Of a stretch of DNA of 64,000 bases, positions 1 to 64,000 are shown in pieces. Location: positions 11,679 through 75,678 of the forward strand of contig CAYYXO010000002.1 in assembly GCA_964475745.1 (NCBI GenBank). The letters run 5' to 3'. Made by a program: the position numbers and the translations under genes. The DNA is from an uncultured Candidatus Saccharibacteria bacterium. GTDB taxonomy: Bacteria > Patescibacteriota > Minisyncoccia > UBA6257 > JAKLIH01. The notes beneath the pieces are model-generated. The model did not search any database and was not told where the DNA came from. It saw only the letters and a program-made list of their open reading frames with translations. The number at the start of each line of letters is the position of its first letter. Within the stretch, counting starts at the first letter, position 1.

Positions 1-28
1 ATCGAAGTTTTTAGTGAATAAGATAATC

Positions 29-57
29 TTGCATTTTGTAATTTTTTGTGATATAAT
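29..57 (+). promoter_or_regulatory. sigma70-like promoter, TTGCAT, 17-nt spacer, TGaTATAAT (extended -10), upstream of secE
   Basis: Hexamers read directly from the sequence with a 17-nt spacer and a TG at -15/-14. Confidence 0.5.
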
Positions 58-85
58 AATTGACATAGATTAAACTTTTTAAATT

Positions 86-274
86 ATGGGTATTTTGAAG
101 AAACCAATAAGCTTTTTTAAAGAGGCTTTATTGGAATTGAAAAAGGTTCATTGACCAACAAAGAAAGAAGCCATTGCGCTAACAGGGGCAGTTTTAGTGA
201 TTGCTACTTTTTACGCGTTATTATTGTCTGGAATGGATTTTTCACTTAGTGAAATATTGCTAAAAATCTTTTAA
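86..274 (+). CDS. secE: preprotein translocase subunit SecE (62 aa, one in-frame TGA)
   Basis: Single TM segment and the KKVHWPTKKE motif, where TGA sits on the conserved Trp of SecE KVxWP. It has the classic position upstream of nusG-rplK. Confidence 0.75.
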
Positions 275-297
275 AAATAATTATAAGATAAAAACTT

Positions 298-846
298 ATG
301 GCTCGACAAGAGTTGGATTTAGGTAAAAATTGATATGTTTTGCATACTTCTCCTGGTTATGAGGAGGCAGTGGCAAAAAATTTGAAATCCAGAATAGAGG
401 CTTTTGATTTAACCGATAAAGTTTTTGATGTTTTGGTGCCTATTGAACAAAAAATAAAAATAAAAAATGGCAAAAGAACAACCTATGAAGAAAAAATTTT
501 TCCAGGGTATGTTTTTGTTGAAATGGTTGTTGATGATACTTCTTGATATGTAGTTCGTAACACACCACATGTAACAGGTTTTATTGGAGCAGGAACAACC
601 CCATTGCCAGTTGACAAAGGTGAAATGGATTTAATTTTTAAAAGAATTGGCGGAAGTGATCCTCATTATAAAATTGATTTTTCTGTCGGAGAAAAAGTTA
701 AAATAATAGATGGTCATTTTAAAGATTTTGATGGAGTAATAGAAGAGATTGATGCTGTGAAAGGTCGTATTAAAGTTTCAGTAGGTATTTTTGGCCGAGA
801 AACAAAAGTAGATGTTGATTTTCTACAAGTAAGTAAATTGTCTTAA
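298..846 (+). CDS. nusG: transcription antitermination factor NusG (183 aa, 2 in-frame TGA)
   Basis: The N-terminal GKN-TGA-YVLHT matches KRWYVV/KNWYVV. DDTS-TGA-YVVRNTPHVTGF matches DESWYVVRNTPGVTGF. A KOW motif lies in the C-terminal part. Both TGA codons fall on invariant Trp positions. Confidence 0.85.
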
Positions 847-870
847 TAAAATTAGTTAATAAAATATTAT

Positions 871-1296
871 ATGTCAAACAAGAAAGTAAAAACAGTTATT
901 AAATTAGAAATTCCAGCTGGGGCAGCTAACCCAGCTCCTCCAGTTGGTCCTGCGTTGGGTCAACATGGTATAAATATACAAGATTTTTGTTCTTCTTTTA
1001 ATGCTCAAACTCAAGAAAAAAAAGGAGATATAATCCCAGTGGAAATTTCCGTATATGAAGACAGAACTTTTTCTTTAGCCTTTAAGGAGCCGCCAGTGGC
1101 TAGCTTGTTATTAAAAGCAGCCAATATTCAAAAAGGTGCTGCAAATCCTTTGGCTAAAAAAGTAGCTAAGATTACTAAAGATCAAGTAAAAGAAATAGCC
1201 CAAAGAAAAATGCCTGATTTAAATGCTAATGATGTTGAAGGCGCTATGAAAATTATTGAAGGTACTGCTAGAAGCATGGGCATAGAAATTATTTAA
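871..1296 (+). CDS. rplK: 50S ribosomal protein L11
   Basis: [14 protein letters not shown] and the FNAQTQ motifs typical of L11. It has no internal TGA. Confidence 0.9.
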
Positions 1297-1307
1297 TATT
1301 TTGAAAA

Positions 1308-1338
1308 GAAAAGCCAGCCTTTATGGGCTGGTTTTTTT
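1308..1338 (+). terminator. rho-independent terminator after rplK
   Basis: Hairpin aaagccagcc-ttta-gggctggttt followed by a T-run. There is no rplA downstream. Confidence 0.6.
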
Positions 1339-1340
1339 GA

Positions 1341-1369
1341 TTGAATAAATTTTTTGATTATGCTATAAT
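1341..1369 (+). promoter_or_regulatory. sigma70-like promoter TTGAAT, 17 nt, TGcTATAAT, upstream of gatB
   Basis: Hexamers and spacing read from the sequence. Confidence 0.5.
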
Positions 1370-1396
1370 AAAGAATGTATATATTAAAAAAATTTT

Positions 1397-2899
1397 ATGG
1401 TTAGCGAAGAAATAAAAAAACAATATTTGCCAACAATAGGACTAGAGATTCATATGGAAGCAAAAACAAGAAATAAAATGTTTTGTAGCTGTTTGAACGA
1501 CGCAGATGAACCAAAGTCAAACAAAAATATTTGTCCTATTTGTTTAGCTCATCCAGGAGTTTTGCCAACAATAAACAAAGAGGCAGTTGAAAAAATTTTA
1601 AAATTAGGCTTGGCTTTGAATTGTGATATTCCTGAAATAGCTAGGTTTGATAGAAAAAACTATTTTTATCCTGACTTGCCAAAAAGCTATCAAATAACAC
1701 AATTTTTTAAGCCGTTTTGTTTGAAAGGCAGTTTACCTTTATTTTTAGGAGAAGAAGACTTATCAGAAGTAGCCATTACAAGAATACATTTAGAAGAAGA
1801 TACTGGAAAGTTAAGTCATGAGAAAGAAAGAACTTTAGTGGATTATAATAGAGCTTCAAGGCCTTTAATTGAATTGGTGACTGAGCCAGAAATGCATGAT
1901 GCTAAAACAGCTAAATTGTTTGGAGAAAGCTTGCAAGTTATTTTAAAAAGTTTAGAAATTTCTGATGCTGACATGGAAAAAGGTCAGATGAGAGTGGAAG
2001 TTAATGTTTCTGTTGCTAAAAAAAGCCTGGGTAGTAAATTGGGCACAAAGGTAGAAGTAAAAAATATTAACTCATTTAGAGCAGTAGAAAAGGCCATAAA
2101 CTATGAAATAGAACGACAAATCGAACTTTTAGAAAAGGGAGAAAAAATAACTCAAGAAACAAGAGGATGAGATGATGTTAAAATGGTGACAGTTTCCCAG
2201 AGGATAAAAGAGGGTTCCGATGATTATCGTTATTTTCCAGATCCAGATTTGCCACAAATAAAAGCTTGAGGTAAAGACGGCATGTTTGATCTTGAAAAGC
2301 TAAAGAGTACTTTGGGAGAAATGCCTTATAACAAGAAAAAAAGATTGATAGCTGAATATAAAATCGAAGCAAAAAAAGCAAACCATTTGGTGGTAAATGA
2401 AAAAATCAGTAACTTTTTTGAAAGCGTTGTTTCAGAATTAAAAACCCTGTTTAAGTTGTTTGATCAAAAAGAAAAAGAGGCAGTCGGACTGATTTATAAT
2501 TATTTGACTTCAGATTTGTCGGGACTCATGGCTTTGAAAGAAATTTCTTTTGACGCTTTAAAAATTAAACCTTTTAATTTTGCTAAATTGATTTTATTGA
2601 TTTTAGAAAATAAAATTTCTTCTAAGGGGGCAAAAATTATTTTAGAAGAAATGTTAGAAAGCGAGAAGCGCCCAGAAATTATTATGCAAGAAAAAAATTT
2701 ACAACAGGTGTCTGATAATTCAGCAGTGGTTGAAATTATTCAAGAAATTTTAGATGAAAATCCGAAAGCTATTTTAGAATACAAGGAGGGTAAAATCAAT
2801 GCTTTGCAGTTTCTTATTGGTCAGATAATGAAAAAAAGCAAAGGAGCGGCCAATCCAAGCGTAGCAAAAACTTTATTAATAGAAGAACTAAAAAAATAA
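1397..2899 (+). CDS. gatB: Asp/Glu-tRNA amidotransferase subunit B (about 500 aa, 2 in-frame TGA)
   Basis: N-terminal [10 protein letters not shown]...[13 protein letters not shown], then [15 protein letters not shown] and a C-terminal GatB/YqeY domain. The frames of the 1397 and 2282 segments are contiguous across TGA, and the ETRG-TGA-DD site sits on an aromatic/W position. Confidence 0.9.
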
Positions 2900-2907
2900 C
2901 CTTTTAA

Positions 2908-2947
2908 AAACCCTCTTATTTCACTAAATAAGAGGGTTTTTGGGGCT
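2908..2947 (+). terminator. rho-independent terminator after gatB
   Basis: Hairpin aaccctcttatt-tcactaa-ataagagggtt followed by T's. Confidence 0.6.
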
Positions 2948-2975
2948 TGTATTTTTATCAAAAAACTGATATAAT
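2947..2975 (+). promoter_or_regulatory. sigma70-like promoter TTGTAT, 17 nt, TGaTATAAT, upstream of lepB
   Basis: Read directly from the sequence. Confidence 0.5.
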
Positions 2976-3031
2976 AACCTAGTTAAAAGGTATTATCTTA
3001 TTTTTATAATTTATTTTAAACAAGTAAAAAC

Positions 3032-3580
3032 ATGAAAAATATTAAAAGCTATCTTTTGGAATTGATTGAGGTAGTAGTGATCGCCTTGCTAATAGTTATT
3101 CCTATTAGAATGTATCTAGTCACACCTTTTTTTGTGAGAGGTCAAAGCATGCAACCAAGTTTTCAAGACGGAGATTATTTGATAATTGACAAACTAAGCT
3201 TTAGAATTTCTGATCCCGAGAGAGGCGATATAGTTGTATTTAAGGCCCCTTTAGAGCAAAGTAGTTTTTATATAAAAAGAATTGTTGGTTTGCCAAGCGA
3301 AACAGTGGAAATAAAAGATGGCGGGTTAATAGTTTATAATAGCGACAACACAGAAGGCTGAGAATTAAAAGAATCATATTTGGAAAATCATCCAAATACT
3401 CCTGGTAATATAAAAATAAAACTCCAGGCAGATGAATTTTTTGTTTTAGGAGACAACAGGGAGGCTTCTTATGATTCAAGAGAGTGAGGCAGTTTAAAGG
3501 CGGATAGAATAGTTGGAAAGGTTTGGTTGAGGTTGGCACCCATTAATAAGGTGCAAGCTTTTTCTTTGCCTAAATATTAA
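3032..3580 (+). CDS. lepB: signal peptidase I (182 aa, 2 in-frame TGA)
   Basis: N-terminal TM segment, the catalytic-Ser region RGQSMQPSF, and the GDNREASYDSRE-TGA-G box matching GDNRxxSxDSRxWG, where TGA sits on the conserved Trp. Confidence 0.8.
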
Positions 3581-3596
3581 TAATTAAATTATTATT

Positions 3597-4952
3597 ATGC
3601 CAAAAAAAGGAATTCGTTTTGTTGATATAAAAGAAAAGCTGAACAAGAAAAGTGAGCCTAAAAGAACAACTAAAAAAGTTAAATCTGTTGATTTTAAAGC
3701 GGTAACCAAAACAAAAGATATTTTTGGTAGAAATCTGAAGGTTTGAAAAGATTTAGAAGAACAAGTTGGTGAAGTTTTAAAATTTTATCAATTTGATAGT
3801 ATTGAAACCCCAATGATAGAATACAAGGATTTAATATTTAAGGGTGCTTGAAAAAACCAAGAAGAAAAAAAGAAAAGATTTTTTTGAGTTGAAAAAGCAG
3901 GTGAAAAAAGCATGATGCTTAGGCCGGATTTGATGTCAGGCATTTTAAGAAGTTATTTTGAAAACAAGATGCAAAATCAAAGCCAGCCAGTTAGATTTTT
4001 TTCTTTGGGTCCAGTTTTTATAGATGATGAAGAAAAAAACTTTAGCCAATATAGTCAGCTGACCTTAGAAGCCATTGGTGACAGTAGTGCTATCATTGAG
4101 ATAGAAATAATAAATACTATAAAAAACTTATTTGAGGATTTTGGTTTTGGCAATGTTTCTGTAGAAATAGACAATATTGGATGTGAAAAATGTAAAGAAG
4201 CTTATGAAAAAGAAGTAAAAAAATATTATAAAGATATAAAAACAAAAGTTTGTACTAAATGCAAAAAGATTACCAAGGATAATTTTTTGAAACTGCTTGA
4301 CTGTAATGAAGAGAAATGTAAAGCATTAAGATTTGGCTTGAAAAGTTTTGACGAATTTTGATGTTCAGAATGTAAAAATCATTTTGTAAATATTACAGAA
4401 TATTTAGATTTTTTGAAAATTGAATATTCTTTGGTGGCCAATCTAGACAAATACACTCCGTTTGACAATAAAATTGTTTTTAAAGTAAATGTTTTTGATA
4501 AGGAAAAAAAATATGAAGCTGCTTTTGGCTCAAGGCACGATAATTTGATTAGAAATATAAGCAATAATGGAAAATATGGAGTGGGCTGTAATATTAACTT
4601 AAATTTGCTGTTTAAAGCCTTTAGAGAAAATGCACAAAAAAACAAACCAGAAGAAAAAGAGTTTTCCGTGTTTTTGATACAAATTGGAGATACAGCAAAA
4701 AGAAAAGCTTTTGAAGTGGTAGAAAGCTTAAGAAAAGAAGGAATTATTGCTAAAACCAATTTAAGTAAGGACAGCTTAAGAGCTCAAATATCCATGGCTG
4801 AAAAAGAAAAAGTAAATTGCATATTGATTATTGGCCAAGAGGAAGTTATCAGGGGAGAGGTGATTTTGAGAGATTTTCAATCAGGGTTGCAAGAAAGCGT
4901 TTCTTTTGCTAAACTAATACCAAATTTAATTAAACGAAAAGCAAGCAATTAA
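3597..4952 (+). CDS. histidyl-tRNA synthetase-like class IIa aaRS homologue (about 451 aa), with degenerate motif 2 and a Cys-rich insertion
   Basis: It aligns along its whole length to HisRS. LRPDLMSGILRS matches LRPEGTAGCVRA. Motif 3 AAFGSRHD matches GGGRYD. The C-terminal class IIa anticodon-binding domain is present. In the motif-2 region (FRxERPQxGRxRQFxQ) it instead reads FIDDEEKNFSQYSQL. A CxxC-rich insert reads CEKCKEAY..CTKCKK..CNEEKC. Confidence 0.6.
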
Positions 4953-4978
4953 TAAAAATCGAATAAATAAAGAAAATA

Positions 4979-5203
4979 ATGGCTATTAAAATTACTAAAA
5001 AAGACAAAGAATCAACTTCAGCTTTTTTGTATAGAGCAAGTCAAGTTATACAAAAAAGTGGTGTTTTGATACAGGCAAATAAAAAGCAAACAAATAAAAA
5101 GAAAAATAACGAAAGAGGAAAGAAATTGTCAGCTCTCCATAAGATTAATTTTAAAAAAGATATCGAGTATAAGAAAAAGATGGGCTTGCCAATAAAAAAA
5201 TAA
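4979..5203 (+). CDS. small basic protein, possibly ribosomal protein S21
   Basis: 74 aa and very basic. The segment AFLYRASQVIQKSGVLIQANKK loosely resembles the S21 core ALRRFKRSxxKxGxLxExRKR. The assignment is tentative. Confidence 0.4.
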   Translation: MAIKITKKDKESTSAFLYRASQVIQKSGVLIQANKKQTNKKKNNERGKKLSALHKINFKKDIEYKKKMGLPIKK

Positions 5204-5207
5204 TTTT

Positions 5208-5660
5208 ATGGAACCAGAGTTTTTGTTATACAACAATAGCAAGGAAGAAAGAAGAGTTGTGAATTTTGTTAAAAAAGCAACCAGCAATATTTTAAAAGCA
5301 GAAAGTTTTTTAAAAATTCTAAAAAATAGAAAAATACAAAACTTCTCTTTTTCGATAATTTTAGAAGATAAAAAAACAACAAGGAGGTTAAATAGGGAAT
5401 GGCGTGGTAAAAACAAAATTCCAGATATATTATCTTTTTCTTTGTTAGAAAAAGATTTGTCAAAAACGATTTTGGGAGATATTTTTTTAACCCCAGAAAA
5501 GATAATAAAAGAATCAAAAGAAGGTCTGTTGATGGTTTTTCAGAAATTAATAATACATGGATTGCTTCATTTGCTAGGCTATGATCATGAAAAGGAAAAA
5601 AACTATTTGGAAATGAGCAAAGAAGAGACAAAAATTTTAAAAGAATTAATTAATAATTAA
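5208..5660 (+). CDS. ybeY: rRNA maturation endoribonuclease YbeY
   Basis: The HGLLHLLGYDH zinc-binding signature lies at the C-terminal end of a 150-aa protein. Confidence 0.8.
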   Translation: MEPEFLLYNNSKEERRVVNFVKKATSNILKAESFLKILKNRKIQNFSFSIILEDKKTTRRLNREWRGKNKIPDILSFSLLEKDLSKTILGDIFLTPEKIIKESKEGLLMVFQKLIIHGLLHLLGYDHEKEKNYLEMSKEETKILKELINN

Positions 5661-5671
5661 AATTAATATTT

Positions 5672-6877
5672 ATGAAAAACGCCTTATTGTCATTGGATGT
5701 CGGCACAAATAATATTTATGCGGTTTTGTTTCAATGCGAACAAAAACCCCAAGTGCTGCTTTCTATAAAAAAACCTTCCAATGGCGTGAGAAAGGGCTCA
5801 ATTCAAAATATTAATGAAGTTGTTCAAAATATTGACGGCCTGCTTGATGAAATTACCAGAGCAAGAGGCAAAAATGTTTCTCAAATTGTAATGAGCATTG
5901 GTGGGGCAAATGTTAGTATGACTAAAAGTCGCGGCATTGCTTTGATTTCCGGGAGAAACAATGTTGTTGATAGAGATACAATTGTTCGTTCGCAAAATTC
6001 ATCAAAAGCTTTGTTTTTGCCACCAGGAAGATCAACTTTACATGCGATTCCTCAAAGATATATTGTTGATGGCAATGAATTCGATGTGGAGCCATTAGGT
6101 ATGTCAGGTATGAGATTGGAAGTAGAAAGTGCTATAATAGATACAGATATTATGTCAATTAATAATGTTTCTCAAATAGCAGACAGTACAGGAGCTAGAA
6201 TAACAAATATATTTGCCAATCCTTTAAGCGGAACTTATTCTACTTTGAACAGAAAAGAAAAAGACTTAGGAGTTGTTGGCATTGATTTGGGAGCTAGCAC
6301 CACCACTATTTCGGTTTTTGAAGAAGGAAAACTAGTTTTTATGAAAACTATTCCTGTTGGTTGTGGCAAGATTAGCGACGATATTTGCTTATGACTTCAA
6401 ATAGCTCAAGAAGAGGGAGAAAAAATAAAATTACAATCAGGAGATGCTTATCCTGATAAAGTTGACAGTAAGGAGATATTAAACTTGGGAGATTTTGTTG
6501 CAAATGAAGACAGAAAGTTTAAAAAGAAAGATTTAGCTATGGTTATTTCTGCTAGACTGGAACAAATTTTTGATTTGATAAATAAAGAGCTAAAACAAAT
6601 AAATAAATTTGCTAATTTGCCAGGAGGAGCTGTTTTGTATGGAGGCGGATCTTTGATGCCACACATTATTGAACTAGCTAGAGAATGTTTAAAATTGCCA
6701 GCAAGAGTTGCTTTGCCGGAGGTAGAAGGTCATATTGAAGAAGATCCAGGATTTGCTGTTGCAATGGGTAATATTAAATTTATGTTTGAAGATAAAAATA
6801 TATCTGATAATTGTGTTGATTCAGGTGGAGGCCTTTTGGGCAAGATATTTAAAATGTTTGATAAGTTTAATTTATAA
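5672..6877 (+). CDS. ftsA: cell division protein FtsA (about 401 aa, 1 in-frame TGA)
   Basis: Actin-like ATPase with DVGTNNIYAV at the N-terminus and GGGSLMPHIIELA later. It sits directly upstream of ftsZ. The 5672 and 6485 segments are in the same frame across the TGA at 6395. Confidence 0.85.
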
Positions 6878-6908
6878 TTAATAAAATACAATAATTAACA
6901 AGAAGGAT

Positions 6909-8153
6909 ATGGCAAACACAAACAATACAAAAGAAGAAGAAGTAGTAAGAAGCTCGAGTGCAACAAGTCCAAGGCCTAAAGTAAAAATTAAAATAGTTGG
7001 TATTGGAGGGGCAGGAGGAAATATTTTGACTAGAATGTATAAAAAGAAAACAGATGGAGTTGATTTTGTTGCTATTAATACTGACACTCAAGGTCTTCAT
7101 TATACTAAAGCAGATCAAAAAATAAATATTGGATTAAATGTAACAAGGGGATTGGGTGCTGGCATGGATCCAGAAATTGGTCAAAAATCTGCCGAAGAGA
7201 GTTCAAAAGATGTTGCTGAAATATTAGGCAAGCCAGATTTGATTTTTATTGCTTGTGGTTTGGGAGGTGGTACTGGCTCAGGAGCCGCTCCAATTGTTGC
7301 TAAATTAGCAAAAGATACTGGTGCTATTGTAGTGGCAGTAGTCACAAAGCCTTTCTTTTTTGAAGGAGCAAAAAGAATGGAGATAGCAAATGAAGCCTGG
7401 GAAAAATTATTTAAAAATGTTGATTCAACTATTACTATAAACAACGATAGGATATTTAATATAATTGAAAAAGATACTCCGGTACTCGATGCTTTTAAGC
7501 AAATTGATGAGATATTAAAACAAGGTGTAAAGGGTATTTCAGATTTGATAAATTATCCTGGTTTAATTAATTTAGATTTTGCTAATTTAAGAACTATTTT
7601 AAAAGATTCAGGAGAGTCAATTATTGGCATTGGTAGGGCTACTGGAAAAGATAGAGCTATAAAAGCAGCCAAGATGGCTATCGAATCTCCTTTATTGGAA
7701 TTATCTATAAAGGGAGCTTCAAGAATTTTATTTAACATCAGCGGTCAAAATGATTTGTCACTTTCTGAAATAACAGAAGCAGCAAGAATTATTACTGACA
7801 ATGCTGCTAAAGATTCAAAAATAATTTTTGGGGCATCTTATGACAATGAATTAAAAAGCGGTGAATTAAAAATAACAGTAATTGCCGGTGGCTTTAATAA
7901 AGAAGATGAAGGAGAAAAGTTGGTTTCTAATGAGCAGTTTGTTTCTTTTTTTAAAAAGGAAAATGATGATTTCTATAATCTAAATCAAAAAATAGACGAT
8001 CAAGAAGAGGAAAATGACAATGAAGATAAAGAAATCAAAGAAGAAGATGTTTTAGAAATGGAAGAAGAAAGCAAAAAGACATTTGATTCAAAAGATGATG
8101 AGGATGATATTGATATTCCACCATTTTTGAGAAAATTTAAAAAACAAAAATAG
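6909..8153 (+). CDS. ftsZ: cell division GTPase FtsZ
   Basis: GGGTGSGAAPIVAKLAK tubulin signature, a T7 loop, an acidic linker and the C-terminal DIPPFLRK FtsA/ZipA-binding peptide. Confidence 0.92.
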   Translation: MANTNNTKEEEVVRSSSATSPRPKVKIKIVGIGGAGGNILTRMYKKKTDGVDFVAINTDTQGLHYTKADQKINIGLNVTRGLGAGMDPEIGQKSAEESSKDVAEILGKPDLIFIACGLGGGTGSGAAPIVAKLAKDTGAIVVAVVTKPFFFEGAKRMEIANEAWEKLFKNVDSTITINNDRIFNIIEKDTPVLDAFKQIDEILKQGVKGISDLINYPGLINLDFANLRTILKDSGESIIGIGRATGKDRAIKAAKMAIESPLLELSIKGASRILFNISGQNDLSLSEITEAARIITDNAAKDSKIIFGASYDNELKSGELKITVIAGGFNKEDEGEKLVSNEQFVSFFKKENDDFYNLNQKIDDQEEENDNEDKEIKEEDVLEMEEESKKTFDSKDDEDDIDIPPFLRKFKKQK

Positions 8154-8162
8154 AAAAATTTA

Positions 8163-8192
8163 AAAAAGTCACTAAAAGTGACTTTTTTAAAT
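8163..8192 (+). terminator. rho-independent terminator after ftsZ
   Basis: Hairpin aaaaaagtcact-aaa-agtgactttttt. Confidence 0.6.
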
Positions 8193-8233
8193 TTGTAGTT
8201 GAAAAGGATAGCAAAAATAGGCCTTTTTAGGGG

Positions 8234-8261
8234 TTGACTTTTTTTGGGATTTGTCTATAAT
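8234..8261 (+). promoter_or_regulatory. sigma70-like promoter TTGACT, 16 nt, TATAAT, upstream of nrdD
   Basis: Read directly from the sequence. Confidence 0.45.
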
Positions 8262-8323
8262 ATTTATACATCAAAAATAAGGCGGATGCTGGTCATAATT
8301 TTAATAATCTCTAAAAAATTATT

Positions 8324-10552
8324 ATGAAAGAAAGCAAAAAAAATAGCCCTAAGTTGTTAAAAAATAAAGAGGCACAAAAGGAGAAAGATTTGAAGAAAGT
8401 AAAAATAGAATATCATATTAAAAAAATACAAAACAGAGATGGTTTAATAAATAGCTTTGACGAATCTAAGATACGCAATGCTATTTTTAAAGCATTTACA
8501 TCTACTGGCGAAGGTGATGAGAAAACAGTTGATAAGATATTAAGTAAAGTTTTGTATATTTTAAATAAAAGGTTTAAAAAAGATGAAGCTCCAACAGTGG
8601 AAAACATTCAAGACATTGTGGAAGAATGTTTGATGACTTTTGGGTACACAGAGACAGCCAAAAACTATATTTTATATCGTGAACAACGTCGCCGTATCAG
8701 AGAAAGTAAAATTGCATCTGGTGAAGCAGTTGATATTGTTGACGAATATTTAAAAGAGCTTGATTGAGAGGTAAAAGAAAATAGTAATACCACTTACTCT
8801 TTGCAGGGCATGAATAATTATATTGCTAATTATGTTTCAAAAAAATATTGATTAAATAAAATTTATACTCCAGAAATACGAAAAGCAAATAGAGAAAACT
8901 TTTTTCACATTCATGATTTAGGAACTATAGGTGCTTATTGTTGCGGTTGAGATTTATATGATTTATTGGTAAAAGGTTTTGGTGGGGTTTCAAGCAAAAT
9001 TCAATCAAAGCCACCAAAACATTTAAGAACTGCTTTAGGTCAAATTGTAAATTATTTTTATACTTTACAAGGAGAGGTGGCTGGCGCTCAAGCTTTTTCA
9101 AGTTTTGATACTTATCTTGCTCCGTTTATTCGTCATGATAAATTAAGCTATGCAGAAGTTAAACAAGCATTGCAAGAATTTATTTTTAATTGCAATGTGC
9201 CGACTCGCGTTGGATTTCAAACTCCTTTTACTAATGTTACGCTTGATTTAAAATGCCCAAGCCATACTAAGGATTTACCAGTAATTATTGGTGGAGTTCC
9301 TCAAAAAGAAACTTATGGTGAATATCAAGAAGAGATGGATCTTTTTAATAAAGTTTTATGCGAAGTATATACAGAAGGAGATGCCACTGGAAGAGTGTTT
9401 ACTTTTCCAATTCCAACTTACAATATAACTAAAGATTTTGAATGAGATAATCATGCTTTTGAGGGTATTTGAAAAATGACAGCAAAATATGGCATTCCTT
9501 ACTTTTCTAACTTTATTAATTCTGAAATGTCCCCAGAAGATGCTCGCTCGATGTGTTGTCGCCTTCGTCTCGATAATAGAGAGCTATATAAAAGAGGAGG
9601 AGGTTTGTTTGGGGCCAATCCAAAAACAGGAAGTGTGGGCGTGGTTACTTTAAATTTGCCAAGAATTGCTTATTTGTCAAAAACCAAAAATCAATTATTT
9701 AAAAACATTAGAAAATATATGGATTTGGCAAGAGAATCTTTAGAAATAAAAAGAAAAACCATTGAAAAATTAACAGACAAAGGTCTTTATCCCTATAGTA
9801 AATATTATTTACAAGATGTGGTAAAAATGAGAGGCTCTTATTGAGCAAATCATTTTTCTACTATTGGTATTGTTGGTGGCAATGAAGCAGCACTTAATTT
9901 TATTGGTCAAGACATTACCACAGCAGAAGGAAAAAGTTTTGTTTTGGAAATGCTGGATTTTATGAGATCTGTTTTGGTTGAATATCAAAAAGAAGACGAT
10001 GGCTTGTATAATTTAGAAGCAACACCAGCAGAAGGGACAGGTTTTCGTTTGGCAAGGCTGGACAAAAAAGAATTTCCAGATATTATTACTTCTGGCACAG
10101 ACAAAACGCCTTATTATACCAATTCAACACAAATGCCAGTTAATTTTTCAGATGACTTGTTTGAGGTTTTGGATTGGCAAGATGACTTGCAAACAAAATA
10201 TACTGGAGGAACAGTTTTGCATGGTTTTATTGGAGAAGAAATTTCAGAATATGAGTCGGTTAAGTCTTTGATAAGAACCATTTTTACAGACTATAAATTG
10301 CCTTATTTAACAGTAACACCAACATTTAGTGTTTGCCCAACGCATGGCTATTTAGCAGGAGAGCATGAGCTTTGTCCTAAATGCATTGTGGAGCAAAAAT
10401 GTGAAGTTTATTCTAGGGTGGTAGGCTATTTAAGACCAGTAGTAAATTGGCATGCCGGTAAACAACAGGAATTTAAAGATAGGGTGGAATTTACTATTAA
10501 AAGACAGTTTAATGTTTTTGATAATAAAAAAACGCCAGTAAATAAAAAATAA
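8324..10552 (+). CDS. nrdD: anaerobic ribonucleoside-triphosphate reductase, class III (about 742 aa, 5 in-frame TGA)
   Basis: N-terminal ATP-cone (IQNRDGLINSFDESKIRNAIF), the NrdD core (MTAKYGIPYFSNFINSEM), a C-terminal Zn ribbon CPKC and the glycyl-radical motif SRVVGYLRPV. The 8324, 8966, 9476 and 9944 segments are in one frame. Confidence 0.85.
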
Positions 10553-10553
10553 A

Positions 10554-11252
10554 ATGCTTATAGGTGGTTTTCAAAAATTAACTTTAATTGATTATCCTAA
10601 GAAAATTGCAACCATTGTTTTCACAGTTGGTTGCAATTTTCGATGTGGGTTTTGCTATAATTTAGATTTGGTTATACCAAGTAGGAAAAAATCTTTGACA
10701 CTAACAAAAGAAGATGATTTTTTTGATTTTTTAGCTTCAAGAAAAGGGAAATTGGAGGCAGTTGTTGTCACTGGTGGAGAACCTACTTTACAAAAAGATT
10801 TAGAAATTTTTTTAAAGAAAATTAAATCTCTGGGTTTTTTAGTTAAACTAGACACCAATGGAACAGCCCCAGAGAAAATAAAAAAATTGATTAAAAAGGG
10901 GTTGGTTGATTATATTGCTATGGACATAAAAAATCGCCTTACAGAAAGTAAATATAAAAAAATTGTTGGCACAAAAGTAGATATAAACGCTATTAAAAAA
11001 AGCATTAAACTTCTTATGGAAAATAAGATTGATTATGAATTTAGAACAACCATGGCTCCTGGAATTACCAAGGAGGATCTGTTGTCAATAGCAAAATCAA
11101 TCAAAGGAGCAAAAAAATATTTTTTACAGGAGTTTAAAGATACTGAAGTAATTGACTTGGGCTGTAAAAAAGATGCCTGGTTAAAAGAAGAAGAGCTGAA
11201 AGATTTTAAAAAAGAAATTGATAAACTGGTAAAATATTCAAAAATAAGATAA
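10554..11252 (+). CDS. nrdG: anaerobic RNR activating protein (radical SAM)
   Basis: CNFRCGFC radical-SAM cluster motif, located immediately after nrdD. Confidence 0.85.
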   Translation: MLIGGFQKLTLIDYPKKIATIVFTVGCNFRCGFCYNLDLVIPSRKKSLTLTKEDDFFDFLASRKGKLEAVVVTGGEPTLQKDLEIFLKKIKSLGFLVKLDTNGTAPEKIKKLIKKGLVDYIAMDIKNRLTESKYKKIVGTKVDINAIKKSIKLLMENKIDYEFRTTMAPGITKEDLLSIAKSIKGAKKYFLQEFKDTEVIDLGCKKDAWLKEEELKDFKKEIDKLVKYSKIR

Positions 11253-11343
11253 CATGAAAAATGTTTTATACCTAAGGCTGTTTAGATGTTTTGTAATATT
11301 TTTTATTTTTAGTCTGGTGTGACTAAATTTAAGTAATTTTTCT

Positions 11344-12750
11344 GTGAAGCTTTGGTTAATTTTGCTTTTATTTTTCTTAGTGATTTATTTTAAAAAAGAG
11401 TTGTTTTTATTAATCGGTTTTAATTTTAAAACTTTTGGGATAGTCTGTGCGATGGCGCTAATAAGCGCTGTTTTTGTTTACAGATTAAACTATCAAGCTG
11501 TACCAGAAGAAGCTTTAAAGGAAGCAAAAGATATTAAGATACTGATTATAAGAGATGGTGTTTTGATACAAGATTATAAAGTTGTTTTAGGGAAAATTAT
11601 TAATCAAGGTGAATTAGAAGGTCAATATGTTTTTATAAAATTTGATCTTTTAGAAGATTATAAGATAGGCCAAATTGTTTTACTTAAAACTGGTTTAAAA
11701 AAAATAACCAAAACATCTTTACCCTTTGACATGTTGTTTTCCGGAAGAGTTCTTTATCAGGTTGATTTTGAAGAAATGACTGTCTTGGGTCAAGAAAATC
11801 AATTTAATTTGTTTCAAAAAATAGCCAACTTAAGAGACAAGGTTGATCAAAAAATTAAACAAGTTTTTCATTTAAAAAATTATGAGCTGGTTTCGGCTTG
11901 ACTGCTAGGTAAAACAAAGGTTGTTGATTATGAATTAAATGATTTATTTAGAAGAGCTGGTATAAATCATATATTGGTTATTTCTGGAACCCATTTGTCT
12001 ATTTTATTCAATGTTTTTTTATTTTTGCTTATTTTGATGCCTTTTGGATTTGCTTGGTTAAATTTTGTGCTATTGATATTTTTTCTTTTAGTTTTTTTGC
12101 TTTTAACAGGCATGTCGGCCTCTATTTTAAGAGCTTCTATTATGTGGTTTTTAATTTTATTGGCAAAAACCAAAGGTCTAATTATAAATTATACAAATAT
12201 ATTGTTTTTATTGGTTTTAGTGGTGGCCTTGATAAATTCATGAGTGATTGTTTATGATGTTGGGTTCCATTTGAGCTTGCTGTCAATTGTTTCCTTGGTT
12301 TATATTTTCCCCATTATTCTATTTTATTTTGAAAAGGCAATGCTAATTAAAGGCAAGTTGGTTAAATATTTTGGTTTTGTTTTTTTAGCTTCATTGGCGA
12401 TATCAATCGGGCTTTTTCCTTATTTGGTTTTTGTTTTTAAAGAGTTTAATTTTTTGAGCATGTTTTTTAATGTATTACTAATGCCTTTAGCGGCTATAGC
12501 TTTAATCTTAGTATTTGTGACGCTATTAGTCTCTTTCTCATGGTTGTTTTTAGGGCAAATACTTGGCTTTTTTTCAGCTATAGCAATAGATCTTTTTATG
12601 TGGTGTTTGACGTTTCTGGGTGATTTTGGCTTGAGAGGCAATGTTTTAATGTTTAATTTAAACTATATGGTTTTGATTTATTATCTTGGCTTGTTTGTTT
12701 TGGTCGTTGATTTTTATAAAAAACATAAAAAATTAACTTTAAATTTATAA
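11344..12750 (+). CDS. comEC: competence protein ComEC/Rec2, membrane channel part (about 468 aa, 2 in-frame TGA)
   Basis: Polytopic membrane protein with the GINHILVISGTHLSILF competence-domain motif. It ends at TAA 12748, one nucleotide before the next ATG. Confidence 0.75.
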
Positions 12751-12751
12751 T

Positions 12752-13606
12752 ATGATAGAAAAAGATTTTTTGAAAAAAGGCTTGGTTTTTATTTTGATAG
12801 TTTTGAATGTTTATGTTTGAAGCTTGGTGGCTAATTTTTTGTTTTTTAAAAGAAGCGTTAATTTTTTAGATGTTGGCCAAGGAGATAGTGCCTTGCTTGT
12901 TTTTAAATCTGGCAATATTCTAATAGATGCAGGGAAAAGAAATTATGTTTTAAAGCCATTAGCAAAAACATTGCCTTTTTTTGACAAGACAATTGACTTG
13001 GCTATAATTACTCATGCAGATACAGATCATTTCGAAGGACTTTATTTCATTTTAGATAATTATAATGTGCGACTGGTAATGATAAACGACTTTCATACAA
13101 AATCTGAAAGCTATAAAAAACTTTTAAATAAAATAGCAGAAAAAAACATTAAGGTGGTTTATGGTGTTTTTGGTGCAAAAGTTTTAGGGGAAGATTTTAA
13201 TATTGAAGTCTTGTTTCCACAAAAAGAAGAAATTGACATTAAAAAAACTAACGAAAATTCAATTGTAGCGAATGTTTTTGCTTTAAAAAATAACTTTTTA
13301 TTTACTGGCGATATAAATGATAAAATTTTAGAAAAAATTTTAAAAAGGAATGTGCACTTAGAAGTTGATTTTTTGAAATTGCCTCATCATGGTGCTAAAA
13401 ATTCTCTGAATAAAAAGATTTTAGAATACTTTAACTTTAAGAAAGTGATTGTTTCTGTTGGCAAAAATAGCTATGGCCATCCCAACAAAGAGATCATCGA
13501 AATGATAGATTTTTTTAATAGAGGGGTTTTGAGAACAGACGAATTAGGCACAATTAGATTTTCTGAGTCAAAAGAGGGCAAAAACAGTGTTTTTATTGGC
13601 AATTAG
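12752..13606 (+). CDS. ComEC C-terminal-like metallo-beta-lactamase domain protein (about 284 aa), encoded as a separate ORF
   Basis: FLDVGQGDSALL, HADTDH and LPHHGAKNS match the MBL-fold signatures of the ComEC C-terminal domain. It is in a different frame from 11344..12750 and has its own ATG at 12752. Confidence 0.7.
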
Positions 13607-13674
13607 GCTATTTTGGCTATTGTATTTTTTCGTTTTTTTTGATAAAATATAAGTATAAAAATAATTATTGTTTT

Positions 13675-14754
<1,080 letters not shown>

Positions 14755-14774
14755 TAACTAATTAAAATTATTTT

Positions 14775-16844
14775 ATGCTTTATTCATATAATCTGTTACA
14801 AAGTTTTATAAAACAAAAATTGGTTAGCCCTAGCCAGCTAAATGATGCTTTTAATATTCATTTGGGCGATTCTTCTTATGAAAAAAATTCAACGGACTAT
14901 GTTTTTAATATAGAATTGACGCCAAATAGAATCGGCTCTTTGTCGGGGCATAGATTTTTGGCAGATGAAGTCTGTGCTATGTTTGATTTTGATTTAAATA
15001 AAAAAGAAACTTTTAAAATAAAAAAAGTTCCTCAAAGTAAGCAGTTTTTATTTAAATTAAAAAATGATGCAAAAAAATCTTGTACCTATTATTCTAGTTT
15101 GATATTAACAGATATAAAAATTAAAGAATCGCCAAGGTTTATTAAAGACGCTTTATCAAGCTGTGGTATTAAGTCAATAAACAATGTCGTTGATATCACT
15201 AATTATGTTATGCTGGAGCTAGGCCAGCCAATGCATGCTTTTGATTATGAAAAAGTTATTGGAAATAAAATAATAATTCGACATGCTTTTTTTGACGAAC
15301 AAATTGTTAGTTTGACGGGCGAGGTATATGATTTAAATAAAGATATTTTGGTGATTGCTGATACAAAAAGACCGATGGCTATTGCTGGAATTAAAGGAGG
15401 CTTAAATCATGAAGTAGATGATCAAACAAAAACTATCGCTCTAGAGAGTGCTAATTTTAATGCTAATGAAGTTTATCGATCATCAAAATCTTTAGGATTG
15501 ACAACAGATGCTTCAGTGAGGTTTAGCCATAACCCTTCTTTAAGCTTAGCAAAAGAAGCCATGATAAGGGCAGCTGAGTTGCTAGTTAAATATGCTAATG
15601 CAACTATTGCAAGCAATGTTTTGGAAACAAATGATTTTACTGACAAGGCTTTGATAGTTCCTTTTAATTTGGAAAAGGCAAATAAAATTATAGGAGAAGA
15701 AATTAAAGAAAAACAATATAAAAAAATATTAGAAAAATTAGGCTATAAAATTAAAAAAATATCACAAATATTATGAAATGTTTCAGTGCCAAGTTATCGC
15801 ACCAATGTTGTGGCATTAGAAGATGTGGTTGATGATATTGTGAGAATTTATGGCTTGAACAATGTTAAAGCTATCACTCCTAAGATAGAGCTAAGAGCAC
15901 CAAAAATCAATGAATTTTATTTATTTAAAAACCAAATAAAAGATTATATGGTCTCTATGGGTTTGTCAGAACTTTATAATTACAATTTTATTAGCGAAGC
16001 GGATAAGGAAGTTTTGCCTAAGCAAGTTAAAGAAAAAATCATCCCTCTTTTAAATGCTATGAGCAACAACTTGAAATATTTAAACCCAACATCTTTAATT
16101 TCATTAGTTAAAAATGTAAATACAAACTTGTCTTACTTTGAAAAAGAAAAGTTTTTTGAAATAAAGAAAAGTTTTTGACAGGAAAAAGATGTTATTTTCG
16201 AAAAACCTTTCTTAAGCTTTTGTTTGTTTGATTCAACTAAAAAGCAAAAGGAAGAAGATATGCTGTTAGAAGCAAAAGGAATGTTAGAAACTTTGTTTGA
16301 AAAAAGTGGCATTGATAGTTCCTCGTATTATTTTTCAGATAAATTAGAAAGAGATTTTCAGGAAAACAATCAATTTTTCAAAAAGATTTTATTTGTTTGT
16401 GACAAGAAAAATGAGAAAATTGGTTATTTTGGCATTCTTGATGATGAAATAAAGTTAAAATATAAAATAAAAAATGATCAAAAAAATGTTTTAGCGGTGT
16501 TATCCGAACTAGATTTAGAAAAATTATTCTACATGGCAAGAAGTGCTATTGACTTTAGACCACTACCAAAATATCCAGCGTCAATAAAAGACATCTCTGT
16601 TTTAGTTGATAAAAAAGTTCTAATTAATGATGTCATGATGAATATGTTTTCCATTGGCATAGATCAACTAAAAGATGTCGATGTTTTTGATATTTATGAT
16701 AAAGGAGAAAATGATGCTAAAAAAAGTTTGTCTTTTCATTTGATTTTTAGAAGTGATGAAAAAACATTGACTAGCTGCGAGATAGACCTATACGTAGAAA
16801 AAATAAAAAAACACTTAATAAAACAAGGTTATATTATAAGATAA
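14775..16844 (+). CDS. pheT: phenylalanine-tRNA ligase beta subunit (about 689 aa, 2 in-frame TGA)
   Basis: B3/4 and B5 domains are present (MHAFDYEK.. GIKGG). The C-terminal FDX-ACB-like segment reads ISVLVD...SLSFHLIFRS. It sits directly after pheS and the three ORF-track segments are in one frame. Confidence 0.8.
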
Positions 16845-16853
16845 GTTTTTAAT

Positions 16854-18995
16854 ATGAAAATAAAAATAAATAAGGTTTCTAGCAAGGTAGATAAAAAAGA
16901 AGAAAAAGCTATAAAAACTAATTTAACTAAAAAAGAAGGAAAGCCAAAAAAAGAAGTGGTTTTAAAAAATGAGGAAGCTAAAGACAATGGCTATACAGCT
17001 GAAAGTATTCATGTGCTTGAAGGCTTAGACCCGGTAAGAAGAAGGCCAGGCATGTATATTGGTTCAACTGGTATTTCTGGTTTGCACCATTTGGTTTGAG
17101 AAGTTTTTGACAATGCCATTGATGAAGCTTTGGGTGGTTTTTGTGATAATATAAAAATTGAATTATTAGAAAATAATCGCGTTAGTATTTTTGATAATGG
17201 TAGAGGTATTCCAGTTGATGTTCATAAACAAACAAAAAAATCCGCTTTAGAAACTGTTTTGACGGTTTTGCATGCTGGTGGTAAATTTGGTGGAGGATCT
17301 TATAAAATTTCTGGCGGTTTGCACGGTGTGGGTGTGTCAGTGGTAAATGCTTTGTCTAGCTACTTAAAAGCAGAAGTATACCGAGAAGGTTTTATTTATT
17401 GCCAAGAATATAGCTGTGGCAAGCCGTTAACAGAGGTCAAAAAGACTCAAACAAAAGAAAAAATAATGCATGGCACTCGGATTACTTTTGAGCCAGATGC
17501 AACCATTATGCAAGAAATAAATGTAGATTGAAAAACCATTTTAGATCATGTTAGGGAGCAAGCTTATTTGGTTAGAAAAATAAAAATAGATATTTCGGAT
17601 AAAAGAGACCCTGAAAATCAAAATGACTATGTTTTTTATTTTGAAAATGGTATTGTTGCCTTTCTAAGTTATTTGATAAAAGACCACAATACAAGGTCAA
17701 TACAGAAAAATATCTTTTTTACTGAAGAGACTTCCAATGAAATAGAAGTTGAGATTGCTTTGAGCTATACCACAGAGATTGAAACTTCCGAGTTTGCTTT
17801 TGCCAATAATATTCATACTCCAGAAGGAGGCATGCATTTAACCGGCTTTAGAGCCGCCTTAACAAGAGTTTTAAATGATTATTTAAAAAAGAACTATCCA
17901 AAAGAAAATTTATCACTAACAGGAGAAGATGTAAGGGAAGGCTTGATGGCAATTATTGCTGTAAAATTAAAAGAGCCTCAGTTTGAAGGTCAAACAAAGT
18001 CAAAACTTGGCAATCCAGAAGCAAGAGCTGCTGTTGAGCAAGTTATGTCAAAAGCATTTAGAGATTATTTAGAAAAGAACCCAGATGATGTAAAAAGAAT
18101 TTTAGAAAAATGTTTAGTTTCAGCTAAGGCAAGATCTGCTGCAAAGCTAGCAAGAGAAAATGTTTTGAGGAAAAGTGTTATGGAAAACACCACTTTGCCA
18201 GGAAAATTAGCTGATTGTATTAGTCGTAAAGCAGAAAATTCTGAATTGTTCATTGTTGAGGGCGATAGCGCTGGCGGCTCGGCCAAACAAGGAAGAGACC
18301 GTCATACTCAAGCCATTTTGCCTTTGCGAGGAAAAATTTTAAATGTTGAAAAGGCTAGATTAGATAGAATGATGACTTCAGAAGAAATTAAAGCGGTTAT
18401 TTTAGCTTTGGGAACTTCAATTGCAGAAGATTTTAATTTGAGCAAATTGCGTTATCATAAAGTTGTTTTGATGACTGATGCTGATGTAGACGGTGCTCAT
18501 ATTAGAACATTGCTTTTAACATTGTTTTATAGATATTTCTTAGGAGTAGTAGAAGGTGGATTCTTGTATGTTGCTCAGCCACCTTTGTATCGTATTCAAA
18601 GAGGTAAAGATTTCAGATATGCTTATACTGAAGGAGAGAAAGAAAAAATGATAGATGAGCTATTAAAGATAAAAGAGGCTAAAAAAGAAGCAGGAGCTAA
18701 AAAAGAAGAAAAAAATGAAGAAGAATCTCCAGAAGAAGTAGCAGAAGAAGTTTCAGACGAAATGAAAAAATACAAGGGATTAATAATCCAAAGATATAAA
18801 GGTTTGGGAGAAATGAACCCAGAGCAATTATGAGAAACAACTATGGATCCTAAAACAAGAATATTAAAAAAGATTACTATTGATGATGCTAAAGAAGCAG
18901 ACCGTTTATTTGACATTTTGATGGGAGAGGAAAGAATGCCTCGTAAAAAGTTTATCCAAGTGCATGCTAAAAAAGTTAAAAACTTAGATGTATAA
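16854..18995 (+). CDS. gyrB: DNA gyrase subunit B (about 713 aa, 3 in-frame TGA)
   Basis: [19 protein letters not shown] in the GHKL ATPase domain, the Toprim segment [15 protein letters not shown], and the C-terminal [20 protein letters not shown], where TGA sits on the invariant Trp. No gyrA follows. Confidence 0.92.
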
Positions 18996-19007
18996 TAAAA
19001 TTGTTTT

Positions 19008-19292
19008 ATGATAGATAAAAAAGGAACAGAACATTTATTAGAGCTTTCTAGATTAGAAATATCAGAAAGCGAAAAAAAAGATCTTCAAAATGACTTGAAG
19101 TTGATTTTAGAATATATCGACCAGCTTGAAGAGGTTGATGTTACTGGAGTTGAGCCAATGACAGGAGGCACTTTTAACATTAATGAATACAGAAAAGAAG
19201 ATTTCAAAGAAAATGATTTCGAAAAAGATCCTTTACTTTCATCAGCACCAAAACAAAGCGATGATTATTTTGAGATAAAAAATATTTTTTAA
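19008..19292 (+). CDS. gatC: Asp/Glu-tRNA amidotransferase subunit C
   Basis: 94-aa acidic protein with LSRLEISESEK...VEPM, typical of GatC, and positioned immediately before gatA. Confidence 0.7.
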   Translation: MIDKKGTEHLLELSRLEISESEKKDLQNDLKLILEYIDQLEEVDVTGVEPMTGGTFNINEYRKEDFKENDFEKDPLLSSAPKQSDDYFEIKNIF

Positions 19293-19300
19293 TAAAAACT

Positions 19301-20725
19301 ATGATAGAAGAAATACAATTAAAAATAAAAGATGGTAGCTTAACTGTTGAAAATCATATCAACCATTATTTGTCTAAAATAAAAGAGCAAAATAAAGAAA
19401 TAAATTCTTTTTTGGAAGTTTTTAGCGATTTTTCAGGAGATATAAATGCAAGTGAAATAAACATAAAAAATGCTAAGGCAAGAAAACTAGATGCCGTAGC
19501 TATTGCTATAAAGGATAATATTTTGATAAAAGGCAAGAAAGCAACCGCGGGCTCTTTAATGCTAAAAGATTATCAAGCAACTTATGATGCCACTATAATA
19601 AAAAAGATAAAAGAAGAGGGTGGTATTGTTATAGGCAAGACAAATTTAGATGAGTTTGCGATGGGGTCTTCAAATGAAACTTCTGCCTTTGGAGTAGTAA
19701 AAAATCCAAGAGATTTGTCAAAAGTTCCAGGAGGTTCTTCAGGTGGATCAGCTGCTGCTGTATCAGCTGGTATGTCAGATGTTGCTTTAGGATCTGATAC
19801 AGCTGGTTCTATAAGGCAGCCTGCTAGCTTTTGTGGCGTGGTTGGCTTTAAACCAAGCTATGGAGCAGTTTCAAGATTTGGTTTAATAGCTATGTGTTCA
19901 TCTTTGGATGTTATTGGTCCAATTGCTAAAAATGTTTCTGATTGTGAAAAAGTTTTTGAAGTAATTTCTGGTAAAGACCAATATGATCACACAACCATAG
20001 AAGTAGAAGCTTACGAAAAAGAATGACAAGAAGAAGATTTAAAAGGATTGACCATTGGAGTGCCTAATGAATATTTTGTAGCAGGAATTGAAGAAGAGGT
20101 GGAGTTAAAAGTTAAAGAGCTAGTTATGAAATTGCAGTCATTAGGAGCAAAGATAAAAAATATTTCTTTACCACATACAAAATATGCGTTGCCTTGTTAT
20201 TATATTATTATGCCTGCTGAGGTTAGTTCTAATTTAGCTAGATATGATAATATAAGATACGGCACAAAAATAAAAGACTTAGAATCTCTAAAAATTAATA
20301 ATTTGAAAGAATTATATTTTAAGACAAGGGGGGTAAACTTAGGAAGAGAAGTAAAACGAAGGATTTTATTAGGAGCTTATGTTTTGTCAAAAGGGTATTA
20401 TGATGATTATTATCTAAAAGCTCAGAAAGTAAGAGCTTTGATAAAACAGGATTTTGATAAAGCTTTTTCTGAAGTTGATTTAATTATTACCCCCACAAGC
20501 CCAAAGGTTGCTTTTGGTTTTGGTGAAAAAAATAAAGATCCAATTTCAATGTATCTATCAGATATCTTTACTGTACCAATGAATTTGGCAGGTATTCCAG
20601 CTATTAGTTTGCCATTAAAAGAAAATAAAAATAATTTACCTATTGGCGTTCAATTGGTGGCCAATTTTAAACAAGACAAAAAACTTTTAAAGATTTCTAA
20701 ATTAATAGAAAAAATAATAAACTAA
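19301..20725 (+). CDS. gatA: Asp/Glu-tRNA amidotransferase subunit A (about 474 aa, 1 in-frame TGA)
   Basis: Amidase signature GGSSGGSAAAVSAG. The 19301 and 20048 segments are in one frame across the TGA at 20027. Confidence 0.9.
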
Positions 20726-20726
20726 T

Positions 20727-21296
20727 ATGCCGGAAAATATTTTTGAGAACCTACTATCTTTTGCAGATTTACAAGAAGCAGCTAGAGAAGTTGTTCCTCT
20801 GCTTTTAAATGACTGAACTTTAGATTTGTTGTTTTACCTTCGAATTGCTGGGTTTGTTTTAGCAGTCATTTTTTTACTAGCAGCCTTGCTTTTTTACTTT
20901 AAAGTAAAAAAATTAAGAAAGCCAAAACCAGCTAAAATAGGGCTTAGCTCTCTTGATAAAGACTCGCTTTTAAACGAAAAAAATCTAAAAACTATTGAGA
21001 AAAAAATAGCAGATTATATTGCTTTTGATAATATTCTATATTGAAAGCTTGCTTTAGCAGAAGCAGATAGTTTGTTGGGTAAAGTTTTGGCAGAAATTGG
21101 TTTTAAGGGAAGTGATATCTATGAGAAATTGTGTAATGCCAAAAATCATATTGATATCGATTTAGAAGTGCTCAAAGATGCCCATATAAAAGTTTCGGAT
21201 ATCTTAGATGACAACAACTATCTTTTAACAAGAGGAGAGACGGAGCAATTAATAGCGATATATCATAAGGCAATTGAAGATTTGAAGAAACTATAA
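20727..21296 (+). CDS. hypothetical membrane protein (about 189 aa, 2 in-frame TGA)
   Basis: The ATG at 20727 is in frame with the 20826 and 21072 ORF segments across TGA. It has one TM helix and no recognised domain. Confidence 0.4.
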
Positions 21297-21299
21297 CAG

Positions 21300-21328
21300 T
21301 TGACAAGCATAACTTTTTATGCTATAAT
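21300..21328 (+). promoter_or_regulatory. consensus sigma70-like promoter TTGACA, 17 nt, TGcTATAAT
   Basis: Perfect -35 and -10 hexamers. A hairpin terminator lies only about 15-45 nt downstream (21345..21375). Confidence 0.55.
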
Positions 21329-21475
21329 ACGAGTAGATATAAAACCTATTATTCTGATAGGTTTTTTTGTTTTGAACCTTAAAAAATTTTTATCTGCCTT
21401 TGTTGGCAGTCAAAATATATATATGTTTATGTTTATTTTTTGTTTTTAATTTTAGAAAATAAAAAGGAGAAAAAA

Positions 21476-21925
21476 ATGTTTAAAAGTTTTTTGTTGGTCA
21501 TACTTGTTGCCTTGTTTTCCGTTTTTTCTTTGAAAGTTGAAAATACGATGGCGTATGAGATATTGCATCCTCAGGCCGTATCTCTGGACTCACCTAGAAT
21601 TAGTGCAAGTTTTAGGGTGGGTTATCAGCATGAGCATTTTTTTGTTTTTGATAACATTGCGCCTTTCGGAACTTACTTCAAAGTTGAAAAGTGTAAAGTT
21701 GATGGTGGTCTAGAGAATGCTACCGTGGAGATTTACAGAGTTCCTGATGGCAAGACAGCCGCAGAAGTTTTACCCACCTTTTCAAATGGTGGGGCAGAAC
21801 TTATAATGGTTATGCCAGAAGATGGGTACGATCTTTTGGCCAAAGGACAATATATAATTAAATTAATTGGGCCAAAATGTATGGCTCGAGTTAATTTAAT
21901 TTGGAACCCCAGGAGGGTTCCGTAG
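21476..21925 (+). CDS. hypothetical secreted protein (about 149 aa), foreign-looking
   Basis: It has a signal-peptide-like N-terminus and a strong SD (AAAAGGAG) 7 nt upstream. It contains no TGA, its only Trp is TGG, and it is locally GC-richer. Confidence 0.5.
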   Translation: MFKSFLLVILVALFSVFSLKVENTMAYEILHPQAVSLDSPRISASFRVGYQHEHFFVFDNIAPFGTYFKVEKCKVDGGLENATVEIYRVPDGKTAAEVLPTFSNGGAELIMVMPEDGYDLLAKGQYIIKLIGPKCMARVNLIWNPRRVP

Positions 21926-21937
21926 GGGGAAGGTAAT

Positions 21938-22129
21938 ATGAAAAATAAAGTCGAAATGGCCTCAAATATGGCGGCAACGCTCTTGTCGCTATATTTAGCA
22001 GTAATTTTTTTTCAAGGTATTGTTGTTGTGCAAAGAATTGAGATCACTTGGTTCTTTGCTTTTGTAGCAGGGATATTTTTTGGGAGAGCGTTAGCACTTT
22101 GTTTCAAAAAGGAGAAAAATAAAAAATAA
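21938..22129 (+). CDS. small hypothetical membrane protein (63 aa)
   Basis: Two predicted TM helices and TGG for Trp. A GC-rich hairpin terminator (22142..22180) follows. Confidence 0.3.
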   Translation: MKNKVEMASNMAATLLSLYLAVIFFQGIVVVQRIEITWFFAFVAGIFFGRALALCFKKEKNKK

Positions 22130-22249
22130 ATAAAAATACAAAGGAGGTGTAGCCTAGATGGAGGCCGCCTCCTTTTTTGTTATTTTAAGAGGGTTTAAGG
22201 GCTTTGTTTATAGCCTTGTTTTATCCACTATTTTTACACATTTAGGGGC

Positions 22250-22277
22250 TTGACTTTTGATTTAAATATGCTATAAT
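22250..22277 (+). promoter_or_regulatory. putative 23S/5S rRNA promoter TTGACT, 16 nt, TGcTATAAT
   Basis: Read directly from the sequence, about 250 nt upstream of the 23S 5' end. Confidence 0.45.
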
Positions 22278-22529
22278 ATAAAACAGTTAACTAATATTAA
22301 AAGTTCATATTCTTATGAATAAAAGAGATTCAAAAAACAGTTTAAAATTCAGGTGGTAAAAACACAGAGTTTTTCTTTGTGATTATACCGCTTGTCAAAA
22401 GCGGTTTTTTAATTCTCTAATAGTATTGGTTGATCTTTGAAAAAAGAATAAGGGTAAAATGTATTTTCATTGGAAAATTAAATAAAAAACTTAATTGAAG
22501 TTTCTTCAATGCTTTAATTAAGATGAGGA

Positions 22530-25590
<3,061 letters not shown>

Positions 25591-25637
25591 TATTAAAGTA
25601 TATATTTTATTCCTTATTCTTTTCAAAAAATTAAATT

Positions 25638-25746
25638 GGGCTGGTGATTAATTGTGATATGTCCCACTCGTTTCCATTTCGAACACGATAGTGAAAGTAT
25701 CATGACTCGATAATACTCGCAAGGGGAAAGTAGAGTTTGCCAGCCC
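25638..25746 (+). rRNA. rrf: 5S ribosomal RNA
   Basis: Helix I GGGCTGG/CCAGCCC and the conserved internal CCCACTCGTTTCCATTTCGAACACGATAGT. It sits directly after 23S. Confidence 0.8.
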
Positions 25747-25749
25747 TTA

Positions 25750-25796
25750 TATGTCGGCGGTCTTGGTTTTACCAAGACCGCCGGCTTTTTAATTAA
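25750..25796 (+). terminator. rho-independent terminator after 5S
   Basis: Long GC hairpin gccggcggtcttggt-ttta-ccaagaccgccggc followed by TTTTT. Confidence 0.7.
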
Positions 25797-25860
25797 AAAA
25801 CTTTTGCTTGTATTTTATTAAAAAATTTAGTATAATGTTTTTTAGTTAAGAAAAAATATT

Positions 25861-27177
25861 ATGTCAAAAAGATTTTTTAAACAAATAGTTGCTTCGTTTT
25901 TATCTTTGCTAGTTTTAGTTATAGTAGGATTTGGTTTTTCAAGATTATTTAAATCCAAGCCAGTTGTTTTTGATCCAAGAAAAGCAGAGATAGCTTCTTT
26001 AAATACTTTCCAATTTGAAAGTAACGCTTTTTGAATGACTCAAGGAGATCGTTATTTTGTTTATAGCCGAGTAACAAATCCAAATGATAATTGAGGAGCA
26101 AAGAGTTTTGACTTTGTTTTTGATTTTGTTCAGAGACAAGAAGAGCTAGAAAGATCCGTTAGAAAGATTTCTGGTAGAGACTATATTTTACCAAGACAGA
26201 CAAAATATATTTTAGCCTTTGTTGAAACTGCCAATCTTTCTTTTGACAGCATAAATTTTCAAGTCAATGACAGAAATGTTGACTGAGACAAACCTATGAG
26301 TGAAGAATTTTTAAACCCAAATTTATTTAGTATAACCAACATAAATCTAGCAACAGGTACAGGTCAAATTATTGCTCCAAGAGAACAAGAAAGCACTTTG
26401 TTTTATGAATTTAAAAAAGATTTAAAAATGGGAGACAAGAACGAAGATGTTTTTAATTTGCAATCTGTTTTAGCTCAAGATAGAGAAGTTTATCCAGAAG
26501 GGCAGATTCATGGAAGTTTTGATTTAGCAACTTACAAGGCAGTCATTAGATTTCAACATAAAAATGGCATCCATCCCCAAACAGGCATAGTGGATTATAA
26601 AACCAGAGAGATTTTAAACCAAATGTTTGGTGGGTCAAGAAGCGAAGCAATCCAAAGAGGCGGCTTTTCCTTTGATAGCAATTTACAATTTGGAGATGCT
26701 GGCTCTGAAGTAAGAGAATTACAAAGAGTTTTAGCACAAGATCCAACAGTTTATCCAGAAGCAAGAATTACCGGCAATTTTGACTATTTATTAAAGCGAG
26801 CTTTAGAGCGTTTTCAAGAAAAACATTCTTTGCGAATAACAGGCGAATTTGACACACCAACAAGAACAAAATTAAATTCAATTTTAACTTCTCAAGATGG
26901 TGCAGCTGAAATAGCTCCTGGCTTGACGGCAGAATTATCCTTTACAGTTTTTAATAATTCCAATACATCTTTTAGAGAAGTTGCTTTGGTTGGCTTTTTA
27001 TGTGATACTCAAAATAAAGTAGTTGCTGTTTCAAGAAATACTATTCAATTAATGTCTCAAAGGAACCAAAATGTTTCTTTTTCTTGAGTTCATAATCTAG
27101 GCGAAAATGTAAAAGTTTGTCCAAATGGGTTGCAAGCCTATACAAATGTTTTCGATGTCAATAATATTATAAGATAA
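25861..27177 (+). CDS. secreted/membrane-anchored protein with two peptidoglycan-binding (PG_binding_1-like) repeats (about 438 aa, several in-frame TGA)
   Basis: N-terminal TM segment and two repeats of LQxVLAQDxxVYPEgxIxGxFD...FQxK..(I/L)xxTG. The 25861 and 26296 segments are in one frame. Confidence 0.55.
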
Positions 27178-27178
27178 A

Positions 27179-28270
27179 ATGATGGTTTATTTAGTTAAGA
27201 ATTGAAAAATATTTGTAAGTGTTTTTTTGTTGACAACATTAAGTTTGCTTATTTTAGCAAGTTTAAGCATGAATCCAGTTGATAATTTAGATGCCTTTTA
27301 TAGGCAGCTAGTTTTTTTTGTGATAGCAACAGTTTTTCTAATATTTTTTGCAAAATTTGATTATAATTTGCTTAAAAATCATTCTTTTTTTATCCTAGGA
27401 AATTATTTTTTATGAAATTTTTCTTTGATATTGTTGTTAGTTTTATCTCCAGTTACAAGAGGTACTAATCGTTGGTTTGATCTAGGTTTTTTCAGTTTAC
27501 AGCCAGTTGAGTTTGTAAAATTAGCTTTGATTTTAGTACTAGTGAAGTTTTTATATCGACGCAATTTAGAAATTTGAAATTTAAAAAATATTATAATCAG
27601 TGGAATATTTTTAGGCATACCTTCGGTTTTGGTTTTGCTGCAACCAGACTTGGGCCCAGTAGTGGCAATGTTTTTAATTTGATTAATTTTACTTTTGGTT
27701 TGTGGGCTGAGGTTCAAGCATTTATTAATTATGATAGTGTCGGTTTCGTTGGTGGCTATAGTTGGTTTTAATTTTATACTTCACGATTATCAAAAAAATC
27801 GTTTAATTTCTTTTTTAAATCCAAACTTAGATCCCATGGGCTTAAATTATAATCAACTTCAGTCAATGATAACCATAGGGAGTGGTCGTTTTTGAGGCAA
27901 AGGTTTGGGTTGAGGAACTCAAACTCAATTACAATATTTGCCAGAAACAAAAACAGATTTTATTTTTGCTGCCATTTCAGAAGAACTGGGGTTTTTAGGT
28001 GGCACCATTATTTTAGGAAGTTTTTTGTTAATGTTTAGTTATTTTGCAGATGCTTTAACTATAGCAAAAAATAATTTTAGCAAGCTTATTATCATTGGTT
28101 TTGGAGTGAAAATATTTTTAGAAACAGTTATAAATATAGGCGTAAATGTTGGGTTTTTGCCTGTTGTGGGCACAGCATTGCCTTTTATAAGTGCTGGAGG
28201 ATCTCATTTAATTGTAGATTTTATTATGGTCGGTATAATTTTAAATATTGTTAATGGACGTAATTACTAA
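27179..28270 (+). CDS. SEDS-family peptidoglycan glycosyltransferase (RodA/FtsW-like; about 363 aa, 5 in-frame TGA)
   Basis: GSGRF-TGA-GKGLG-TGA-GTQTQLQYLPETKTDFIFAAISEELGFLGG is the SEDS signature. The ORF-track segments 27227, 27695 and 27938 are in one frame with the ATG at 27179. Confidence 0.8.
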
Positions 28271-28272
28271 TT

Positions 28273-29274
28273 ATGAAAAAAATAATTTTTGCTTTTGGTT
28301 TGCTTTTTGTTTTTAGTTTCGTTTATTTAAGTATTAATAAAAAAACTACTTTAGAAGAAAAGTATTTCATTGTTGAACCTAGGCAATCTTTTTTATCAAT
28401 AATTGATGATTTGCATAGCGAAGGAATAATTAAAAATAGATATTTTTTCAAAGTTTTTGTTTTTTTGAGAGGAAGTCATAGGGATTTTAAACCAGGCGAA
28501 TATTATTTTAATGGCAGTTATTCAATGAAAAATATTTTAGAAGAGCTAAAAAACAACAAAGGTATATCAGTAACCATAGTTGAAGGCTATAATATTTATC
28601 AAATAGAAAAATTGCTTTTAAAAAATGAAATACTTTCATCAAAAGGAGAGCTAGTAGATTTTCTAGTCAAAGATGTGGATCTGAAAAAATATCCTTTTTT
28701 AAGATATGTTCCACCAGAAAATAATCTAGAAGGATTTCTATATCCTAATACCTATTATTTTTTAAAAAATACTAGCATAGAAAGAGTGGTAGAAAACTTT
28801 TTAGATCATTTTAATGAAAATATTTATATATTAGTTAAAGATAAAATAGCTTTAGACGAGTTTTATTATAAGCTTATAAAGGCTTCTTTCTTGGAAAAAG
28901 AAATATATCATAAAGAAGATATGCCTTTAGCATTAAGCGTAATAAATAACCGTCTTGATATTGGTATGAGGTTGCAAATAGATGCTACTTTATGTTACCC
29001 AAAATTTATGTTACAATATGAAAAAGACCAGGTTTTAAGATGCAATCAGGTTTTAGCAAGCGATAAGCAGATGACATCAGAATATAACACTTATAGATAC
29101 GCTGGCTTAACCAGAACGCCAATATCAAATGTTAATTTTGAAACCTTTAAAACTGTTTTAGAAGAAATTACTTCAGATTATTTCTATTATATAACAACTC
29201 CTCAAGAAAAAGATACTGTTTTTGGTAAAACATTAGAAGAGCATAATCGCAATATACAAAAATATTTAAGATAA
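28273..29274 (+). CDS. mltG: endolytic murein transglycosylase MltG (YceG-like)
   Basis: N-terminal TM segment and a YceG domain with GYNIYQIEKLL and PENNLEGFLYPNTYYF, matching LEGYLFPDTY. Confidence 0.75.
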   Translation: MKKIIFAFGLLFVFSFVYLSINKKTTLEEKYFIVEPRQSFLSIIDDLHSEGIIKNRYFFKVFVFLRGSHRDFKPGEYYFNGSYSMKNILEELKNNKGISVTIVEGYNIYQIEKLLLKNEILSSKGELVDFLVKDVDLKKYPFLRYVPPENNLEGFLYPNTYYFLKNTSIERVVENFLDHFNENIYILVKDKIALDEFYYKLIKASFLEKEIYHKEDMPLALSVINNRLDIGMRLQIDATLCYPKFMLQYEKDQVLRCNQVLASDKQMTSEYNTYRYAGLTRTPISNVNFETFKTVLEEITSDYFYYITTPQEKDTVFGKTLEEHNRNIQKYLR

Positions 29275-29289
29275 TTTTATAAAATAATA

Positions 29290-29913
29290 ATGGAAAACAA
29301 AAACTTTATAATTTCAAAAATGAGTAATTTCCTAAGCAAACTACCAAGCATTGGCCCTAGGCAAGCGAAGCGTTTAGCTTACTACATAGCCAGATTAGGA
29401 GCTAATAATGTAGAAGAAATTGCCAAGCTATTTTGAGATATAGCAAACAATGTTGATGTTTGCGAAGATTGTTTTTCTGTTTTTGAAAGAGAATTCAAAG
29501 ATCAGAAAAAGTGCGCTATTTGCTTAAGCACATTAAGAAAAAAGAAATTTATTTGTGTTGTTGAAAAAGACACCGATCTCATTTCTGTTGAAAAAACAGG
29601 GAAGTATAAAGGAGTTTATTTTGTTTTAGGTGGGCTGTTAAATTCTTTTGAAACAAATATTGATGACAAAGTAAAAATTAAAGAATTAGTTGAGAAGATA
29701 AAACATTCATTAGAAAATAAAGAGCCAATTGAAGAAATTGTTTTGGCTTTAAATCTAACAGCAGAAGGTTGCTTGACTGCAGGAGAAATCAAAAAGCAAC
29801 TGCAACCCTATAATATTAAAATTACTCAGTTGGGAGTTGGTTTGCCTATTGGCAGCGAGGTTGAGTTTGCTGATACCGAAACATTGATAGAATCCTTTAA
29901 GAATAGGGGGTAA
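29290..29913 (+). CDS. recR: recombination protein RecR (about 207 aa, 1 in-frame TGA)
   Basis: HhH segment LPSIGPRQAKRLAYYIA, a C4 zinc finger (CEDC...CAIC) and a Toprim segment (ICVVEKDTD). Confidence 0.85.
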
Positions 29914-29976
29914 AGTTATGTTTTTTAAAGGGCCAAATAGCCCAGTATTTAGGGGAAAAAGTGTTAATAATAGCTA

Positions 29977-30005
29977 TTGACAAACGTGATTATTTTTGAT
30001 AATAT
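29977..30005 (+). promoter_or_regulatory. putative 16S rRNA promoter TTGACA, 17 nt, TGaTAATAT
   Basis: Read directly from the sequence, about 150 nt upstream of the 16S 5' end. It implies 16S is transcribed independently of 23S-5S. Confidence 0.5.
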
Positions 30006-30152
30006 ATAAAAGCAATACTTCAGTAGGAAGTGTTCTTTTAAACTTGAAAATTTAGATATACCACAACTAACAAATTCAAAGTTTTTTAGTTGCTCTAAAG
30101 GTTTATTTTTTTTGAATAAATTTTGTATATTTTATATACAGTTGTTTTTTTT

Positions 30153-31672
<1,520 letters not shown>

Positions 31673-31799
31673 TTTTAGGAATCTTTGTTTAATTTGATTC
31701 GTCAAATTAAACTATTCCAAGGTCGTCCCGAATATTTTTTAAATATTTTGGAACTTGTTAAACTAAACCTGCTGGAGCAACTAAAAAGTTTTGAATCAA

Positions 31800-31837
31800 A
31801 AAAGGATACTATTTATTTAGTGTCCTTTTTTGTTTTA
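31800..31837 (+). terminator. rho-independent terminator downstream of 16S
   Basis: Hairpin aaggatact-atttattt-agtgtcctt followed by TTTT. Confidence 0.55.
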
Positions 31838-31949
31838 GAAACGGTGTGTTGGCTTGCAAAATGACATCTTTTGTGGTAGAGTATCTATGTTTGAAATTTG
31901 CTGTTTAAAAGATGAAAAGGCCGGCGGGCATACGCAGGAGGAAATTTTT

Positions 31950-32426
31950 ATGAGTATTATTGATGATAGTTTGGTTCAGGAAGCGTTAGATTTATCTGGT
32001 CCGACAATTGAAACCATACTGAAAAACCCCAAGTCAACTTGGGGGCCAAAGTATGTCGAAGTTTTTATTATTGAGCGAGACGATGTTAGCGCATATACTG
32101 CCGTTATAGGAGAGAAAGAACCCTGGGATCCTTCCTGGGGAGAAGAGCTCGACTATGATTTTTTGTTTGTAGCAGAACAAAAGGCCAATGCTTCTCTTAG
32201 AGAAAAGGCGGACACGTCTTTTCTAATTGAGCAATCCCCATGGTTGCTTGAAGAAGGAGAATTTTTGTATCCCGGAGGCGTCTATTACGGCGGGGTTGCC
32301 GTTGGTGTTTCTGGAGCAAAAGGTATTGTCGATGAAGGAATAGCAAAAATCCTGATCAGTGCTATTGTTATGCTCGCAAAGCAGAAAACGCAAGAAAAGA
32401 TAAGAAATGATGATTACCAAGTGTAA
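31950..32426 (+). CDS. GlcG/DUF336 (heme-binding-like) family protein (about 158 aa), foreign-looking
   Basis: PGGVYYGGVAVGVSGAKGIVDEGIA matches the DUF336 GG..GAIGVSG...D..A signature. A canonical SD (CAGGAGGAAA) lies 7 nt before the ATG. All four Trp codons are TGG, it contains no TGA, and it is locally GC-richer. Confidence 0.55.
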   Translation: MSIIDDSLVQEALDLSGPTIETILKNPKSTWGPKYVEVFIIERDDVSAYTAVIGEKEPWDPSWGEELDYDFLFVAEQKANASLREKADTSFLIEQSPWLLEEGEFLYPGGVYYGGVAVGVSGAKGIVDEGIAKILISAIVMLAKQKTQEKIRNDDYQV

Positions 32427-32438
32427 CATCGAAAAAGC

Positions 32439-32475
32439 AAAAGGAACTTGGCGCGACGCCAAGTTCCTTTTTTGA
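32439..32475 (+). terminator. rho-independent terminator
   Basis: Hairpin aaaaggaacttggcg-cgac-gccaagttcctttttt. Confidence 0.65.
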
Positions 32476-32574
32476 TTTTGCAGCATATGTGCCAATATCG
32501 CCACCAGATATGGACAAAATAAGATTTTTATGATATAATATAAATAGAAAAATAGATTGAATTAGGAGGTAAAA

Positions 32575-32997
32575 ATGTATGAACTTTTTGAAAAATTATT
32601 AGAGGCCACCAAAAAGGGTCTTGTAAAATGGAAAAAAGTTGGAGAAAAAGTCGTTGTTCCAGGTTATACAGAAGGGTTTCAGCAATATGAAGCTATCATA
32701 GAAGAAAAACGAATAAAAACTTTTGTTCAGCTTAAGGCCGTTGTTAAAAAAAAGGGGTTATTTAATAAAAGAAGCGTCGAAGAGGCTAGTTGGGTGTTTG
32801 GTGTTTTTCTCAATGATTTTGCTCTTATAACCTCAAACGAAGAGGCTTTGAGGAGCGATATTATGGTAACGAGCTCCTTTCATGAGCTCAAAATGGTAGA
32901 TTTCTTTTATTCGCTAGAGGAGGCAGTTCGAGAAAAAGATCTACTCGAGTCCATTGACGCAGATCTTACTGAATTATTGTCCTTGTCGATTAAGTAA
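32575..32997 (+). CDS. hypothetical protein (140 aa), foreign-looking
   Basis: A perfect SD (TAGGAGGT) lies 8 nt upstream and an extended -10 (TGATATAAT) further upstream. It contains no TGA, and Trp is TGG. Confidence 0.4.
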   Translation: MYELFEKLLEATKKGLVKWKKVGEKVVVPGYTEGFQQYEAIIEEKRIKTFVQLKAVVKKKGLFNKRSVEEASWVFGVFLNDFALITSNEEALRSDIMVTSSFHELKMVDFFYSLEEAVREKDLLESIDADLTELLSLSIK

Positions 32998-33024
32998 ATA
33001 ATCACAAAAACCCTACAACGAAGC

Positions 33025-33062
33025 GTAGGTAGCTCAATTAATCTTAATTGGGCTTTTTTATT
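33025..33062 (+). terminator. rho-independent terminator
   Basis: Hairpin agctcaattaa-tc-ttaattgggct followed by TTTTT. Confidence 0.5.
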
Positions 33063-33246
33063 TCCCTTTTTTGATTTAGAACTTGTTTTTTGTTTTAAAA
33101 TTTAGTATATTTTATTCAAAAGAAAGTTTCGATAAAAGCTTAAGCGATGGCGGCAGTAGTAGCGGAAAATAATAAAATCAAAGTTGTTTTGAAAAAGGAG
33201 GGGCAATTGCATGTCCCTCTATTAAATCAAAATAAAATTTATAATC

Positions 33247-34446
33247 ATGAAGTGGAAAATTATAAAAAATGATAATCCATATAAAGAATATTCTGATTTT
33301 GAATATTTGTGGGTTGATATTTTTTTAAGTAAAGGCTTATTATATAGACAAGATTTAGTTAAAATTTTAAAGCATTTTGACATAAATTTTGTTGAAAAAA
33401 ATTGAGAAGAAAATATTTCTTTAGGAGAAATGGGCACGGTGCTGCATGGAGATGTTAAAAAAGATGTGTTGTTGCCGTTTCTACAAAATTATATACATCA
33501 AAATTACCCAAAGATATTTGGCTTTGAAGAGGCAAGTAAAATATATAATGCTTTGATAAAAATAGACAGTCAGTTAAATATTATAAAACTTTGGTTTGCT
33601 TTTGAATGCGATAAATACGATAAAAATTTAAAAAGTTTTTTGGAAGAAAAACTCCTTGACTTGACAAAGGGAGCTAGAGTTAAAGATAATGCTGAAATTG
33701 GGTTAAGCGAAGAAAAAGATAATTATTGTCAATGATGTGTGGTTGATATATTAACTCAAATGTATAGATTATCTTTTATAAACGAAGACATCAAAAAAAA
33801 TTATTTTGAAGAAAATTATGATGAATTTCGTTATCAATGATTGATAATTATTTTATGCAGAGAATTATTGCCAAGAAAAGATATGTTGGCATTTTTAAAG
33901 CATTATGACATGCGGTTTTTTGGAATAAATTGAAAAAATAGAATTAAATTAGAAGAAATGGGTTGGGTAATTTTGCATGATGTTGAAGAAGATGATCTTT
34001 TTGATTTTTTGTCAAATTATTTAAAAGAAAAATATCCAAAACTTTTTTCTTTTGAGGAAGCATGTAAAATTTTTGACGCATTGTTTTATTTAAAAAATGA
34101 AATTCAAATTATGGAAGTGTGGTTAAATATGGCTGATGAATCTCCGTATGTTTCTTACATGAGAGAGCAACTCGATTATTTAAAAGAGCAAAGAGAAGGG
34201 GGGGTTTTTGACGAATCGCCAAGCATGGAAGAAAAAAGAAAAGAAACAGGTCTTTTTAGAAGAACAGCGCAAGATGTTATTTTGGCTTTGTATGAATTAG
34301 CCATGAAAAACTATTTTAAAAAGAAACAAAAGGCAAGTCCTAGTCATCTTTATGGCAATGAAAGCTCTAAAGGCCATGATGACTCGGCAGCGGTTAAATG
34401 CATGCAAGAATATCTATCAAGAAAAAAAGCTGAAAATGACTTTTAA
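33247..34446 (+). CDS. hypothetical protein with an internal tandem duplication of a roughly 130-aa domain (about 399 aa, 6 in-frame TGA)
   Basis: One frame runs from the ATG at 33247 through ORF segments 33430 and 33958. Unit 1 reads ...EEMGTVLHGDVKKDVLLPFLQNYIHQNYPKIFGFEEASKIYNALIKIDSQLNIIKLWF... Unit 2 reads ...EEMGWVILHDVEEDDLFDFLSNYLKEKYPKLFSFEEACKIFDALFYLKNEIQIMEVWL... The units are clearly homologous. A basic, Ser-rich C-terminal tail follows. Confidence 0.5.
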
Positions 34447-34606
34447 TGCTCAGTATGATTATTTATTGATAAAGTAAATATTCACAGAGTAAACAATCGA
34501 CAAGCAAATGACTTTTTCTAAATTAACCCTGTAAATAATAGCTTTTTTGGAGGGGGTTGATTTTTAAACTTATTTTGACTATACTTTATTTAGTTAAAAA
34601 AGAAGT

Positions 34607-35317
34607 ATGGCAACAACAAAAAGGTATTTTTACTCAAATGAGTTTTATCATATTATTTTAAGAGGTATTGATGGAAAAACTTTGTTTTTAAACGACCAAG
34701 ACTATTTTAGAATGATCAATGGCATGTTTGTTTTTAATGATAAAGGGTTAATAGGTTCTTCTTTTCGACACAAAGGATGTCCAAATGATAGATTTGAAAG
34801 AAAAAGAAAAGGGCCTTTGGTAAATATACATGCTTTTTGCTTAATGCCAAATCACATTCATTTTTTGTTGGAACAAAAGGTTGAAGGGGGTCTGTCAAAA
34901 TTTATGTTAAAAATAGGAGCCGGCTATGCGGCTTTTTTTAATAATAAATATAAAAGAAAAGGCCATTTGTTTCAAAGCAGATTTAAGTCGGTTTTAATAA
35001 AAGATGATGATCAGTTGGCAGTAATTTTTTCTTATATCCATACAAATCCGGTTTCTATAATAGAACCTAATTGAAAGGAAAAGGGTATAAAAGATTTTAA
35101 AAAAGTTAGAAATTTTATTGAAACCTATAGGTGATCAAGTTATGCTGATTATTTAGGTAACAAAAATTTTCCAAATTTAACAAAAAGAAATTTTATGCTT
35201 CAAGATCAAAATCAACGCGCTTGAAGAAATTTCGTAGAAGACTGGCTAAAGTATAAGGCAGAGTTGTTTGAGCGTTTTTTTAAAGACAAAGGCAAAGATA
35301 GTTATTTATTGGAGTAA
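34607..35317 (+). CDS. IS200/IS605-family Y1 (HuH) transposase-like protein, RAYT/COG1943-like (about 236 aa, 3 in-frame TGA)
   Basis: HuH motif LMPNHIHFLL, the catalytic-Tyr region FSYIHTNPV, and C-terminal YR-TGA-SSYADY matching the WSSY box. It uses TGA for Trp, so it is host-adapted. No tnpB is adjacent. Confidence 0.7.
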
Positions 35318-35346
35318 AAATCTGAAAAAATTAAAAGCTAAAGAAA

Positions 35347-35375
35347 GAAAGGACGACCCCAGGGGTCGTCCTTTT
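35347..35375 (+). terminator. rho-independent terminator after the transposase-like gene
   Basis: Hairpin aggacgacccc-a-ggggtcgtcct followed by TTTTT. Confidence 0.65.
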
Positions 35376-35539
35376 TGAAAAAAGCAGCACTGTTTTGTCC
35401 ATTATAGCACTGGCGATGCTCATTGGGTGATTTTTCCAAAAAAGCTTCGCCTCTTTGTAAAGTTCACTATCGGTTATATCCATTTCGTCATCTTTTTTAA
35501 TGTTCTTTCGATAAAGTTGATTATATTATAGCCTTTTTT

Positions 35540-35790
35540 ATTAAATATGTCAACACCATGCTTAGCGAGTTAAATTTCAAAGCCCATCATGGTGTTGGCC
35601 ATCATTTCAGCTTAATCAATTACAACGTAGCAAGGCAACGTTGTATATTCTCCTTTGATTAATCAGGCCTAACGCTACCTGGTAACGGAGGGAGGGAGTG
35701 GTTTGTGGGGATATTTGGTGGTTGTTTTATATTACGTAGCGGGAGGGGATCTTGGTGTTATTTTAAATTATGCAATGCGAGTGGTTGTAT
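35540..35790. other. GC-richer structured non-coding element with inverted repeats and G-tracts
   Basis: Inverted repeats caacaccatg...catggtgttg (35551..35596) and tacaacgt...acgttgta (about 35618..35645). A G-tract cluster follows: GGAGGGAGGGAGTGG..GTGGGG...GCGGGAGGGG (35690..35745). It contains no ORF. Confidence 0.35.
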
Positions 35791-35841
35791 AAATGATATA
35801 AATATGCTAAAATTGATTTAAATAGCTTAATTGTATTATTT

Positions 35842-36783
35842 ATGAATGATATATCAAAAAAAAAGGAAGAGTTTCTTTTAAAAATTATGAGTTCAACAAA
35901 CGCTGATAAATTTAAAAGATATTTAGGAAGCCCATTGCGATATGCAGGAGGTAAAACATTGGCTGTCGGGTATATTGTAAAATTGTTGCCTAATAAAATA
36001 GATAGAGTTGTTTCGCCTTTTTTAGGGGGGGCTTCAGTTGAAATTGCCTTGGCAAAAGAGCTGGGACTTGAAGTTATCGGGTATGACATTTTTGACCTAC
36101 TGATAAATTATTGGAAGAACCAAATTAATAATCCTGAGCAGCTGTATCAGAATTTAAGAATATTGGCAAACACAAAAAATAAATATCAAGAGGTAAAAAA
36201 TATTTTAAAAAATATATGAAATAAAAATGATGGCCTGTTGAAAAATGATTTTTCTAGTTTAGAATTGGCAACTTATTATTATTTTAATCATAACTTAAGC
36301 TATGGACCTGGATTTTTGGGATGGATGTCGTCAAATTATTTAGATAATAAAAAATATGATTCAATGTTGAAAAAAGTTAAGAATTTTAAGGTTTGTAATT
36401 TTCATGTTCGTACATCAAGTTTTGAAGAAGCAATCCCGATGCATAAAAAAGATTTTTTATATTTGGACCCGCCTTATTATTTAGACGGAGACAGTAAAAT
36501 GTTTAAAGGGATATATCCAATGAGAAATTTTCCAATACATCACAATGGCTTCAACCACGAATTATTATTTAATTTGTTAAAAAATCATGATGGCGGTTTT
36601 ATTTTGTCATATAATGATTGCGAATGGGTAAGAAAAAAATATAAAAATTTTAAAATTATAGATATTGAATGGCAATATACAATGGGACAAGGGGAGACAA
36701 GAATAGGTAAAAACAGATTGTCAAGAAATTATGACAATAACAATGTAAAAAAATCTCATGAATTATTAATTATAAATTATTAA
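35842..36783 (+). CDS. Dam-family (D12-class) N6-adenine DNA methyltransferase (about 313 aa, 1 in-frame TGA)
   Basis: N-terminal SAM motif LRYAGGKTL (a Dam motif I-like FxGxG/YAGGK) and the catalytic motif IV LYLDPPYY (DPPY). The 35842 and 36238 segments are in one frame across the TGA at 36217. Confidence 0.8.
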
Positions 36784-36798
36784 ATATAAAATAGCGAT

Positions 36799-37398
36799 AT
36801 GTTAATTAAAAAAGTAAAAACAGCTTTTAAAATAGCAGACGTTGAGCTTGTAAAGAATACAACAAAATTAAAATTTAATTATTTGTCCACCATAAAAGAT
36901 GAAAATAATAAAATTTTACCAAAGGACATTCTTACTAAAAATTACGCAAGAGTTTATCTAATTGTTGTTGACGGAGAGATAAAAAAAATAGGGGCGTCGC
37001 AAGATAAGGGGGGAATGAAGGGGACGTTGAGTATTTATAAAGATGGTGGCGTAAAAGGAAGGCCAAGCATAAGAAGTTTCGGCATCTGGTATTTTTTGTA
37101 TCGTACTGCGATGCAAGGTAAAAAAATTGAGTTTTATATGATATATCATGACAATTTCAATTTTGAGATTAAGGGTTTGTTACAAACATATCAAACAACA
37201 TTAGCGAGCATAAGCTGTAAGCTTATTGAATATTATTGTGTTAAAGATTATTTGTCGATGGAAAACAATCATTATCCAGACTGGAATGTTCAAGAACAAG
37301 CAATGGATTGGCCAGAAGAGGTTAAAAGAGAACATTCTAGAATAACAGCAGGTAGTTTAAATAATAAATCTAAGAGAAAAAAAATGAAAATGGCATAA
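36799..37398 (+). CDS. hypothetical protein, possible PD-(D/E)xK nuclease partner of the MTase (199 aa)
   Basis: It lies directly downstream of the Dam-family MTase. LPKD-(15 aa)-VVDGEIKK fits a PD...(D/E)xK spacing. No other family was recognised. Confidence 0.35.
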   Translation: MLIKKVKTAFKIADVELVKNTTKLKFNYLSTIKDENNKILPKDILTKNYARVYLIVVDGEIKKIGASQDKGGMKGTLSIYKDGGVKGRPSIRSFGIWYFLYRTAMQGKKIEFYMIYHDNFNFEIKGLLQTYQTTLASISCKLIEYYCVKDYLSMENNHYPDWNVQEQAMDWPEEVKREHSRITAGSLNNKSKRKKMKMA

Positions 37399-37412
37399 CA
37401 ATAAATGATTTA

Positions 37413-37754
37413 ATGCCGTTTCTTAAAAGCGACCAAAATCCAAATGGATCTATAATTAGTTTGTCGGATTTGTATCTGTCTATTTGTTATGGCATGAGAT
37501 ATGAACCAGCAAGTGGTTATTGACTTTCTAACGCTGATTTTTATAGTTTTACCCCTGATACAGATAAAATAGGCAGTCAAATAAGGTATTATCTTCAAGT
37601 TCCAGATATTGAAGAAATTATGGAACCAATAGAGCCTGAAGATGAAGGCAATGAAGAGGAGGAGGAAGGGGATGGCGAAGAAGGGGATTTTGAGGAAGAA
37701 TTGTTGTACGAAGAAGGTGGCCTTGAGGAAGAAGAAAATGAAGAGACTGAATAA
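37413..37754 (+). CDS. small protein with an extremely acidic C-terminal tail (about 113 aa, 1 in-frame TGA)
   Basis: MPFLKSDQNPNGS...GYWLSNADFYSF...IEPEDEGNEEEEEGDGEEGDFEEELLYEEGGLEEEENEETE. About 35 of the last 45 residues are D or E. It is not in the ORF track because of its internal TGA. Confidence 0.4.
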
Positions 37755-37778
37755 AATAGTAAAAAAGATGAATTGTGA

Positions 37779-37812
37779 AAAACACTGGCTTTAAAAGCCA
37801 GTGTTTTTTTGT
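37779..37812 (+). terminator. rho-independent terminator
   Basis: Hairpin aaacactggctt-taaa-agccagtgttt followed by TTTTT. Confidence 0.65.
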
Positions 37813-37862
37813 TTTCTTTGAAATTATGCTATAATAGGAGCATATAAAGTTAATATTACATT

Positions 37863-38830
37863 ATGGACAATTGTCAAATAAAATTTTGTCAAAACAATAA
37901 GCTGATTAATAAGTTTTATTTTCTGGTTAATTTAGCTAAGGTGGCTAAGTGAAAAGATAAATCCATGGGGATTGATTTTTTTTCTGGCTATAAAATAAAT
38001 AAAATTTCTAAAAAGGAAATTGAAAAATTTAAGAAAATTTTCAAAAAAGTAGAATATTGAGATATAGAAAGAGTTTTTTACCAAGCTAACACTGAAGCAG
38101 GCGCTTTAAAAGGATTGTCAAAATATCTTGCAAAAAGTGATATATTGGAATTGAAAAAAATATTTAATTTTTTTGAAAAAGACTTTCTAACTCTTTATAA
38201 TAGTATTGATAAAAAACATAGCAAAGAATTAAAGGATCTATGAAAAAAGACTGAATACCAGAAGATTTTAAAAAAGCTGATTTATTTATTTGGAGACAAA
38301 AAGAAAAAATATAATCTAAAGGTAAAGATAGTATTTGAAAAAAACTTTGATGGTGTTTTTAGAGGCACAGTTTATGACGAAAATATTGTTTTGGAGGTGG
38401 CTGACTTAAAAGATAGATTTGATTTGTTGGAAAATATTATTTTTGTTTTGCTACATGAAATTACTCATGTATTTGTAAAAAGTAATGAGCTTATAAAATT
38501 TACAATAAATAAACTCGGCATTACTCGAAATACTGTTAATGTGATTAAAAAATATAATATTGATTTTGATAATTTTGCAGAAGAAATTTTGATCAGAATG
38601 TTTCTTACAAGAGGGTATTTTCGTGATAAAAACAAAGAACGTTTTTTAAATAATAAAAAAATAACTTGAAAACATGCAATAAATCAAAATCAAATACAAT
38701 TGCATTGTTTTAGTATGATGCTATATAAAAGTATGCATAAAGATGTTGAAAAATATGTTAAAAAAAACAAGAAAATTGACGATGAATTTTTATCAAAAAT
38801 GATAAAAATAATTAAAAGCAAGGTTAAATA
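37863..38830 (+). CDS. hypothetical HExxH-motif (putative zinc metallopeptidase-like) protein (about 322 aa, 3 in-frame TGA)
   Basis: LLHEITHVFV is an HExxH motif in a Lys-rich protein. It has an ImmA/IrrE- or SprT-like flavour, but the family is not identified. Confidence 0.45.
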
Positions 38831-38958
38831 AAAAGAGCGGAGAAGGCAATTTTTTTGGTTAAATTAGGCTAGTAAATGCTAGCTTTTTGAGGTATTGCAT
38901 AAAATTAAAATTGTTGATACATTGAGGTTGGCTTAATAAAAATTTTAAAAAATGTATC

Positions 38959-39573
38959 ATGATTTTATCTGACAAGGATATTAAAAAAGCCATTAAAGAT
39001 GGCGACTTGGTTTTTCGAGAGAAGCTTTCTTCTGAGCAGATTGAAGCAGCGTCAATTGATTTAAAATTGGGCCCAATTTTTAAAACTTTTAAGCATACTA
39101 GTGAGTCGTTATTGGATTTGAAAAAAGGAATTGACTTTGGTAAAATCATGAGCACAGAAGTGGTGGATAAAAAGAAGGGGTTTATTTTGCATCCAAATAG
39201 ATTTGTTTTGGTGAGCACAAAAGAATATATGAAGCTGTCAAACAAAGTGGCGGCAAGGGCAGAGGGCAAAAGTAGTTTAGCAAGAATGGGACTTTTGGTG
39301 CATACAGCTGGTTTTATTGATCCGGGATTTGAAGGAACAATTACTTTGGAAATAAGTAATCAGGCTGAAATTCCTATAGTGCTTTATCCTGATATGTATA
39401 TTTGTCAGATTGCTGTTGAATCTTTGTCTAGTCCATGTGAATTTTCATATAAAGAGAGAAAAAATCACTTTATCAAGACTCGGAAGGGCCAAAAGAGGCA
39501 AGTGCTCAAAACTTATTTAAGAAGAAAAAATAAAGATAAAAAAGCCAGGTTAACTTTTAACCTGGCTTTTTGA
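38959..39573 (+). CDS. dcd: dCTP deaminase
   Basis: 204 aa with a dUTPase-fold and AASIDLKLG...GFIDPGFEGTITLEISN typical of Dcd. Confidence 0.75.
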   Translation: MILSDKDIKKAIKDGDLVFREKLSSEQIEAASIDLKLGPIFKTFKHTSESLLDLKKGIDFGKIMSTEVVDKKKGFILHPNRFVLVSTKEYMKLSNKVAARAEGKSSLARMGLLVHTAGFIDPGFEGTITLEISNQAEIPIVLYPDMYICQIAVESLSSPCEFSYKERKNHFIKTRKGQKRQVLKTYLRRKNKDKKARLTFNLAF

Positions 39574-39638
39574 TGCTTGCTTTTTATTTTTTTATCTGTT
39601 AAAATATTTTTATATTAATAGTAATAAATTTTATTATT

Positions 39639-40325
39639 ATGTCACTAGTTTCATATAAAAATGTCACCAAGGTTTATAATGACAGTTGTCTAGTTTTAGA
39701 TGATATTTCTTTTGATGTTGTTGAAAATGAGTTCGTTTCTTTAGTGGGTAAATCAGGAGTAGGAAAAACAACTATTTTAAAAATGTTGTTTGCTGATGAA
39801 AAGCCAACAAAAGGTAAGGTTTTATTTGATGGCAATGATATTGCAGAAATGAAAGTAGACGAAGTTTCGATGCTGAGGCGTCAAGTGGGCATTGTTTTTC
39901 AAGATTTTAAACTTTTGCCTAAATTAACTGCTTTTGAAAATGTTGCTTTTGCTTTAGAAGTCGCTGGATATAGCGATGAAAAAATAAAAGAAGAGGTTCC
40001 AGAAGTTCTAAGATTGGTTGGCTTGAGCGATAGAGGCGATAATTTTCCCCATCAATTGTCTGTTGGTGAGAAACAAAGAGTTTCTATTGCTAGAGCTATT
40101 ATTCAAAAACCAGATTTGCTAATTGCTGACGAGCCAACTGGTAATTTAGACCCAATTAATACCTGGGAAATTATTAGGTTGTTATTGAAAATTAATGAAT
40201 TGGGCACAGCTATAATTCTTTCTACTCATGATAAAGAAATTGTTAATACTCTTGGAAGAAGAGTTATTACTTTGGAAAACGGGCGAATTGTTCGAGATGA
40301 AGAAAAAGGAAAGTATGTTTTGTAA
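39639..40325 (+). CDS. ftsE: cell division ATP-binding protein FtsE
   Basis: Walker A GKSGVGKTT, the ABC signature LSVGEKQR and Walker B LLIADEPTGNLD. It sits immediately upstream of ftsX. Confidence 0.85.
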   Translation: MSLVSYKNVTKVYNDSCLVLDDISFDVVENEFVSLVGKSGVGKTTILKMLFADEKPTKGKVLFDGNDIAEMKVDEVSMLRRQVGIVFQDFKLLPKLTAFENVAFALEVAGYSDEKIKEEVPEVLRLVGLSDRGDNFPHQLSVGEKQRVSIARAIIQKPDLLIADEPTGNLDPINTWEIIRLLLKINELGTAIILSTHDKEIVNTLGRRVITLENGRIVRDEEKGKYVL

Positions 40326-40364
40326 AATTAGTATCAATTTATTTAATAATTATAAATAAAAATT

Positions 40365-41309
40365 ATGGGTACATCAATAAGTACAAAATTAAAAAGAATT
40401 TTTAAAAGAGGAATCTTAATTTTAAAAAGAAATGGTTGGTTAACGGTAGCTACAGTCATAACCATGTTTTTAAGTATTTTAGTTTTTACTGGTGTTTTGA
40501 CAATGAACTATGCTTCAAATAAATTTATTGATCATTTACAAGATAAAATTGATATTAGTGTTTATTTTAAAACAGGCGTTGACGAGGGAGAAATTTTAAA
40601 TATTCAAGAAGAGATTGGCAAAGTCGAAGGAGTGGCTAGGACAGAATATGTTTCTAGAGAAAAAGCACTGACTTTTTTTAGAGAAAGATATGGTCACAAT
40701 GAAACAATTTTAAAAGCTTTAGAAGAAATAGGAGAAAACCCTTTGTCAGCTTCAATTAATATAAAAGTAAGCAGCCCTGAATATTATGAAACAGTTTTGT
40801 CATATATTGAAACATCAATATATAAAGACAAGCTAGAAAGAAAAAATTTTACTGAGAGTAGAGATTTGATAGAAAGAGCCTCTGGCTTTATAACGGGTTT
40901 AAAAATAGGCTCAATTGCCATTACTTTAGTTTTAACAACAGTGGCCGTAATAGTAGCCTTTAATACTATAAGAATTGCTATTTATGCTATGAGAGAGGAA
41001 ATAGGTATTATGAAACTAGTAGGTGCGTCTAATTGATTTATTAGAGGTCCATTTCTTTTAGCTGGATTTTTCTATGGATTAATTGCTGCTTTATTGTCGT
41101 TTGTTTTCTATATTCCGTTTCTTTTGAATTTTGGGAAAAAATTTGATGTTTTTGTTGGACAAGCAAGCATAACAGGAGGCTTCTTTTCAAGTTTTATTGG
41201 TTTGTTAATAGTCCAGCTTATTTTTGGAGCTATCTTGGGAGTTATTTCAGCTCTTTGAGCTATTGCTAAGCATTTGAATAGAAAGTTGCCATCTGCAGGA
41301 GAATGTTAA
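40365..41309 (+). CDS. ftsX: cell division permease FtsX (about 314 aa, 2 in-frame TGA)
   Basis: N-terminal TM segment, a periplasmic domain, and a C-terminal three-TM region with VGASN-TGA-FIRGPF matching the GATxGFIxxPF box. Confidence 0.8.
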
Positions 41310-41334
41310 ATTAAAACATTAAATAAAAAGACAA

Positions 41335-43155
41335 ATGGTAAAAAAATCTTCAAATAAAAAGATATCTTTTAAGCGGATGCTAAAGATATCCTGGTTTGCT
41401 TTTAAGCTATATATTAAGCCAGACAAAATAACTGGCATTTTATTGTTTATTCTAGAGATAATCGATCGTGCAAAAGGCATGGTTAGTTTTGTGATAGTGG
41501 CAAAAATAATTGATGTTGTGGTTGATATATTGCAGAAAGGACAAAGCGTTGATTTGGTTTTGCCTTATTTGATCGTTTTAGTTGGATGAAATGCCTTTTC
41601 AGGATTGATAAGTTTAAATAGGTGGTATTTGAGAAACAAAATGTCTCAAAAATTTTATTGATTAGCAGACATTTTAATTTTTGAACATTATAAAACATTA
41701 GGGGTACCTGTTTTAGAAGATCCTGAAAAAAACAATGCCATTAATCGTGGTAAAAGTGAAATTTTTAGAGTAGGTGATTTGTTTTATCAATTTATTTATT
41801 TTGTGGCTGGAGTGGTTAATGTGGTTATTTCTGGTATAGCAGTTTTTTATTTTTTACCAAAAGTGGTGTGGGTTCTTTTTATTTGGATTTTTTTAAAAAA
41901 CATCCCAGATTTGTGATACACCAAAAAAATGTATCAATATGGGTATAACAGCACAGAAGATAGGAGAAAATATAAGATGATTATTTATTATGTGTTAAAT
42001 AAAGTTAAATTGATTGAGCTAAGTATTCATAATGCTACAAGCTATATAAAAAATAAATATTTGGGATTTGTTGAAAAATATGTTTTGGGATGAATAAAAA
42101 TTAGAAAAGAAATGTATAAGGTCAGTTTATTTTTGGCTATTTTTGATGCTCTATTCCAATTTTGAGCATATTTTATGGTTGTTTCAAAAATTATTATAGA
42201 CAAACTGTCAGTTGGCAGATTGTATTTTTATATAAGCATGGTAAATAGATTTACAAGCTATTTGGAAGATATTTATCAAAGTCTGGTTGGCTTGTACGAG
42301 ACATCTTTAAGAGTTGATGATATTTTTATTTTCTTTGGCTTAAGGCCAAGTTTTCAAGATGGACATATTAAAGTTAAAAAATTTGTAAGCCCACCACAAA
42401 TAACTTTTGATGAGGTAAGCTTCAAATATCCCAATTCAAATAAATTTGTTTTAAAAAATTTAAATTTAAATATTAAGCCAGGGGAAAAAATAGCCATAGT
42501 TGGAGTAAATGGTTCTGGAAAAACAACTTTAATAAAATTGCTTTTAAAATTCTATTTAACGAGCAAGGGAAACATTATGATAAATAAGGATAACATTGAA
42601 GATATAGAGGCAGAATCTTATTATAAAAATGTTGGAGCTTTATTTCAAGATTTCGGTACTTTTGGCGCTTTAAATGCGGAAGACAATATTTTTATTGGCG
42701 ATACAACTTCTTTAAAAAATAAAGCAAAAATAAAAGATGCTGCTGTTCAAGCCGATGCTCATGATTTCATAAAAGAATATAAAAATAAATACAAGCAAAT
42801 TTTAGATGAATTTTTTGAAGGAGGCATAAGGCCAAGTTTTGGTCAATGGCAAAAAATAGCCATTGCTAGGTTGTTTTATCGCAATCCTTGGCTGGTGATT
42901 TTTGATGAGCCAACAGCTTCAATTGATGCAGAAGCAGAGTACAAGATTTTTAATAATATTTATAAGTTTTTTGAAAATAAAACAGTTATTATTATTTCTC
43001 ATCGTTTTTCTACTGTCCGCAATGCTGATCGGATTATATTAATTGATGAAGGAAGGATATTGGAGCAGGGAAATCACGAAGAATTGATAAAATTAAAGGG
43101 TAAATATGCTAAAGCGTTTAGATTGCAAGCAGAAGGATACAAAATAGAAAAATAA
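41335..43155 (+). CDS. ABC exporter, fused permease plus ATPase (about 606 aa, 5 in-frame TGA)
   Basis: Six-TM N-terminal half. The NBD has GVNGSGKTT, SFGQWQKIAIAR and VIFDEPTASID. The 41335 and 42175 segments are in one frame. Confidence 0.8.
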
Positions 43156-43163
43156 AAAAGGCG

Positions 43164-43200
43164 CCTGTTCTTGATAGAGCGGGCGCCGAGGTTTTTTGGT
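43164..43200 (+). terminator. rho-independent terminator after the ABC exporter
   Basis: Hairpin ggcgcc-tgttcttgatagagcg-ggcgcc followed by T's. Confidence 0.55.
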
Positions 43201-43202
43201 AT

Positions 43203-43406
43203 TTATTCTGTATAGTGTTTAATGATTTCTTCACATGAATGGACATCTTTTAACATGTTCCAGTTTGGTCCGTGACATCGTTTAAATACGATGCATTTTT
43301 TACATTTTGCGGGAGCATTTTTCTCGGATTTTTCAATCAACTGCTTATCTACTTCGAGAGTAATTTTTAAGAGATCCAAAAAACCTTCCGGATCTTTGTC
43401 TGTCAT
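43203..43406 (-). CDS. small Cys-rich hypothetical protein (67 aa)
   Basis: CKKC..C..C..C arrangement. Trp is TGG and there is no TGA. The composition differs from the surrounding sequence. Confidence 0.3.
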   Translation of the reverse strand: MTDKDPEGFLDLLKITLEVDKQLIEKSEKNAPAKCKKCIVFKRCHGPNWNMLKDVHSCEEIIKHYTE

Positions 43407-43488
43407 TTTTAGTTCCTTTCTTGTTAAGATTCAAATATGCCTATATGCCTTCTATTATACCATAGATTTTATTGTTTTGCAAATAAAA

Positions 43489-43517
43489 AACCCCGCCTGA
43501 TTAGGCGGGGTTTTTAG
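43489..43517 (-). terminator. hairpin terminator, bidirectional, likely for tRNA-Gln
   Basis: aaaaccccgcc-tgatta-ggcggggttttt. Confidence 0.5.
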
Positions 43518-43519
43518 TG

Positions 43520-43590
43520 CTGCGGGACTTGGACTCGAACCAAGATACTCGGCTTCAAAGGCCGATGTCCTACCATTAGACGATCCCGCA
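43520..43590 (-). tRNA. tRNA-Gln (anticodon UUG)
   Basis: The reverse complement folds as a 7-bp acceptor TGCGGGA/TCCCGCA with U1-A72 (typical of tRNA-Gln), D-stem GTCT/GGAC, anticodon stem TCGGC/GCCGA with loop CTTTGAA, and T-arm CTTGG-TTCGAGT-CCAAG. CCA is not encoded. Confidence 0.8.
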
Positions 43591-43714
43591 ATGTTTTTTC
43601 TTGTTTTTTATATATTACTATATTTTTGGTCAAAAATCAAGTTTTTTAAGTGGCAAATTTTTAATAATTTTGATATACTTTTATATAATTAAAAAAATAA
43701 ATTTAAAGATTATT

Positions 43715-44041
43715 ATGAAAAAAATAATTGTTTTGAGCTTTTATTTGGCTACATTGTTTTTGGTTTGCTTTTTTTGACAAAAACCCGTAGTGTGTTTTGT
43801 AGGATTGTTAATTCTTAGTATTTTGTATTTTGTATTTTTGAATAGAAAAAATGCTTTGATGATTTTTATAACCATTGGTCTTTTGGGTTCAATTTCTGAA
43901 GCTATTTGTGTTTATTTTGGAGCTTGAAGCTATACTATTCCTAATATCTTTGGCATTCCTATTTGATTGCCATTAGTTTGAGGTATGGCTGGCTTATGTT
44001 TTTGAGATATAAATCGATTCTTTCAAAAAGCTGACAATAAA
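43715..44041 (+). CDS. small hypothetical membrane protein (about 108 aa, 5 in-frame TGA)
   Basis: Three hydrophobic segments. It is invisible in the ORF track because of its TGA codons. Confidence 0.35.
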
Positions 44042-44125
44042 TAAAATAATAGAGCTAGTTTTTTGTTGTTTATTTTTTTGTTTTGTGGTACATTATTTTA
44101 AGTAACAAATCATTAAAAAATTATT

Positions 44126-45223
44126 ATGAATGTGGATTATTTTTATCATATTTTAGGCCAAAGTTTTTGAGGAAATGTCTTTTGAGGAAATACGCTTTGG
44201 CAATATGCAATTGCTTTTTTGGTGTTTTTGGCTGTTTTGTTGGTTTTAAAACTTTTTAAATCAATTGCCATTAGAAAATTGCAATATATTTGCCATAAGA
44301 CTATAAACGAGATTGATGAATTGGTAATGGAAGTGGTTGCTTCTATTGGTTGGTTTTTCTATTTAGTAGTGGCATTGTTTGTTTCTTTTAGGCTGTTAAA
44401 TATTCCAAATTTTTTAAATGTTTTAAGTGTCTTTGTTTTAGTCGTTTTTATTATTCTTTATGTAATAAAAATAATTGAAAAAATAGTTGTTTTTCATTTG
44501 AACAAAACAGCTGAAAAAATGAATGAAAATGGTGAAACAGAAGATAGAAAAGTTGACCCAGCTATTGTAAAGTTTTTGAGTAGTTTGTTGAAAGTTATTT
44601 TGTGGACATTGGCAGCGATAATTGTTCTTGAAAACTTGGGCTACAATGTTACTTCATTGGCAGCTGGCTTGGGTATTGGTGGTATTGCTATTGCTTTAGC
44701 AATGCAAAATGTTTTAGGAGATATTTTTGCTTCTTTTTCAATTTATTTTGATCAACCTTTTAAAGTGGGAGATTTTATTGTGATTGGCGCTGAAAGAGGG
44801 GTGGTCCAAAATATTGGCATTAAAAGTACTAGATTAAAAACTTTACAAGGAGAGGAATTAGTGGTTTCAAATAGAGAACTGACTCAAACTCAGATACATA
44901 ATTTTAAAAAAATGCAAAGAAGAAGAATTGTATTTAATTTTGGAGTTGTTTATAGTACTCCTTCGGCTAAGCTTAAAAGAATATTAGAAATTGTTAAAGA
45001 AATAACAGAGGATATTGATATTGTTGATTTGGACAGAGTTCATTTTGCTAAATTTGCAGAATTTAGTTTAAACTTTGAGGTGGTATATTTTTTAAATTCG
45101 AAAGAATACAATGTGTTTATGGATACACAGCAGGAAATTAATTTCCAAATAAAAGAAAAGTTTGAAAAAGAAAAAATTGTAATGGCATTTCCAACTCAGA
45201 CAATTCATCTTGAAAAAAATTAA
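44126..45223 (+). CDS. small-conductance mechanosensitive channel (MscS family; about 365 aa, 3 in-frame TGA)
   Basis: Three TM helices, then an MscS beta-domain with LAAGLGIGGIAIALAMQNVLGDIFAS...KVGDFIVIG...GVVQNIGIKSTRLKT. Confidence 0.75.
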
Positions 45224-45232
45224 AAATTTTTC

Positions 45233-47848
45233 ATGGAAAACGACAAAAAAATATTAATGATTGTCGATAGCAATGCCTTAATACATAGAGCTTACCATGC
45301 TTTGCCTGGGCTGACAGCTCCAGACGGCACATTGGTAAATGCAGTATATGGTTTTTGTTTGATTTTTTTTAAGGCAATAACTGAAATAAAGCCAGACTAT
45401 ATTGTGGCTAGTTTTGATGTTAAGGGAAAGACTTTTCGCCATGATGAATTTGAAGATTATAAAGCAACTAGAGAAAAAAAAGCAGATAATTTTTACCATC
45501 AGATACCAATAATTAAAGATGTTTTAAAAAGTATGGATGTTTTGGTTTTGGAAAAACAAGGATTTGAAGCTGATGATGTAATAGGCACAGTAGCAGAAAT
45601 GACCAAAGATGAAAATTTAGAAACAGTGGTGGTTACTGGAGATTTAGATACTCTGCAGCTTTTAAGAGAAGATTTAAAAGTATGAACTTTAAAAGTTGGC
45701 ATCTCAAACAGTGTGGTTTATGATATTAAAAAATTTAAAGAAAGGTATGAGCTGGAAGTTGATCAGTTTGTTGATTTTAAAGCATTAAAGGGAGACCCTT
45801 CAGATAATATTCCTGGAGTTGCTGGGGTTGGAGATAAAACGGCTATGGATGTTTTAAAAAAACATGGTAGTTTAGAAAAGCTATATCAAGAAATAGATGG
45901 TATTTTAGCTGACCCAATGCTGAAGCCAAAAGATAAAAAACTTTATTTAAAATTAAAAGAAGCCGAAGACGAGGCTATGTTTAGCCAACATCTATCTATG
46001 ATAAAAAGAGATGTAGAAATTGATTTTAGTTTGGCTAAGGCAAAATTTGATTTTAAAGAAAAAGAAAAAACAGCTAAAATTTTTAGAGAGCTTGGCTTTA
46101 CTTCTTTAGTGGCCAAGCTAAACATGAATATGATTGAAAGCGCTTCAAAAATAAAAGATACAAAAAATAAAAAAGAAGTAAAGATGGCGAGTGACTTAGC
46201 AGAATTTCAAAAAGAATTGAAAAAAGAAAAGATTTTTATTTTAGAAAATGAGCAGACAAATGAAAAGGAACCAGGATTGATCTTGTTTTTTGAAAAAGAA
46301 GAATATTTTGTTTGAGTAAAAGTTTTGAAAGATAATATAAAAGATATAAAAGAAATATTAAAAAATAGAGATTTGATTGTTTTTGATGCTAAGAATTTGT
46401 ATTATAAATATGCAAATTGTTTTGAGAATTTTTGTTTTTATGATTTAAAAATAGCTTTTTGGCTTTTGGATTCTCAGAGAAAAGATTACACTATAGAAGC
46501 TATGGTTAAAAAACTTAATATTAAGAGTGAAAAAGCTTTTAGTTTTTTATATAACTATGATATAGAGGATTGGGTTTTGCTTTTTAACGATCTTTACAGG
46601 ATTAGTTGGTCCAAAATTATTAATTTGAAGTTGGAAAGAGTTTTAAATGAAATTGAAAAACCTTTGATAGGGGTTTTAGTTGACATGGAAAAAAATGGTA
46701 TAAAACTTGACGTAAATTATTTAAAAAAAGTCAAAGATCAAATTAGATTGTTGATTTTAGAGCTAGAAGAGGAAATTTATGAGTTGGTGGGTGAAAAGTT
46801 TAATGTTAATTCACCAAAGCAATTATCGGAAATTTTGTTTGAAAAATTAAAAATATCAACAAAAGGATTGGCAAAAACAAGTACTAAAAAAATATCAACA
46901 AATAGCGATGAGCTAGAAAAGATTTTAGAAAGCCATGAGGTAATATCAAAGATTATAAAATATCGAGAATTGTCAAAATTGGAAAATTCTTTTTTAAACA
47001 CTTTGCCTAAGTTTGTAAGCAAAGAAGATGGTCGCATTCATACGACTTTTGTGCAAACAGGAACAGCTACAGGCAGACTTTCTTCTGACACGCCTAATTT
47101 ACAAAATATTCCAGTGAGAGGCGAGACAGGATCTTTAGTGAGAAAAGCTTTTGTGGCAGAAGAGGGTTGAGATTTGGTTTCTTTTGATTATTCTCAGATG
47201 GAATTAAGAATCGCTGCTAAGCTTTCAAATGACCCAAAAATGTTGAAAGCATTTAGAGAGGGAAAAGATTTTCATCGATATACTGCCAGCCTAGTCAATA
47301 AGATTGATTATGAAAAAGTAACAAAAATTCAGAGAGATAAGGCTAAGGCACTTAATTTTGGCATTATTTATGGTATGGGCTCAAAAGCTTTTTCTTTATC
47401 AGCTAATATTTCTAGGGATGAAGCTAAAGAATTTATAAAGCAATATTTTCAGATATATGATGAGTTAAAAAATTTTATGGAAGGTTTAAAAAATATAGCA
47501 AAGGAAAAAGGCTATGCAGAAACATTGTTTGGGAGAAAGAGATTTTTGCCTTTTATTGGTTCAGTTGGCATGCAAGCAGCGATGGATGAAAGAATTGCTA
47601 TAAATATGCCGGTGCAGGGTTTGGCAGCTGATATTATAAAATGCGCCATGGTAAAGATAAATAAATATTTAAAAGATAATAATTTGCAAAATGAAATAAA
47701 AATGGTTTTGCAGATTCACGATGAATTAATTTTTGAAGTTAAAAAAAATGTGACAGAAAAAGAAATTTTTGATACAATAAAAAACATCATGGAAGAAAAT
47801 GAATTTGATATTTTATTAAAAGTTGATAATAAAGTCGGCAAAAATTGA
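45233..47848 (+). CDS. polA: DNA polymerase I (about 871 aa, 3 in-frame TGA)
   Basis: A 5'-nuclease domain (LLMIVDSNALIHRAYHA.., GDPSDNIPGV) and a polymerase domain (RIHTTFVQTGTATGRLSS, AEEG-TGA-DLVSFDYSQMELRI matching EEGWxLVxxDYSQIELR, QIHDELIFE). The 3'-5' exo region appears degenerate. Confidence 0.9.
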
Positions 47849-47867
47849 GGCGATTTAAAATAAAAAT

Positions 47868-49223
47868 ATGACAAAAAGGGAGATAAAAAAATTTTTCGAA
47901 AAAATAAAAGTAGCAGCTAAATTCTGATCTTTTTGATTGGTGACTATTTTGATAATGTTGAGTTTAGGCTGTTTTTTGTTTAGAGTGATTGATAATAACT
48001 TGGTGATTTTAGATTATGGATTTCTGGTTTTGCCAGCAGCATTATTTGTTTTGATCTTTTTTTTAATTGATGTTATTTATCGAGTTGCTAACATAGAGAC
48101 AGAAAAAAGCCAAGTGGATGGAATGATGTTTGGTATGCATGATGCGGTGATTGCCTATGACCAAGATTTTAAAATAACTTTAGTCAATGAATCTTTAGAA
48201 AGGCTATGCAATATAAAAAAAGAAGATATTTTAGGTAAAAAAATAACTCCAGAATGAAATAATTTTGAAAGATATGCTTTATTAACAAAAATTGTTTTTC
48301 CTTCTTTAGCTCCGGAAATGTCTCGTTTGTCGCCAAGTGCAAATCCATCTAAAATACTGATAAAACTTTTTAAACCAAAGGAATATATTTTGGAAATAAT
48401 AACCACCAAGGTAAAAAACTTATATGATCATTCTTTTGGCTTTGTTAGAATCATAAAAGACAGAACAAGGGAAAATCAATTGTTAAAAAGTAAGTCGGAT
48501 TTTATTACTATAGCGGCGCATCAATTAAGAACTCCGCTAACAGGAATTACTTGGGCAGTTGAAGTAATGCATAGAAAAGAATTGGGAGAAATAAATGCTA
48601 GTCAAGAAAAAGCGTTAGGCCAAAGCTTAGAAGCTCTAAGAGAAATGTCTTTAACAATAGATGAATTATTAAAAGCAGCAAGCATTGAAGAAGGAAGATT
48701 TGATTATAATTTTGAATTAGGAGATATTATTTCCATTACTAATGATGTTTTAAGGGCATCTTTGATAAAAGCTCAGCAAAAAGAAGTTAAACTTCTTTTT
48801 TATCCACCAGGGTTTAAGCTACCCAAGTTTGTTATGGATAGAGAAAAAATAAAAACATTGATGGTTAATTTGATTGATAATGCCATTAAATATAATGTTG
48901 AAAAAGGAGAGGTGAGGATTAAAATAACACAAGTTATTGACAAGCCGTTTATTAAGGTTAGCGTTGAAGATACTGGTATTGGCATGAATGATCATGACAC
49001 AGAAAATGTTTTTGAGAAGTTTTATAGAGGTCAAAGTGTTTTGAAATCGCATACTTCTGGTATTGGTTTAGGCCTATATATTTCAAAAAACATTGTTTTA
49101 AATCACGGAGGTCAAATATGGGTTGATTCAGTAGAAAAAAGAGGAAGCGTGTTTAGTTTTACTTTGCCACTTGATCAAAACTATATTCCGCCGCAAATGA
49201 AATCGCCCTTAAACACTTTATAA
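47868..49223 (+). CDS. sensor histidine kinase (about 451 aa, 4 in-frame TGA)
   Basis: Two TM helices, a PAS-like segment, the HisKA H-box IAAHQLRTPLTGI and HATPase_c N/G boxes (LIDNAIKY, DTGIGM, GIGLGLYISK). No response regulator is adjacent. Confidence 0.8.
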
Positions 49224-49272
49224 GCAAGTAGTTAAAAAGTAAAGGTCGAGTTAATAAAAACAAAAAAATATT

Positions 49273-49521
49273 ATGAACAAGAGGATAGGGATAATCACTC
49301 ATGTTTTTGATAGAATAGGCGTGGCGATAGTTTACCTAGAAGACAATTTAAAAATAGGAGATGTCATAAGAATTTCTGGGAAAAACGCTGAGTTTACTCA
49401 AACAGTGGACTCAATGCAAGTTGATAGACAGGGAATTGATTCAGCGCAAAAAGGAGCTACGGTAGGTATAAAGGTAAATGATAGTGTTCAAGAGGGTGAT
49501 GAAATTTTCCTAGTGGAATAA
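49273..49521 (+). CDS. small hypothetical protein (82 aa), possible EF-Tu domain-2-like beta-barrel
   Basis: It has a GDVIRISG...GATVGIKV...GDEIF pattern. The assignment is weak. Confidence 0.3.
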   Translation: MNKRIGIITHVFDRIGVAIVYLEDNLKIGDVIRISGKNAEFTQTVDSMQVDRQGIDSAQKGATVGIKVNDSVQEGDEIFLVE

Positions 49522-49534
49522 ATAAAAATTAACA

Positions 49535-50707
49535 ATGAAAAAAAATCAATTACTGCTAACAGTGGAATCCATGGCTATATTGGTCGGGACGATTGTTAGC
49601 GCGGGTATTTTTGTGTTGCCATATATTAATATAAGATCTGGTCTTTTAGCGACAAATGTTTGATTAATTCTTTTGGGAATTTTGGTTTGTGTTTTACATT
49701 TGATTTTTGGTGAAATAGTTTTGCGCACCAAAGGTGATTATAAGTTGCCAGGGTATGCGGGTATTTATTTGGGCAAAACAGTAAAAAGATTTTTTGGCTT
49801 TGCTAGTGTATTAACATTGGCTTTTTCATTGTTGATCTTTATTATTATGGTAAATAATTTTGTACAGATTTTATTTTTTCAACATATGGCCTATTTAAAA
49901 CCTTATAGCTTTGTTTTGGTGTGATTCTTGTTAAATTTATTTTTATTTTTTAAATATGCCAAGGTAAGTAAGTGTAATTTTTTTTTAACTTTTGTTTTGA
50001 TTGGTTTGATGGGAGTGGTTTCTTTTTTATGTATTTCTAAAATTGATTTTTCTTCAGTATTAAATTTTTCTCGACTTTTGTTTACAAAAGATTTTTATGC
50101 TTCCTATGGAGTGGTTTTCTTTTCTTTTGACGGCCTGGTAGCCATGCCAATAATGTTTAGTTTGCTTAGATCCAAAAAAGCTGCTAAGAAAGTTTTTAAA
50201 AGATCAGTAATATTGGCCTTTGCTTTTGTGGTAGCATTGTATTTTGTTTTTATGAATGCCATTAGTTTGCTTTCAAGAGGATCCACTTCTATTGATGCTA
50301 TTTCTGGCTTGGCACCATTTTTTGGTCCAGTACTGGTGCTTATTGGGTCTATTCTTGGCATTTTAGCTATTTCGACTGGGTATATTACTTTTTCTTTTTA
50401 TTATAAAGAAATGCTTCAGTCTGATTTTAAAATAAGTAATGCTAAAAGTATTTTGATTACTATGTTTTTGCCTTTAGTTTTTTTACTTTTAGGTGCAACA
50501 AAGGTTGATGATTTGATGTCGTTAACAGGTGGTATTATGGGAGGTTTGGTAGGTATAATAATTTTATTTGTCTATAAAAAAGCAAAAGAAACAAGCAAGG
50601 TAAAACCTGCCTATAGCTTAAACTTGCCTAATTGATCTCTGGTGGTTATTGGCGGAATTTGATTTCTCGGGTCAATGTCTCAAGTATTTTTAAGAATGAT
50701 AAAATAG
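49535..50707 (+). CDS. amino-acid permease-like polytopic membrane transporter (about 390 aa, 5 in-frame TGA)
   Basis: About 11 TM helices. The N-terminal LTVESMAILVGTIVSAGIFVLPY resembles the hydroxy/aromatic amino-acid permease family. The three ORF-track segments are in one frame. Confidence 0.55.
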
Positions 50708-50773
50708 CAATTGACATTATTTTAATAATTTTATACAATATAGTTAGATGAAAAAATAAATTAACAAATTTTT

Positions 50774-52960
50774 ATGAAAAAAATTCTTATTGTTTTGACT
50801 TTATTATTGCTTGTGTTTAAAATTGCCTTATCGGCTAGCAATGAATTTTGTATTACGGGCAAAATTATTGGTATGAGCACAAGCGCACAAACGATTGTAG
50901 TTGAGCCAGAAATTTCTTTAACAACAAGGGTGGTTAGTTTTTTAAAAAATATTTTTAATCGACAGTCATCTGTTGCTCCGACTCAATATGTTTTTGAGCT
51001 AACAAAAACAACTCAATTATTAGATGATAAAAAAAATCTTATTACTTTAGACAATGTTTCTATTGGTGATAGGGTCACTGCTTGTGGCATTGTGATGGAA
51101 GAAGATGAAGACTATAATATATTACAAGCAAGATCTGTGGCTATTCAAAAGCAACGAGGTTCTTTAATTGCTGAATGAGTAAGTACTTTAGTTGATATTG
51201 GACAAAGAAGAGAATTTAATGTTACAGAAAGAGGAGGCGTTGATGTTGGCGTAGGATTATGGCCGATAACTTCCATGACCAACTGTGTTTTTGAAGGCGA
51301 GCCTGTTTTGATAAATCCTTTGCTTGATCCAAAAGGTGAAAAAGTAAAGCCATGTTGTGATGGTCTGATTTTATGTAAATCAGAAGAAGGCACAGTTACA
51401 AAGCTAGGAGTTAATTATATTATTGCGGGAGTTTGTATGAGAAATTGTGAAGATCCAATTAATGCAAATGATGCTGACAAATTTAAAATTTATTCTCCCT
51501 GAGAGCTTTTAAAAAATCAAATGGCAAAATTTCAAGAGTCTGATAAAATTTCTTTACCAAAAGAAAAAAATCTTTTAACTTTACCTCCCCAATGTCTAAC
51601 GGATGATGATTGTTTTCCTTTTCCAGATGATTTTGATATTGATGGGATGAGGATCATAAAGCCTAATTCTATGTTTCAAAGTATAGGAAATATTCCAGAA
51701 GGATGATTGCCTGTTTGCAGAAAAGGGGTTTGCGTTTGAGAGATAGCATATCCTCAGCCAAGAGTGGATGACTTTGAAAGAGAGATTTATTGAGCTGGAT
51801 ATTGTTCAAAAGATGATGAATGTGTTTTTGATGGTAACAGTTGTGTTTTAAGAAGCAATGCTTATTCTGGATTAGGTTTTTTTGCAGAGATGTTTATAGA
51901 TAAAAATAAATCAGCAGATTGTGTTTGTAGAAATAATGCTTGTGTTAGTTTAAGTGGAATGGGATTGGGATTGCCAGGAAGAGGATTGATTGATTGTGGC
52001 AAAGAGGTGGTTGAGGTTTGTGGAGAAGATAATAAAACTTATCTAAACCCATGTTTTGCTATACAAGCAGGTGTTAATATTAAACATTATGGCAAATGTA
52101 TGTCAGACGCTGGGAAAAAACCCGATACAGGTATGATACCATTTCCAGATGACGACCCAATGATGTGTAAAAGTAATTTTGAATGTGCGTGGTGTAATAA
52201 TGGTTGTTTTACCAGAGAAATGATATCCCAAAGCAATATGAAATGCGATCCAAATAAAAAAATTCCTCAAGGCATGACTTGTCTTTGCTTAAGAAGTGGA
52301 ATGTGTGAGCTTAGGTCACAAGGTGATTTAGGCGGAGCTGTGCCACCAGCAACTTCACCAGAAAGAAGGCATGTGCCCGATAATGTTTGCCTAGCAGATA
52401 AAGATTGTGTTTTTTGTGGACAAGAATGTTTAACCACAATAGTTGTTGACCAGATGATTTCTATGGGCAGATCTTGTAGAGTTGATTTACAACCAGCAAA
52501 TGCAAAATGTGTTTGCAGGCAAAGCAATTGTTCAATTGAATATCAACAAGTACCTCAACCAGAACCGCCAAAAAGTGAAAACGGGCAAATTAACCCAAGA
52601 GAATCAAATATATTAGGTTTTTGTGGTATAGAGACAGGAGGGTATTGTAGTAATGATGCAGATTGTAAAGTAGGAGGATGTTCTGGGCAAGTGTGTCAAT
52701 CAAGAACAGAAGTGGATATGATTACTATATGCGATTGAAAAGATTGTTATCAAAAACAAGGTGTTTATTGTGGATGTGTTTCAAATAAATGCATGTGGTA
52801 TCAATCGGGAAGTCAAAATCTACCTCAGCCTCCAGAGAGCAGTTTTCCTGAGATAGGTTTTCCTCATATTGACAATCAAATAAATGTCAATTACCATGAT
52901 CAGAATATGTTTCAGCATAATAATGATTTATGGCAATCGCCAACATACATTACTTATTAA
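50774..52960 (+). CDS. large secreted cysteine-rich protein with a Kazal-like motif and repeated C-x2-D-x-(D/E)-C modules (about 728 aa, about 8 in-frame TGA)
   Basis: Signal peptide MKKILIVLTLLLLVFKIALSA. ORF-track segments 50774, 51275, 51521 and 51890 are all in one frame and interrupted only by TGA. It contains VCGEDNKTYLNPCFAIQAGVNIKHYGKC (Kazal VCGxDxxTYxNxC...GxC) plus CLTDDDCFPFPDD, CSKDDECVF, CKSNFECAWCNNGC, CLADKDCVFCGQEC, CSNDADCKVGGCSGQVCQ and CDWKDCYQKQGVYCGCVSNKC. Confidence 0.55.
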
Positions 52961-52968
52961 AAATTTAA

Positions 52969-53001
52969 AACTAGCGAAAAGCAAAGCTTTTCGCTAGTTT
53001 A
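52969..53001 (+). terminator. rho-independent terminator
   Basis: Hairpin actagcgaaaag-caaa-gcttttcgctagt followed by TT. Confidence 0.6.
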
Positions 53002-53051
53002 TTGAATAGCAAAGAAATATGTGATAAGCTATAGAAAACTTAAAAGAAACT

Positions 53052-54113
53052 ATGGATATCAACCAGTTTGATTATAAGCTACCAAAAAAATTAATTAGCC
53101 AGAAGCTAACTTTGCCAAGAGATCGGTGTAATTTTTTAATATATAATAGCGAAAAAAGGGAGAGCTATTTTAAAAAGTTTTACCATGTTTTGGATTATCT
53201 GGGAAAAGATGATGTAGTGGTGCTAAATGACACCAAGGTTTTTCCAGCTAGACTAGAAGGAGAAAAAACAACAGGAGGAAAGATAGAAGTTTTTTTGATA
53301 AAACCTATAGATGGTAATTTTCAAAAAAAAGTAAAAAATAAATGAGAAATTTTAGTAAATAAAAAAGTAGAAGATAGTCAAGAGATTTTATTTAAGAAAA
53401 AAAATAAAATAGTACTAAAGGGCATAATTAAAAAAGACCAAAGTCTTTTGATGGGGTTTAATTTGAAGGGAGAGGCTTTGTGAAAAGCAATTTATGATTT
53501 AGGAAATATGCCTTTGCCTCCATATATCAAGAGTCAAAAAGATCAAAAACACTACCAAACTATTTATGCTAAGAAGGTGGGTTCATGTGCTGCCCCAACA
53601 GCAGGGTTTCATTTTACAGAAAATTTAATTGAGAAATTATTAAAAAAAGGAGTCAAAATAGAATATATTACTTTAAATGTTGGGCTAGGGACTTTTAAGC
53701 CAATAAGAGTGGATGACATAAAGAAGCATAAAATGGATACAGAATATTTAAAAGTAGAAAAAGATGTTGCTAAGAGGTTAACAAATTATAAAAAGCAAGG
53801 AAAGAGAATTATAGCTGTGGGCACAACAGTAGTAAGAACCCTGGAGTCAGTTTTTAAAAAAGGTGTTTTTTGCGATGATGTTTTGCAAACAAATATTTTT
53901 ATTTATCCAGGCTATAAGTTTAAAGTAGTGGATGCGTTTATTACTAATTTTCATTTGCCACGATCAACTCCTTTAATGATGACAGCTGGTTTTTTAATGC
54001 AAAAGCATGGTGATTTTGAAACAGCTAAAAAAGAATTATTTAAAATTTATAACTCAGCGGTAGCTAAAAAATATAAGTTCTATAGCTTTGGAGATGCTAT
54101 GATGATAATATAA
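53052..54113 (+). CDS. queA: S-adenosylmethionine:tRNA ribosyltransferase-isomerase (about 353 aa, 2 in-frame TGA)
   Basis: N-terminal FDYKLPKKLISQKLT..RDRCNFLIY matches the QueA DFDFELPEELIAQ start. GNMPLPPYIK and HFTENL are present. Confidence 0.85.
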
Positions 54114-54127
54114 ACTAAGACAAAAGT

Positions 54128-55267
54128 ATGGAAAAATTTAAAATAAAATATCAGTCAAAAAAAACAAAAGCAAGAATTGGCCAGCTTAAAACAGAACACG
54201 GGAGTATTGAAACGCCAGTTTTTATGCCACCAGCCACGAGAGGTTTTTTAAAAAGTGTGGATAGCATAGATGTAGTTAAAAATTTAAAAAACCAGATGCT
54301 TTTAGTAAATACTTATCATTTGTATTTGAGGCCAGGAGACCAATTTGTGAAGAAATTTGGAGGTATTCATAAGTTTATGGGTTTTGATAAGCCTATTTTG
54401 AGTGATTCAGGCGGGTTTCAAGTTTGAAGTTTAAATAAAAAAGGTGAAAAATTGGCAAAAATATCAGAAGAGGGAGTTAGTTTTAAATCAAATATTGATG
54501 GCTCTAAACATATGTTTACTCCAGAAAAATCAATTGAAATACAACATAATCTAGGAGTAGATATTTTAATGGCTTTTGATGAATGTACTAATGATAAAAA
54601 TTCAAAAGAGCAGGTCGTAAAGGTATTAGAAAGAACTAATCGATGATTAGCTAGATCCGTTGAGCAGCATCAAAGGTTGCAAAAGAAAAACAAATCAAAT
54701 AAATTACTTTTTGGTATTGCCCAAGGTGGAGTGCATTTGGATTTGAGAAAACAAGCCTTGGAGTTTGTTAACAACACAGAAGTAGATGGAGTGGCTCTAG
54801 GCGGAGAAACTATTGGCTATAATATGAAAAAAACAAAGGAGTTGTTGAAAAATTTGGAAGGTTGTTTAGATCTAAAAAGGCCAATTTATACTATGGGCTT
54901 AGGCGGTAATATCCAGGACATGATTGATGCCATGGTCAGAGGAGTGGATATGTTTGATTGTGTGAATCCTGCAAGACTGGCTCGTCATGGTGAAATGTTT
55001 ATTGGTAAGCTTGATTTAAAAACATTTAAAGTCAAATCATCAGAAAAAGGTAATGTTTTAAAAATTGGATTGAGTAAATACCAAAATGACAAAAAGCCAG
55101 TAGAAAGCAATTGCGATTGCTTGGTGTGCCAAAATTATTCAAGGGCATATTTGAGGTATCTGTATATGATAAAAGAACCGCTATATTTTAGATTAGCCAC
55201 GATTCACAATATTTATTATGTGAATAAGATAATAAATCAATTTAAAGATTTTGTAAAAAATGAATAA
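54128..55267 (+). CDS. tgt: queuine tRNA-ribosyltransferase (about 379 aa, 2 in-frame TGA)
   Basis: [25 protein letters not shown] and the zinc site [17 protein letters not shown]. Confidence 0.88.
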
Positions 55268-55796
55268 AAAACTTTTGCTATACACTTGTTGTGCTTCATG
55301 CGCTTTGCCAATATTGGATTATTTAAAAAATCAAAATTTTGACATTACTCTTTATTTTTCAAATTCAAATATTTTGGATAAAGATGAATTTGATAAGAGG
55401 CTATCAGATGTTGAAAAAATTGCTAAAATTTATAATGTTGAAGTTGTGATTGATGAATATAATCATCAAGAATGACTCGATTGCTTGAGTAAAAATTTAC
55501 CAAAAGATTTAAAAGAATATCAAGAAAATTCTGAAAGATGTGTTGCATGCTTAAATTTTAGAACTCAAAGGTTGGCAAAATATCTTCTGAGTAATGTTTT
55601 TGATGTTGTTTCCAGTACTTTTTTGACTAGTTTGCATAAAGATACGAAAAAAGTCGAAAACTGATTAAAAGAATTTGGAGGGGAAGTTTTGTTTTTTGAT
55701 ATTGATAAAAAAGATTTTTATAAGAAGGGAATTGATTTGTCCAAAAAGCATGATATTTATAGACAAAAGTTTTGTGGTTGTGAATTTTCGAGATAA
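55260..55796 (+). CDS. queH: epoxyqueuosine reductase QueH (DUF208; about 178 aa, 2 in-frame TGA)
   Basis: LLLYTCCASCALP matches the QueH LLLHSCCAPCS box, and C-terminal YRQKFCGCEFS matches YRQ.YCGC. It overlaps the tgt stop by 8 nt. Confidence 0.7.
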
Positions 55797-55895
55797 AATA
55801 ATTGTGCAGGCCATTGCTTTTTTGATATTTATGTGCTATACTGAAAAAGTAAATAGCGAACAAGTTAATTAAAAAAATAATAATAAAGTTGGAAA

Positions 55896-56291
55896 ATGGA
55901 CTATGGCAAACATTTGCTGTTAGAGGTTGTTACCAAAGATGGCAAAGATTTGGCAAGTGTTGCTAAAATGAAGAAGTTTTTTGATTTGATTATTAATAGA
56001 GTTGGCTTCAACATTGTTTTTAAGCCAATGTTCTACAAATTTAAACCAAGAATCAAAGGAGAACTTGCTGGCATTACTGGCATGTGCATAGTGAGTGAAT
56101 CACATATTTCTATACATACTTGACCAGAAAAAAACTATTTTTCTTTTGATATTTTTTCTTGCAGCGATTTCGATGTAAATAAAGTTGTGGACATAGTAGA
56201 AGAAGTCTTTCTGGCAAAGGAAATTTATTCAGAGATTATTGAAAGAGGTTTAAAAATAAACTTCAAAAAGAAGCGCAAAAAAGGCAGTTAA
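55896..56291 (+). CDS. speH: S-adenosylmethionine decarboxylase proenzyme, small SpeH/SpeD type (about 131 aa, 1 in-frame TGA)
   Basis: GKHLLLEV...ESHISIHT-TGA-PEKNYFSFDIFSC matches the class 1 AdoMetDC processing-site region ESHISIHTWPE...DIFTC. TGA falls on the conserved Trp. Confidence 0.8.
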
Positions 56292-56303
56292 CTGCCTTTT
56301 TTG
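56281..56303 (+). terminator. rho-independent terminator after speH
   Basis: Hairpin aaggcagt-taa-ctgcctt followed by TTTT. Confidence 0.6.
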
Positions 56304-56427
56304 ATTAGTTGAAAAAAAGTTAAACATTGTCTATAATATATATTAAGATTAAAATATTTTTGTGAAAACAATAAAAGATATAAAAAACTCTGATAAATAC
56401 TATTGAACAAATCATGTAAAAAACAAA

Positions 56428-56775
56428 ATGATTTTTTATGGTTTGTCGGAGTCTTTGATAAAAAGAATTTTGAGATTTCCTAAAAGAACTGAAGAGGGTA
56501 TCGCGCCAAATACTTTGGCAGTAATGAAAGCTGCTGGTTCAAAGAAAAATCCTTATGAGCTTTGGGTGATGTATCAGGTAGCAAAAAATAAAAACAATAA
56601 AAGCAATATAATAGATGAGGATATTTTAAACAAGCTTTCTGAAAAAGAAGTTGTTGATATTGCTAAGACCAAACCTCAAATTGTGGTTATTAGTGCTTGA
56701 AAATATCCTGGTATTACCAAAGCAAAAGAAGAGGTGCCTATTCCTGAAGATGTCAGAAAGATTTTTGGCTTGTAA
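56428..56775 (+). CDS. hypothetical protein (about 115 aa, 1 in-frame TGA)
   Basis: Uninterrupted frame with a plausible start. It shows no recognisable domain. Confidence 0.3.
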
Positions 56776-56838
56776 TTTTTGAAAAAATTGTTTAAAATAT
56801 CATTAGTAAAAACAATTAATAAAATAAGATTAAATATT

Positions 56839-57600
56839 ATGAAAAATTTTAAATTTTATTTAGCAGGGTCTTTAGTGATTCTCTTTCTGCTGTTTTTTCA
56901 ATTTGTGTTTGTGGTTTTAAAAGAAGCCACTATTTTGGATAGAGCTCAAAAAGAATGAGATCCTTCTAATATAGAATTAAGGGATTTGGGCTTTACCTCT
57001 GATAGGTTCGTAAAAGATAAAAATATCAGAAAAGAAGTAATTAAATACAACAACAAGAAATTTTTAGTGGTTTTTATGGGCAACGAACAGTCATATTTTG
57101 ATAGAAAGATAGTTGCCAATATGTTTGTTTATGGCCCCGACATTTCAGGAAAAACAGTTTTAAAAGATTTTCAATCTTTTACCTTGACTCCAAAAGAAGA
57201 ACCATTTTTTAAAGATAATTTACCAGAATTGCCTTTTGTGGAAAAAGTGGTTGATATAAATGGAGATGGTGTTCCAGAAATATTAGTTAATCTAGGAAAT
57301 TACCCAGGTCTCGGAGCTCGCTATACAGTGGTTTCTTATGATTTGATAAGAGAAGATTTAAAATGACTTCGAGTTCAAGATAAAAATGGTATTATTGATC
57401 AAGCTTGATTCTTTGAAGGGTATTTTGATGATGCTATCCTTAGATTTGAAATAGATGAAAAAGAAAGTTCCGTCTATCAGTTTATTGGGGTTATGCCAAG
57501 AGATATTAGCGAGGAAGAAAGCTTAGATTTAAATAATTGAAACTGAAGAGTGGATATTTTTACTTTAGCAAGGGAGGGCGGCTTGTTTATTCAAAAATAA
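56839..57600 (+). CDS. hypothetical exported protein (about 253 aa, several in-frame TGA)
   Basis: N-terminal TM/signal segment. The 56839 ATG is in frame with the 56986 ORF across TGA. Confidence 0.4.
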
Positions 57601-57602
57601 TT

Positions 57603-58466
57603 ATGGTTAAAAAAATATATGTTATAAATAACTCTGGAGAGAGGGAGTTGTTATCTAAAAATAAAATAATAAATAGTGCCAAAAGAAGTGGTGCTAGTTT
57701 GGATTTGGCTAAAAAAGTTGCTGACATTGTAACAGAAAAAGTTGACGAAGAAATGACCACAAGGAAAATTTATGCATTGATTAAAAAAACTTTATTAAAA
57801 GAAAGTCCGGCAAGCGGCATGAAGTATTCTTTAAAAGAAGCCATAAGAAAGTTGGGGCCAACAGGACATTGATTTGAAAAATATGTAGCTGATATTTTAA
57901 AGGAGTATGGCTACAAAACTAAAATTAATCAGATAGTAAAAGGCCGTTGTGCTGATTTTGAAGTTGATGTTTTGTTGTGAAAAGATGAAATAAAAGAATT
58001 TTCTTTTGGCGAATGTAAATATCATAACAATCCTGGAGCTAAAGTTTCTATTTCAACTATTTTAGAAAACTTTGCTAGCTTTATTGATTTAAAAGATGGC
58101 AAATTGGGGCAATCTTTTGTTGACAAAAAGTATAATTTAAAAAGAGCCATCATTACAAATACAAAGTTTACCTCAAAAGCTATTACTTATGCTAATTGTT
58201 ACGGAGTAACTCTCTTGGGTTGAAAATATCCAAAAGGAAGGGGTTTAGAATACTATATTGATGGCAAGAATCTTTATCCAGTAACTATTTTGCCTTCTGT
58301 GACTTCATTAATGCTCGAAGAGCTTTATAATAAAAATGTTTTATTAGTGAAGGAATTATTAGATGAAAATGTTCAGAAAAAACTTAAAAAAAGTTCTTTG
58401 CCAAATGTAAATGTTGACAAGATAGTTAAAGAGGCAAAAATACTTTTTAAAGAAGAAGGGTTTTAA
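57603..58466 (+). CDS. ATP-cone domain fused to a restriction-endonuclease-like (Mrr/PD-(D/E)xK-like) domain (about 287 aa, 4 in-frame TGA)
   Basis: N-terminal YVINNSGERELLSKNKIINSAKRSGASLDLAKKVADIVTEK.. is the same ATP-cone pattern as the NrdD N-terminus. The following domain has CADFEVDVLL-TGA-KDE...FGECKYH, fitting a D...ExK nuclease core. Confidence 0.55.
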
Positions 58467-58559
58467 TAGTTCCTCCCTAGAATTAAAGCGTTTTTTCAAC
58501 TGTTGAAAAAAGAATAAAAATGTGATAAAATAAGGGTGTTAATTTGAAATATTTTTAGG

Positions 58560-58641
58560 GCCGAAGTGGCGGAACTGGCAGACGCGCACGACTCAAAATC
58601 GTGTGGAGCAATCCATGTGGGTTCGACCCCCACCTTCGGCA
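58560..58641 (+). tRNA. tRNA-Leu (anticodon CAA)
   Basis: Acceptor GCCGAAG/CTTCGGC with discriminator A, anticodon stem CACGA/TCGTG with loop CTCAAAA, a 13-nt long variable arm (type II), and T-arm GTGGG-TTCGACC-CCCAC. Confidence 0.8.
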
Positions 58642-58687
58642 CAAGAAGTTCTGATAATTTTAAATAAATTAAGGTTAAATATTTAAA

Positions 58688-60058
58688 ATGGACAATTTTG
58701 AAGAAAAAGAAATCATTATTATAGATAAAAACCAAGAATCTTTTTTTGGTAATTTAAAGTTAGAGATTGGAAAATGATGAAAAAAGAATGGCACTTGAAA
58801 AAATGGTTTAAGTGTTTTTGTTATTTTTGCTACCTTAATGTTTTTTTCTCAACTAATGACAAATTATGGTTATAAAAGAGGAATAAATGATGCATTAAAC
58901 AGAAGTACTGAAGTTGGTTTTTGATCAACTCAAAATGTTTTTGGTATGGATTCTCAGAAATCAGAAAGCAACTGATATGTTTTTTGGGATGTTTGAGCAA
59001 GAGTAAAAAATAGCTATATTGAAGGAAGCAGCATCACTGATGAAAAAATGATAGAAAACGCCATTAGGGGTTTAGTTAGAACAACTGAAGATCCATTTTC
59101 TGAATATTTGACCTATGAAGACTATAAAGAATTGACTGGTGAGCTCCAAGGATCTTTTGAAGGCATTGGTGCGGAGATAAGCAGAAGAAATGGTCAAGTG
59201 GTGGTGGCGGCGCCATTAAAGGATACGCCAGCCTATAAGGCAGGGTTAAAGCCAGGAGATATCATTATAGAAGTTGATGGTGTTTCAACTATTGATGCCA
59301 CTACAAATGATGTAGTTAAATTGATTCGTGGGCCAAAAGGAACAACAGTTACAGTGGTTGTTTTTAGGGAGGAAAACTACGAAAGAAAAACTTTTAAAAT
59401 TACTAGAAGTCAAATAAATGTTCCTTCTTTGGAGTTAGAAGAAACCAGTGATGGTATTATGATTATTAAAATGTATAATTTTTACGATCCATTAGTTCCT
59501 CAATTTGCAAAAGCTGTTGAAATTATAAAACAAAAACAGCCAAAAGGAATTATTCTTGATTTGAGAAACAATCCAGGTGGATATTTAGATGCTTTTATTG
59601 AAGTCGGTCAATACTTTTTTGAAAGAGGAGCTACTTTATTAGTAGAAGATTTTGGAGACATAAAAGATGATATGATTTATCGTTCTAAAAGGAACGGTGA
59701 ATTAAAAGATTATAAAATGGTTGTTCTGGTAAATGAAGGGTCTGCCTCTGCTTCTGAAATTTTGGCAGGAGCATTAAGAGATAACAACAAAGTATTGATT
59801 GTTGGTGAAAAAACTTTTGGTAAGGGAAGCGTGCAAGAGTTAATGCCAATTCGCAATAACAACTTTTTAAAGCTAACAGTTGCTTATTGGTTGACTCCAA
59901 GCGAGGTCAATGTTAGTAAAAAAGGAATTGTGCCAGATATTGAAGTAAAACAAGAAGAAGAGGATTTAACCATAATAAGTTCTTATGATGTTTCTGATTT
60001 AAAAAAAGACGCTCAGCTTAATCGTGCTTATCAAGAGCTATTAAAAATAATCAAATAA
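58688..60058 (+). CDS. ctpA: carboxy-terminal processing protease, S41 with PDZ (about 456 aa, 5 in-frame TGA)
   Basis: PDZ segment GIGAEI...[13 protein letters not shown], the S41 core [12 protein letters not shown] and [13 protein letters not shown] with catalytic Ser, and TFGKGSVQ with catalytic Lys. Confidence 0.8.
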
Positions 60059-60060
60059 AT

Positions 60061-60519
60061 ATGGAAGTAATATTATTAAAAGATGTAAAAGGTCTTGGTC
60101 GGAAAGGTGAAGTCAAGCAAGTCAAAGATGGTTATGGCCATAATTTTTTAATTAAAAAAGGCCTAGCTATTTTAGCAACCAGAGGCGAAGTTAATCAGGT
60201 CAAAGATTTGGCACAACAAAAAAAGAAAAAAGAAGAATCCTTGGAAAGAGAGAGAAGAGAGCTCGAGAAAAAAATAAAATCTCTTAATTTGAAAGTGGGG
60301 CTTAAGTTTGCTAAAGATAGTAAAAGCGCTTATGAATCTTTAAATAAGGAGCATGTAATTGGTGGCTTGAAAAAAGATTTTCAAGTAGTTTTACCAGTAA
60401 ATGCAAAAATAATTTTTGATAAAAACATAAAACAAAAAGGAGCAACAACAGTAAAAATTGATTTAGGAAATAATGTTGTTGTTCCTTTGGAAGTTGAAAT
60501 TATTGATAGCTCAAATTAG
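60061..60519 (+). CDS. rplI: 50S ribosomal protein L9
   Basis: [36 protein letters not shown] matches the L9 N-domain. Confidence 0.85.
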
Positions 60520-60788
60520 TCGACGTTTACTACGTTGACTTTTTTTGTTTTGCCTTGAAAAGTTTTTTTCTGCTTAGTAATAAATTTAACTTTTCCTTCT
60601 TTGGTGGCGTAGATAGTGCAATCTTTTCCTTCGGCAGTGTTTTTGCCAGAATAAAATCTATTGCCTTTTTGTTTTACGATAACACTTCCAGCTTTGGCTG
60701 GCATGCCGTCATGCAATTTAAGGCCTAATCTTTTTGCATTTGAATCTCTTCCTAAGCCAGAGGATCCTCCTGATTTTTTTGTAGACAT
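60516..60788 (-). CDS. rpmA: 50S ribosomal protein L27
   Basis: [24 protein letters not shown]...[17 protein letters not shown] matches L27. It is convergent with rplI and overlaps its stop. Confidence 0.85.
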
Positions 60789-60817
60789 ATTTATACTTTT
60801 AAACTATATTAACATTT

Positions 60818-61201
60818 ATGAGGTATATTCTAACAAATTTTTATCAATTTGTAAAGAGATTAATTTATTGGTTTAAAACCAATATTCTTTGCTTTTTATT
60901 GATTTTATTAGCTTTTGGAGCTGGTTTGATCACAGGAGGTAAGTTTTTAAAGCGTCCGCCAATAGTTGTTTATGGTGATGTTATTGACATAAAAGAGCTT
61001 AACTTGGAAAGTGATGCCAAAAAGTCAGTTGTTGGAAGCAAAGAGGTCTTGGGTGGTTTTGTGGCTAGTAGCAGAGGCAAGTATTATTATCCGAGCGACT
61101 GTAGCTTAGCCAAAAGCTTGAGTCCAGCCAATTTACTTCATTTTGAAACAGAGGCCAGTGCTATTGAGGCTGGCTATATCAGACAAGAAAGATGTTATTA
61201 A
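60818..61201 (+). CDS. hypothetical membrane-anchored protein with an Ada-metal-binding-like C-terminal segment (127 aa)
   Basis: One TM helix. YYYPSDCS...LLHFETEASAIEAGYIRQERC resembles the Ada N-terminal domain pattern, but only two Cys are present. Confidence 0.3.
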   Translation: MRYILTNFYQFVKRLIYWFKTNILCFLLILLAFGAGLITGGKFLKRPPIVVYGDVIDIKELNLESDAKKSVVGSKEVLGGFVASSRGKYYYPSDCSLAKSLSPANLLHFETEASAIEAGYIRQERCY

Positions 61202-61202
61202 T

Positions 61203-62423
61203 TTAAAAATCCGAGAAATCATCATAAACTTTGGCATGGATGTTTTTATTGATGTCTCCGTTGGTAAATAATTTTGTGTCTTTTTTGTTGGTGGTTTTAA
61301 CAATTTTTACTTTGTTTTTTACTTTTTTACATGTTTCTATTTGTTTTCTGGTGTCTTCTGGTATTTCTCTCATAATATCATTAAAAGATTCTTTATCTAT
61401 TTTGATTAAACCATTTCATTTGTCTAGTGGTTGCAAAATTTCTTTGATCTTTTTTCATTCATAAGTGTAGATTTCTTTGTCATTGATTTCAAAACAACCC
61501 TCATCACTTTCAAGTTTGAAGAGTTTTTTTTGAACAAGAAAGTTGTCTATTTGGCATTTGATTTTGTCAATCTCTTTTTCTAAAATTCTTTTTTTGTCAT
61601 GAAGAGTAAAATATTTGTTGATTAAATGCTTAGTACTTTGTTCGTCTTTAGGGATCTCTTTTTGTTGGTAGTTTCTAAAAGCAGGACAAATATTTTTAAA
61701 ACCACATCAATTGCATAAAATAGTTGGTTTTGGCGGAAAAATCTTTTCTTTTTCTATGTCTTTTATAGTTTTGATTATTTGGTATTTGGTTTTTTCTAAA
61801 TCATCAATATTTCGTTTGGTTTTTAGATGTTCTTGGTGGCGCAGAAAATACAAAGAAAGATCTAGCTTATCTAATTCAATTTTGGGTCATTTATTAATGA
61901 CAGCCATTGCATATATGGAAAGCTGGTTGTTGTCGTCAACATTTTTTTGAGTTGGGAGTCTTTTGCCAGTTTTGTAATCAACAATTTCATAGTGATTGTT
62001 TATTTTACTAATGCGGTCAATAATGCCAGAAACAATATGCAGATTATTGTTGGGCTCCTTTATTTCTAGTTCAAAAGGAGATTCAAGACCCAAAACAGTA
62101 AGTTTATCAAAATGATTGTTCTGGTAAAAGCCTTTAAGCATCATTATGCCTTCGTCAAAATTAAAGCCATTTAAATTTTTTTCTTTATTGCTTTTTAAGT
62201 CAAAATATTTGATTTCACCAAAATGAGCTTCATAAAAGGAAAGCAGATCTTTTAAAGATATTTTTTTTGGGTCATTTTCAAAGAATCATTGTAAAACGTA
62301 ATGCAAATAAGTGCCAAAAACAGCTGCTTCTGATTTTGGCTCAATTAACTTGTCTATTTTGCCCAACTTGTATTTATGGGGGCATTGTTTGAATGTTTCT
62401 AAAGAAGAATGTGAAACGCGCAT
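61203..62423 (-). CDS. Cas4-like/RecB-family PD-(D/E)xK nuclease with a 4Fe-4S cysteine pattern (about 406 aa, about 6 in-frame TGA)
   Basis: Minus-strand frame rejoined across TGA. N-terminal QCPHKYKL supplies the first Cys. The nuclease core is GIIDRISKINNHYEIVDYKTGK...QLSIYAMAV. The C-terminal CNWCGFKNICP supplies CxxCx5C. Only the 85-aa piece at 61887..62144 is visible in the ORF track. Confidence 0.65.
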
Positions 62424-62538
62424 ATATTTTGTTTAATTGAATATATAAAAGTATAACAAAGATGAGGATAAAAAACAATATTGAAAACATCCATTAATTG
62501 TGGTATAATGTAAGCAGATACTTGAAAAGGAGGTAAAA

Positions 62539-62670
62539 ATGTTTTGGAAGGGGTTGGCTGTTTTAGTTTGTTTCCATTTTGTCAATTTGTTGTTAAAAGT
62601 TGTCTCAAAAGGAAAAAAAGATATGAGATCTAAAAGATTGATCGAAGATATCAAAAGATTTAAGAAATAA
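62539..62670 (+). CDS. small hypothetical protein (43 aa) with a perfect Shine-Dalgarno
   Basis: GAAAAGGAGGTAAAAATG gives an AAGGAGGT SD 7 nt upstream. There is one hydrophobic helix and a weak hairpin plus T-run downstream. Confidence 0.3.
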   Translation: MFWKGLAVLVCFHFVNLLLKVVSKGKKDMRSKRLIEDIKRFKK

Positions 62671-62754
62671 ACCGTATTTTGAAGAAAAATGCGGTTTGTT
62701 TTTTTGAATAAATTTGATACAATTTATTTAATAAAATAAATTATAAATATTTGT

Positions 62755-63603
62755 ATGAAAAAAAAGATTGAAAAAATAGCTTTCTTTTACAATGAAAAGA
62801 ACAGAAAGGCAGCTGTTTGGGCAAAAGAAATTAAATTGCTCGTAGGAAAGTTAAACAAAAGTATTGTTTTTACGAATGAGCAGCCAGATGTGGTTTTTGT
62901 TTTGGGAGGAGACGGCATGATTATAAGAGCCATAAAGCATTTTAATTACAGCCAAGCTTTGTTTATGGGTTTTAATTTGGGCAAAGTGGGATTTTTGATG
63001 TCAGTAAGAAATCAGAGATATTTTTTAGAAAGTGTTAAAAAGTTTTTTGAGGGGGAATATTTTGTAAGCTCAAGAAATCTTTTGAGAGTTGAAGTGATAA
63101 GAGATAATAAGGTGGTATTTAAAGATAATGTTTTAAATGAAGTGGTGGCGCAAAGTTTGCTTGGTATGGTCAATTTAGATGTAAAGATTGATGGCTTTCC
63201 TTTTCAAAATATTTTTGGCACAGGGGTTTTGGTTTCTACAACAACAGGGTCAACTGCTTATAACTTATCTGCTCATGGCCCAATAGTAATGCCAAGCATT
63301 GGTTGTATGATTTTGAGTGAATTGATGGATCATAATATACCAACTCCTAGCTTAATAGTTTCTTTAGATAAAAAAATAATAATTGATGTGGTGGAGTTTA
63401 GAAAAAAAGATATTGTTAAGATAAAACAAGGGGGAGGAATGATAGAAGCAGATGTTTTATTAATAAGCGATGGCCAGCAGTTGTTTTCTTTAGAAAAAGG
63501 AGATAAGGTTGTGGTCAAAAACAATAATAAAAAGGTTGATATTGTGGAGCTAGATAAAGACTACTTTTTGTTTAGCCTAAAAGATAAGTTTTACAAGAAA
63601 TAG
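62755..63603 (+). CDS. nadK: NAD kinase
   Basis: GGDGMIIRA motif, an NE/DV box and the overall length fit NadK/PpnK. Confidence 0.85.
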   Translation: MKKKIEKIAFFYNEKNRKAAVWAKEIKLLVGKLNKSIVFTNEQPDVVFVLGGDGMIIRAIKHFNYSQALFMGFNLGKVGFLMSVRNQRYFLESVKKFFEGEYFVSSRNLLRVEVIRDNKVVFKDNVLNEVVAQSLLGMVNLDVKIDGFPFQNIFGTGVLVSTTTGSTAYNLSAHGPIVMPSIGCMILSELMDHNIPTPSLIVSLDKKIIIDVVEFRKKDIVKIKQGGGMIEADVLLISDGQQLFSLEKGDKVVVKNNNKKVDIVELDKDYFLFSLKDKFYKK

Positions 63604-63630
63604 CCCAAAAGCGGCTTTCTAGAAAGGAGG

Positions 63631-63659
63631 TTGACAAGATTAAAAAAGTTTGCTAGTAT
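63631..63659 (+). promoter_or_regulatory. sigma70-like promoter TTGACA, 17 nt, TGcTAGTAT
   Basis: Read directly from the sequence. It drives a short structured transcript. Confidence 0.45.
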
Positions 63660-63665
63660 ATTAAT

Positions 63666-63736
63666 AGTTGAGTGATAGAGCTTCGGCAATATTGCTCAAC
63701 TACTGAAAGAAATCTGTTTTCGGACAGGTTTTTTTC
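63666..63736 (+). ncRNA. candidate small RNA or leader: two hairpins ending in an intrinsic terminator
   Basis: Hairpin 1 is ttgagtgatagagcttcggcaatattgctcaa, containing a UUCG loop. Hairpin 2 is ctgttttcggacagg followed by TTTTTTT. It sits between a consensus promoter and the next ORF at 63901. Confidence 0.3.
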
Positions 63737-63900
63737 TTTTATTTTAGAAATTGGCTAAATTATTGATATTTGCTAAAAAAGATGCCTATTGGTAAGGTTT
63801 TTAAAATTGTATCGGGGGTTGATTTTTTTGTAAAAATTAGCTAAAATAATAAATAGGAAAATAGCTTAAGCTAGTTATTTAATAAATAAACAATAAAAAC

Positions 63901-64000
63901 ATGAAAAAGAAAAATATAATAATGATTATTGTGCTGATTGTTATTATTGCCATGGCAATGATTTGAGCGTTAAAAAATAGTGTAATTTCCCCAACCACAA
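63901..64000 (+). CDS. hypothetical membrane protein, 5' part only
   Basis: MKKKNIIMIIVLIVIIAMAMI-TGA-AL is a hydrophobic N-terminus that runs off the window. Confidence 0.3.

What the first reader, a model, noticed from the sequence alone, without database searches (positions are those of the whole stretch)
1..64000. UGA is a sense codon throughout the window; best fit Trp (table 4), with a few Gly-aligned sites
Almost every conserved gene is split by in-frame TGA in the ORF track, yet the frames are contiguous. TGA falls on invariant Trp in SecE (KVxWP), NusG (WYVV, SWYVVRNTP), LepB (SRxWG), PheS (HPARDMWDTFW), GyrB (PEQLWETTMDP), Pol I (EEGWxLV), SpeH (SIHTWPE) and the RAYT WSSY box. In FtsA (DISIGLRT region) and FtsX (GATxGFI) TGA instead aligns with a conserved Gly. 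The dominant signal is therefore Trp and not the Gly code (table 25) known from Gracilibacteria/SR1. The organism encodes SEDS, MltG, a PG-binding protein, FtsEX and CtpA, so it is not a wall-less Mollicute. TGG is still used alongside TGA.
Basis: partly seen in the sequence, partly recalled or inferred. Interest (0 to 1): 0.65.

Follow-up and report, generated by a model that had tools for sequence, protein, structure and literature searches.

The report
UGA read as tryptophan in CPR bacterium

Summary
With TGA as sense, 53 credible genes (17,340 codons) hold 109 in-frame TGA and 58 TGG, and 38 of the 53 genes are interrupted. Coding density rises from 64% to 84%.

TGA means Trp, not Gly.
- At 23 TGA sites alignable to 20 standard-code relatives, the aligned residues are W 96, F 25, R 17, Y 14 and G 0. 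The summed BLOSUM62 score is W +57.5, Y +19.5 and G −50.5.
- Against seven recoded relatives, TGA alternates with TGG at many sites. Window GGN aligns to TGA in only 9 of 4,830 pairs.
- The two "Gly-aligned" sites come from comparison with Proteobacteria. FtsA codon 241 is TGG, TGA or TTT within the clade. The FtsX site is W in Mycobacterium tuberculosis.

The organism is a Patescibacterium. The MAGs nearest it are labelled Paceibacterota (GTDB class Minisyncoccia). The recoded lineages form one clade.

UGA→Trp in this class was reported in 2026 for family JAKLIH01 and genus GCA-2747955, with tRNA-Trp(UCA) present and RF2 absent. The window's stop usage (85% TAA, 15% TAG) matches JAKLIH01.

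tRNA(UCA) and RF2 status cannot be tested on 64 kb. Relatives show only tRNA-Trp(CCA) near secE.

Verdict: real, correctly interpreted, and a new member of a recently described kind.

The parts
1..64000 (+). Whole window. It holds 53 credible protein genes, nearly all on the + strand, read with UGA = Trp. There are 109 in-frame TGA codons. All genes end in TAA (44) or TAG (8).
86..274 (+). secE. The TGA at 152-154 (codon 23, KKVHxP) is TGG = Trp in seven standard-code relatives and TGA in all seven recoded lineages.
298..846 (+). nusG. The TGA codons at 331-333 and 544-546 align with W in 19/19 and 19/20 standard-code relatives. Relative L005 has TGG at the first site and L026 has TGG at the second.
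3032..3580 (+). lepB (signal peptidase I). The TGA at 3485-3487 (DSRExG) aligns with F in the three best solved signal peptidase I matches (4nv4 and the SpsB fusions). It is TGA or TGG in all recoded lineages.
5672..6877 (+). ftsA. Distant homologues have A or G. The recoded clade has TGA, TGG (L032, L026) or TTT (three lineages).
8324..10552 (+). nrdD (class III ribonucleotide reductase). It has six in-frame TGA codons (8765, 8849, 8948, 9443, 9470, 9842). Each is only TGA or TGG in all recoded lineages.
13639..14754 (+). pheS. The motif HPARDMxDTFxL has TGA at 14128-14130 and 14140-14142. Thermus thermophilus PheS has W at both. Other solved PheS have H or Q at the first and Y at the second.
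16854..18995 (+). gyrB. The TGA codons are at 17097-17099 (W 14, Y 3), 17529-17531 (W 11, R 6) and 18831-18833 (PEQLxETTMDP, W 17/17), counted in standard-code relatives.
27179..28270 (+). SEDS (FtsW/RodA family) gene with six TGA codons. Aligned residues in 10 standard-code relatives are W 10/10 at codon 168, F 10/10 at codons 239 and 245, F/Y at 133 and S/Y at 79.
34607..35317 (+). IS200/Y1-type (RAYT-like) transposase. The TGA codons at 35072-35074 and 35132-35134 (YRxSSY) align with W in 113 of 120 homologues. The third, at 35222-35224, falls in a variable column (C 78, Y 19, W 8).
40365..41309 (+). ftsX. The TGA at 41034-41036 (GASNxFIRGPF) aligns with G in E. coli and P. aeruginosa FtsX, A in a third solved FtsX (8tzj) and W in M. 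tuberculosis. A second TGA at 41256-41258 lies next to the conserved AWLA motif, and the alignment continues past it.
45233..47863 (+). polA. The TGA at 47168-47170 (AEEGxDLVSFDYSQ) aligns with Y in E. coli Klenow fragment. The TGA at 47846-47848 (GKNx) lies one residue past the end of the alignment to E. coli ...GEN.
56121..56123 (+). TGA in speH (AdoMet decarboxylase, 55896-56291), motif SIHTxPE. It aligns with W in the Thermotoga maritima and Aquifex enzymes.
43519..43590 (-). tRNA-Gln(UUG). This and tRNA-Leu(CAA) at 58560-58642 (+) are the only tRNA genes in the window. No tRNA-Trp of any anticodon is present.

Best explanation
The window comes from a Patescibacteria (CPR) bacterium. The nearest MAGs are labelled Paceibacterota, which corresponds to the GTDB class Minisyncoccia. 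In its lineage UGA has been reassigned genome-wide from stop to tryptophan (translation table 4). UAA and UAG are the only terminators.

Shown here:
- UGA occurs in frame in about 70% of the genes.
- It sits at positions that are Trp, or another aromatic residue, in standard-code relatives.
- It is interchangeable with UGG among recoded relatives.
- The recoding is shared by a monophyletic set of at least seven lineages, so it arose once in their common ancestor.

Inferred, not shown here: UGA is decoded by a tRNA-Trp with anticodon UCA encoded elsewhere in the genome, and release factor 2 (prfB) has been lost. Both were reported for the Minisyncoccia lineages JAKLIH01 and GCA-2747955. The low G+C content (31.6%) favours TGA over TGG, 109 to 58. 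The retained tRNA-Trp(CCA) still serves UGG.
For: - ORF statistics and coding density.
- At 23 TGA sites compared with 20 standard-code relatives, aligned residues are W 96, F 25, R 17, Y 14, P 10, S 9 and G 0. Summed mean BLOSUM62 is W +57.5, Y +19.5, F +6.9 and G -50.5.
- The standard-code relatives have no in-frame TGA in the aligned regions.
- Codon exchange with recoded relatives: window TGG aligns to TGA 57 times and to TGG 23 times. Relatives' TGA aligns to window TGA 235, TGG 57 and TTT 37 times. Window GGN aligns to TGA in 9 of 4,830 pairs.
- Solved structures: T. thermophilus PheS has W at both motif sites, T. maritima and Aquifex SpeH have W, and M. tuberculosis FtsX has W.
- The Y1 transposase has W in 113 of 120 homologues at two sites.
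- Trp budget: TGG 0.33%, TGA plus TGG 0.96%. 15 of 28 long genes have no TGG.
- ORFs bounded by TAA or TAG reach the C-termini of orthologues. In-frame TGA is not enriched near gene ends.
- The recoded lineages are monophyletic on a NusG+L11 neighbour-joining tree.
- Literature: PMC13092985 reports JAKLIH01 with tRNA-UCA in 2 of 4 genomes, no RF2, and stop usage UGA 0%, UAA 82-88%, UAG 12-18%. The gTranslate preprint 10.64898/2026.05.24.727570 reports the same for JAKLIH01 and GCA-2747955.
- Window stop usage is TAA 44, TAG 8, i.e. 85% and 15%.
Against: - No tRNA(UCA) was found in the window or in about 400 kb of loci from recoded relatives. Those loci carry only tRNA-Trp(CCA), 1-3 kb upstream of secE.
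- RF2 absence cannot be assessed from 64 kb.
- Membership of JAKLIH01 itself could not be proven. None of the assemblies recovered (GCA_964350215.1, GCA_029553885.1, GCA_028709345.1, GCA_964557595.1, GCA_029557075.1) is among the four named in the paper.
- Some TGA sites align with non-aromatic residues (R, P, S) in distant relatives. This is expected for variable columns.
- One TGA, at about 39568 and 15 codons before the TAA of the dcd ORF, could in principle be a stop.
Confidence: 0.93

Rival explanations
1. UGA encodes glycine (table 25), as in Gracilibacteria and Absconditabacteria (GTDB class JAEDAM01).
For: The organism is a Patescibacterium, the phylum in which table 25 occurs. At the FtsA site distant homologues have A 55 and G 44. 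At the FtsX site E. coli and P. aeruginosa have G.
Against: - No Gly is aligned at any of 23 sites in 20 standard-code relatives. Gly scores -50.5 against +57.5 for Trp.
- Window GGN aligns to TGA in only 9 of 4,830 pairs against recoded relatives, whereas TGG aligns to TGA in 57 of about 130 pairs.
- The FtsA site is TGG or TTT in clade members.
- The FtsX site is W in M. tuberculosis.
- With TGA as Gly, Trp would be 0.33% of residues, and GyrB, GatB, PheT and HisS would have no Trp at all.
- Relatives are labelled Paceibacterota, Magasanikbacteria or Uhrbacteria, not Gracilibacteria.
Confidence: 0.01
2. The code is standard. The in-frame TGAs are real stops in pseudogenes, or are assembly or sequencing errors.
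For: Public gene calls made with table 11 split the same genes into fragments (JGI calls on L033 and L039; NCBI fragments).
Against: - 38 of 53 genes would be broken, including secE, nusG, gyrB, pheS, polA and ftsA.
- The frame stays intact and conserved across each TGA.
- The same TGA positions are conserved in independent assemblies from different samples and lineages.
- Only TGA is affected, never TAA or TAG.
Confidence: 0.005
3. UGA = Trp, but decoding is done, wholly or largely, by the near-cognate tRNA-Trp(CCA) and not by a dedicated tRNA-Trp(UCA). This is the mechanism proposed for Ca. Zinderia and strain XS4.
For: - Every recoded relative with enough upstream sequence carries tRNA-Trp(CCA), and none shows a UCA tRNA nearby.
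- This tRNA has U11:A24, the state created by the Hirsh UGA-suppressor mutation, and a G27.U43 wobble at the top of the anticodon stem. [quoted passage not shown]
- tRNA(UCA) was detected in only 2 of the 4 JAKLIH01 genomes in PMC13092985.
Against: - A24 is common in bacterial tRNA-Trp. From my own knowledge, it is also the natural state in B. subtilis.
- The anticodon stem is a formal 5-bp stem.
- UGA is the majority Trp codon (109 to 58), which would be costly with wobble-only reading.
- gTranslate reports that most of the 22 recoded Minisyncoccia genomes have tRNA-Trp(UCA). Its absence from some fragmentary MAGs is expected.
- Only a few percent of each relative's genome was seen here.
Confidence: 0.1
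4. UGA is ambiguous, meaning Trp at most positions but also terminating some genes depending on context.
For: In the dcd ORF (38887-39618) a TGA at about 39568 is followed by only 15 non-conserved codons before the TAA. The tandem TGA-TGA at 58775-58780 lies in a non-conserved leader of the ctpA ORF.
Against: - There is no excess of TGA near 3' ends. Counts per relative-position decile are 15, 16, 13, 10, 20, 14, 7, 7, 6, 9.
- Genes with standard-code orthologues align to their C-termini without extension.
- TGAs close to the 3' end of ftsX and polA are followed by conserved residues.
- JAKLIH01 genomes show 0% UGA stops and lack RF2.
Confidence: 0.04

Closest known systems
UGA-to-Trp reassignment in Patescibacteriota class Minisyncoccia: family JAKLIH01 (order UBA6257) and genus GCA-2747955 (Nucleic Acids Res 2026, PMC13092985; gTranslate preprint 10.64898/2026.05.24.727570)
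   Same: - Same phylum. The class is probably the same, since the nearest recoded MAGs are labelled Paceibacterota or Pacebacteria.
- Same reassignment, UGA to Trp.
- Same stop usage: window 85% UAA, 15% UAG and no UGA; JAKLIH01 82-88%, 12-18% and 0%.
- A canonical 5-bp anticodon-stem tRNA-Trp(CCA) is retained.
- The clade is family-deep and monophyletic, consistent with a single origin.
   Different: - The window's genome is not one of the four named assemblies as far as can be told. Its sequence was not found among GTDB r232 species representatives. The closest of those has 94% identity in NusG and 85% in FtsA.
- tRNA(UCA) presence and prfB absence are not verified for this organism.
- Formal placement in JAKLIH01, as opposed to GCA-2747955 or a third lineage, was not possible.
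Translation table 25 (UGA = Gly) of Gracilibacteria and Absconditabacteria (SR1, BD1-5; GTDB class JAEDAM01)
   Same: Same phylum (CPR/Patescibacteria). UGA is removed from the set of stop codons. The genome is small and low in G+C.
   Different: The amino acid is Trp, not Gly (0 Gly among the aligned residues). The class is different and the origin is independent.
Translation table 4 in Mycoplasmatales/Entomoplasmatales and in reduced endosymbionts (Hodgkinia, Nasuia, Zinderia, Stammera, Pinguicoccus, Organicella), plus Eggerthellaceae (PMC13462651)
   Same: UGA = Trp. UGA is preferred over UGG in an AT-rich genome. tRNA-Trp(CCA) is kept alongside the new reading.
   Different: The phylum is unrelated. 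The organism encodes peptidoglycan machinery (SEDS, MltG, a PG-binding protein, FtsEX, CtpA), so it is not wall-less. It is found in anaerobic-digester, landfill and groundwater metagenomes, not in insect bacteriomes.

Membership tests
Translation table 4 (UGA = Trp) | In-frame UGA in conserved genes at positions occupied by Trp in standard-code homologues | tested here: met
   Aligned residues are W 96 of 180 and G 0. W is the best BLOSUM62 candidate at +57.5. Motif-level matches come from PDB homologues and a 120-sequence alignment.
Translation table 4 (UGA = Trp) | UGA and UGG are interchangeable (synonymous) between related genomes | tested here: met
   Window TGG aligns to TGA 57 times and to TGG 23 times. 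Window GGN aligns to TGA in 9 of 4,830 pairs. Per-lineage TGA/TGG alternation is seen at NrdD, HisS, LepB, NusG and FtsA sites.
Translation table 4 (UGA = Trp) | A tRNA-Trp able to read UGA, typically with anticodon UCA | not testable with these tools
   The window has only tRNA-Gln(UUG) and tRNA-Leu(CAA). Relatives' loci show only tRNA-Trp(CCA). A metagenome pattern scan returned only mitochondria and one Mollicute. The rest of the source contig (94,415 bp) could not be fetched.
Translation table 4 (UGA = Trp) | Loss of release factor 2 (prfB) | not testable with these tools
   No release-factor (RF-1 or PCRF) Pfam hit appeared among the window ORFs scanned or the precomputed hits for their syntenic counterparts in relatives. 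A 64-kb window cannot show absence from the genome. Absence is reported for JAKLIH01 and GCA-2747955.
Translation table 4 (UGA = Trp) | UGA is not used as a terminator | tested here: inconclusive
   ORFs closed by TAA or TAG match orthologue C-termini, and TGA is not enriched near 3' ends. One case, the tail of dcd with its TGA at about 39568, cannot be decided.
Translation table 25 (UGA = Gly; Gracilibacteria/Absconditabacteria) | In-frame UGA at conserved Gly positions, and UGA interchangeable with GGN | tested here: not met
   There are 0 Gly among 180 aligned residues, and Gly scores -50.5. GGN aligns to TGA in 0.19% of pairs. The two apparent Gly sites are W or F within the clade, or W in M. 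tuberculosis.
Patescibacteriota family JAKLIH01 (order UBA6257, class Minisyncoccia) | Phylogenetic placement in the named GTDB family | tested here: inconclusive
   - The nearest recoded MAGs are labelled Paceibacterota or Pacebacteria.
- The recoded clade is monophyletic and family-deep, with FtsA identity down to 48%.
- L005 (JAQUZI01) and GCA_028709345.1 (JAQVXC01) carry JAQ-series WGS prefixes like the JAKLIH01 member JAQVPP01 (GCA_028702045.1). This suggests, but does not show, the same submission batch.
- No recovered accession equals one of the four published ones.
Patescibacteriota family JAKLIH01 (order UBA6257, class Minisyncoccia) | Stop-codon usage of about 82-88% UAA, 12-18% UAG and 0% UGA, with a retained 5-bp anticodon-stem tRNA-Trp(CCA) | tested here: met
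   Window stops are TAA 44 and TAG 8. The tRNA-Trp(CCA) of relatives has the stem G27-U43/C28-G42/G29-C41/G30-C40/U31-A39.
Selenocysteine recoding of UGA | UGA at Cys/Sec-aligned active-site positions in a few selenoprotein genes, with a SECIS element and tRNA-Sec | tested here: not met
   109 sites lie in 38 of 53 genes. No Cys is aligned in standard-code relatives. The only Cys-rich column is a variable site in the transposase. No tRNA-Sec is present.
Mollicutes (classical table 4 bacteria) | Wall-less Bacillota lineage | tested here: not met
   SEDS, YceG/MltG, PG_binding_1, FtsEX and an S41 protease are present. All close relatives are Patescibacteria MAGs.

The most novel reading that the evidence does not exclude
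This organism could belong to a recoded Patescibacteria lineage distinct from the two published ones, which would mean a third, independent or deeper origin of UGA = Trp in the CPR. Alternatively, or in addition, it could read UGA without any tRNA(UCA), using its tRNA-Trp(CCA) with a Hirsh-type U11:A24 pair and a G27.U43 stem top. Either would make it a natural free-living-type model for near-cognate stop-codon capture.
Probability: 0.12. Interest if true: 0.6.

Novelty: new member of a known kind. Interest (0 to 1): 0.35.

Why it matters
Patescibacteriota is so far the only bacterial phylum known to use tables 11, 25 and 4. Each further recoded genome helps date and map the Trp reassignment.

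There is also a practical consequence. This genome and its relatives are mis-annotated when called with table 11, which fragments the genes (seen in JGI and NCBI calls), or with table 25, which puts Gly where Trp belongs. That corrupts protein databases and completeness estimates.

Beyond that, the window adds no new principle.

Tried and rejected
1. **Fetching the source contig.** The window's FtsA is in the protein collection (P0001, NCBI, contig 94,415 bp), but the exact-match contig look-up found nothing. The L11 look-up gave only contigs of 5.4 kb or less that start inside the window.

2. **Searching for tRNA(UCA).** ARAGORN and Rfam on the window found none. ARAGORN on all relatives' loci found only tRNA-Trp(CCA). 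A metagenome scan used the clade's tRNA-Trp D-arm and anticodon arm with the anticodon changed to TCA. It returned 11 contigs. Ten appear mitochondrial (cob and nad genes where ORFs could be read, and tRNA clusters). One (L052) is a Mollicute by RuvB homology.

3. **Linking the clade to the published JAKLIH01 assemblies.** Five contig look-ups returned other assemblies. The NAR supplement lists no contig names that match. The gTranslate supplement is not held.

5. **PDB search with the Y1 transposase.** It found nothing. A homologue search replaced it.

6. **Alternative readings.** Gly decoding, pseudogenes or sequencing errors, and selenocysteine were all considered and rejected (see rival explanations and the membership test).

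Full report
**1. What the window is**

The 64-kb window has 31.6% G+C and a strong positive GC skew throughout. Almost all genes lie on the + strand. It carries 23S rRNA (22522-25582), 5S rRNA (25640-25745) and 16S rRNA (30151-31676). It has only two tRNA genes, Gln(UUG) and Leu(CAA).

Pfam and synteny identify these genes: secE, nusG, rplK, gatB, lepB, hisS, ftsA, ftsZ, nrdD, nrdG, comEC, an MBL-fold protein, pheS, pheT, gyrB, gatC, gatA, a PG_binding_1 protein, a SEDS protein, yceG/mltG, recR, an IS200/Y1 transposase, a D12 methyltransferase, dcd, ftsE, ftsX, an ABC exporter, an MscS channel, polA, a histidine kinase, queA, tgt, queH, speH, a CtpA-type S41 protease, rplI, rpmA, a PD-(D/E)XK nuclease and NAD kinase.

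**2.

Treating TGA as sense raises the summed length of ORFs of at least 100 aa from 15,401 to 25,344 aa. The longest ORF grows from 433 to 879 aa. Treating TAG as sense, as a control, gives only 18,481 aa.

Non-overlapping ORFs cover 64% of the window under table 11 (median 161 aa) and 84% under table 4 (median 284 aa). rRNA adds about 7%.

In 53 credible genes (17,340 codons) there are 109 in-frame TGA and 58 TGG. 38 of the genes are interrupted by TGA. 15 of the 28 genes of 300 aa or more contain no TGG at all. Gene ends are TAA 44 and TAG 8.

**3. Which amino acid**

A NusG-based scan of one genome per GTDB species returned 22 loci. Two are close relatives (L004 at 94% identity, L005 at 86%) with the same low table-11 coding density. 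Twenty are Patescibacteria MAGs at about 60% identity or lower (39-61%), labelled Magasanikbacteria, Paceibacterota or Uhrbacteria. These twenty have normal coding density and no in-frame TGA in the aligned genes.

At the 23 window TGA sites alignable to these standard-code relatives, the aligned residues are W 96, F 25, R 17, Y 14, P 10, S 9, V 3, I 2, others 4, and G 0. Summing the mean BLOSUM62 score over sites for each candidate amino acid gives W +57.5, Y +19.5, F +6.9 and G -50.5.

Invariant-Trp sites include:
- SecE codon 23 (TGG in 7 of 7 relatives)
- NusG codons 12 and 83 (19/19 and 19/20)
- GatB codon 258 (5/5)
- GyrB codon 660 (17/17)
- SEDS codon 168 (10/10)

Solved structures agree. 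T. thermophilus PheS reads HPARDMWDTFWL against the window's HPARDMxDTFxL. T. maritima and Aquifex SpeH read (L/S)IHTWPE. The aligned Bacillota-type signal peptidases (4nv4, SpsB) have F at the LepB site. E. coli Pol I has Y at the EEGx site.

In a 120-sequence alignment of the Y1 transposase, two of its three TGA sites are W in 113 sequences. These homologues are mostly from other CPR groups and share 40-52% identity with the window protein.

**4. Evidence from recoded relatives**

An FtsA homologue search and contig look-ups recovered syntenic loci of six further lineages that are also recoded. Table-11 gene calls on them are fragmented, and table-4 calls are whole.

Across these loci, window TGA sites are TGA or TGG in lineage after lineage. 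All six NrdD sites show only TGA or TGG. Window TGG aligns to TGA 57 times and to TGG 23 times. Window GGN aligns to TGA in only 9 of 4,830 pairs. This is the pattern expected of synonymous codons for Trp. It is not compatible with Gly.

**5. The 'Gly-aligned' sites**

At FtsA codon 241, distant homologues do have A (55) or G (44). In the recoded clade the position is TGA, TGG or TTT. The TGG cases are L032-L035, whose FtsA translates without any TGA, and L026. The TTT cases are three lineages. This is a lineage-specific aromatic substitution.

The FtsX site (GASNxFIRGPF) aligns with G in E. coli and P. aeruginosa FtsX, A in a third solved FtsX (8tzj), and W in M. tuberculosis (GASRWYTQLPF).

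These sites therefore give no support to Gly or dual decoding.

**6. Is UGA still a stop?**

ORFs closed by TAA or TAG align to the C-termini of standard-code orthologues without extension. In-frame TGA is not enriched toward 3' ends. TGAs near the ends of ftsX and polA are followed by conserved residues.

One case is undecidable: a TGA 15 codons before the TAA of the dcd ORF, in a non-conserved tail.

**7. Mechanism**

A tRNA able to read UGA, and the state of prfB, lie outside what 64 kb can show.

Every recoded relative with enough upstream sequence has a tRNA-Trp(CCA) 1-3 kb upstream of secE. None has a tRNA(UCA) in the stretch seen. That tRNA has a 5-bp anticodon stem topped by a G27.U43 wobble, and a U11:A24 pair. 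A24 is the state produced by the Hirsh UGA-suppressor mutation, but it is common in bacteria.

A metagenome scan for a UCA version of this tRNA found only mitochondria and one Mollicute.

The mechanism I commit to is a dedicated tRNA-Trp(UCA) plus loss of RF2. It is inferred from the published analyses of the recoded Minisyncoccia. Near-cognate reading by tRNA-Trp(CCA) remains a minor rival at about 0.1.

**8. Comparison with what is known**

Two 2026 papers report UGA-to-Trp in Patescibacteriota.
- PMC13092985 describes family JAKLIH01 (order UBA6257, class Minisyncoccia). It found tRNA(UCA) in 2 of 4 genomes and no RF2. Stop usage was UGA 0%, UAA 82-88% and UAG 12-18%. tRNA-Trp(CCA) had a 5-bp stem.
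- The gTranslate preprint adds genus GCA-2747955. It states that most of the 22 genomes carry tRNA-Trp(UCA) and lack prfB.

The window matches on phylum, probable class, amino acid, stop usage (85% and 15%) and tRNA-Trp(CCA) type. Its clade is monophyletic on a NusG+L11 tree and family-deep, with FtsA identity down to 48%. That fits JAKLIH01 better than a single genus.

I could not tie any recovered assembly to the four published accessions. The window's own sequence was not found among GTDB r232 species representatives, where the best NusG match is 94%. I therefore file it as a new member of a known kind, not as 'already known'.

**9. Verdict**

The Gly caveat is an artefact of comparison with distant homologues.

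The phenomenon would have been a notable discovery before 2026. Now it is a confirmation in one more genome. Its practical value is for annotation: use table 4 here, not 11 or 25. Interest is 0.35.

Noticed in passing
window 22522-31676: The rRNA genes are permuted and unlinked. 23S and 5S come first, then four protein genes, then 16S. The four genes are a PG_binding_1 protein (25861-27177), SEDS (27179-28270), YceG/MltG (28273-29274) and RecR (29290-29913). The 23S match spans 3,061 nt against a 2,925-nt model, so it may hold an insertion.
   Followed up: partly
window 8324-10552; L036 5699-10090; L038 12651-17060: NrdD is intein-free in the window (742 aa). In recoded relatives it carries a LAGLIDADG-type intein (1,463-1,469 aa). 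GyrB alignments to several standard-code relatives (L006, L010, L020, L022) are split by 0.4-1.3 kb, which suggests inteins there too.
   Followed up: no
L004 4698-4771 (-), L005 8456-8527, L032 1739-1812: The tRNA-Trp(CCA) of the recoded clade is almost invariant across lineages. It has U11:A24, the state made by the Hirsh UGA-suppressor mutation, and a G27.U43 wobble at the top of the anticodon stem. It lies 1-3 kb upstream of secE, just outside the window.
   Followed up: partly
window 58775-58780: A tandem TGA-TGA, with a third TGA 5 codons later, lies in the non-conserved N-terminal leader of the CtpA-type protease ORF (58688-60058). The real start codon may lie downstream.
   Followed up: no
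window 38887-39618: The dCTP deaminase ORF has a 40-residue Lys-rich and then hydrophobic tail beyond the Pfam domain. A TGA at about 39568 sits 15 codons before the TAA. This is the one place where TGA acting as a stop cannot be excluded. The annotated start is probably the Met at codon 25.
   Followed up: no
window 34607-37398: A possible mobile or defence patch. It holds an IS200/Y1-type transposase (34607-35317), a D12 (Dam-type) N6-adenine methyltransferase (35770-36783), and an adjacent 199-aa ORF with no Pfam hit (36799-37398) that could be its restriction partner.
   Followed up: no
window 50774-52960: A 728-aa secreted, very Cys-rich protein with only a weak Kazal-type inhibitor hit. 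It has six TGA and four TGG codons. Its function is unknown.
   Followed up: no
window 33247-34446: A 399-aa ORF made of two similar halves (…LKHFDINFVEKNx… and …LKHYDMRFFGINx…), each with a TGA at the equivalent position. It has no significant Pfam hit.
   Followed up: no
window 49535-50707: A membrane protein with a weak match to the Trp/Tyr permease family (PF03222, E = 3.9e-07).
   Followed up: no
L033, L039, L054, L056, L057 (JGI, ENA and NCBI gene calls): Public gene calls for this clade made with table 11 split nusG, gatB, hisS, ftsZ, nrdD, gyrB and other genes into fragments. NCBI also holds fragment proteins such as 108-aa and 101-aa 'hypothetical proteins' from ftsA. The clade is systematically mis-annotated in public databases.
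   Followed up: partly
L043-L053: The tRNA(UCA) pattern scan recovered ten apparently mitochondrial contigs from freshwater metagenomes and one Mollicute contig (L052). All are TGA = Trp systems unrelated to the window.
   Followed up: yes

Follow-up and report, generated by a model that had tools for sequence, protein, structure and literature searches.

The gene at positions 3597 to 4952 of the window, which is the whole 64-kb stretch of DNA that was analysed, occupies the genomic slot of hisS and encodes a protein of HisRS ancestry that has lost the catalytic arginines and is nevertheless under strong purifying selection. As judged from its sequence, the most likely identity of this hisS-slot protein, which we hold with about even confidence, is a non-catalytic pseudo-synthetase that would bind tRNA-His.

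In the standard bacterial code, 3597-4952 is broken into fragments by four internal in-frame stops, every one of which is TGA. When only TAA and TAG were taken as stops, the long-ORF coverage of the window rose from 34.7 to 59 kb, which indicates that TGA is a sense codon across the window; in-frame TGA and TGG codons number 118 and 61, respectively, in the whole window. The TGA positions of the window GyrB lie opposite W, F and Y of E. coli GyrB. Residue 50 of the hisS-slot protein (TGA) is aligned with Trp in the HisRS of S. aureus and B. thailandensis, and codons 50 and 255 are TGA in some orthologues and TGG in others. UGA was therefore assigned to Trp and not to Gly, and code 25, as used by Gracilibacteria/Absconditabacteria, was ruled out. 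Codons 85 and 97, also TGA in the window gene, are Leu, Phe or Met in orthologues. The ORF 3597-4952 is open solely with the four TGA codons as sense, and the organism uses code 4. UGA-to-Trp recoding has been described in the family JAKLIH01 and the genus GCA-2747955 (GTDB, class Minisyncoccia), where the recodings are called the first in Patescibacteriota (2026 preprint, 10.64898/2026.05.24.727570). One locus related to the window gene lies on JAKLIH010000002.1, and the organism of the window evidently falls within or near JAKLIH01.

The 451-amino-acid protein encoded by 3597-4952 is identical to a sequence already on record (P0053). An independent ENA contig is 100% identical to the window over 5357 nt, and more than ten orthologues share the degenerate motif described below, which together indicate that no frameshift or sequencing error lies behind the unusual motif 2. 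The features of the gene and of its surroundings are as follows.

3032..3580, forward strand: lepB (signal peptidase I; PF10502), conserved upstream neighbour of hisS in CPR
3597..4952, forward strand: HisRS-derived gene, ATG at 3597, TAA at 4950-4952, 451 codons plus TAA, UGA=Trp
3744-3746 (W50), 3849-3851 (W85), 3885-3887 (W97) and 4359-4361 (W255), forward strand: in-frame TGA codons read as Trp
3597..3707, forward strand: Lys-rich N-terminal extension, residues 1-37, with KKGIRFVDIKxKLN invariant in the window family
3708..4178, forward strand: N-terminal half of the class II core, residues 38-194, from the alignments; mean family identity 0.63
4017..4061, forward strand: degenerate motif 2, FIDDEEKNFSQYSQL, residues 141-155, from the HMMER alignment to 1qe0, 4e51 and 1adj
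4179..4421, forward strand: HisRS insertion domain, residues 195-275, with a cluster of eight Cys and one His, invariant in the family
4422..4631, forward strand: HisA, HisB and motif 3 remnants, residues 276-345, from the alignment; the least conserved part
4665..4949, forward strand: class IIa anticodon-binding domain, residues 357-451 (PF03129); the most conserved part
4979-5203, forward strand: rpsU-like gene, conserved downstream neighbour
5208-5660, forward strand: ybeY, conserved downstream neighbour
5672-6877, forward strand: ftsA, conserved downstream neighbour
6909-8153: ftsZ, after ftsA

The first-pass annotation of this DNA had recognised a homologue of HisRS, and the protein is clearly HisRS-derived. 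Pfam matches of the protein are tRNA-synt_His (PF13393, 9e-15) and HGTP_anticodon (PF03129, 1.8e-13). Its closest solved structures are all HisRS, headed by that of S. aureus (1qe0, 2.4e-48). The AF2 model, which is of moderate quality (pLDDT 72.8), has the HisRS fold, and all 50 PDB matches listed by Foldseek are HisRS. The N-terminal extension (residues 1-37) is low-confidence or disordered in this model. Its motif KKGIRFVDIKxKLN was found only in the window family and in P0010/P0070, and is restricted to the clade with UGA=Trp. The top NCBIfam match is the hisS model TIGR00442, with a score of 229.6 bits, under the cutoff of 286.75. The canonical CPR HisRS P0012 and P0013 reach 426 and 422 bits on the same model, and the other degenerate homologues P0010, P0015 and P0218 score 281, 152 and 135 bits. 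As controls from the same window, PheS (276 bits, cutoff 237) and GatB (518 bits, cutoff 315) exceed their NCBIfam cutoffs. The fact that these two proteins pass while the hisS-slot protein fails indicates that the loss is specific to the hisS-slot gene.

Catalytic residues were located by residue-level HMMER alignment and are given with E. coli numbers as used in the HisRS literature. In motif 2, FIDDE-EK-NFSQYSQL (residues 141-155) lies opposite the canonical FRYERKQKGRYRQFNQF, so that R113, R121 and R123 are replaced by I142, N148 and S150, and the loop has 2 residues fewer than that of HisRS. The same degenerate motif 2 was obtained against 1qe0, 4e51 and 1adj, and the absence of the motif-2 arginines, as first proposed, is borne out. 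The further proposal that all contacting Arg and Gln are replaced stands for the Arg but not for the Gln: Q151 and Q154, the equivalents of two motif-2 Gln, are invariant in the window family, as is E158 (equivalent of E131). The RPE loop reads LRPDLMS instead of the canonical LRPEGT, with E83 changed to D and T85 to M. In motif 3, GIGFALSIERLL is aligned with GVGCNINLNLLF (GVGCNINLNLL in the window protein against canonical GIGFALSIERL), and R311 is replaced by L337, a position at which family members have L, V, Y, A, S or T. The motif 3 Arg had been reported as retained; the Arg that survives belongs to HisB, where GSRHD corresponds to canonical GGRYD and G311, R313, H314 and D315 are invariant in the family. 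HisA was found to read LVANLDKY in place of canonical LVRGLDYY, with loss of R259, in a segment that is not conserved in the family; this substitution was not part of the first-pass annotation. The equivalent of Y263 is replaced, and that of Y264 is kept (Y286) but varies among family members.

None of the four catalytic Arg positions of the window protein carries a basic residue. Across the family alignment, the residues that stand in place of the former Arg differ from member to member and are for the most part hydrophobic, and the motif-2 loop varies too; a selected active site would show the reverse. Judged by these replacements, the protein looks catalytically inactive.

The cluster of the insertion domain consists of C196, C199, C219, C222, C236, C241, C256, C259 and H262, all invariant in the window family. 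It had been taken for a Cys-rich insertion. However, of 57 catalytically intact relatives, 53-86% have Cys or His at the corresponding positions, and the catalytic relatives P0011 and P0012 carry all eight Cys. The cluster thus belonged to the insertion domain ancestrally, and a novel insertion was ruled out by its presence in canonical relatives.

The hisS-slot gene begins 16 nt after lepB and ends 26 nt before rpsU, an operon-like packing. The gene order in the family, NusG-L11-GatB-LepB-X-S21-YbeY-FtsA-FtsZ, is conserved, and lepB adjoins the hisS-slot gene in loci L009-L016 too. The lepB - X - rpsU/ybeY - ftsA (- ftsZ) slot is filled by canonical HisRS in P0011 (L002), P0013 (L010), P0012 (L015, a Liptonbacteria MAG) and P0059 (L016). 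The same slot holds the degenerate P0010, which comes from a UGA=Trp genome and shares 36% identity with the window protein, and degenerate proteins of the P0015/P0218 type, which share 27-29% with it and belong to genomes with the standard code, one of them on an 825-kb JGI contig. Every homologue looked up, canonical or degenerate, occupies this slot. Because the conserved lepB-hisS-rpsU-ybeY-ftsA-ftsZ slot holds canonical hisS in CPR relatives, the window gene is a positional orthologue of hisS and no stray paralogue. Of the earlier reading as an inactive paralogue, inactivity is consistent with the Arg loss, but paralogy is at odds with the conserved slot. No new neighbour gene specific to degenerate loci was conserved at the degenerate loci compared. 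Near the locus only tRNA-Gln, tRNA-Leu and tRNA-Trp(CCA) genes were found, and no tRNA-His gene; apart from rRNA and tRNA, there was no Rfam match to a T-box or other leader RNA. A HIT-family gene overlaps canonical hisS in L010 and L015 and is absent from the degenerate loci; it has no clear meaning as a signal, since the canonical loci L002 and L016 are also without it.

To survey the spread of such proteins, a profile made from the degenerate sequences was compared with 1.84 billion cluster representatives. The best 150 matches were taken and aligned with reference sequences (n=163), and the four catalytic Arg columns were scored. By strict columns, 53 of the 163 sequences have all four Arg, 96 have none or one, and 14 are intermediates; when a shift of up to 2 residues was allowed, 57 have all four and 66 none or one. 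Such near all-or-none loss of Arg is what one would expect after catalysis has become dispensable. Lys-for-Arg forms occur among the relatives, for example P0061 and P0073. In an NJ tree, the window family together with P0010 stands apart from a large block of the P0015 type, with canonical sequences between them. This split suggests at least two independent degenerations, a crude distance tree of this kind being indicative only, and implies that the degenerate HisRS orthologues of Minisyncoccia/Paceibacterota, a previously undescribed grouping that we define here, would not form one clade but have had at least two independent origins. The window protein fits the degenerate grouping by its lepB-X-rpsU/ybeY-ftsA slot, the loss of the four Arg and the anticodon-binding domain that is kept. 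One member of the grouping is named 'His/Gly/Thr/Pro-type tRNA ligase C-terminal domain-containing protein [Candidatus Pace...]' at NCBI, while JGI lists these proteins as histidyl-tRNA synthetase.

Proteins of the P0015/P0218 type, which are uncharacterised proteins of Paceibacterota, resemble the window protein in the slot, the lost arginines and the retention of the anticodon-binding domain and HisB. Unlike it, they use the standard code, lack the KKGIRFVDIK N-terminus and have LHVEEK where HisRS has LRPEGT; with their low identity (27-29%) and separate NJ block, they would represent an independent degeneration.

For the pair with the least saturation, the dN/dS of the whole gene is 0.06; the anticodon-binding domain gives 0.02-0.05. 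The hisS-slot gene is under strong purifying selection and is a functional gene. Nine orthologue clusters with 59-79% identity carry the same degenerate motifs, and six GTDB species-representative genomes carry a window-family gene. Between the window and L005-L008, the hisS-slot protein is 61-63% identical, compared with 61-65% for GatB, 71% for PheS and 44-46% for YbeY; its evolutionary rate is about that of GatB. The distribution of constraint was measured as mean pairwise identity per region (core 38-194, insertion domain, HisA to motif 3, and anticodon-binding domain), with the following results.

Canonical against canonical: core 0.42, insertion 0.41, HisA to motif 3 0.49, anticodon-binding 0.37
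Degenerate against degenerate: core 0.26, insertion 0.34, HisA to motif 3 0.30, anticodon-binding 0.42
Within the window family: core 0.63, insertion 0.65, HisA to motif 3 0.50, anticodon-binding 0.84
Window against canonical: core 0.26, insertion 0.32, HisA to motif 3 0.20, anticodon-binding 0.36

Conservation is inverted relative to true HisRS, being highest in the anticodon-binding domain and lowest in the active-site half. With ten family sequences aligned, the anticodon-binding domain shows 85% identity and 64% invariant columns, and residues 276-345 have an identity of 0.50-0.54 and 20% invariant columns. The anticodon-binding domain of the window protein is as near to the canonical ones as these are to one another, whereas its active-site half is far more diverged.

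Compared with canonical bacterial HisRS (TIGR00442; 1qe0, 1adj, 4rdx), the window protein has the same order of core, insertion domain with Cys cluster and class IIa anticodon-binding domain, the same predicted fold and the genomic slot of CPR hisS, and it keeps HisB G-x-R-x-D, E131 and the two motif-2 Gln. It differs in being without the equivalents of R113, R121, R123, R259 and R311, in scoring below the equivalog cutoff, in having a motif-2 loop 2 residues shorter, in the inverted conservation of its domains and in its extra conserved Lys-rich N-terminus.

We propose that this positional orthologue of hisS may have lost aminoacylation chemistry and yet been retained as a protein. It keeps the fold of HisRS, the insertion domain rich in Cys/His and a very strongly conserved anticodon-binding domain, and has gained the conserved Lys-rich N-terminal tail. 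The conservation of these domains suggests that tRNA-His may still be bound, through the anticodon-binding domain and the basic tail, and that histidyl-adenylate is probably no longer made by the hisS-slot protein. Its role might be, for example, to hold, present, protect or sense tRNA-His, and the actual charging of tRNA-His would presumably be done by something encoded outside the window. In the eukaryotic kinase GCN2, a HisRS-like domain derived from HisRS has no synthetase activity and is used for tRNA binding. The likeness to this HisRS-derived non-synthetase tRNA-binding module is by analogy only: in GCN2 the module is part of a eukaryotic kinase, while the window protein is free-standing and bacterial, has no kinase or effector domain and would be of independent origin.

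Three points speak against a pseudo-synthetase. One is that no second HisRS turned up in the loci searched, as given below. The retention of the gene across streamlined CPR lineages is most simply explained by HisRS itself, which is the obvious essential role; since the streamlined genomes of several lineages keep a gene in the hisS slot, its role is arguably essential. In addition, the substrate-pocket residues E158, Q151, Q154 and HisB R313/D315 stay invariant. These points fit the reading, close to the unusual catalytic solution offered in the first-pass annotation, that the hisS-slot protein is still the sole HisRS, with its active site rearranged or with very little efficiency and with no canonical class II Arg, which we consider unlikely. 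Its positional orthology to hisS and the strong purifying selection are in keeping with such an enzyme, as are the retained E158, Q151, Q154 and HisB R-x-D and the existence of Lys-for-Arg relatives (P0061, P0073). No second HisRS was found by hmmsearch in six-frame translations of the 64-kb window or of L001-L012, which make up a minority of a genome. However, the Arg positions are without compensating basic residues, and the family is least conserved at these very positions and in the motif-2 loop, HisA and motif 3. To our knowledge, no class II synthetase is known to work without the motif-2 and motif-3 Arg.

A non-catalytic protein might also act independently of tRNA-His, for instance in regulating or scaffolding the ribosome and cell-division genes that are co-transcribed with it, or as a partner subunit of another enzyme. 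The operon-like packing between lepB and rpsU and the conservation of the insertion domain and the N-terminal tail would suit this role, but the anticodon-binding domain is the best conserved part and no more diverged from the canonical ones than these are mutually, and the degenerate loci share no conserved new neighbour gene. We therefore think such a function rather improbable.

A HisZ-like role had been suggested on first reading. Among bacterial HisRS-like proteins that lack catalytic residues, the classic example is HisZ, which serves ATP phosphoribosyltransferase as its regulatory subunit. Weak matches to HisZ were obtained (HisZ models 1.6e-20; PDB 3od1 3e-6, in the N-terminal part only). 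However, the protein scores 73.5 bits on TIGR00443 against a cutoff of 271.65, compared with 229.6 bits for hisS, and it is also far below the cutoffs of all other HisZ models; canonical CPR HisRS score higher than it on HisZ models (141-147 bits). Unlike HisZ (TIGR00443; 3od1), it keeps a strongly conserved anticodon-binding domain, lies at a locus orthologous to hisS and would have arisen within the CPR HisRS clade rather than in the HisZ family. No HisG or other his gene was detected in about 20 window proteins by Pfam, in the remaining window proteins by eye, or among the Pfam domains listed for the related loci compared. Amino-acid biosynthesis is generally missing in CPR bacteria. A HisZ-like subunit is accordingly very improbable, and the suggestion is not upheld by the loci examined. 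That the gene is a pseudogene in decay, or an artefact of assembly, frameshift or stop codons, as the four in-frame stops under the standard code might suggest, is refuted by the dN/dS of 0.06, the more than ten intact orthologues and the identical independent assembly, with TGA being sense throughout the window and alternating with TGG among orthologues.

HisRS-derived pseudo-enzymes are already known (for example HisZ and the GCN2 domain). Full-text searches of the literature turned up no paper on degenerate HisRS, or on degenerate positional orthologues of hisS, from CPR bacteria. We put forward, as a tentative and rather doubtful extension, that these Minisyncoccia genomes may have no other HisRS. 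His-tRNA(His) would then come from a class II enzyme that functions with none of the invariant motif-2, motif-3 or HisA arginines, from an unknown partner to which the hisS-slot protein contributes only tRNA binding as a subunit, or from the host. If so, none of the three routes would have a precedent in a free-standing bacterial genome of 0.5-0.8 Mb.

Few enzymes are as indispensable and as conservative as the aminoacyl-tRNA synthetases, and hisS serves widely as a single-copy phylogenetic marker. In the ancestral hisS slot, the chemistry appears to have been lost in at least two independent CPR groups while the gene is still strongly selected. Because these proteins fall under the cutoffs of HisRS models, completeness estimates and metabolic reconstructions of such genomes are affected. 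The finding implies either a new and widespread tRNA-binding pseudo-synthetase, or a gap in the tRNA-His charging of ultra-small symbionts.

A second orthologue family of degenerate HisRS was found in standard-code Paceibacterota, and it is far more diverse than the family of the window protein. This second family is represented by the loci L011/L012 and L013/L014 and by proteins P0015-P0019 and P0205-P0242. The genes occupy the same slot as the window gene, lepB-X-ybeY-ftsA, and encode proteins of about 400-436 aa, in which PF03129 is the only recorded domain. The LRPEGT motif of canonical HisRS is replaced by LHVEEK in these proteins. One of the genes lies on an 825,130-bp JGI contig (3300072492|Ga0642625_00004).

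At two CPR loci with canonical hisS, the 3′ end of hisS overlaps with a gene of the HIT family (PF01230):
L010, 7388-7738, HIT-family gene
L015, 11320-11727, HIT-family gene
This gene was missing from every degenerate HisRS locus examined. It was also missing from two further canonical hisS loci, so it shows no clear link to the state of hisS.

The window also carries a QueA-Tgt-QueH cluster of the queuosine pathway (53052-55796), in which QueH was called by a Pfam match and QueA and Tgt by sequence motifs only. The queuosine modification affects G34 in the tRNAs for His, Asn, Asp and Tyr, and G34 is the anticodon base that a HisRS-type anticodon-binding domain would contact. Another stretch of the window, 50774-52960, encodes a 728-aa protein, predicted to be secreted and extremely Cys-rich.

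The rRNA genes of the window (22522-31676) are unlinked and their order is unusual:
22522-25582, 23S rRNA
25640-25745, 5S rRNA
25861-29913, four protein genes between 5S and 16S
30151-31676, 16S rRNA
Pfam matches are available for two of the four protein genes, YceG and a PG_binding_1 protein; the remaining pair is SEDS-like and RecR-like by eye only. Just downstream of the 16S gene, a run of ORFs, few of them matching any family, possibly represents an island of mobile or foreign DNA:
31887-38831, ORF block
34607-35317, IS200-like Y1 transposase, inside the block
35770-36783, Dam-type DNA methyltransferase-like gene, by eye only

UGA is read as Trp (code 4) across the whole window, as at the TGA codons at 3744, 3849, 3885 and 4359; the GyrB gene (16854-18995) is a further example. 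Codons at the same positions are TGA in some orthologues and TGG in others. UGA=Gly, the code of Gracilibacteria/Absconditabacteria, does not apply to the window genome. In related UGA=Trp genomes, nusG is preceded by a tRNA-Trp(CCA) gene:
L005, 4271-4342, tRNA-Trp(CCA)
L006, 3993-4065, tRNA-Trp(CCA)
L008, 5192-5263, tRNA-Trp(CCA)
No tRNA-Trp(UCA) was seen in the window or in those loci that the tRNA scans covered. The UGA=Trp code of the window agrees with a 2026 preprint (10.64898/2026.05.24.727570), which describes UGA-to-Trp reassignment in JAKLIH01, a family of the Minisyncoccia, and calls this the first case among Patescibacteriota.

Follow-up and report, generated by a model that had tools for sequence, protein, structure and literature searches.

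The interval between the 16S rRNA gene and dcd, at about 31.85-38.9 kb of the window (the whole 64,000-nucleotide stretch analysed, from an uncultured Candidatus Saccharibacteria bacterium), is best explained as a mosaic, lineage-variable stretch between two conserved anchors that contains an imported restriction-modification pair. We estimate the probability of this reading at about 0.6. The left anchor would consist of the 16S gene, its trailer and the unit of gene g1, inherited together, and the right anchor of the dcd-ftsE-ftsX-ABC block. The g2-g4 block, which runs from the g1 terminator to a minus-strand promoter unit, would be either inserted here or lost in a related genus. The methylase g6 would modify adenine in a site on the cell's own DNA and the nuclease g7 would cut incoming DNA lacking this methylation; the pair would have come from a standard-code organism, with the drift of its Trp codons from TGG to TGA only begun. 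g9 would be a lineage-native HExxH piece. An imported restriction-modification defence cassette in a variable stretch would be ordinary biology.

The host and the conserved flanks

The host is a tiny Patescibacteria-type bacterium, probably an episymbiont, with a genome of about 30% GC in which UGA encodes Trp. TGA is a sense codon: where GyrB has TGA codons, the aligned E. coli protein has aromatic residues, among them the invariant Trp of NPEQLWETTMDP. The background share of TGG among Trp codons is 0.285. The anti-Shine-Dalgarno (anti-SD) sequence has been lost from the host 16S rRNA, and SD motifs are generally lacking; among the approximately 48 window genes of at least 100 aa, AGGAGG precedes the start codon of g1 and g2 only.

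The 16S rRNA gene (30151-31676) flanks the interval on the left, and its conserved trailer contains a terminator-like hairpin (31789-31840, plus strand; inverted repeat I19). g1 (31950-32426, plus strand) follows, encoding a 158-aa protein. It is preceded by a promoter read in the sequence (31854-31882, plus strand; TTGCAA, 17 nt, TAGAGT, with TG upstream) and followed by a two-way terminator hairpin (32439-32471). The AF2 model of g1 had a pLDDT of 89.9. In the Foldseek search its top 16 PDB matches were all of the DUF336 type (probability 1.0, TM 0.48-0.65) and included EfgA, ORFY-DUF336, a putative haem-binding protein (4nkp), Ybr137w, PduO-C and NahX, which bears out the GlcG/DUF336-like assignment made in the initial annotation. 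The predicted fold is thus like that of the DUF336/GlcG/EfgA/PduO-C family, and g1 also has a GGV...VGVSG-type loop. It differs in that no Pfam or NCBIfam sequence profile matched at E values up to 0.1 and its identity to the matched structures was 13-19%. Its own family is so far confined to candidate-phyla bacteria, where all nine homologues among 5.8 billion proteins were found.

We compared the left side with one contig of 2.9 kb, L084, which belongs to a different genus (16S 89.9% identical) and has the same arrangement of 16S, promoter, g1 and terminator. The promoter is base-for-base identical in L084, the spacer from 16S to g1 is 83% identical, and the 24-nt g1 leader with AGGAGG is 100% identical. 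The terminator is 96% identical and homology ends after it, marking the left edge of the variable part. In both genera g1 uses TGG only. Of the 49 window genes, g1 (GC z +4.3, codon-usage z -4.5) and g2 (GC z +2.0, codon-usage z -4.1) are the strongest compositional outliers, and all six Trp codons of the two genes together are TGG. In seven standard-code candidate-phyla loci, however, the GC content of g1 homologues was 0.47-0.59 against 0.36-0.43 for their surroundings, and an SD-like motif preceded the gene in most of them. High GC and the SD are thus traits of the whole g1 family rather than marks of recent transfer. g1 belongs to the 16S flank, as a unit inherited with 16S within the family, and the most foreign-looking gene of the interval is its best conserved one.

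On the right, dcd (38959-39618, plus strand; dCTP deaminase, PF22769, 4e-44) has a frameshifted 3' end. The block dcd-ftsE-ftsX-ABC is syntenic in two related contigs, L001 and L002, which served for the comparison on this side. Their homology to the window begins 74 nt upstream of dcd (for L001, at window position 38885), where the dcd promoter and leader (38885-38958, plus strand) form the right edge of the variable part. Both contigs end just upstream of dcd, and no relative's contig covers the whole 16S-dcd interval.

Orphans, a Y1 HUH gene and the middle intergenic region

g2 (32575-32997, plus strand) is a GC-richer, SD-led orphan of 140 aa with TGG only. It lies between a promoter-like site (32511-32539, plus strand; TGGACA, 17 nt, TATAAT, TG-extended) and a terminator-like hairpin (33031-33054, plus strand), so that promoter-like and terminator-like sites flank both g1 and g2. 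No match to g2 was found in Pfam, NCBIfam, PHROG or PADLOC, its cluster contains itself alone, and no viral relative was found. These results agree with the initial description of g2 as an unknown and of both genes as GC-richer, SD-bearing and TGG-only with promoters and terminators of their own.

g3 (33247-34446, plus strand) is an orphan of 399 aa with two copies of a domain of about 100 aa (44% identity over 102 aa, E 6e-30). The tandem duplication noted earlier was confirmed; the description of the gene as TGA-rich was not, as it has four TGA and five TGG codons and its TGA share is below background. Its codon usage is host-typical, and a search for homologues, including viral ones, found none.

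g4 (34607-35317, plus strand; 236 aa) is a solitary Y1 HUH gene of the IS200/RAYT-like type, matching Y1_Tnp (PF01797, E 2.7e-10) as first proposed. Like RAYT and IS200-type TnpA proteins, it has a Y1 HUH domain with HUH and Tyr motifs (HIH in LMPNHIHFLL, and YIHTNP). Unlike them, it scored 51.6 bits against the NCBIfam RAYT model NF047646, under the cutoff of 80, and has a C-terminal extension of about 90 aa. We searched for terminal hairpins, element ends and REP flanks at g4 and for a paralogue within the window, and found none; g4 is probably immobile.

g2, g3 and g4 each have their own promoter-like site, and this block of about 2.9 kb is absent from the corresponding site of L084. There, the g1 terminator is directly followed by a minus-strand ORF whose promoter and leader are homologous to 35492-35554 of the window (94% over 35 nt, the only such match in the window). 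Either the block was inserted here or it was deleted in L084; genomes whose 16S genes are 90% identical are in any case expected to differ by many rearrangements.

The window counterpart of this unit is a perfect promoter (TTGACA, 17 nt, TATAAT; 35553-35525) with a leader (35492-35554, minus strand). A short transcript or a 50-aa ORF of doubtful coding status (35331-35483, minus strand) would start from it, and the L084 counterpart is an unrelated 64-aa membrane ORF. A perfect 13-bp GC-rich hairpin (35348-35374) is a two-way terminator. On the plus strand, a non-coding leader (35548-35792) has two hairpins. It also includes a G-rich tract (35679-35758), within which lies GGAGGGAGGGAG, and several small ORFs, among them a hydrophobic one of 29 aa (35703-35792, plus strand). 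G makes up 44% of the tract, a value about 4.8 sd higher than the mean, and no other non-coding stretch ranks with the most G-rich segments of the sequence. Fold z-scores were -0.1 and -1.8 for the two strands of a 246-nt G-rich piece and -2.1 for the 173-nt leader, in whose fold the G tract pairs with CUCCUUUG. No Rfam family matched the leader. The G-rich non-coding element of the initial annotation is real, and the structure ascribed to it is weakly supported by these predicted folds.

The methylase-nuclease operon and g9

g6 (35842-36783, plus strand; the start may instead be 35770) encodes a Dam-family (D12, alpha-type) N6-adenine DNA methyltransferase, as previously annotated. It matched PF02086 over the full length (4e-35) and PADLOC MTase_II (1.5e-113), classed as type II, and the catalytic motifs SPFLGGASVE (the FxGxG-like SAM motif) and LDPPYY (DPPY) were read in its sequence. 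It is followed after 15 nt by g7 (36799-37398, plus strand) and, after a further 14 nt, by g8 (37413-37754, plus strand), a 113-aa orphan with a poly-Glu/Gly acidic tail, the poly-acidic protein of the initial annotation. A terminator (37777-37809, plus strand) closes the operon. A sub-threshold tRNA-like hit at 37758-37831 was not a tRNA and corresponded to this terminator hairpin. The cluster of g8 holds itself alone.

g7 is a GIY-YIG nuclease that probably acts as the restriction enzyme alongside g6. Its family profile matched R.Hpy188I (3oqg, E 2e-7) and T4 EndoII (2wsh, E 7e-5), the protein matched the endonuclease family phrog_1111 (7e-12), and the GIY-YIG-type residues Y53, K63, I64-G65, E144 and N163 are conserved. 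The profile matches to the two GIY-YIG enzymes ruled out the earlier PD-(D/E)xK assignment. All genes in the row listed by the initial annotation were otherwise present; only this identity and the TGA richness of g3 had to be revised.

We infer that g6-g7 form a type II restriction-modification pair with a restriction function. As in the GIY-YIG type II systems R.Hpy188I/M.Hpy188I and R.Eco29kI, an N6-adenine methyltransferase gene lies beside, and on the same strand as, that of a small nuclease of about 180-200 aa. The present pair differs in that the match of g7 to R.Hpy188I is remote, the acidic ORF g8 is co-transcribed, and the host reads UGA as Trp. Site avoidance in the host was not detected for GATC, TCNGA or GATATC.

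An adjacent pair in the same order is present on L090, a standard-code contig of 27.6% GC, with 69.5% (g6) and 65.7% (g7) identity; g8 is not present there. L090 is provisionally Bacteroidota-like, the sole basis being the C-terminus of a neighbour gene, read as a T9SS-type sorting domain. At the Trp positions conserved between the two pairs, the window genes have TGG at seven of eight and TGA at one (given the background TGG share, P is about 9e-4; the counts are small). Because just one of the eight codons has drifted from TGG to TGA, import from a standard-code organism would have been recent; its direction and timing are putative. g6-g7 is the sole part of the interval with positive evidence of import. 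Adjoining homologues also occur in the T4-like cyanophages S-PM2, Syn30, S-P4 and Sf-CH11 (methylase 44-47%, nuclease 33-38% identity), where, however, the nuclease comes first, the reverse of the g6-g7 order, and the context is a phage genome. Nucleases of the g7 type were also found without a methylase, some beside ORF6N/KilA-N-type genes.

g9 (37863-38831, plus strand) encodes the 322-aa HExxH protein noted earlier. Its single homologue (55% identity) lies on a contig of 23.6% GC and has six in-frame TGA codons and no TGG. HEITH of g9 corresponds to HEIVH in the homologue and a downstream EE is also kept, in two sequences in all. No Pfam or NCBIfam profile and no PDB structure matched, and the AF2 model (pLDDT 50) was too poor to use. 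g9 is probably a metallopeptidase, and it looks native to the lineage because its sole homologue carries the six in-frame TGA codons. Any functions of g2, g3, g8 and g9, and of the leader with its G-rich tract, are putative.

One island or several histories

Interval genes had a TGG:TGA ratio of 19:13, against 37:93 elsewhere in the window (Fisher p 0.0016). The interval genes differ in history and Trp-codon choice tracks this, in agreement with the differing residence times first proposed from the mixed TGA usage. The compositional profile showed g1 and g2 as the only outliers, with g3, g4, g6, g7 and g8 within about 2 sd of the window and g9 of lower GC; the codon usage of g4, g8 and g9, like that of g3, is host-typical. 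Six of the eight genes were thus typical in composition. Direct and inverted repeats bounding the interval were searched for, and no significant ones were found. No integrase or tRNA was found in the interval (the tRNAs of the window lie only at 43.5 and 58.6 kb), and its only recombinase-like gene is g4. No presence/absence variant was found within the population, the organism's other contigs being 100% identical.

We therefore consider it very unlikely that the whole interval is one island integrated beside 16S, possibly via the Y1 HUH gene, that later gained host-adapted genes, as the initial annotation had proposed. The overall TGG excess, the occurrence of both a Y1 HUH gene and a restriction-modification pair in the interval, and the break of two related species' contigs just upstream of dcd would all fit such an island. 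As in classical genomic islands, a variable stretch here harbours a recombinase-like gene as well as a defence system. Here, however, tRNA, integrase, repeats and a uniform foreign composition are lacking and g4 has no element ends; g1 is syntenic with 16S in another genus, L084 has likewise kept the promoter unit that lies midway through the interval, and TGA serves as a sense codon in the g9 relative as well. Synteny of the whole interval with uniform composition, which the initial annotation had set against an island, was found for g1 only. Its suggestion of an integration hot spot at the rRNA flank was not upheld either, as nothing at the interval shows site-specific integration; classic integration sites are tRNA and tmRNA genes, not rRNA flanks.

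A history without any import, in which the interval is vertical with fast-evolving, lineage-specific genes and its odd codons reflect protein composition and chance, is unlikely, although it accounts for the family traits of g1 and for the host-typical codon usage of g3, g4, g8 and g9. Trp counts per gene are small, and in a lineage with such sparse sampling orphan status says little. What argues for import is the restriction-modification pair, with TGG at seven of eight conserved Trp positions, the same cassette in cyanophages, and 66-70% identity to an adjacent standard-code pair, a value for which the cross-phylum baseline was not measured and the donor phylum is guessed. The cyanophage neighbours and the confinement of PHROG matches to the methylase and nuclease, together with the profile match to T4 endonuclease II and the homologues that adjoin ORF6N/KilA-N-type genes, could instead mean that a phage or another mobile element left the right half behind as a remnant, comprising the leader, g6-g8 and possibly g9, with a DNA-degrading or homing nuclease and a protective methylase rather than a cellular defence. 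However, the interval has no further phage-like gene; g2 and g3 were searched and gave no viral relatives; the neighbour of the L090 pair looks like a cellular secreted-protein gene; and the order and spacing of g6-g7 fit a standard two-gene restriction-modification operon. We thus regard a remnant as distinctly unlikely and favour the mosaic with an imported pair.

The mosaic account leaves unexplained why, with the anti-SD sequence missing from the 16S rRNA, g1 has kept both an SD and the exclusive use of TGG in two genera. The complete conservation of the leader and the TGG-only g1 in both genera point to selection rather than to a fading foreign signature. It is conceivable, though highly improbable, that g1 and g2 form a special class of UGA-free, SD-led genes, which might include a few small ORFs with an SD as well, for instance the one behind the G-rich tract. 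If so, an SD-dependent translation start independent of the anti-SD could exist; alternatively, such genes may be kept translatable in the standard code because they pass to and from, or are expressed by, partners or hosts that use that code.

Genetic code and translation start

The uninterrupted ORFs of the window, whose GC content is approximately 30%, require that TGA is a sense codon. In an alignment of gyrB (16854–18995) to E. coli GyrB, the TGA codons fall on W, F, and Y residues, one of them the invariant Trp of NPEQLWETTMDP. This shows that UGA encodes Trp and rules out code 25 (UGA = Gly). The first UGA-to-Trp lineages of Patescibacteriota were described in the class Minisyncoccia in a 2026 preprint (10.64898/2026.05.24.727570), and UGA = Trp in a peptidoglycan-making, Patescibacteria-type window fits those lineages. 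The relatives that we found are labeled as Parcubacteria-type or candidate-phyla bacteria, so a lineage of this kind is the probable source of the window.

The rRNA genes of the window are unlinked. The 23S (22522–25582) and 5S (25640–25745) genes are followed by 16S (30151–31676) in an unusual order that keeps to one strand throughout (22522–31676), with four cell-envelope and recombination genes (PG-binding protein, RodA/FtsW, MltG, and RecR) between 5S and 16S. The 3′ tail of 16S (31663–31676) is GGUGAAACAUUUCUUUU, in which the anti-Shine-Dalgarno (anti-SD) motif CCUCC is replaced by UUUCU, and L084, a contig from an independent relative of another genus, carries the same tail. Part of the Parcubacteria is known to have lost the anti-SD motif (PMC9297842). 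Among the window genes of at least 100 aa, an SD-like motif precedes only g1 and g2, the first two genes of the interval between 16S and dcd. It is absent from the other genes of this size, approximately 46 in number, in keeping with the loss of the anti-SD.

A small free-standing gene at 62481–62700 is another rare SD-led gene, consisting of a promoter (TTGAAA-17-TATAAT), the motif AAGGAGGT, a 43-aa membrane-type ORF (MFWKGLAVLVCFHF...) whose sole Trp codon is TGG, and a terminator. In the window at 5382–5660, the motif AAGGAGGT also lies 5′ of a YbeY-like ORF (HGLLHLLGYDHE) with a putative start, for which the ORF list gave instead a doubtful 155-aa ORF on the minus strand (4949–5416).

Composition of the interval and the 16S flank

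We compared the composition of the interval genes with that of the 41 genes elsewhere in the window. In GC, GC3, and codon usage alike, g1 and g2 stood out most, and the remaining six were ordinary, except for the low GC of g9. The Trp codons of the interval were also distinct (TGG:TGA, 19:13 versus 37:93 elsewhere; Fisher p 0.0016). The excess of TGG is due to g1 (4:0), g2 (2:0), g6 (4:1), and g7 (3:0).

g1 (31950–32426; 158 aa under code 4) gave no match in the profile search. Its predicted structure was confident (pLDDT 89.9), and the top of the list of PDB matches consisted only of structures of the DUF336/GlcG-type fold. L084, which is from another assembly and whose 16S is 89.9% identical to that of the window, carries the 3′ part of 16S, a spacer of 83% identity, and the promoter that precedes g1 in the window. 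These are followed by a 24-nt leader that matches the one of the window in full, AGGAGG included, then by a homologue of g1 (58% aa identity; 5 TGG, 0 TGA; GC 0.40) and the same terminator. Because the whole series from 16S to the terminator is repeated there, g1 is part of a conserved 16S flank. At seven standard-code candidate-phyla loci, none of them adjacent to 16S, the homologues of g1 likewise have a GC content clearly above that of the flanking sequence, and most have an SD-like motif. The foreign look of g1 is therefore a trait of its family, and the GC-rich, SD-led, TGG-only state is old and conserved.

Downstream of g1, the gene g2 (32575–32997) is an orphan, as is g3 (33247–34446), which contains an internal duplication of 102 aa at 44% identity; neither had a homologue in the protein collection or the viral contigs. 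g3 had been described as TGA-rich, which its codons contradict (4 TGA versus 5 TGG). g4 (34607–35317) has a Y1 HUH domain that scored below the RAYT cutoff, and the window showed neither element ends or REPs at g4 nor another copy of it. In L084, the g1 terminator is followed by a minus-strand ORF for a 64-aa membrane protein, whose promoter and leader are homologous to positions 35492–35554 of the window, which hold a perfect TTGACA-17-TATAAT promoter, unique in the window. Thus, the g2–g4 block (2.9 kb) sits between two elements that adjoin in L084. At 2290–2898 of L084, 3′ of g1, a unit comprising the terminator and the 64-aa membrane ORF occurs in tandem, at least twice. This could reflect either a genuine duplication or a repeat introduced by assembly where the contig ends.

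The probable restriction-modification operon and its flanks

The three genes g6 (35842–36783, with an alternative start at 35770), g7 (36799–37398), and g8 (37413–37754) form one operon, as g8 starts 14 nt past g7 and a terminator lies behind it. g6 encodes a Dam-family methylase, and g8 is an orphan with an acidic tail. g7 matched the endonuclease family phrog_1111, and a profile of 61 sequences of its family matched R.Hpy188I and T4 endonuclease II. It is thus a GIY-YIG nuclease, and its initial annotation as PD-(D/E)xK-like was wrong.

The closest g7 homologue (65.7% identity) lies directly 3′ of a methylase 69.5% identical to g6, in the same order as in the window, on a standard-code contig of 27.6% GC from which g8 is absent. 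This contig is provisionally called Bacteroidota-like, since the end of a neighboring gene was read as a T9SS-type sorting domain. Homologous nuclease and methylase genes are also neighbors, in reverse order, in T4-like cyanophages, and some members of the nuclease family have no methylase partner. The g6–g7 pair has eight Trp positions, all of which the standard-code homologue shares, and they are encoded in the window by seven TGG codons and one TGA (P approximately 9e-4 at a background TGG share of 0.285). From these codons, we read the pair as a probable import from a standard-code donor that has since taken a first step of adaptation; the single change from TGG to TGA is enough to prevent reading of the methylase under the standard code. 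In a UGA = Trp genome, TGG:TGA at conserved Trp positions serves as a simple marker of standard-code imports, which here flags g6–g7. None of the sites GATC, TCNGA, GANTC, and GATATC was depleted; TGCA was (z −4.4), which alone identifies no recognition site.

The non-coding piece between g4 and g6 (35318–35841) contains a perfect 13-bp hairpin (35348–35374) that ends g4 and, on the opposite strand, a short transcript from the conserved minus-strand promoter. To its right are two hairpins and a G-rich tract (35679–35758; 44% G), the sole non-coding stretch among the most G-rich segments of the window. The tract contains GGAGGGAGGGAG located 4–6 nt 5′ of TTG and GTG starts, which open ORFs of 29 aa (hydrophobic) and 38 aa. 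It was predicted to pair with the upstream CUCCUUUG (z −2.1), and longer pieces around it folded no better than shuffled sequence. No Rfam family came near threshold, either in this element or elsewhere in the interval. The G-rich piece may serve the restriction-modification operon as a regulated leader, or it may be a gene for a small peptide.

A candidate tRNA remnant at 37758–37831 (25.4 bits; cutoff 29) was rejected, as the g8 terminator makes up its supposed anticodon arm and its other arms are weak AU pairs. g9 (37863–38831) contains HEITH, and its single known homologue (55% identity) has HEIVH and retains the downstream EE. The predicted structure of g9 (pLDDT 50) was too poor for a fold search. 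PADLOC models did not match g2, g3, g8, or g9.

The dcd side and the history of the interval

On the other side of the interval, the dcd genes of two relatives, L001 and L002, are 85% and 83% identical to that of the window, and both contigs share the order dcd-ftsE-ftsX-ABC with it. Both end at or just before dcd; homology to the window begins 74 nt 5′ of dcd and is preceded in L001 by a different terminator. In three more distant relatives (L004, L005, and L007), dcd follows nusG-rplK, lying between rplK and the gene that comes after it in the cluster. In the window, the region compared for this cluster is 298–2899, and dcd is at 38959, before ftsEX as in L001 and L002. The dcd neighborhood has thus been rearranged, dcd having moved in this lineage.

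Synteny of the whole interval was sought in two scans. A scan of the genome collection with dcd yielded close relatives, all on short contigs that end at dcd. A scan of metagenomes with the g1 family yielded the same organism and, beyond it, only distant homologues away from 16S. Contigs of the same organism, retrieved by exact-protein look-ups, were 100% identical, and no variant junctions were seen among them.

The initial annotation described the gene content largely correctly, apart from the points on g3 and g7, and explained it as an accessory island at an rRNA hot spot in which TGA usage reflects residence time. This island reading is not supported. The hallmarks of such an island were absent, and the search for flanking repeats and REPs gave only AT-rich chance matches. 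The most foreign-looking gene, g1, is the most conserved. The proposed meaning of Trp-codon choice held for the restriction-modification pair (7/8 TGG) but not for g1, where it is misleading, and this calls for caution in composition-based island calling in these lineages. We favor, with a probability of approximately 0.6, that the interval consists of pieces with separate histories rather than one island. Gene content of this sort is ordinary in such a bacterium, and the result alone, a small restriction-modification cassette with some orphans in a variable part of a Patescibacteria genome, is routine. Beyond the account of the interval as a mosaic, a perfect SD and TGG-only Trp in g1 (and g2) are a puzzle in a lineage without an anti-SD, and the fact that the SD has persisted there, perfectly conserved, poses a small question on translation start in the group.

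The 3′ end of dcd (39440–39620) has a frameshift at an A-run (approximately 39,455–39,465), approximately 27 codons short of the normal end, and another frame encodes ...KKSLYQDSEGPKEASAQNLFKKKK*, which matches L002. The shifted frame, read under code 4, continues through a terminator hairpin (39539–39571). The sequence at the frameshift is identical in two other assemblies of the same organism.

Follow-up and report, generated by a model that had tools for sequence, protein, structure and literature searches.

The window analysed here, a 64-kb stretch of the genome of an uncultured Candidatus Saccharibacteria bacterium, carries on its plus strand a RAYT-like Y1/HuH tyrosine transposase gene (34607-35317), which encodes 236 amino acids followed by a TAA stop codon when TGA is read as a sense codon. 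The spacer behind it contains several GC-rich hairpins, the 5' remnant of an unrelated gene together with a promoter, and a cluster of G-runs that precedes a methyltransferase gene. The assignment of the transposase is based on motifs, Pfam and a family alignment. The three motifs on which the original prediction relied are all present in the open reading frame, with HIHFLL at residues 83-88, YIHTNPV at 143-149 and YR[TGA]SSY at 174-179; residues 83-85 form the HuH triad and Tyr143, within YIHTNP, is the catalytic tyrosine. Both NHIH (residues 82-85) and YIHTNP (residues 143-148) coincide with invariant columns of the family, and every family-invariant column, including H83, H85 and Y143, is retained in the window protein. 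The Y1_Tnp domain of Pfam (PF01797, named "Transposase IS200 like") matches with E=2.7e-10 and 40.9 bits for a cut-off of 23. The NCBIfam model NF047646 (REP_Tyr_transpos) gives 51.6 bits (E=8.8e-14) and does not reach its curated cut-off of 80, the protein being related to this equivalog but lying outside it. While the direct sequence match to 4ER8, the structure of the E. coli RAYT bound to a REP hairpin, is marginal (E=0.38), 4ER8_A is the top structural match (E=2.9e-6, TM 0.68, rmsd 4.8) of a model that was built not for the window protein itself but for its relative P0004 (52% identical; pLDDT 75.5), and the TnpA proteins of IS608 and ISDra2 come next (E~2e-5, rmsd 7-8). The window protein combines NHIH, FQ and YIHTNP with an SS tail, that is, the class-2 signature described by Quentin et al. 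2018 (PMC6006769). It may thus be assigned to the class-2 (Y---NP) Y1/HuH proteins of RAYT/TnpA_REP kind and not to IS200 TnpA, and the open reading frame is most simply read as an intact member of a Patescibacteria-wide class-2 subfamily (RAYT/TnpA_REP-like, ~235 aa, with a C-terminal W-SS-Y tail). Hence the RAYT-type identity first proposed is borne out by the Y1_Tnp score above cut-off, the class-2 motifs and, through the model of the relative, the best fold match to 4ER8. No second copy of the transposase was found in the 64-kb window; relatives encode two to three divergent Y1 paralogues per genome.

The three in-frame TGA codons of the gene (35072-74, 35132-34 and 35219-21) are informative with respect to its history. 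When the protein is aligned with 26 homologues, codons 156 and 176, both TGA, coincide with tryptophan columns that hardly vary, and the third, codon 205, with a Cys/Trp column. Tryptophan is encoded by three TGA and one TGG in the transposase gene, as compared with 90 TGA and 35 TGG in the core genes, and the GC content amounts to 29% versus 31%, respectively. In-frame TGA codons are also present in the closest relatives, namely the loci L020/L094 (contig JAKLIH010000010) and L095/L096. Since in-frame TGA codons make a recent arrival from a standard-code donor impossible, the transposase gene is a host-adapted, long-standing resident of a lineage that reads UGA as tryptophan, in agreement with the earlier suggestion, drawn from the TGA codons alone, that it was not a newcomer.

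We then consider the surroundings of the gene in other Patescibacteria. A palindrome common to both flanks of the gene is found at 74 of the 81 homologous loci, whereas the window locus has no such pair; in most relatives, it stands ~18 nt ahead of the start codon and again 0-20 nt past the stop. This palindrome is GC-rich and genome-specific; a third copy of it occurs in frame inside the coding sequence, ~190 nt from the start, in 48 of 72 loci, and additional copies more than 400 nt away were seen in 7 of 72. Paralogues within one genome each possess different hairpins, and four to five perfect-palindrome copies surround the gene in L020/L094 and L095/L096. Over the family, the flanking pair is inverted in 34 cases and direct in 25, with 13 ties; the idea of an always inverted pair was dropped on this count. 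Because pair orientation is mixed, the layout alone cannot separate a REPtron from IS-like ends. In most relatives, the layout of the family is that of a REPtron-like cassette.

In the window, family-type copies lie only downstream of the gene, at +30, ~+300 and ~+345 nt. The first of them, hereafter hairpin T (35348-35374), is a perfect 13-bp GC-rich palindrome, AAAGGACGACCCC A GGGGTCGTCCTTT, situated 30 nt after the stop codon, at the usual place of the downstream copy, and it doubles as a predicted bidirectional intrinsic terminator; it did not figure in the initial description of the locus. Hairpin T is kept in L020/L094, where 22 of 25 positions are identical to the L020 hairpin and one pair has changed in a compensatory manner from A-T to G-C, while the proteins are only 51% identical; it departs from the REP consensus of the relatives by two mismatches. 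The second copy is inverted repeat 2 (35615-35652, stem 35621-35645), whose arms TACAACGTAGC (35621-31) and GCAACGTTGTA (35635-45) pair over 11 bp with one mismatch around a 3-nt loop. It has in common with the hairpins of relatives an ATCAAT foot and an AACG...CCNGG...CGTT frame, differs from the consensus by one mismatch and has an interrupted outer stem. The third copy, ATCAGGCCTAACGCTACCTGGTAACGGAGGGAGGG (35660-35696), is decayed, its degraded right arm forming the first of the G-runs. Nevertheless, when the 64 kb are searched with the L020 palindrome by Smith-Waterman local alignment, this copy comes out on top (25 of 32 positions identical; score 29, background 11.3 +/- 2.0); it has two mismatches to the consensus but reaches only 9.9 bits with a structure-aware model.

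That model, a covariance model, was built from 12 hairpins of the closest relatives (TGA=Trp) alone, the window never having been part of the training. Over the whole 64 kb, it ranks repeat 2 (35615-35652) first with 22.9 bits (E~2.5e-4) and hairpin T (35343-35379) second with 22.8 bits (E~3e-4), these E-values being rough owing to a short calibration; all other window hairpins score 15.4 bits or less. The consensus of the relatives, AACGNNNCCNGGNNNCGTT, with up to two mismatches matches the window four times for 0.29 expected, three of these matches being located in the first 340 nt behind the stop codon. In addition, the window contains 13 perfect inverted repeats (at least 10 bp, at least 4 G/C, loop of at most 40 nt) compared with 0.7 +/- 0.9 in dinucleotide shuffles, two of which fall in the 520-nt spacer after the transposase gene. 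On the upstream side, no hairpin relic was detected in 34447-34606, either at three mismatches or fewer or by the covariance model; neither an internal nor an upstream cognate palindrome exists at the window gene, and the two-sided flanking of a REPtron is thus missing. Taken together, these comparisons support hairpin T and repeat 2 as candidate cognate hairpins of the family type. The original prediction had pointed to two inverted repeats as possible cognate sites. Both repeats are where it placed them, although its figure of about 250 nt downstream was loose (repeat 1 begins 234 nt and repeat 2 304 nt past the stop codon), and its functional proposal holds for repeat 2, to which hairpin T must be added as the other of the two best model matches in the window, but not for repeat 1, which finds no match with the REP covariance model and stands outside the REP family.

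One may wonder whether the transposase-like gene is simply an orphan, domesticated for a host function, next to ordinary terminators or chance palindromes. Hairpin T is shaped and placed like an intrinsic terminator, GC-rich terminators and GC-rich palindromes can look alike, and the upstream and internal copies are missing. Likewise, no copies of the family-type hairpins were found in the 64 kb outside the locus, no further copies of repeat 1 or repeat 2 beyond chance, and no REP-like repeat family, the window offering only AT-rich chance repeats and other GC-rich hairpins that are unique terminators. As a result, dispersal, the defining behaviour of REPs, is not apparent within the window. 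We consider this explanation rather unlikely, however, inasmuch as the two best matches of a model blind to the window both adjoin the gene, about ten other terminators score at least 7 bits lower than these two, the decayed third copy gives the best local alignment with the L020 palindrome, and hairpin T has been kept, with its compensatory change, at such a low level of protein identity.

Between hairpin T and repeat 2, the spacer is not a single non-coding element as had been proposed, for it contains a truncated gene and a promoter. The minus-strand stretch 35372-35500 consists of a leader of ~17 nt and the first 38 codons (ATG at 35483) of an unrelated small-protein gene, recognized by its homology to residues 1-39 of the 148-aa protein P0122 (59% identity; E=2.4e-4 in a search of 1.8 billion proteins). 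By tblastn, the similarity reaches 60.5% over 38 aa (E=1e-9), and the nucleotide identity with the locus L098 is 79% over 133 nt. The homology does not extend beyond the foot of hairpin T; an apparent open reading frame of 50 aa (35483-35331) continues through the hairpin, and the remaining part of the P0122-like gene is absent from the 64-kb window. A perfect sigma-70 promoter sequence, TTGACA-17-TATAAT (35525-35553, minus strand), points at the gene remnant and hairpin T. Only three 12/12 matches of this kind occur in the window, and near-consensus matches in this genome stand mostly in front of genes; the predicted transcript would measure ~170 nt. No similarity was found between the L098 region upstream of P0122 and the promoter and repeat 1 region of the window, and the window spacer holds no remnants of the two small minus-strand genes that follow the L020/L094 transposase. 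The remnant is the 5' end of a foreign small gene with its own promoter, and its junction with the transposase unit coincides exactly with the foot of hairpin T.

The portion further downstream, 35540-35800, might at first sight be taken for a structured ncRNA, a riboswitch-like leader or a G-quadruplex (G4) regulatory element acting, for example, on the downstream methyltransferase gene. Two clean hairpins, an unusual density of G-runs and a gap of 290 nt before the methyltransferase gene are in keeping with such a proposal. Inverted repeat 1 (35551-35597) has perfect 10-bp arms, CAACACCATG (35551-60) and CATGGTGTTG (35588-97), separated by a 27-nt loop, and its left arm shares positions with the -35 box of the promoter on the minus strand. 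The G-run cluster GGAGGGAGGGAG ... GTGGGG ... GGGAGGGG (35688-35748, plus strand) partly overlaps the decayed hairpin arm; with five G3+ runs, 35690-35789 is surpassed among the 100-nt stretches of the window only by the 16S gene, which confirms the G-tracts as a feature of the sequence. The G-quadruplex suggested for them does not follow. No motif of four G3+ runs with loops of at most 7 nt, or of at most 12 nt under relaxed settings, exists on either strand of the window, and the fourth run of the cluster lies 30 nt from the third. We also considered GGAGGGAGGGAG as a Shine-Dalgarno (SD) sequence for a 38-aa GTG open reading frame (35705-35821) and rejected it because SD sequences are not used in this genome (1 of 48 genes; 16S 3' end without CCUCC). 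As regards an RNA, Rfam 15 at gathering score returned only rRNA and tRNA genes over the whole window, and at E<=10 the region 35250-35900 yielded nothing but sub-threshold terminator look-alikes centred on the terminator hairpin. The folding of 35540-35800 shows no excess stability over shuffled sequences (MFE z-scores of -0.48 for plus-strand RNA, -1.13 for minus-strand RNA and -0.93 for DNA). The spacer found no match among phage records (distant blastn). The exact pattern of repeat 1 in viral contigs gave one unrelated coding match only, and that of repeat 2 in JGI metagenome contigs one unrelated contig of 60% GC, a chance match in a scan that is uninformative as the locus itself was not recovered either. 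Given that parts of the stretch are accounted for as hairpin relics, a dedicated RNA or G4 element appears highly unlikely.

How does this locus compare with described systems? E. coli TnpA_REP (RAYT, YafM; PDB 4ER8) resembles the family in its single-domain HuH/Y1 fold, 4ER8 being the structure closest to the model of the family, in its class-2 Y---NP tyrosine motif, and, going by the genomes of relatives, in its low copy number and divergent paralogues; as in the E. coli REPtron, the gene of the relatives is bracketed by a genome-specific palindrome with few extra copies nearby. In contrast, the window family is ~70 residues longer and ends in a conserved W-SS-Y tail, its sequence similarity to the E. 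coli protein is marginal and it remains below the cut-off of the NCBIfam RAYT model. E. coli REPs are GTAG-footed and imperfect, whereas the hairpins considered here are perfect palindromes with loops of 1-5 nt in an AACG...CGTT frame; moreover, the bracket is broken in the window, and no copies of its hairpins were found in the 64 kb beyond the locus. Further counterparts may be found in the TnpA_Y1 subclass 2.1 or TIRYT (PMC6006769), with ~238 aa, FQ in place of WQ, Y[IV]H.NP and an SS tail, a likeness judged by motif only and not with the HMMs of Quentin et al. Subclass 2.4 (PMC6006769) has REP copies in frame inside the tnpA_REP gene, and the flanking repeats of the TIRtrons of Di Nocera et al. 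2013 (PMC3733652) can be self-complementary. Yet subclass 2.1 was reported without REP-like flanks (PMC6006769), while the Patescibacteria family has them in ~90% of loci, and, as a further difference, the internal copy of the family lies ahead of the HuH motif. Patescibacteria are absent from both studies (PMC6006769; PMC3733652). As for an autonomous IS200/IS605-type insertion sequence, with LE/RE subterminal hairpins flanking TnpA and the downstream hairpins as its right end, the shared HuH/Y1 fold and hairpin-directed single-strand DNA chemistry, the PF01797 domain and its name, the rank of IS608 and ISDra2 TnpA among the structural matches and the hairpins flanking the gene in relatives speak in its favour, but this reading, already disfavoured, is scarcely credible in view of a tyrosine motif that is Y---NP instead of Y---Q (PMC6006769), a length of 236 aa instead of ~150, a single copy in the window with neither an upstream hairpin nor a nearby tnpB gene such as these elements often carry, the divergent paralogues of one genome each with its own hairpin, and the absence here of the other hallmarks of the IS200/IS605 group, namely obligate dimers, direct-orientation LE/RE ends and multi-copy near-identical elements.

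Accordingly, we would place the locus with a known system, here in decay, and see in it neither a new RNA nor a new G-quadruplex element. As a whole, we regard it as probable that an intact RAYT-type gene of a REPtron-like family has long resided in a UGA=Trp lineage and that its cassette has eroded to downstream hairpins and a foreign gene fragment. The upstream and internal palindrome copies would have been lost from the window cassette, leaving downstream three family-type hairpins, one perfect and serving as a putative terminator, one nearly intact (repeat 2) and one presumably decayed and grading into the G-runs. By analogy with E. coli TnpA_REP and with the TnpA of IS608 and ISDra2, the enzyme would bind its hairpin in single-stranded DNA and cut at the foot, the tyrosine forming a 5'-phosphotyrosine link, and would then rejoin the ends in such a way that hairpin-bounded DNA is moved or rearranged. 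A breakpoint located at the foot of a hairpin, like that of the gene remnant, is the scar that such a cut-and-rejoin event is expected to leave.

At the level of the locus, the outcome is mainly one of clarification, what looked like a hairpin and G-tract element being accounted for by a terminator, relics of hairpins and a gene fragment beside a RAYT-type gene. To our knowledge, what has been learned about RAYTs and REPs comes nearly all from Proteobacteria and Cyanobacteria, and the tiny, streamlined genomes of Patescibacteria are not expected to keep such elements. The gene is nevertheless present, together with hairpins that co-vary, in hundreds of Patescibacteria genomes, and one of the hairpins often lies inside the coding sequence; the UGA=Trp copies of the transposase gene help to date its residence in the lineage. 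It is tempting to hypothesize, even if the balance leans slightly against it, that the ~235-aa Y1 family across Patescibacteria represents an undescribed REPtron variant, in which one genome-specific perfect palindrome has three set positions, one in the 5' leader, one in frame within the coding sequence at ~63 codons from its start and one directly behind the stop codon, the three copies varying in concert from genome to genome and from paralogue to paralogue. If true, the concerted change of three copies would imply either their continual homogenisation by the enzyme itself or a hairpin-based autoregulation, and the window would show the REPtron variant in the course of its decay in a lineage with UGA=Trp, where a rearrangement has left its scar at a hairpin foot. 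Finally, should this layout hold, the family would provide a compact natural system in which to follow the co-evolution of a Y1 enzyme and its hairpin.

The open reading frame at 34607-35317 (plus strand) encodes a Y1/HuH transposase of 236 aa and contains three in-frame TGA codons. It passes the Pfam threshold for Y1_Tnp and scores 51.6 bits against the NCBIfam RAYT equivalog, under the 80-bit cut-off. A search of 5.8 billion proteins returned 668 matches; among the matches listed, all the named ones belong to Patescibacteria, lengths run from 222 to 292 aa (leaving out the window's own truncated ORF) and identity does not exceed ~55%, setting aside L001 and L002, which are identical contigs of two further samples. 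The best match among species-representative genomes reaches 54%, and the nearest relative is located on contig JAKLIH010000010. In the alignment the transposase retains all invariant family residues, including both His of the HuH motif and Tyr143. By its motifs (NHIH, FQ, YIHTNP, an SS tail) and its length of ~236 aa it has the signature of class-2 TnpA_Y1, on the TnpA_REP side, and not that of IS200, which is Y---Q (PMC6006769). Profile searches of PDB sequences show weak similarity to either group (ISDra2, E=0.011; 4ER8, E=0.38). The predicted structure of P0004, a protein 52% identical to the transposase (pLDDT 75.5), is closest to E. coli TnpA_REP with its REP hairpin (4ER8, E=2.9e-6, TM 0.68, rmsd 4.8), followed by the TnpA of IS608 and ISDra2. 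The class-2 signature and the P0004 model support the original prediction of a RAYT. No second Y1 gene was found in the 64-kb window.

The window has a GC content of 30% and carries nearly all its genes on the plus strand; these are broken up when TGA is read as stop and form long ORFs when it is read as a sense codon. The 38 core genes (for example within 298-29913 and 38959-63603) contain 90 TGA to 35 TGG codons, a ratio compatible with TGA as Trp and not with TGA as Gly, and TGA aligns with invariant Trp. UGA-to-Trp reassignments in Patescibacteriota were first reported in a recent preprint (family JAKLIH01, genus GCA-2747955, class Minisyncoccia; preprint 2026, 10.64898/2026.05.24.727570). 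The nearest relative's contig, JAKLIH010000010, gives that family its name, and the window probably derives from one of these rare code-4 lineages of Minisyncoccia. When the transposase is aligned with its homologues, two of its TGA codons coincide with columns that are Trp almost without exception, and the third with a column of Cys or Trp. Since its Trp codons (3 TGA to 1 TGG) and GC are like those of the core genes, and since its nearest relatives also have in-frame TGA codons, the transposase is host-adapted, as had been proposed. This genome does without Shine-Dalgarno sites: only 1 of 48 genes has one, and CCUCC is absent from the 16S 3' end (31640-31700). Near-consensus sigma-70 promoters precede many genes. 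A perfect AGGAGG site is present at one gene alone, which starts at 32575 and is probably of foreign origin. The rRNA genes share the plus strand but are unlinked, and their order is odd: 23S-5S (22522-25745) comes first, followed by ~4.4 kb with four protein genes and then by 16S (30151-31676); both large rRNAs have insertions relative to the Rfam models, one of which, in 16S, measures 79 nt where the model has 31. Two perfect TTGACA-N16/17-TATAAT promoters are located on the plus strand, at 12981-13008 and 21300-21328. The second is in the spacer that separates a gene with its end at 21296 from the next gene; the 23S gene begins ~1.2 kb further on, and a near-perfect promoter (22250-22277) is nearer to it.

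What surrounds such genes in the Patescibacteria family was examined at 80 loci from species-representative genomes and three from metagenome assemblies (for example L014 2950-3700, L021 2962/3189 and L095 1686-2603, out of ~80, L014-L096), by comparing the 250 nt before the start with the 250 nt after the stop. In 74 of the 81 loci with enough flank the two sides share a palindrome that is rich in GC and almost perfect (stem 10-18 bp, loop 1-5 nt). The median distance from the end of the upstream copy to the start codon is 18 nt, the downstream copy mostly begins 0-20 nt past the stop, and their relative orientation is mixed across loci. The palindrome sequence varies by genome and also among paralogues of one genome. 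A third copy occurs in frame within the gene, ~190 nt from the start, in the length-variable region ahead of the HuH motif (48/72 loci), and extra copies more than 400 nt off lie inside the 3-kb flanks of 7/72 loci. This arrangement is REPtron-like, that is, a RAYT gene bracketed by cognate REP palindromes, and the in-gene copies recall TnpA_Y1 subclass 2.4, which has in-gene REP copies. In the literature searched, of which coverage is incomplete, we found no link of RAYT, REPtron or TnpA_REP to Patescibacteria and no description of a three-hairpin layout around a ~235-aa Y1 gene.

The closest relatives show how such hairpins are built. In L020/L094, the JAKLIH01 relative, whose protein is 51% identical to the window transposase and has three TGA=Trp codons, the palindrome ATCAATCCCAACGGTACCAGGTACCGTTGGGATTGAT stands before the gene and directly after it, a variant sits 50 nt before the start, and a second hairpin, GGACGGCCCCTGGGGCCGTCC, lies past the downstream copy. 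The same palindrome occurs once more in L020, 2.7 kb off and beside another palindrome of the same build, ATATGTTCGGAACCAGGTTCCGAACATAT; this fused pair (L020 205-262), right after a terminator, is a BIME-like composite. In L095/L096 (protein 52% identical) the palindrome is CAATGGAACGCCGCCSGGCGGCGTTCCATTG, with three copies before the gene and two after. Between the proteins P0004 and P0019 identity is 79%; their hairpins have different stems but share the frame AACG-N3-CC-N-GG-N3-CGTT, which in relatives' hairpins is often accompanied by an ATCAAT foot.

Three elements downstream of the window gene resemble these hairpins. Hairpin T, a perfect 13-bp palindrome at 35348-35374, 30 nt past the stop, is shaped like an intrinsic terminator for both strands and conforms to the frame of the relatives apart from two complementary changes at its ends (GACG...CGTC); it is identical to the second L020/L094 hairpin at 22 of 25 positions with one compensatory A-T to G-C change, a conservation far above that predicted by 51%-identical proteins. 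The hairpin of repeat 2 (35615-35652) has an ATCAAT foot and departs from the frame at a single position. A decayed copy at 35660-35696 is the best local match to the L020 palindrome in the 64 kb (25/32 identical, score 29, against a background of 11.3 +/- 2.0 and a best score of 19 outside the transposase locus). Searched as AACGNNNCCNGGNNNCGTT with up to 2 mismatches, the frame has 4 matches in the window where 0.29 are expected, a number that none of 100 shuffles reached; three are these elements, and the fourth, inside a foreign-looking ORF at 32115, is probably chance. A covariance model built only from 12 relatives' hairpins and run without filters over the whole window placed repeat 2 first (22.9 bits, E ~2.5e-4) and hairpin T second (22.8 bits, E ~2.8e-4); these E-values are rough, from a short calibration, and the ranking is the evidence. 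All other window hairpins, including ~ten terminators, scored at most 15.4 bits, and the decayed copy only 9.9, as expected with a broken stem. Window scans found no hairpin upstream of or inside the transposase gene and no further copies of the downstream hairpins elsewhere in the 64 kb. Thus, of the two inverted repeats originally proposed as cognate sites, repeat 2 holds, joined by hairpin T, which had been overlooked, whereas repeat 1 (35551-35597) is unmatched by the model of the relatives' hairpin family.

Repeat 1 belongs to a non-random class (13 such repeats in the window against 0.7 expected), and its left arm overlaps the -35 box of a minus-strand sigma-70 promoter (35525-35553), which matches 12/12, as do only two others in the window. 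This promoter is aimed at the 5' fragment of an unrelated gene (35372-35500, minus strand) and predicts a ~170-nt transcript stopping at hairpin T; repeat 1 may be an operator left from the truncated gene. The fragment, which appears as an ORF of 50 aa, is 59% identical to residues 1-39 of the 148-aa protein P0122 (tblastn E=1e-9; E=2.4e-4 in a search of 1.8 billion proteins). Homology breaks off at the foot of hairpin T, to within ~3 nt, and the remaining 110 codons are absent from the window. At the DNA level the fragment has 79% identity, over 133 nt, to a contig of 39% GC (L098, 403-535; GCA_036681025.1), where a good AGGAGG site is present that is degraded in the window copy. Such identity, unexpectedly high for genomes so different, suggests a fairly recent horizontal transfer. 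The G-runs begin with the degraded right arm of the decayed copy (...CGGAGGGAGGG instead of ...CGTTGGGATTG) and continue past it as GTGGGG and GGGAGGGG. They form no G4 motif and are not a ribosome-binding site, this genome making no use of Shine-Dalgarno sites; nor, by folding analysis, do they belong to an RNA that folds stably, so that neither the G-quadruplex nor the ncRNA first suggested is upheld; the hairpins and G-tracts themselves are confirmed, but in a composite spacer rather than a single element.

The wider setting, between the 16S gene and dcd (31.8-38.9 kb; 31854-38831), looks like a mosaic of acquired DNA, with Trp codons at 10 TGA to 18 TGG against 90:35 in core genes. Besides the RAYT gene and hypothetical genes it holds a 42%-GC ORF (31950-32426), the gene at 32575 with its perfect AGGAGG, a Dam-like, D12-class type II methyltransferase (35842-36783) and then a 199-aa protein (36799-37398) with a faint restriction-enzyme match, a weak candidate. 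Immediately before the transposase gene, an ORF of 399 aa (33247-34446) is an internal tandem duplication of ~176-aa units with a TGA (Trp) at the matching position in both halves; it is weakly similar (pairwise E=0.001; 28% over 72 aa) to P0122, whose family includes the truncated gene on the far side of the transposase.

In the simplest account, the lineage would have inherited a hairpin-bracketed RAYT-type gene, as in JAKLIH01 and the source of L095/L096; the bracket would then have decayed in this genome, leaving one intact hairpin kept as a terminator, one nearly intact and one relic, and the transposase unit would have become joined to the foreign gene fragment through a rearrangement at the terminator hairpin's foot. 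Cutting and joining of this kind is known from E. coli TnpA_REP and IS608/ISDra2 (PMC6006769; PMC8266576), and by analogy with them we infer that the window transposase may have acted likewise. The window locus is a partly decayed example of the known RAYT/REP kind, and the three-hairpin layout of this Y1 family across Patescibacteria is the more interesting lead.

Follow-up and report, generated by a model that had tools for sequence, protein, structure and literature searches.

The segment from 35786 to 37398 of the window (the whole stretch of DNA analysed, 64 000 nucleotides) is very probably a compact, mobile, two-gene Type IIP-like restriction-modification (R-M) cassette of the HpyAORF481P type, with no demonstrable functional link to the two open reading frames that follow it. 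R.HpyAORF481P/M.HpyAORF481P was described as a putative Type II R-M family by Kaminska et al. in 2008, with members in Helicobacter pylori 26695 (HP0482/HP0481) and J99 (Hpy99ORF433P), in C. upsaliensis (CupORF237P) and in cyanophage S-PM2 (PMC2630997). The initial annotation had proposed a four-gene defence module, consisting of a D12-class methyltransferase (MTase), a small PD-(D/E)xK-like ORF, an acidic-tailed protein and an HExxH protein, and had recognised no described system in this combination. All four plus-strand ORFs are present once TGA is read as tryptophan (Table 1). Its reading of the first two genes as an R-M pair was upheld, the pair being of Type II and of a family described before.

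Table 1. Features of the cassette and of the region downstream of it. Positions are those of the window, and TGA was read through in all four ORFs.
Feature	Position	Strand	Length (aa)	Description
Cassette leader	35786-35841	+		Conserved; left edge of the transferred unit; homology with the nearest relative (L015) runs from ∼35785-35786 to the ATG
Candidate extended -10 element, TGCTAAAAT	35805-35813	+		Motif position; putative promoter role
MTase	35842-36783	+	313	α-class (D12/Dam-family) N6-adenine MTase; ortholog of M.HpyAORF481P (H. pylori HP0481)
ORF2	36799-37398	+	199	Putative GIY-YIG Type II restriction endonuclease; R.HpyAORF481P branch of the R.Hpy188I family; putative catalytic Y53, K63, Y80, E144
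ORF3	37413-37754	+	113	Orphan protein outside the conserved cassette; neutral residues 1-64, acidic low-complexity tail 65-113
Hairpin	37777-37809	+		Intrinsic-terminator-like; 15-bp stem, then T run; would end an MTase-ORF2-ORF3 unit
ORF4	37863-38831	+	322	Putative zinc metallopeptidase; separate gene behind the terminator; rare uncharacterised zincin/gluzincin-like family

The assignment of the first gene to the D12 class, made from the motifs YAGGK and DPPYY, holds: both motifs are present, and the Pfam D12 family PF02086 was matched by residues 34-281 over the complete model (positions 1-253 of 253; E 4e-35, 122 bits, with the cut-off at 22). The PADLOC MTase_II profile PDLC03281 matched over the full length (E 1.5e-113), the H. 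pylori HUP-B14 ortholog is 56% identical, and the start codon was backed by alignment with six homologues. The α-class was defined by the order AdoMet motif, target-recognition region and catalytic (D/N)PP(Y/F). Here, the FxGxG-like AdoMet-binding motif SPFLGGAS lies at residues ∼58-65 and DPPYY follows later at ∼217-221; both motifs are kept in all seven aligned homologues.

ORF2 has the GIY-YIG nuclease fold. Its residues Y53, K63, Y80 and E144 align with Y63, K73, Y88 and E149 of Hpy188I and are invariant among 23 homologues, K63 being a lysine that replaces the tyrosine of YIG. An invariant threonine, T76, occupies the position of the orthodox arginine (R84 of Hpy188I), and the near-invariant R88 and R92, both candidates for an alternative catalytic arginine, lie in the loop after it; there is no cysteine at the equivalents of C90 and C101. 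Absence of the orthodox arginine, which is supplied instead from the following loop, and absence of the cysteine pair are traits of the HpyAORF481P branch (PMC2630997). All 53 invariant family positions are retained in ORF2, which is 35% identical (E 1e-18) to p241 of cyanophage S-PM2, a named member of the branch, 64% identical to C. upsaliensis homologues, and 63% identical (E 2e-87) to an H. pylori protein. The gene for this protein is flanked on one side by typA and on the other by an m5C MTase and a catalase-like gene, a locus that corresponds to HP0480-HP0485 and in which we take the nuclease to be at the HP0482 position. This ORF had been described as having no recognisable restriction-endonuclease family, and its PKD...DGEIKK arrangement as compatible with a PD-(D/E)xK site. 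It belongs to the HpyAORF481P branch of the R.Hpy188I family (PMC2630997), and the PD-(D/E)xK reading was ruled out by residue conservation and fold, as K42, D43 and E60 differ from one close homologue to another.

The two genes are indeed closely spaced, with 15 nt from the MTase stop to the ORF2 start. Of 91 other loci, 89 contain the MTase; in 86 of these its gene immediately precedes that of the nuclease in the same orientation. The hosts include some archaea as well as bacteria of many phyla, and cyanophages also carry copies; the flanks of the cassette were different in every genome examined. In the window, the cassette has an IS200-like gene and the acidic orphan ORF3 as neighbours. Nucleotide homology of other copies to the window (71-83%) is restricted to 35785-37410 and ends at the ORF2 stop codon. 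Around these boundaries, a 25-nt direct repeat of 80% identity (35752-35776 and 37808-37832), which flanks the MTase, ORF2, ORF3 and the terminator, was considered as a target-site duplication; within 4.5 kb there are 45 AT-rich repeats of this kind, among which it ranked 14th, and it was taken as chance. The 9-mer of the candidate -10 element showed no over-representation within the 64-kb window, and an Rfam E-value scan of 35250-35900 for a non-coding RNA 5′ of the MTase gave only sub-threshold matches, on a terminator hairpin.

Codon usage separates the pair from the genes downstream. TGA encodes tryptophan in the host, aligning with invariant tryptophans in the MTase, GyrB and FtsW/RodA, and host tryptophan codons comprise 110 TGA and 54 TGG. 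The cassette has one TGA, at Trp126 of the MTase, and seven TGG codons (four in the MTase and three in ORF2), and is TGG-rich against the host ratio (binomial P = 0.0024), whereas ORF3 (one TGA, no TGG) and ORF4 (four TGA, no TGG) are both host-like. All of these genes had been said to use TGA as tryptophan and, on that ground, to be resident. The first statement is correct for the MTase, ORF3 and ORF4 but not for ORF2, which has no TGA; the second fails for the R-M pair because of its TGG richness, only ORF3 and ORF4 being host-like. The codon counts of the cassette point to a fairly recent, horizontal acquisition. The recipient would have been a cell-walled bacterium of low GC content with TGA as a tryptophan codon, and the cassette has as yet barely adopted host codon usage. 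A Mollicute host was ruled out by the presence of peptidoglycan genes. The 16S rRNA gene of the host lies at 30151-31676, and identical contigs are present in ERZ27252299, JGI 3300033173 and SRR10872661. Copies of the cassette were found under three genetic codes, the standard code, TGA=Trp (the window and L015) and apparently TGA=Gly (P0106), and differ in the degree of TGG-to-TGA conversion. They provide a small natural example of code reassignment meeting horizontal transfer: the nuclease gene of the window could be read by any host, whereas a recipient with the standard code would make only a truncated product from its MTase gene.

In the proposed working of the pair, the MTase would methylate adenine at N6 in a short, probably palindromic target. 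The GIY-YIG endonuclease, probably a homodimer like R.Hpy188I, would hold one metal ion by E144, and its active site would also include Y53, K63 and Y80. The enzyme would cut the target when unmethylated, and would therefore restrict incoming DNA and make the cassette addictive. In the literature searched, there was no recognition sequence or shown cleavage for any member of the HpyAORF481P branch, and no link of HP0481 to CGRAT, an unassigned motif of 26695. HP0481 and jhp0433 did not appear in the text or supplements searched of the methylome study of 26695 and J99, and no detected motif was attributed to them; thus, the H. pylori copies may be silent.

These H. pylori observations bear on the possibility that the window pair is itself a decayed or silent remnant, its genes looking intact but its nuclease or MTase inactive or unexpressed in the host. 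Two further observations are in keeping with this: in a 2008 array paper the H. pylori neighbour HP0479 is called non-functional and HP0483 a pseudogene, and an analysis of site avoidance in the 64-kb window (Markov-model observed/expected values for all palindromes of 4 and 6 bp and for XXN(1-2)XX sites) showed palindromes in general to be mildly depleted and none of the sites to stand out, so that no palindrome is recognisably avoided. We nevertheless regard a silent remnant as improbable. Both ORFs are full length and without frameshifts, the AdoMet-binding and DPPY motifs of the MTase are as intact as the invariant positions of ORF2, and the Trp126 codon has changed from TGG to TGA, a codon readable only in the host's code. 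In addition, copies from different phyla are 60-80% identical, which speaks for purifying selection on the family.

It is very unlikely that ORF2 is a T4 EndoII-like or homing-type GIY-YIG nuclease, acting in DNA degradation or its own mobility with the MTase as a merely self-protecting or orphan partner, given that a cognate-type MTase immediately 5′ of the nuclease, which is almost always present in cellular genomes (the 86 of 91 loci above), is an R-M hallmark. Cyanophage copies also adjoin or pair with a Dam-like MTase (PMC2630997, Table 1), and ORF2 is a single 199-aa domain without the extra DNA-binding domain of homing endonucleases.

ORF3 starts 14 nt past ORF2. The terminator that had been placed between ORF3 and ORF4 was confirmed as a strong terminator-like hairpin, and it is the only such plus-strand site in 35375-38989. 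Because of the 14-nt gap and the lack of a terminator within it, ORF3 is probably on the same transcript as the cassette, though only by virtue of its position. It looks coding, with a host-like in-frame codon-usage score (0.36 for the N-terminal part versus 0.45 ± 0.15 for host genes), and has a predicted pI of 4.05 and a net charge of −31. The C-terminal tail is acidic as first described, but 'almost all D/E' overstates a content of 29 acidic residues in 49 (59%). Among 5.8 billion proteins the sole match to ORF3 was ORF3 itself, and searches of Pfam, NCBIfam, PADLOC, PHROGs, the PDB and phage records gave no match. The 91 other loci with the pair contain no ORF3 homologue, and in none of the 83 with enough downstream sequence does any acidic ORF, even a non-homologous one, follow the pair. 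The acidity had been likened to that of Ocr and ArdA; ORF3 has no similarity to these or to anything else, and a role as a DNA-mimic anti-restriction protein found no support in family homology or in recurrence at the 91 R-M loci. The concentration of acidic residues in a low-complexity tail also argues against a folded surface mimicking B-DNA.

In ORF4, the HExxH motif reported earlier is HEITH at residues 198-202. H198, E199, H202 and E241 are invariant in the family, and ORF4 has the features that define a gluzincin, namely an HExxH motif and a conserved third-ligand glutamate in a downstream helix, within a zincin fold. The family is very rare (18 representatives), and no Pfam or NCBIfam family matched at threshold. 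The N-terminal half, ∼140 residues, is helical and without an assigned match, and there is a weak resemblance to SprT/Wss1-like proteins. No ORF4 homologue was found in the 91 other loci with the pair. A locus scan for ORF4 itself used a four-sequence alignment, the 15-sequence set being too divergent, and yielded one extra locus. Its two homologues, on L016 and L097, have no R-M genes next to them.

A four-gene defence module, in which ORF3 would regulate the nuclease as a DNA mimic or in the manner of an anti-restriction protein and ORF4 would be a metalloprotease effector or regulator, would suit the closeness of the genes on one strand, the position of ORF3 ahead of the only terminator, its strong negative charge and apparent coding status, and the weak likeness of ORF4 to a family of DNA-protein-crosslink proteases. 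However, this reading is largely refuted by the co-occurrence data, with both genes missing from 91 of 91 other loci, and is most unlikely: homology does not extend past the ORF2 stop codon, ORF4 is behind the terminator, and the acidity of ORF3 is that of a low-complexity tail. ORF3 and ORF4 are lineage-specific genes without a demonstrable functional link to the pair. Since only the MTase and the nuclease form a system, there is no new four-gene defence system here. There is only a slim chance that ORF3 is a newly recruited, lineage-specific modulator (a DNA-mimic or a nuclease-binding 'antitoxin') tempering the GIY-YIG nuclease of a cassette that has no C-protein; if so, it would be a de novo regulator joined to a mobile R-M cassette.

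For defence-system biology, the two-gene cassette changes little, being one further copy of a widespread element that has been catalogued since 2008 and is biochemically uncharacterised. The family is very highly conserved across phyla, archaea and cyanophages (60-80% identity in protein and 71-83% in DNA) and has no published recognition sequence in the literature searched. An intact copy is thus a reasonable candidate for a new GIY-YIG specificity.

Like Ocr (T7 gp0.3) and ArdA, ORF3 is small and very acidic (pI ∼4), but its charge is gathered in the C-terminal tail and there is no sequence match, whereas Ocr and ArdA display acidic residues on folded surfaces. Both are encoded by phages or plasmids and are aimed at Type I systems, and they are not known to be encoded downstream of a chromosomal Type II pair. 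Relative to the minimal Wss1/SprT-like (WLM) proteases and to M1 aminopeptidase domains, ORF4 adds its unmatched helical N-terminal half. T4 endonuclease II is a phage nicking enzyme that degrades host DNA and is not known to have a paired methyltransferase. Compared with this enzyme (DenA, PDB 2WSH), ORF2 is extended by ∼50 residues at its N terminus, and its MTase neighbour is obligate. R.Hpy188I, which cuts TCN^GA and for which structures are available (PDB 3OQG and 3OR3), has only profile-level similarity to ORF2 (E 0.0013, 19% identity). The phosphate-binding arginine appears to have moved in ORF2, and the partner MTase is of the α class, whereas M.Hpy188I is of the γ class (PMC2630997). 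Because of these three differences, the specificity of Hpy188I is not transferable to ORF2. The HpyAORF481P pair of H. pylori differs from that of the window in its setting: the host here reads TGA as tryptophan, with one MTase tryptophan codon now TGA, and the H. pylori copy lies beside a second R-M system and not, as here, beside an IS200-like gene and ORF3. In both, an α-class PF02086 MTase lies directly 5′ of a GIY-YIG nuclease of ∼200 aa, the orthologs being 56% (MTase) and 63% (nuclease) identical, and ORF2 shares with this family the lysine in place of the tyrosine of 'YIG', the lack of the orthodox arginine and the lack of the cysteine pair.

Translated with the standard bacterial code, this stretch breaks up, and the methyltransferase (MTase) gene, for example, falls into 125-aa and 181-aa pieces; reading through TGA gave four clean ORFs on the + strand (see table). 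Judged by alignment, TGA is a Trp codon in this organism. The TGA of the MTase gene aligns with an invariant Trp of its homologues (KNIWNK), that of gyrB with the universally conserved GyrB Trp (NPEQLWETTMDP; QLWETTMDP), and a TGA of FtsW/RodA also with a Trp. A wall-less Mollicute host was ruled out despite this code, because genes related to peptidoglycan are present in the window (25861-29274), encoding FtsW/RodA, YceG/MltG and a PG_binding_1 protein. The DNA is ~30% GC, its GC skew is strongly positive, and the + strand carries 48 of the 50 long ORFs. The rRNA order is unusual, 23S-5S lying upstream of 16S on the same strand, across a ~4.4 kb gap that codes for four proteins (a PG-binding protein, FtsW/RodA, YceG and RecR). 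Codon 205 of dcd is TGA; read as Trp, as it would be in this host, it would add 15 residues, most of them hydrophobic, before a TAA at 39618, and the C-terminal 50 residues of the product are unusually basic.

Positions of the genes and other features discussed
Feature	Position	Strand	Description
gyrB	16854-18995
23S-5S	22522-25745
16S	30151-31676
Two ORFs	31854-32426, 32575-32997		just downstream of 16S
Duplicated protein	33247-34446		399 aa
IS200-like gene	34607-35317		Y1 transposase
Small ORF	35483-35331	-	50 aa
GC-rich hairpin	35348-35374		bidirectional terminator
Sigma-70 consensus	35553-35525	-	TTGACA-17-TATAAT, 12/12
Direct repeat	35752-35776, 37808-37832		25 nt, imperfect, 80% identity
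MTase	35842-36783	+	313 aa, TGA read through
ORF2	36799-37398	+	199 aa, no TGA
ORF3	37413-37754	+	113 aa, TGA read through
Hairpin	37777-37809		terminator-like, 15-bp stem, between ORF3 and ORF4
ORF4	37863-38831	+	322 aa, TGA read through
dcd	38959-39618		dCTP deaminase

The MTase matches Pfam D12 (PF02086; E = 4e-35) and, over its full length, one specific PADLOC Type II MTase model (E = 1.5e-113); the motifs quoted in the initial annotation were found in the sequence. ORF2 gave no match in Pfam or NCBIfam and matched PHROG 1111, 'endonuclease' (E = 7e-12). Its 571 homologues are 60-80% identical, and several of those in Campylobacter and Helicobacter bear the name 'type II restriction endonuclease'. 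A profile of 23 homologues matches the GIY-YIG restriction enzyme R.Hpy188I (PDB 3OQG; E = 0.0013), and the profile alignment places Y53, K63, Y80 and E144, all invariant across the ORF2 family, opposite the Hpy188I active-site residues Y63, K73, Y88 and E149. The comparison table for ORF2 lists T4 EndoII at 11.9, R.Hpy188I at 8.1, the UvrC N-terminal domain at 5.6, R.Eco29kI at 4.7 and I-TevI at 3.9. The residues of the PD-(D/E)xK motif proposed earlier, K42, D43 and E60, vary even among close homologues. Thus, the initial annotation was right to call ORF2 a nuclease but wrong about its fold.

The MTase-nuclease pair is a self-contained mobile cassette. In loci from other organisms, the MTase is present in 89 of 91 and lies directly upstream on the same strand in 86, and the neighbours were entirely different in each of seven genomes examined individually: in C. 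lari the pair lies between gyrB and the urease genes, in a Rickettsiales MAG between murG and ccmF, in a Patescibacteria MAG after the gap gene and in Raineya beside isocitrate dehydrogenase, and the other three genomes show yet other settings. Scanning species-representative genomes gave 80 loci, in Helicobacter, Campylobacter, Bacteroidota, Chlorobiota, Gammaproteobacteria, Rickettsiales, Elusimicrobia, Saccharibacteria, other Patescibacteria, Sericytochromatia, Mycoplasmoidaceae and Woese-/Huberarchaeota. At the nucleotide level, homology to the window (71-83%) is confined to ~35785-37410. With the closest relative, locus L015 (83% identity), it begins ~57 nt upstream of the MTase ATG, includes a TGnTAAAAT-like element, and ends at the ORF2 stop codon.

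Trp is encoded by 110 TGA and 54 TGG codons in the window ORFs outside the cassette, compared with one TGA and seven TGG within it (binomial P = 0.0024). All four genes had been thought to use TGA as Trp and hence to be resident. ORF3 (one TGA) and ORF4 (four) contain no TGG, but in the MTase gene TGG outnumbers TGA four to one, and ORF2 has three TGG and no TGA. Since the cassette is TGG-rich against host usage, the argument is reversed for this pair, which looks recently imported. In L015 (310-1866), also from an organism with TGA as Trp, six of the eight cassette Trp codons are TGA, versus one of eight here. One ORF2 homologue, P0106, shows Trp at the conserved Gly columns G71, G75 and G126 and at the mostly-Gly column 168 of the alignment, which suggests that its source organism reads TGA as Gly (code 25) and that the wrong table was used to translate it. 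The cassette thus appears to occupy hosts of three genetic codes and to differ among them in how far codon amelioration has gone.

The IS200-like gene lies just upstream of the cassette. Between the two, the perfect - strand sigma-70 consensus faces the 50-aa ORF and the GC-rich hairpin, a unit (35331-35553) that could be a small gene or sRNA; the interval from this hairpin to the MTase start contains a G-rich tract (GGAGGGAGGGAGTGG…). The two ORFs downstream of 16S have GC of 0.41 and 0.36 against ~0.30, six TGG and no TGA for Trp, and no Pfam match, and may be another foreign segment; together with the IS200-like gene and the R-M cassette they may make up an acquired island spanning 31.8-37.4 kb. 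The 399-aa protein, of unknown function and with no significant family match, is internally duplicated, both halves carrying '…EEMG(T/W)V(L/I)LH(G)DV…FL(Q/S)NY(I/L)…YPK(I/L)F(G/S)FEEA(S/C)KI(Y/F)(N/D)AL…'.

For the four-gene module, the initial annotation's own ground for refutation, no conserved co-occurrence, applies: ORF3 and ORF4 lack homologues at every one of the other 91 R-M loci; of the proposed co-occurrence only that of MTase and nuclease stands. Among the 83 loci whose downstream sequence is long enough, only one has an HExxH ORF of at least 200 aa within 2.5 kb, and in none does an acidic ORF follow the nuclease gene. ORF4 relatives at two other loci (L016 and L097) lack R-M neighbours, that on L097 being flanked by a Thr-rich secreted-like protein and a PIF1/RecD-like helicase. 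ORF3 is highly acidic (predicted pI 4.05, net charge -31; 29 of residues 65-113 are D/E). It matched only itself among 5.8 billion proteins, and searches of Pfam, NCBIfam, PADLOC, PHROGs, PDB and phage genomes gave no match; its in-frame codon usage is host-like, and it is therefore probably a real gene. The 25-nt direct repeat brackets MTase, ORF2, ORF3 and the terminator and, if real, would mean that ORF3 arrived with the cassette; it was treated as chance because dozens of AT-rich repeats nearby are equally good. ORF3 and ORF4 are unrelated lineage-specific genes adjoining the R-M pair; the sole residual novelty is a small chance that ORF3 has been recruited to modulate the nuclease.

If the pair works like R.Hpy188I and Type II R-M systems in general, a short target would be methylated at adenine by the MTase and cut, when unmethylated, by the nuclease, probably acting as a homodimer in which E144 of each active site holds one metal ion. 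MTase, ORF2 and ORF3 probably form one transcript ending at 37809. Palindrome statistics within the window were uninformative on the recognition sequence. The searchable literature gave no specificity for HP0481 or its orthologues, and the 26695/J99 methylome paper, with the supplements searched, makes no mention of HP0481 or jhp0433.

The R.Hpy188I family has two branches, Hpy188I and R.HpyAORF481P, the latter comprising H. pylori 26695 HP0482, its J99 and HPAG1 orthologues, C. upsaliensis CupORF237P and a protein of cyanophage S-PM2 (Kaminska et al. 2008, PMC2630997). In this branch Lys replaces the Tyr of YIG, the orthodox Arg84 is lost and an Arg is supplied from a nearby loop, the Cys90/Cys101 pair is lacking, and the partner MTases are alpha-class PF02086 (PMC2630997). 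ORF2 resembles the branch in its invariant Thr76 at the Arg84 position and its lack of the Cys pair, and near-invariant R88 and R92 in the loop that follows are candidates for the relocated Arg; although it had been given no recognisable REase family, it belongs to this described branch. It directly matches S-PM2 p241 (35% identity, E = 1e-18) and, more closely, a protein of H. pylori HUP-B14 (63%, E = 2e-87), whose MTase is 56% identical to ours (E = 2e-120). The gene for the HUP-B14 homologue has typA on one side and an m5C MTase plus a catalase-like gene on the other, a setting taken to be the HP0480-HP0485 locus of 26695. In HUP-B14 (L048 3069-6207) the orthologous pair is directly followed by a second R-M-like unit, the m5C MTase and a 148-aa ORF, which fits the published remark that branch systems are often nested with other R-M systems. 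The R-M pair is an ordinary mobile Type II system from a catalogued, biochemically uncharacterised GIY-YIG family.
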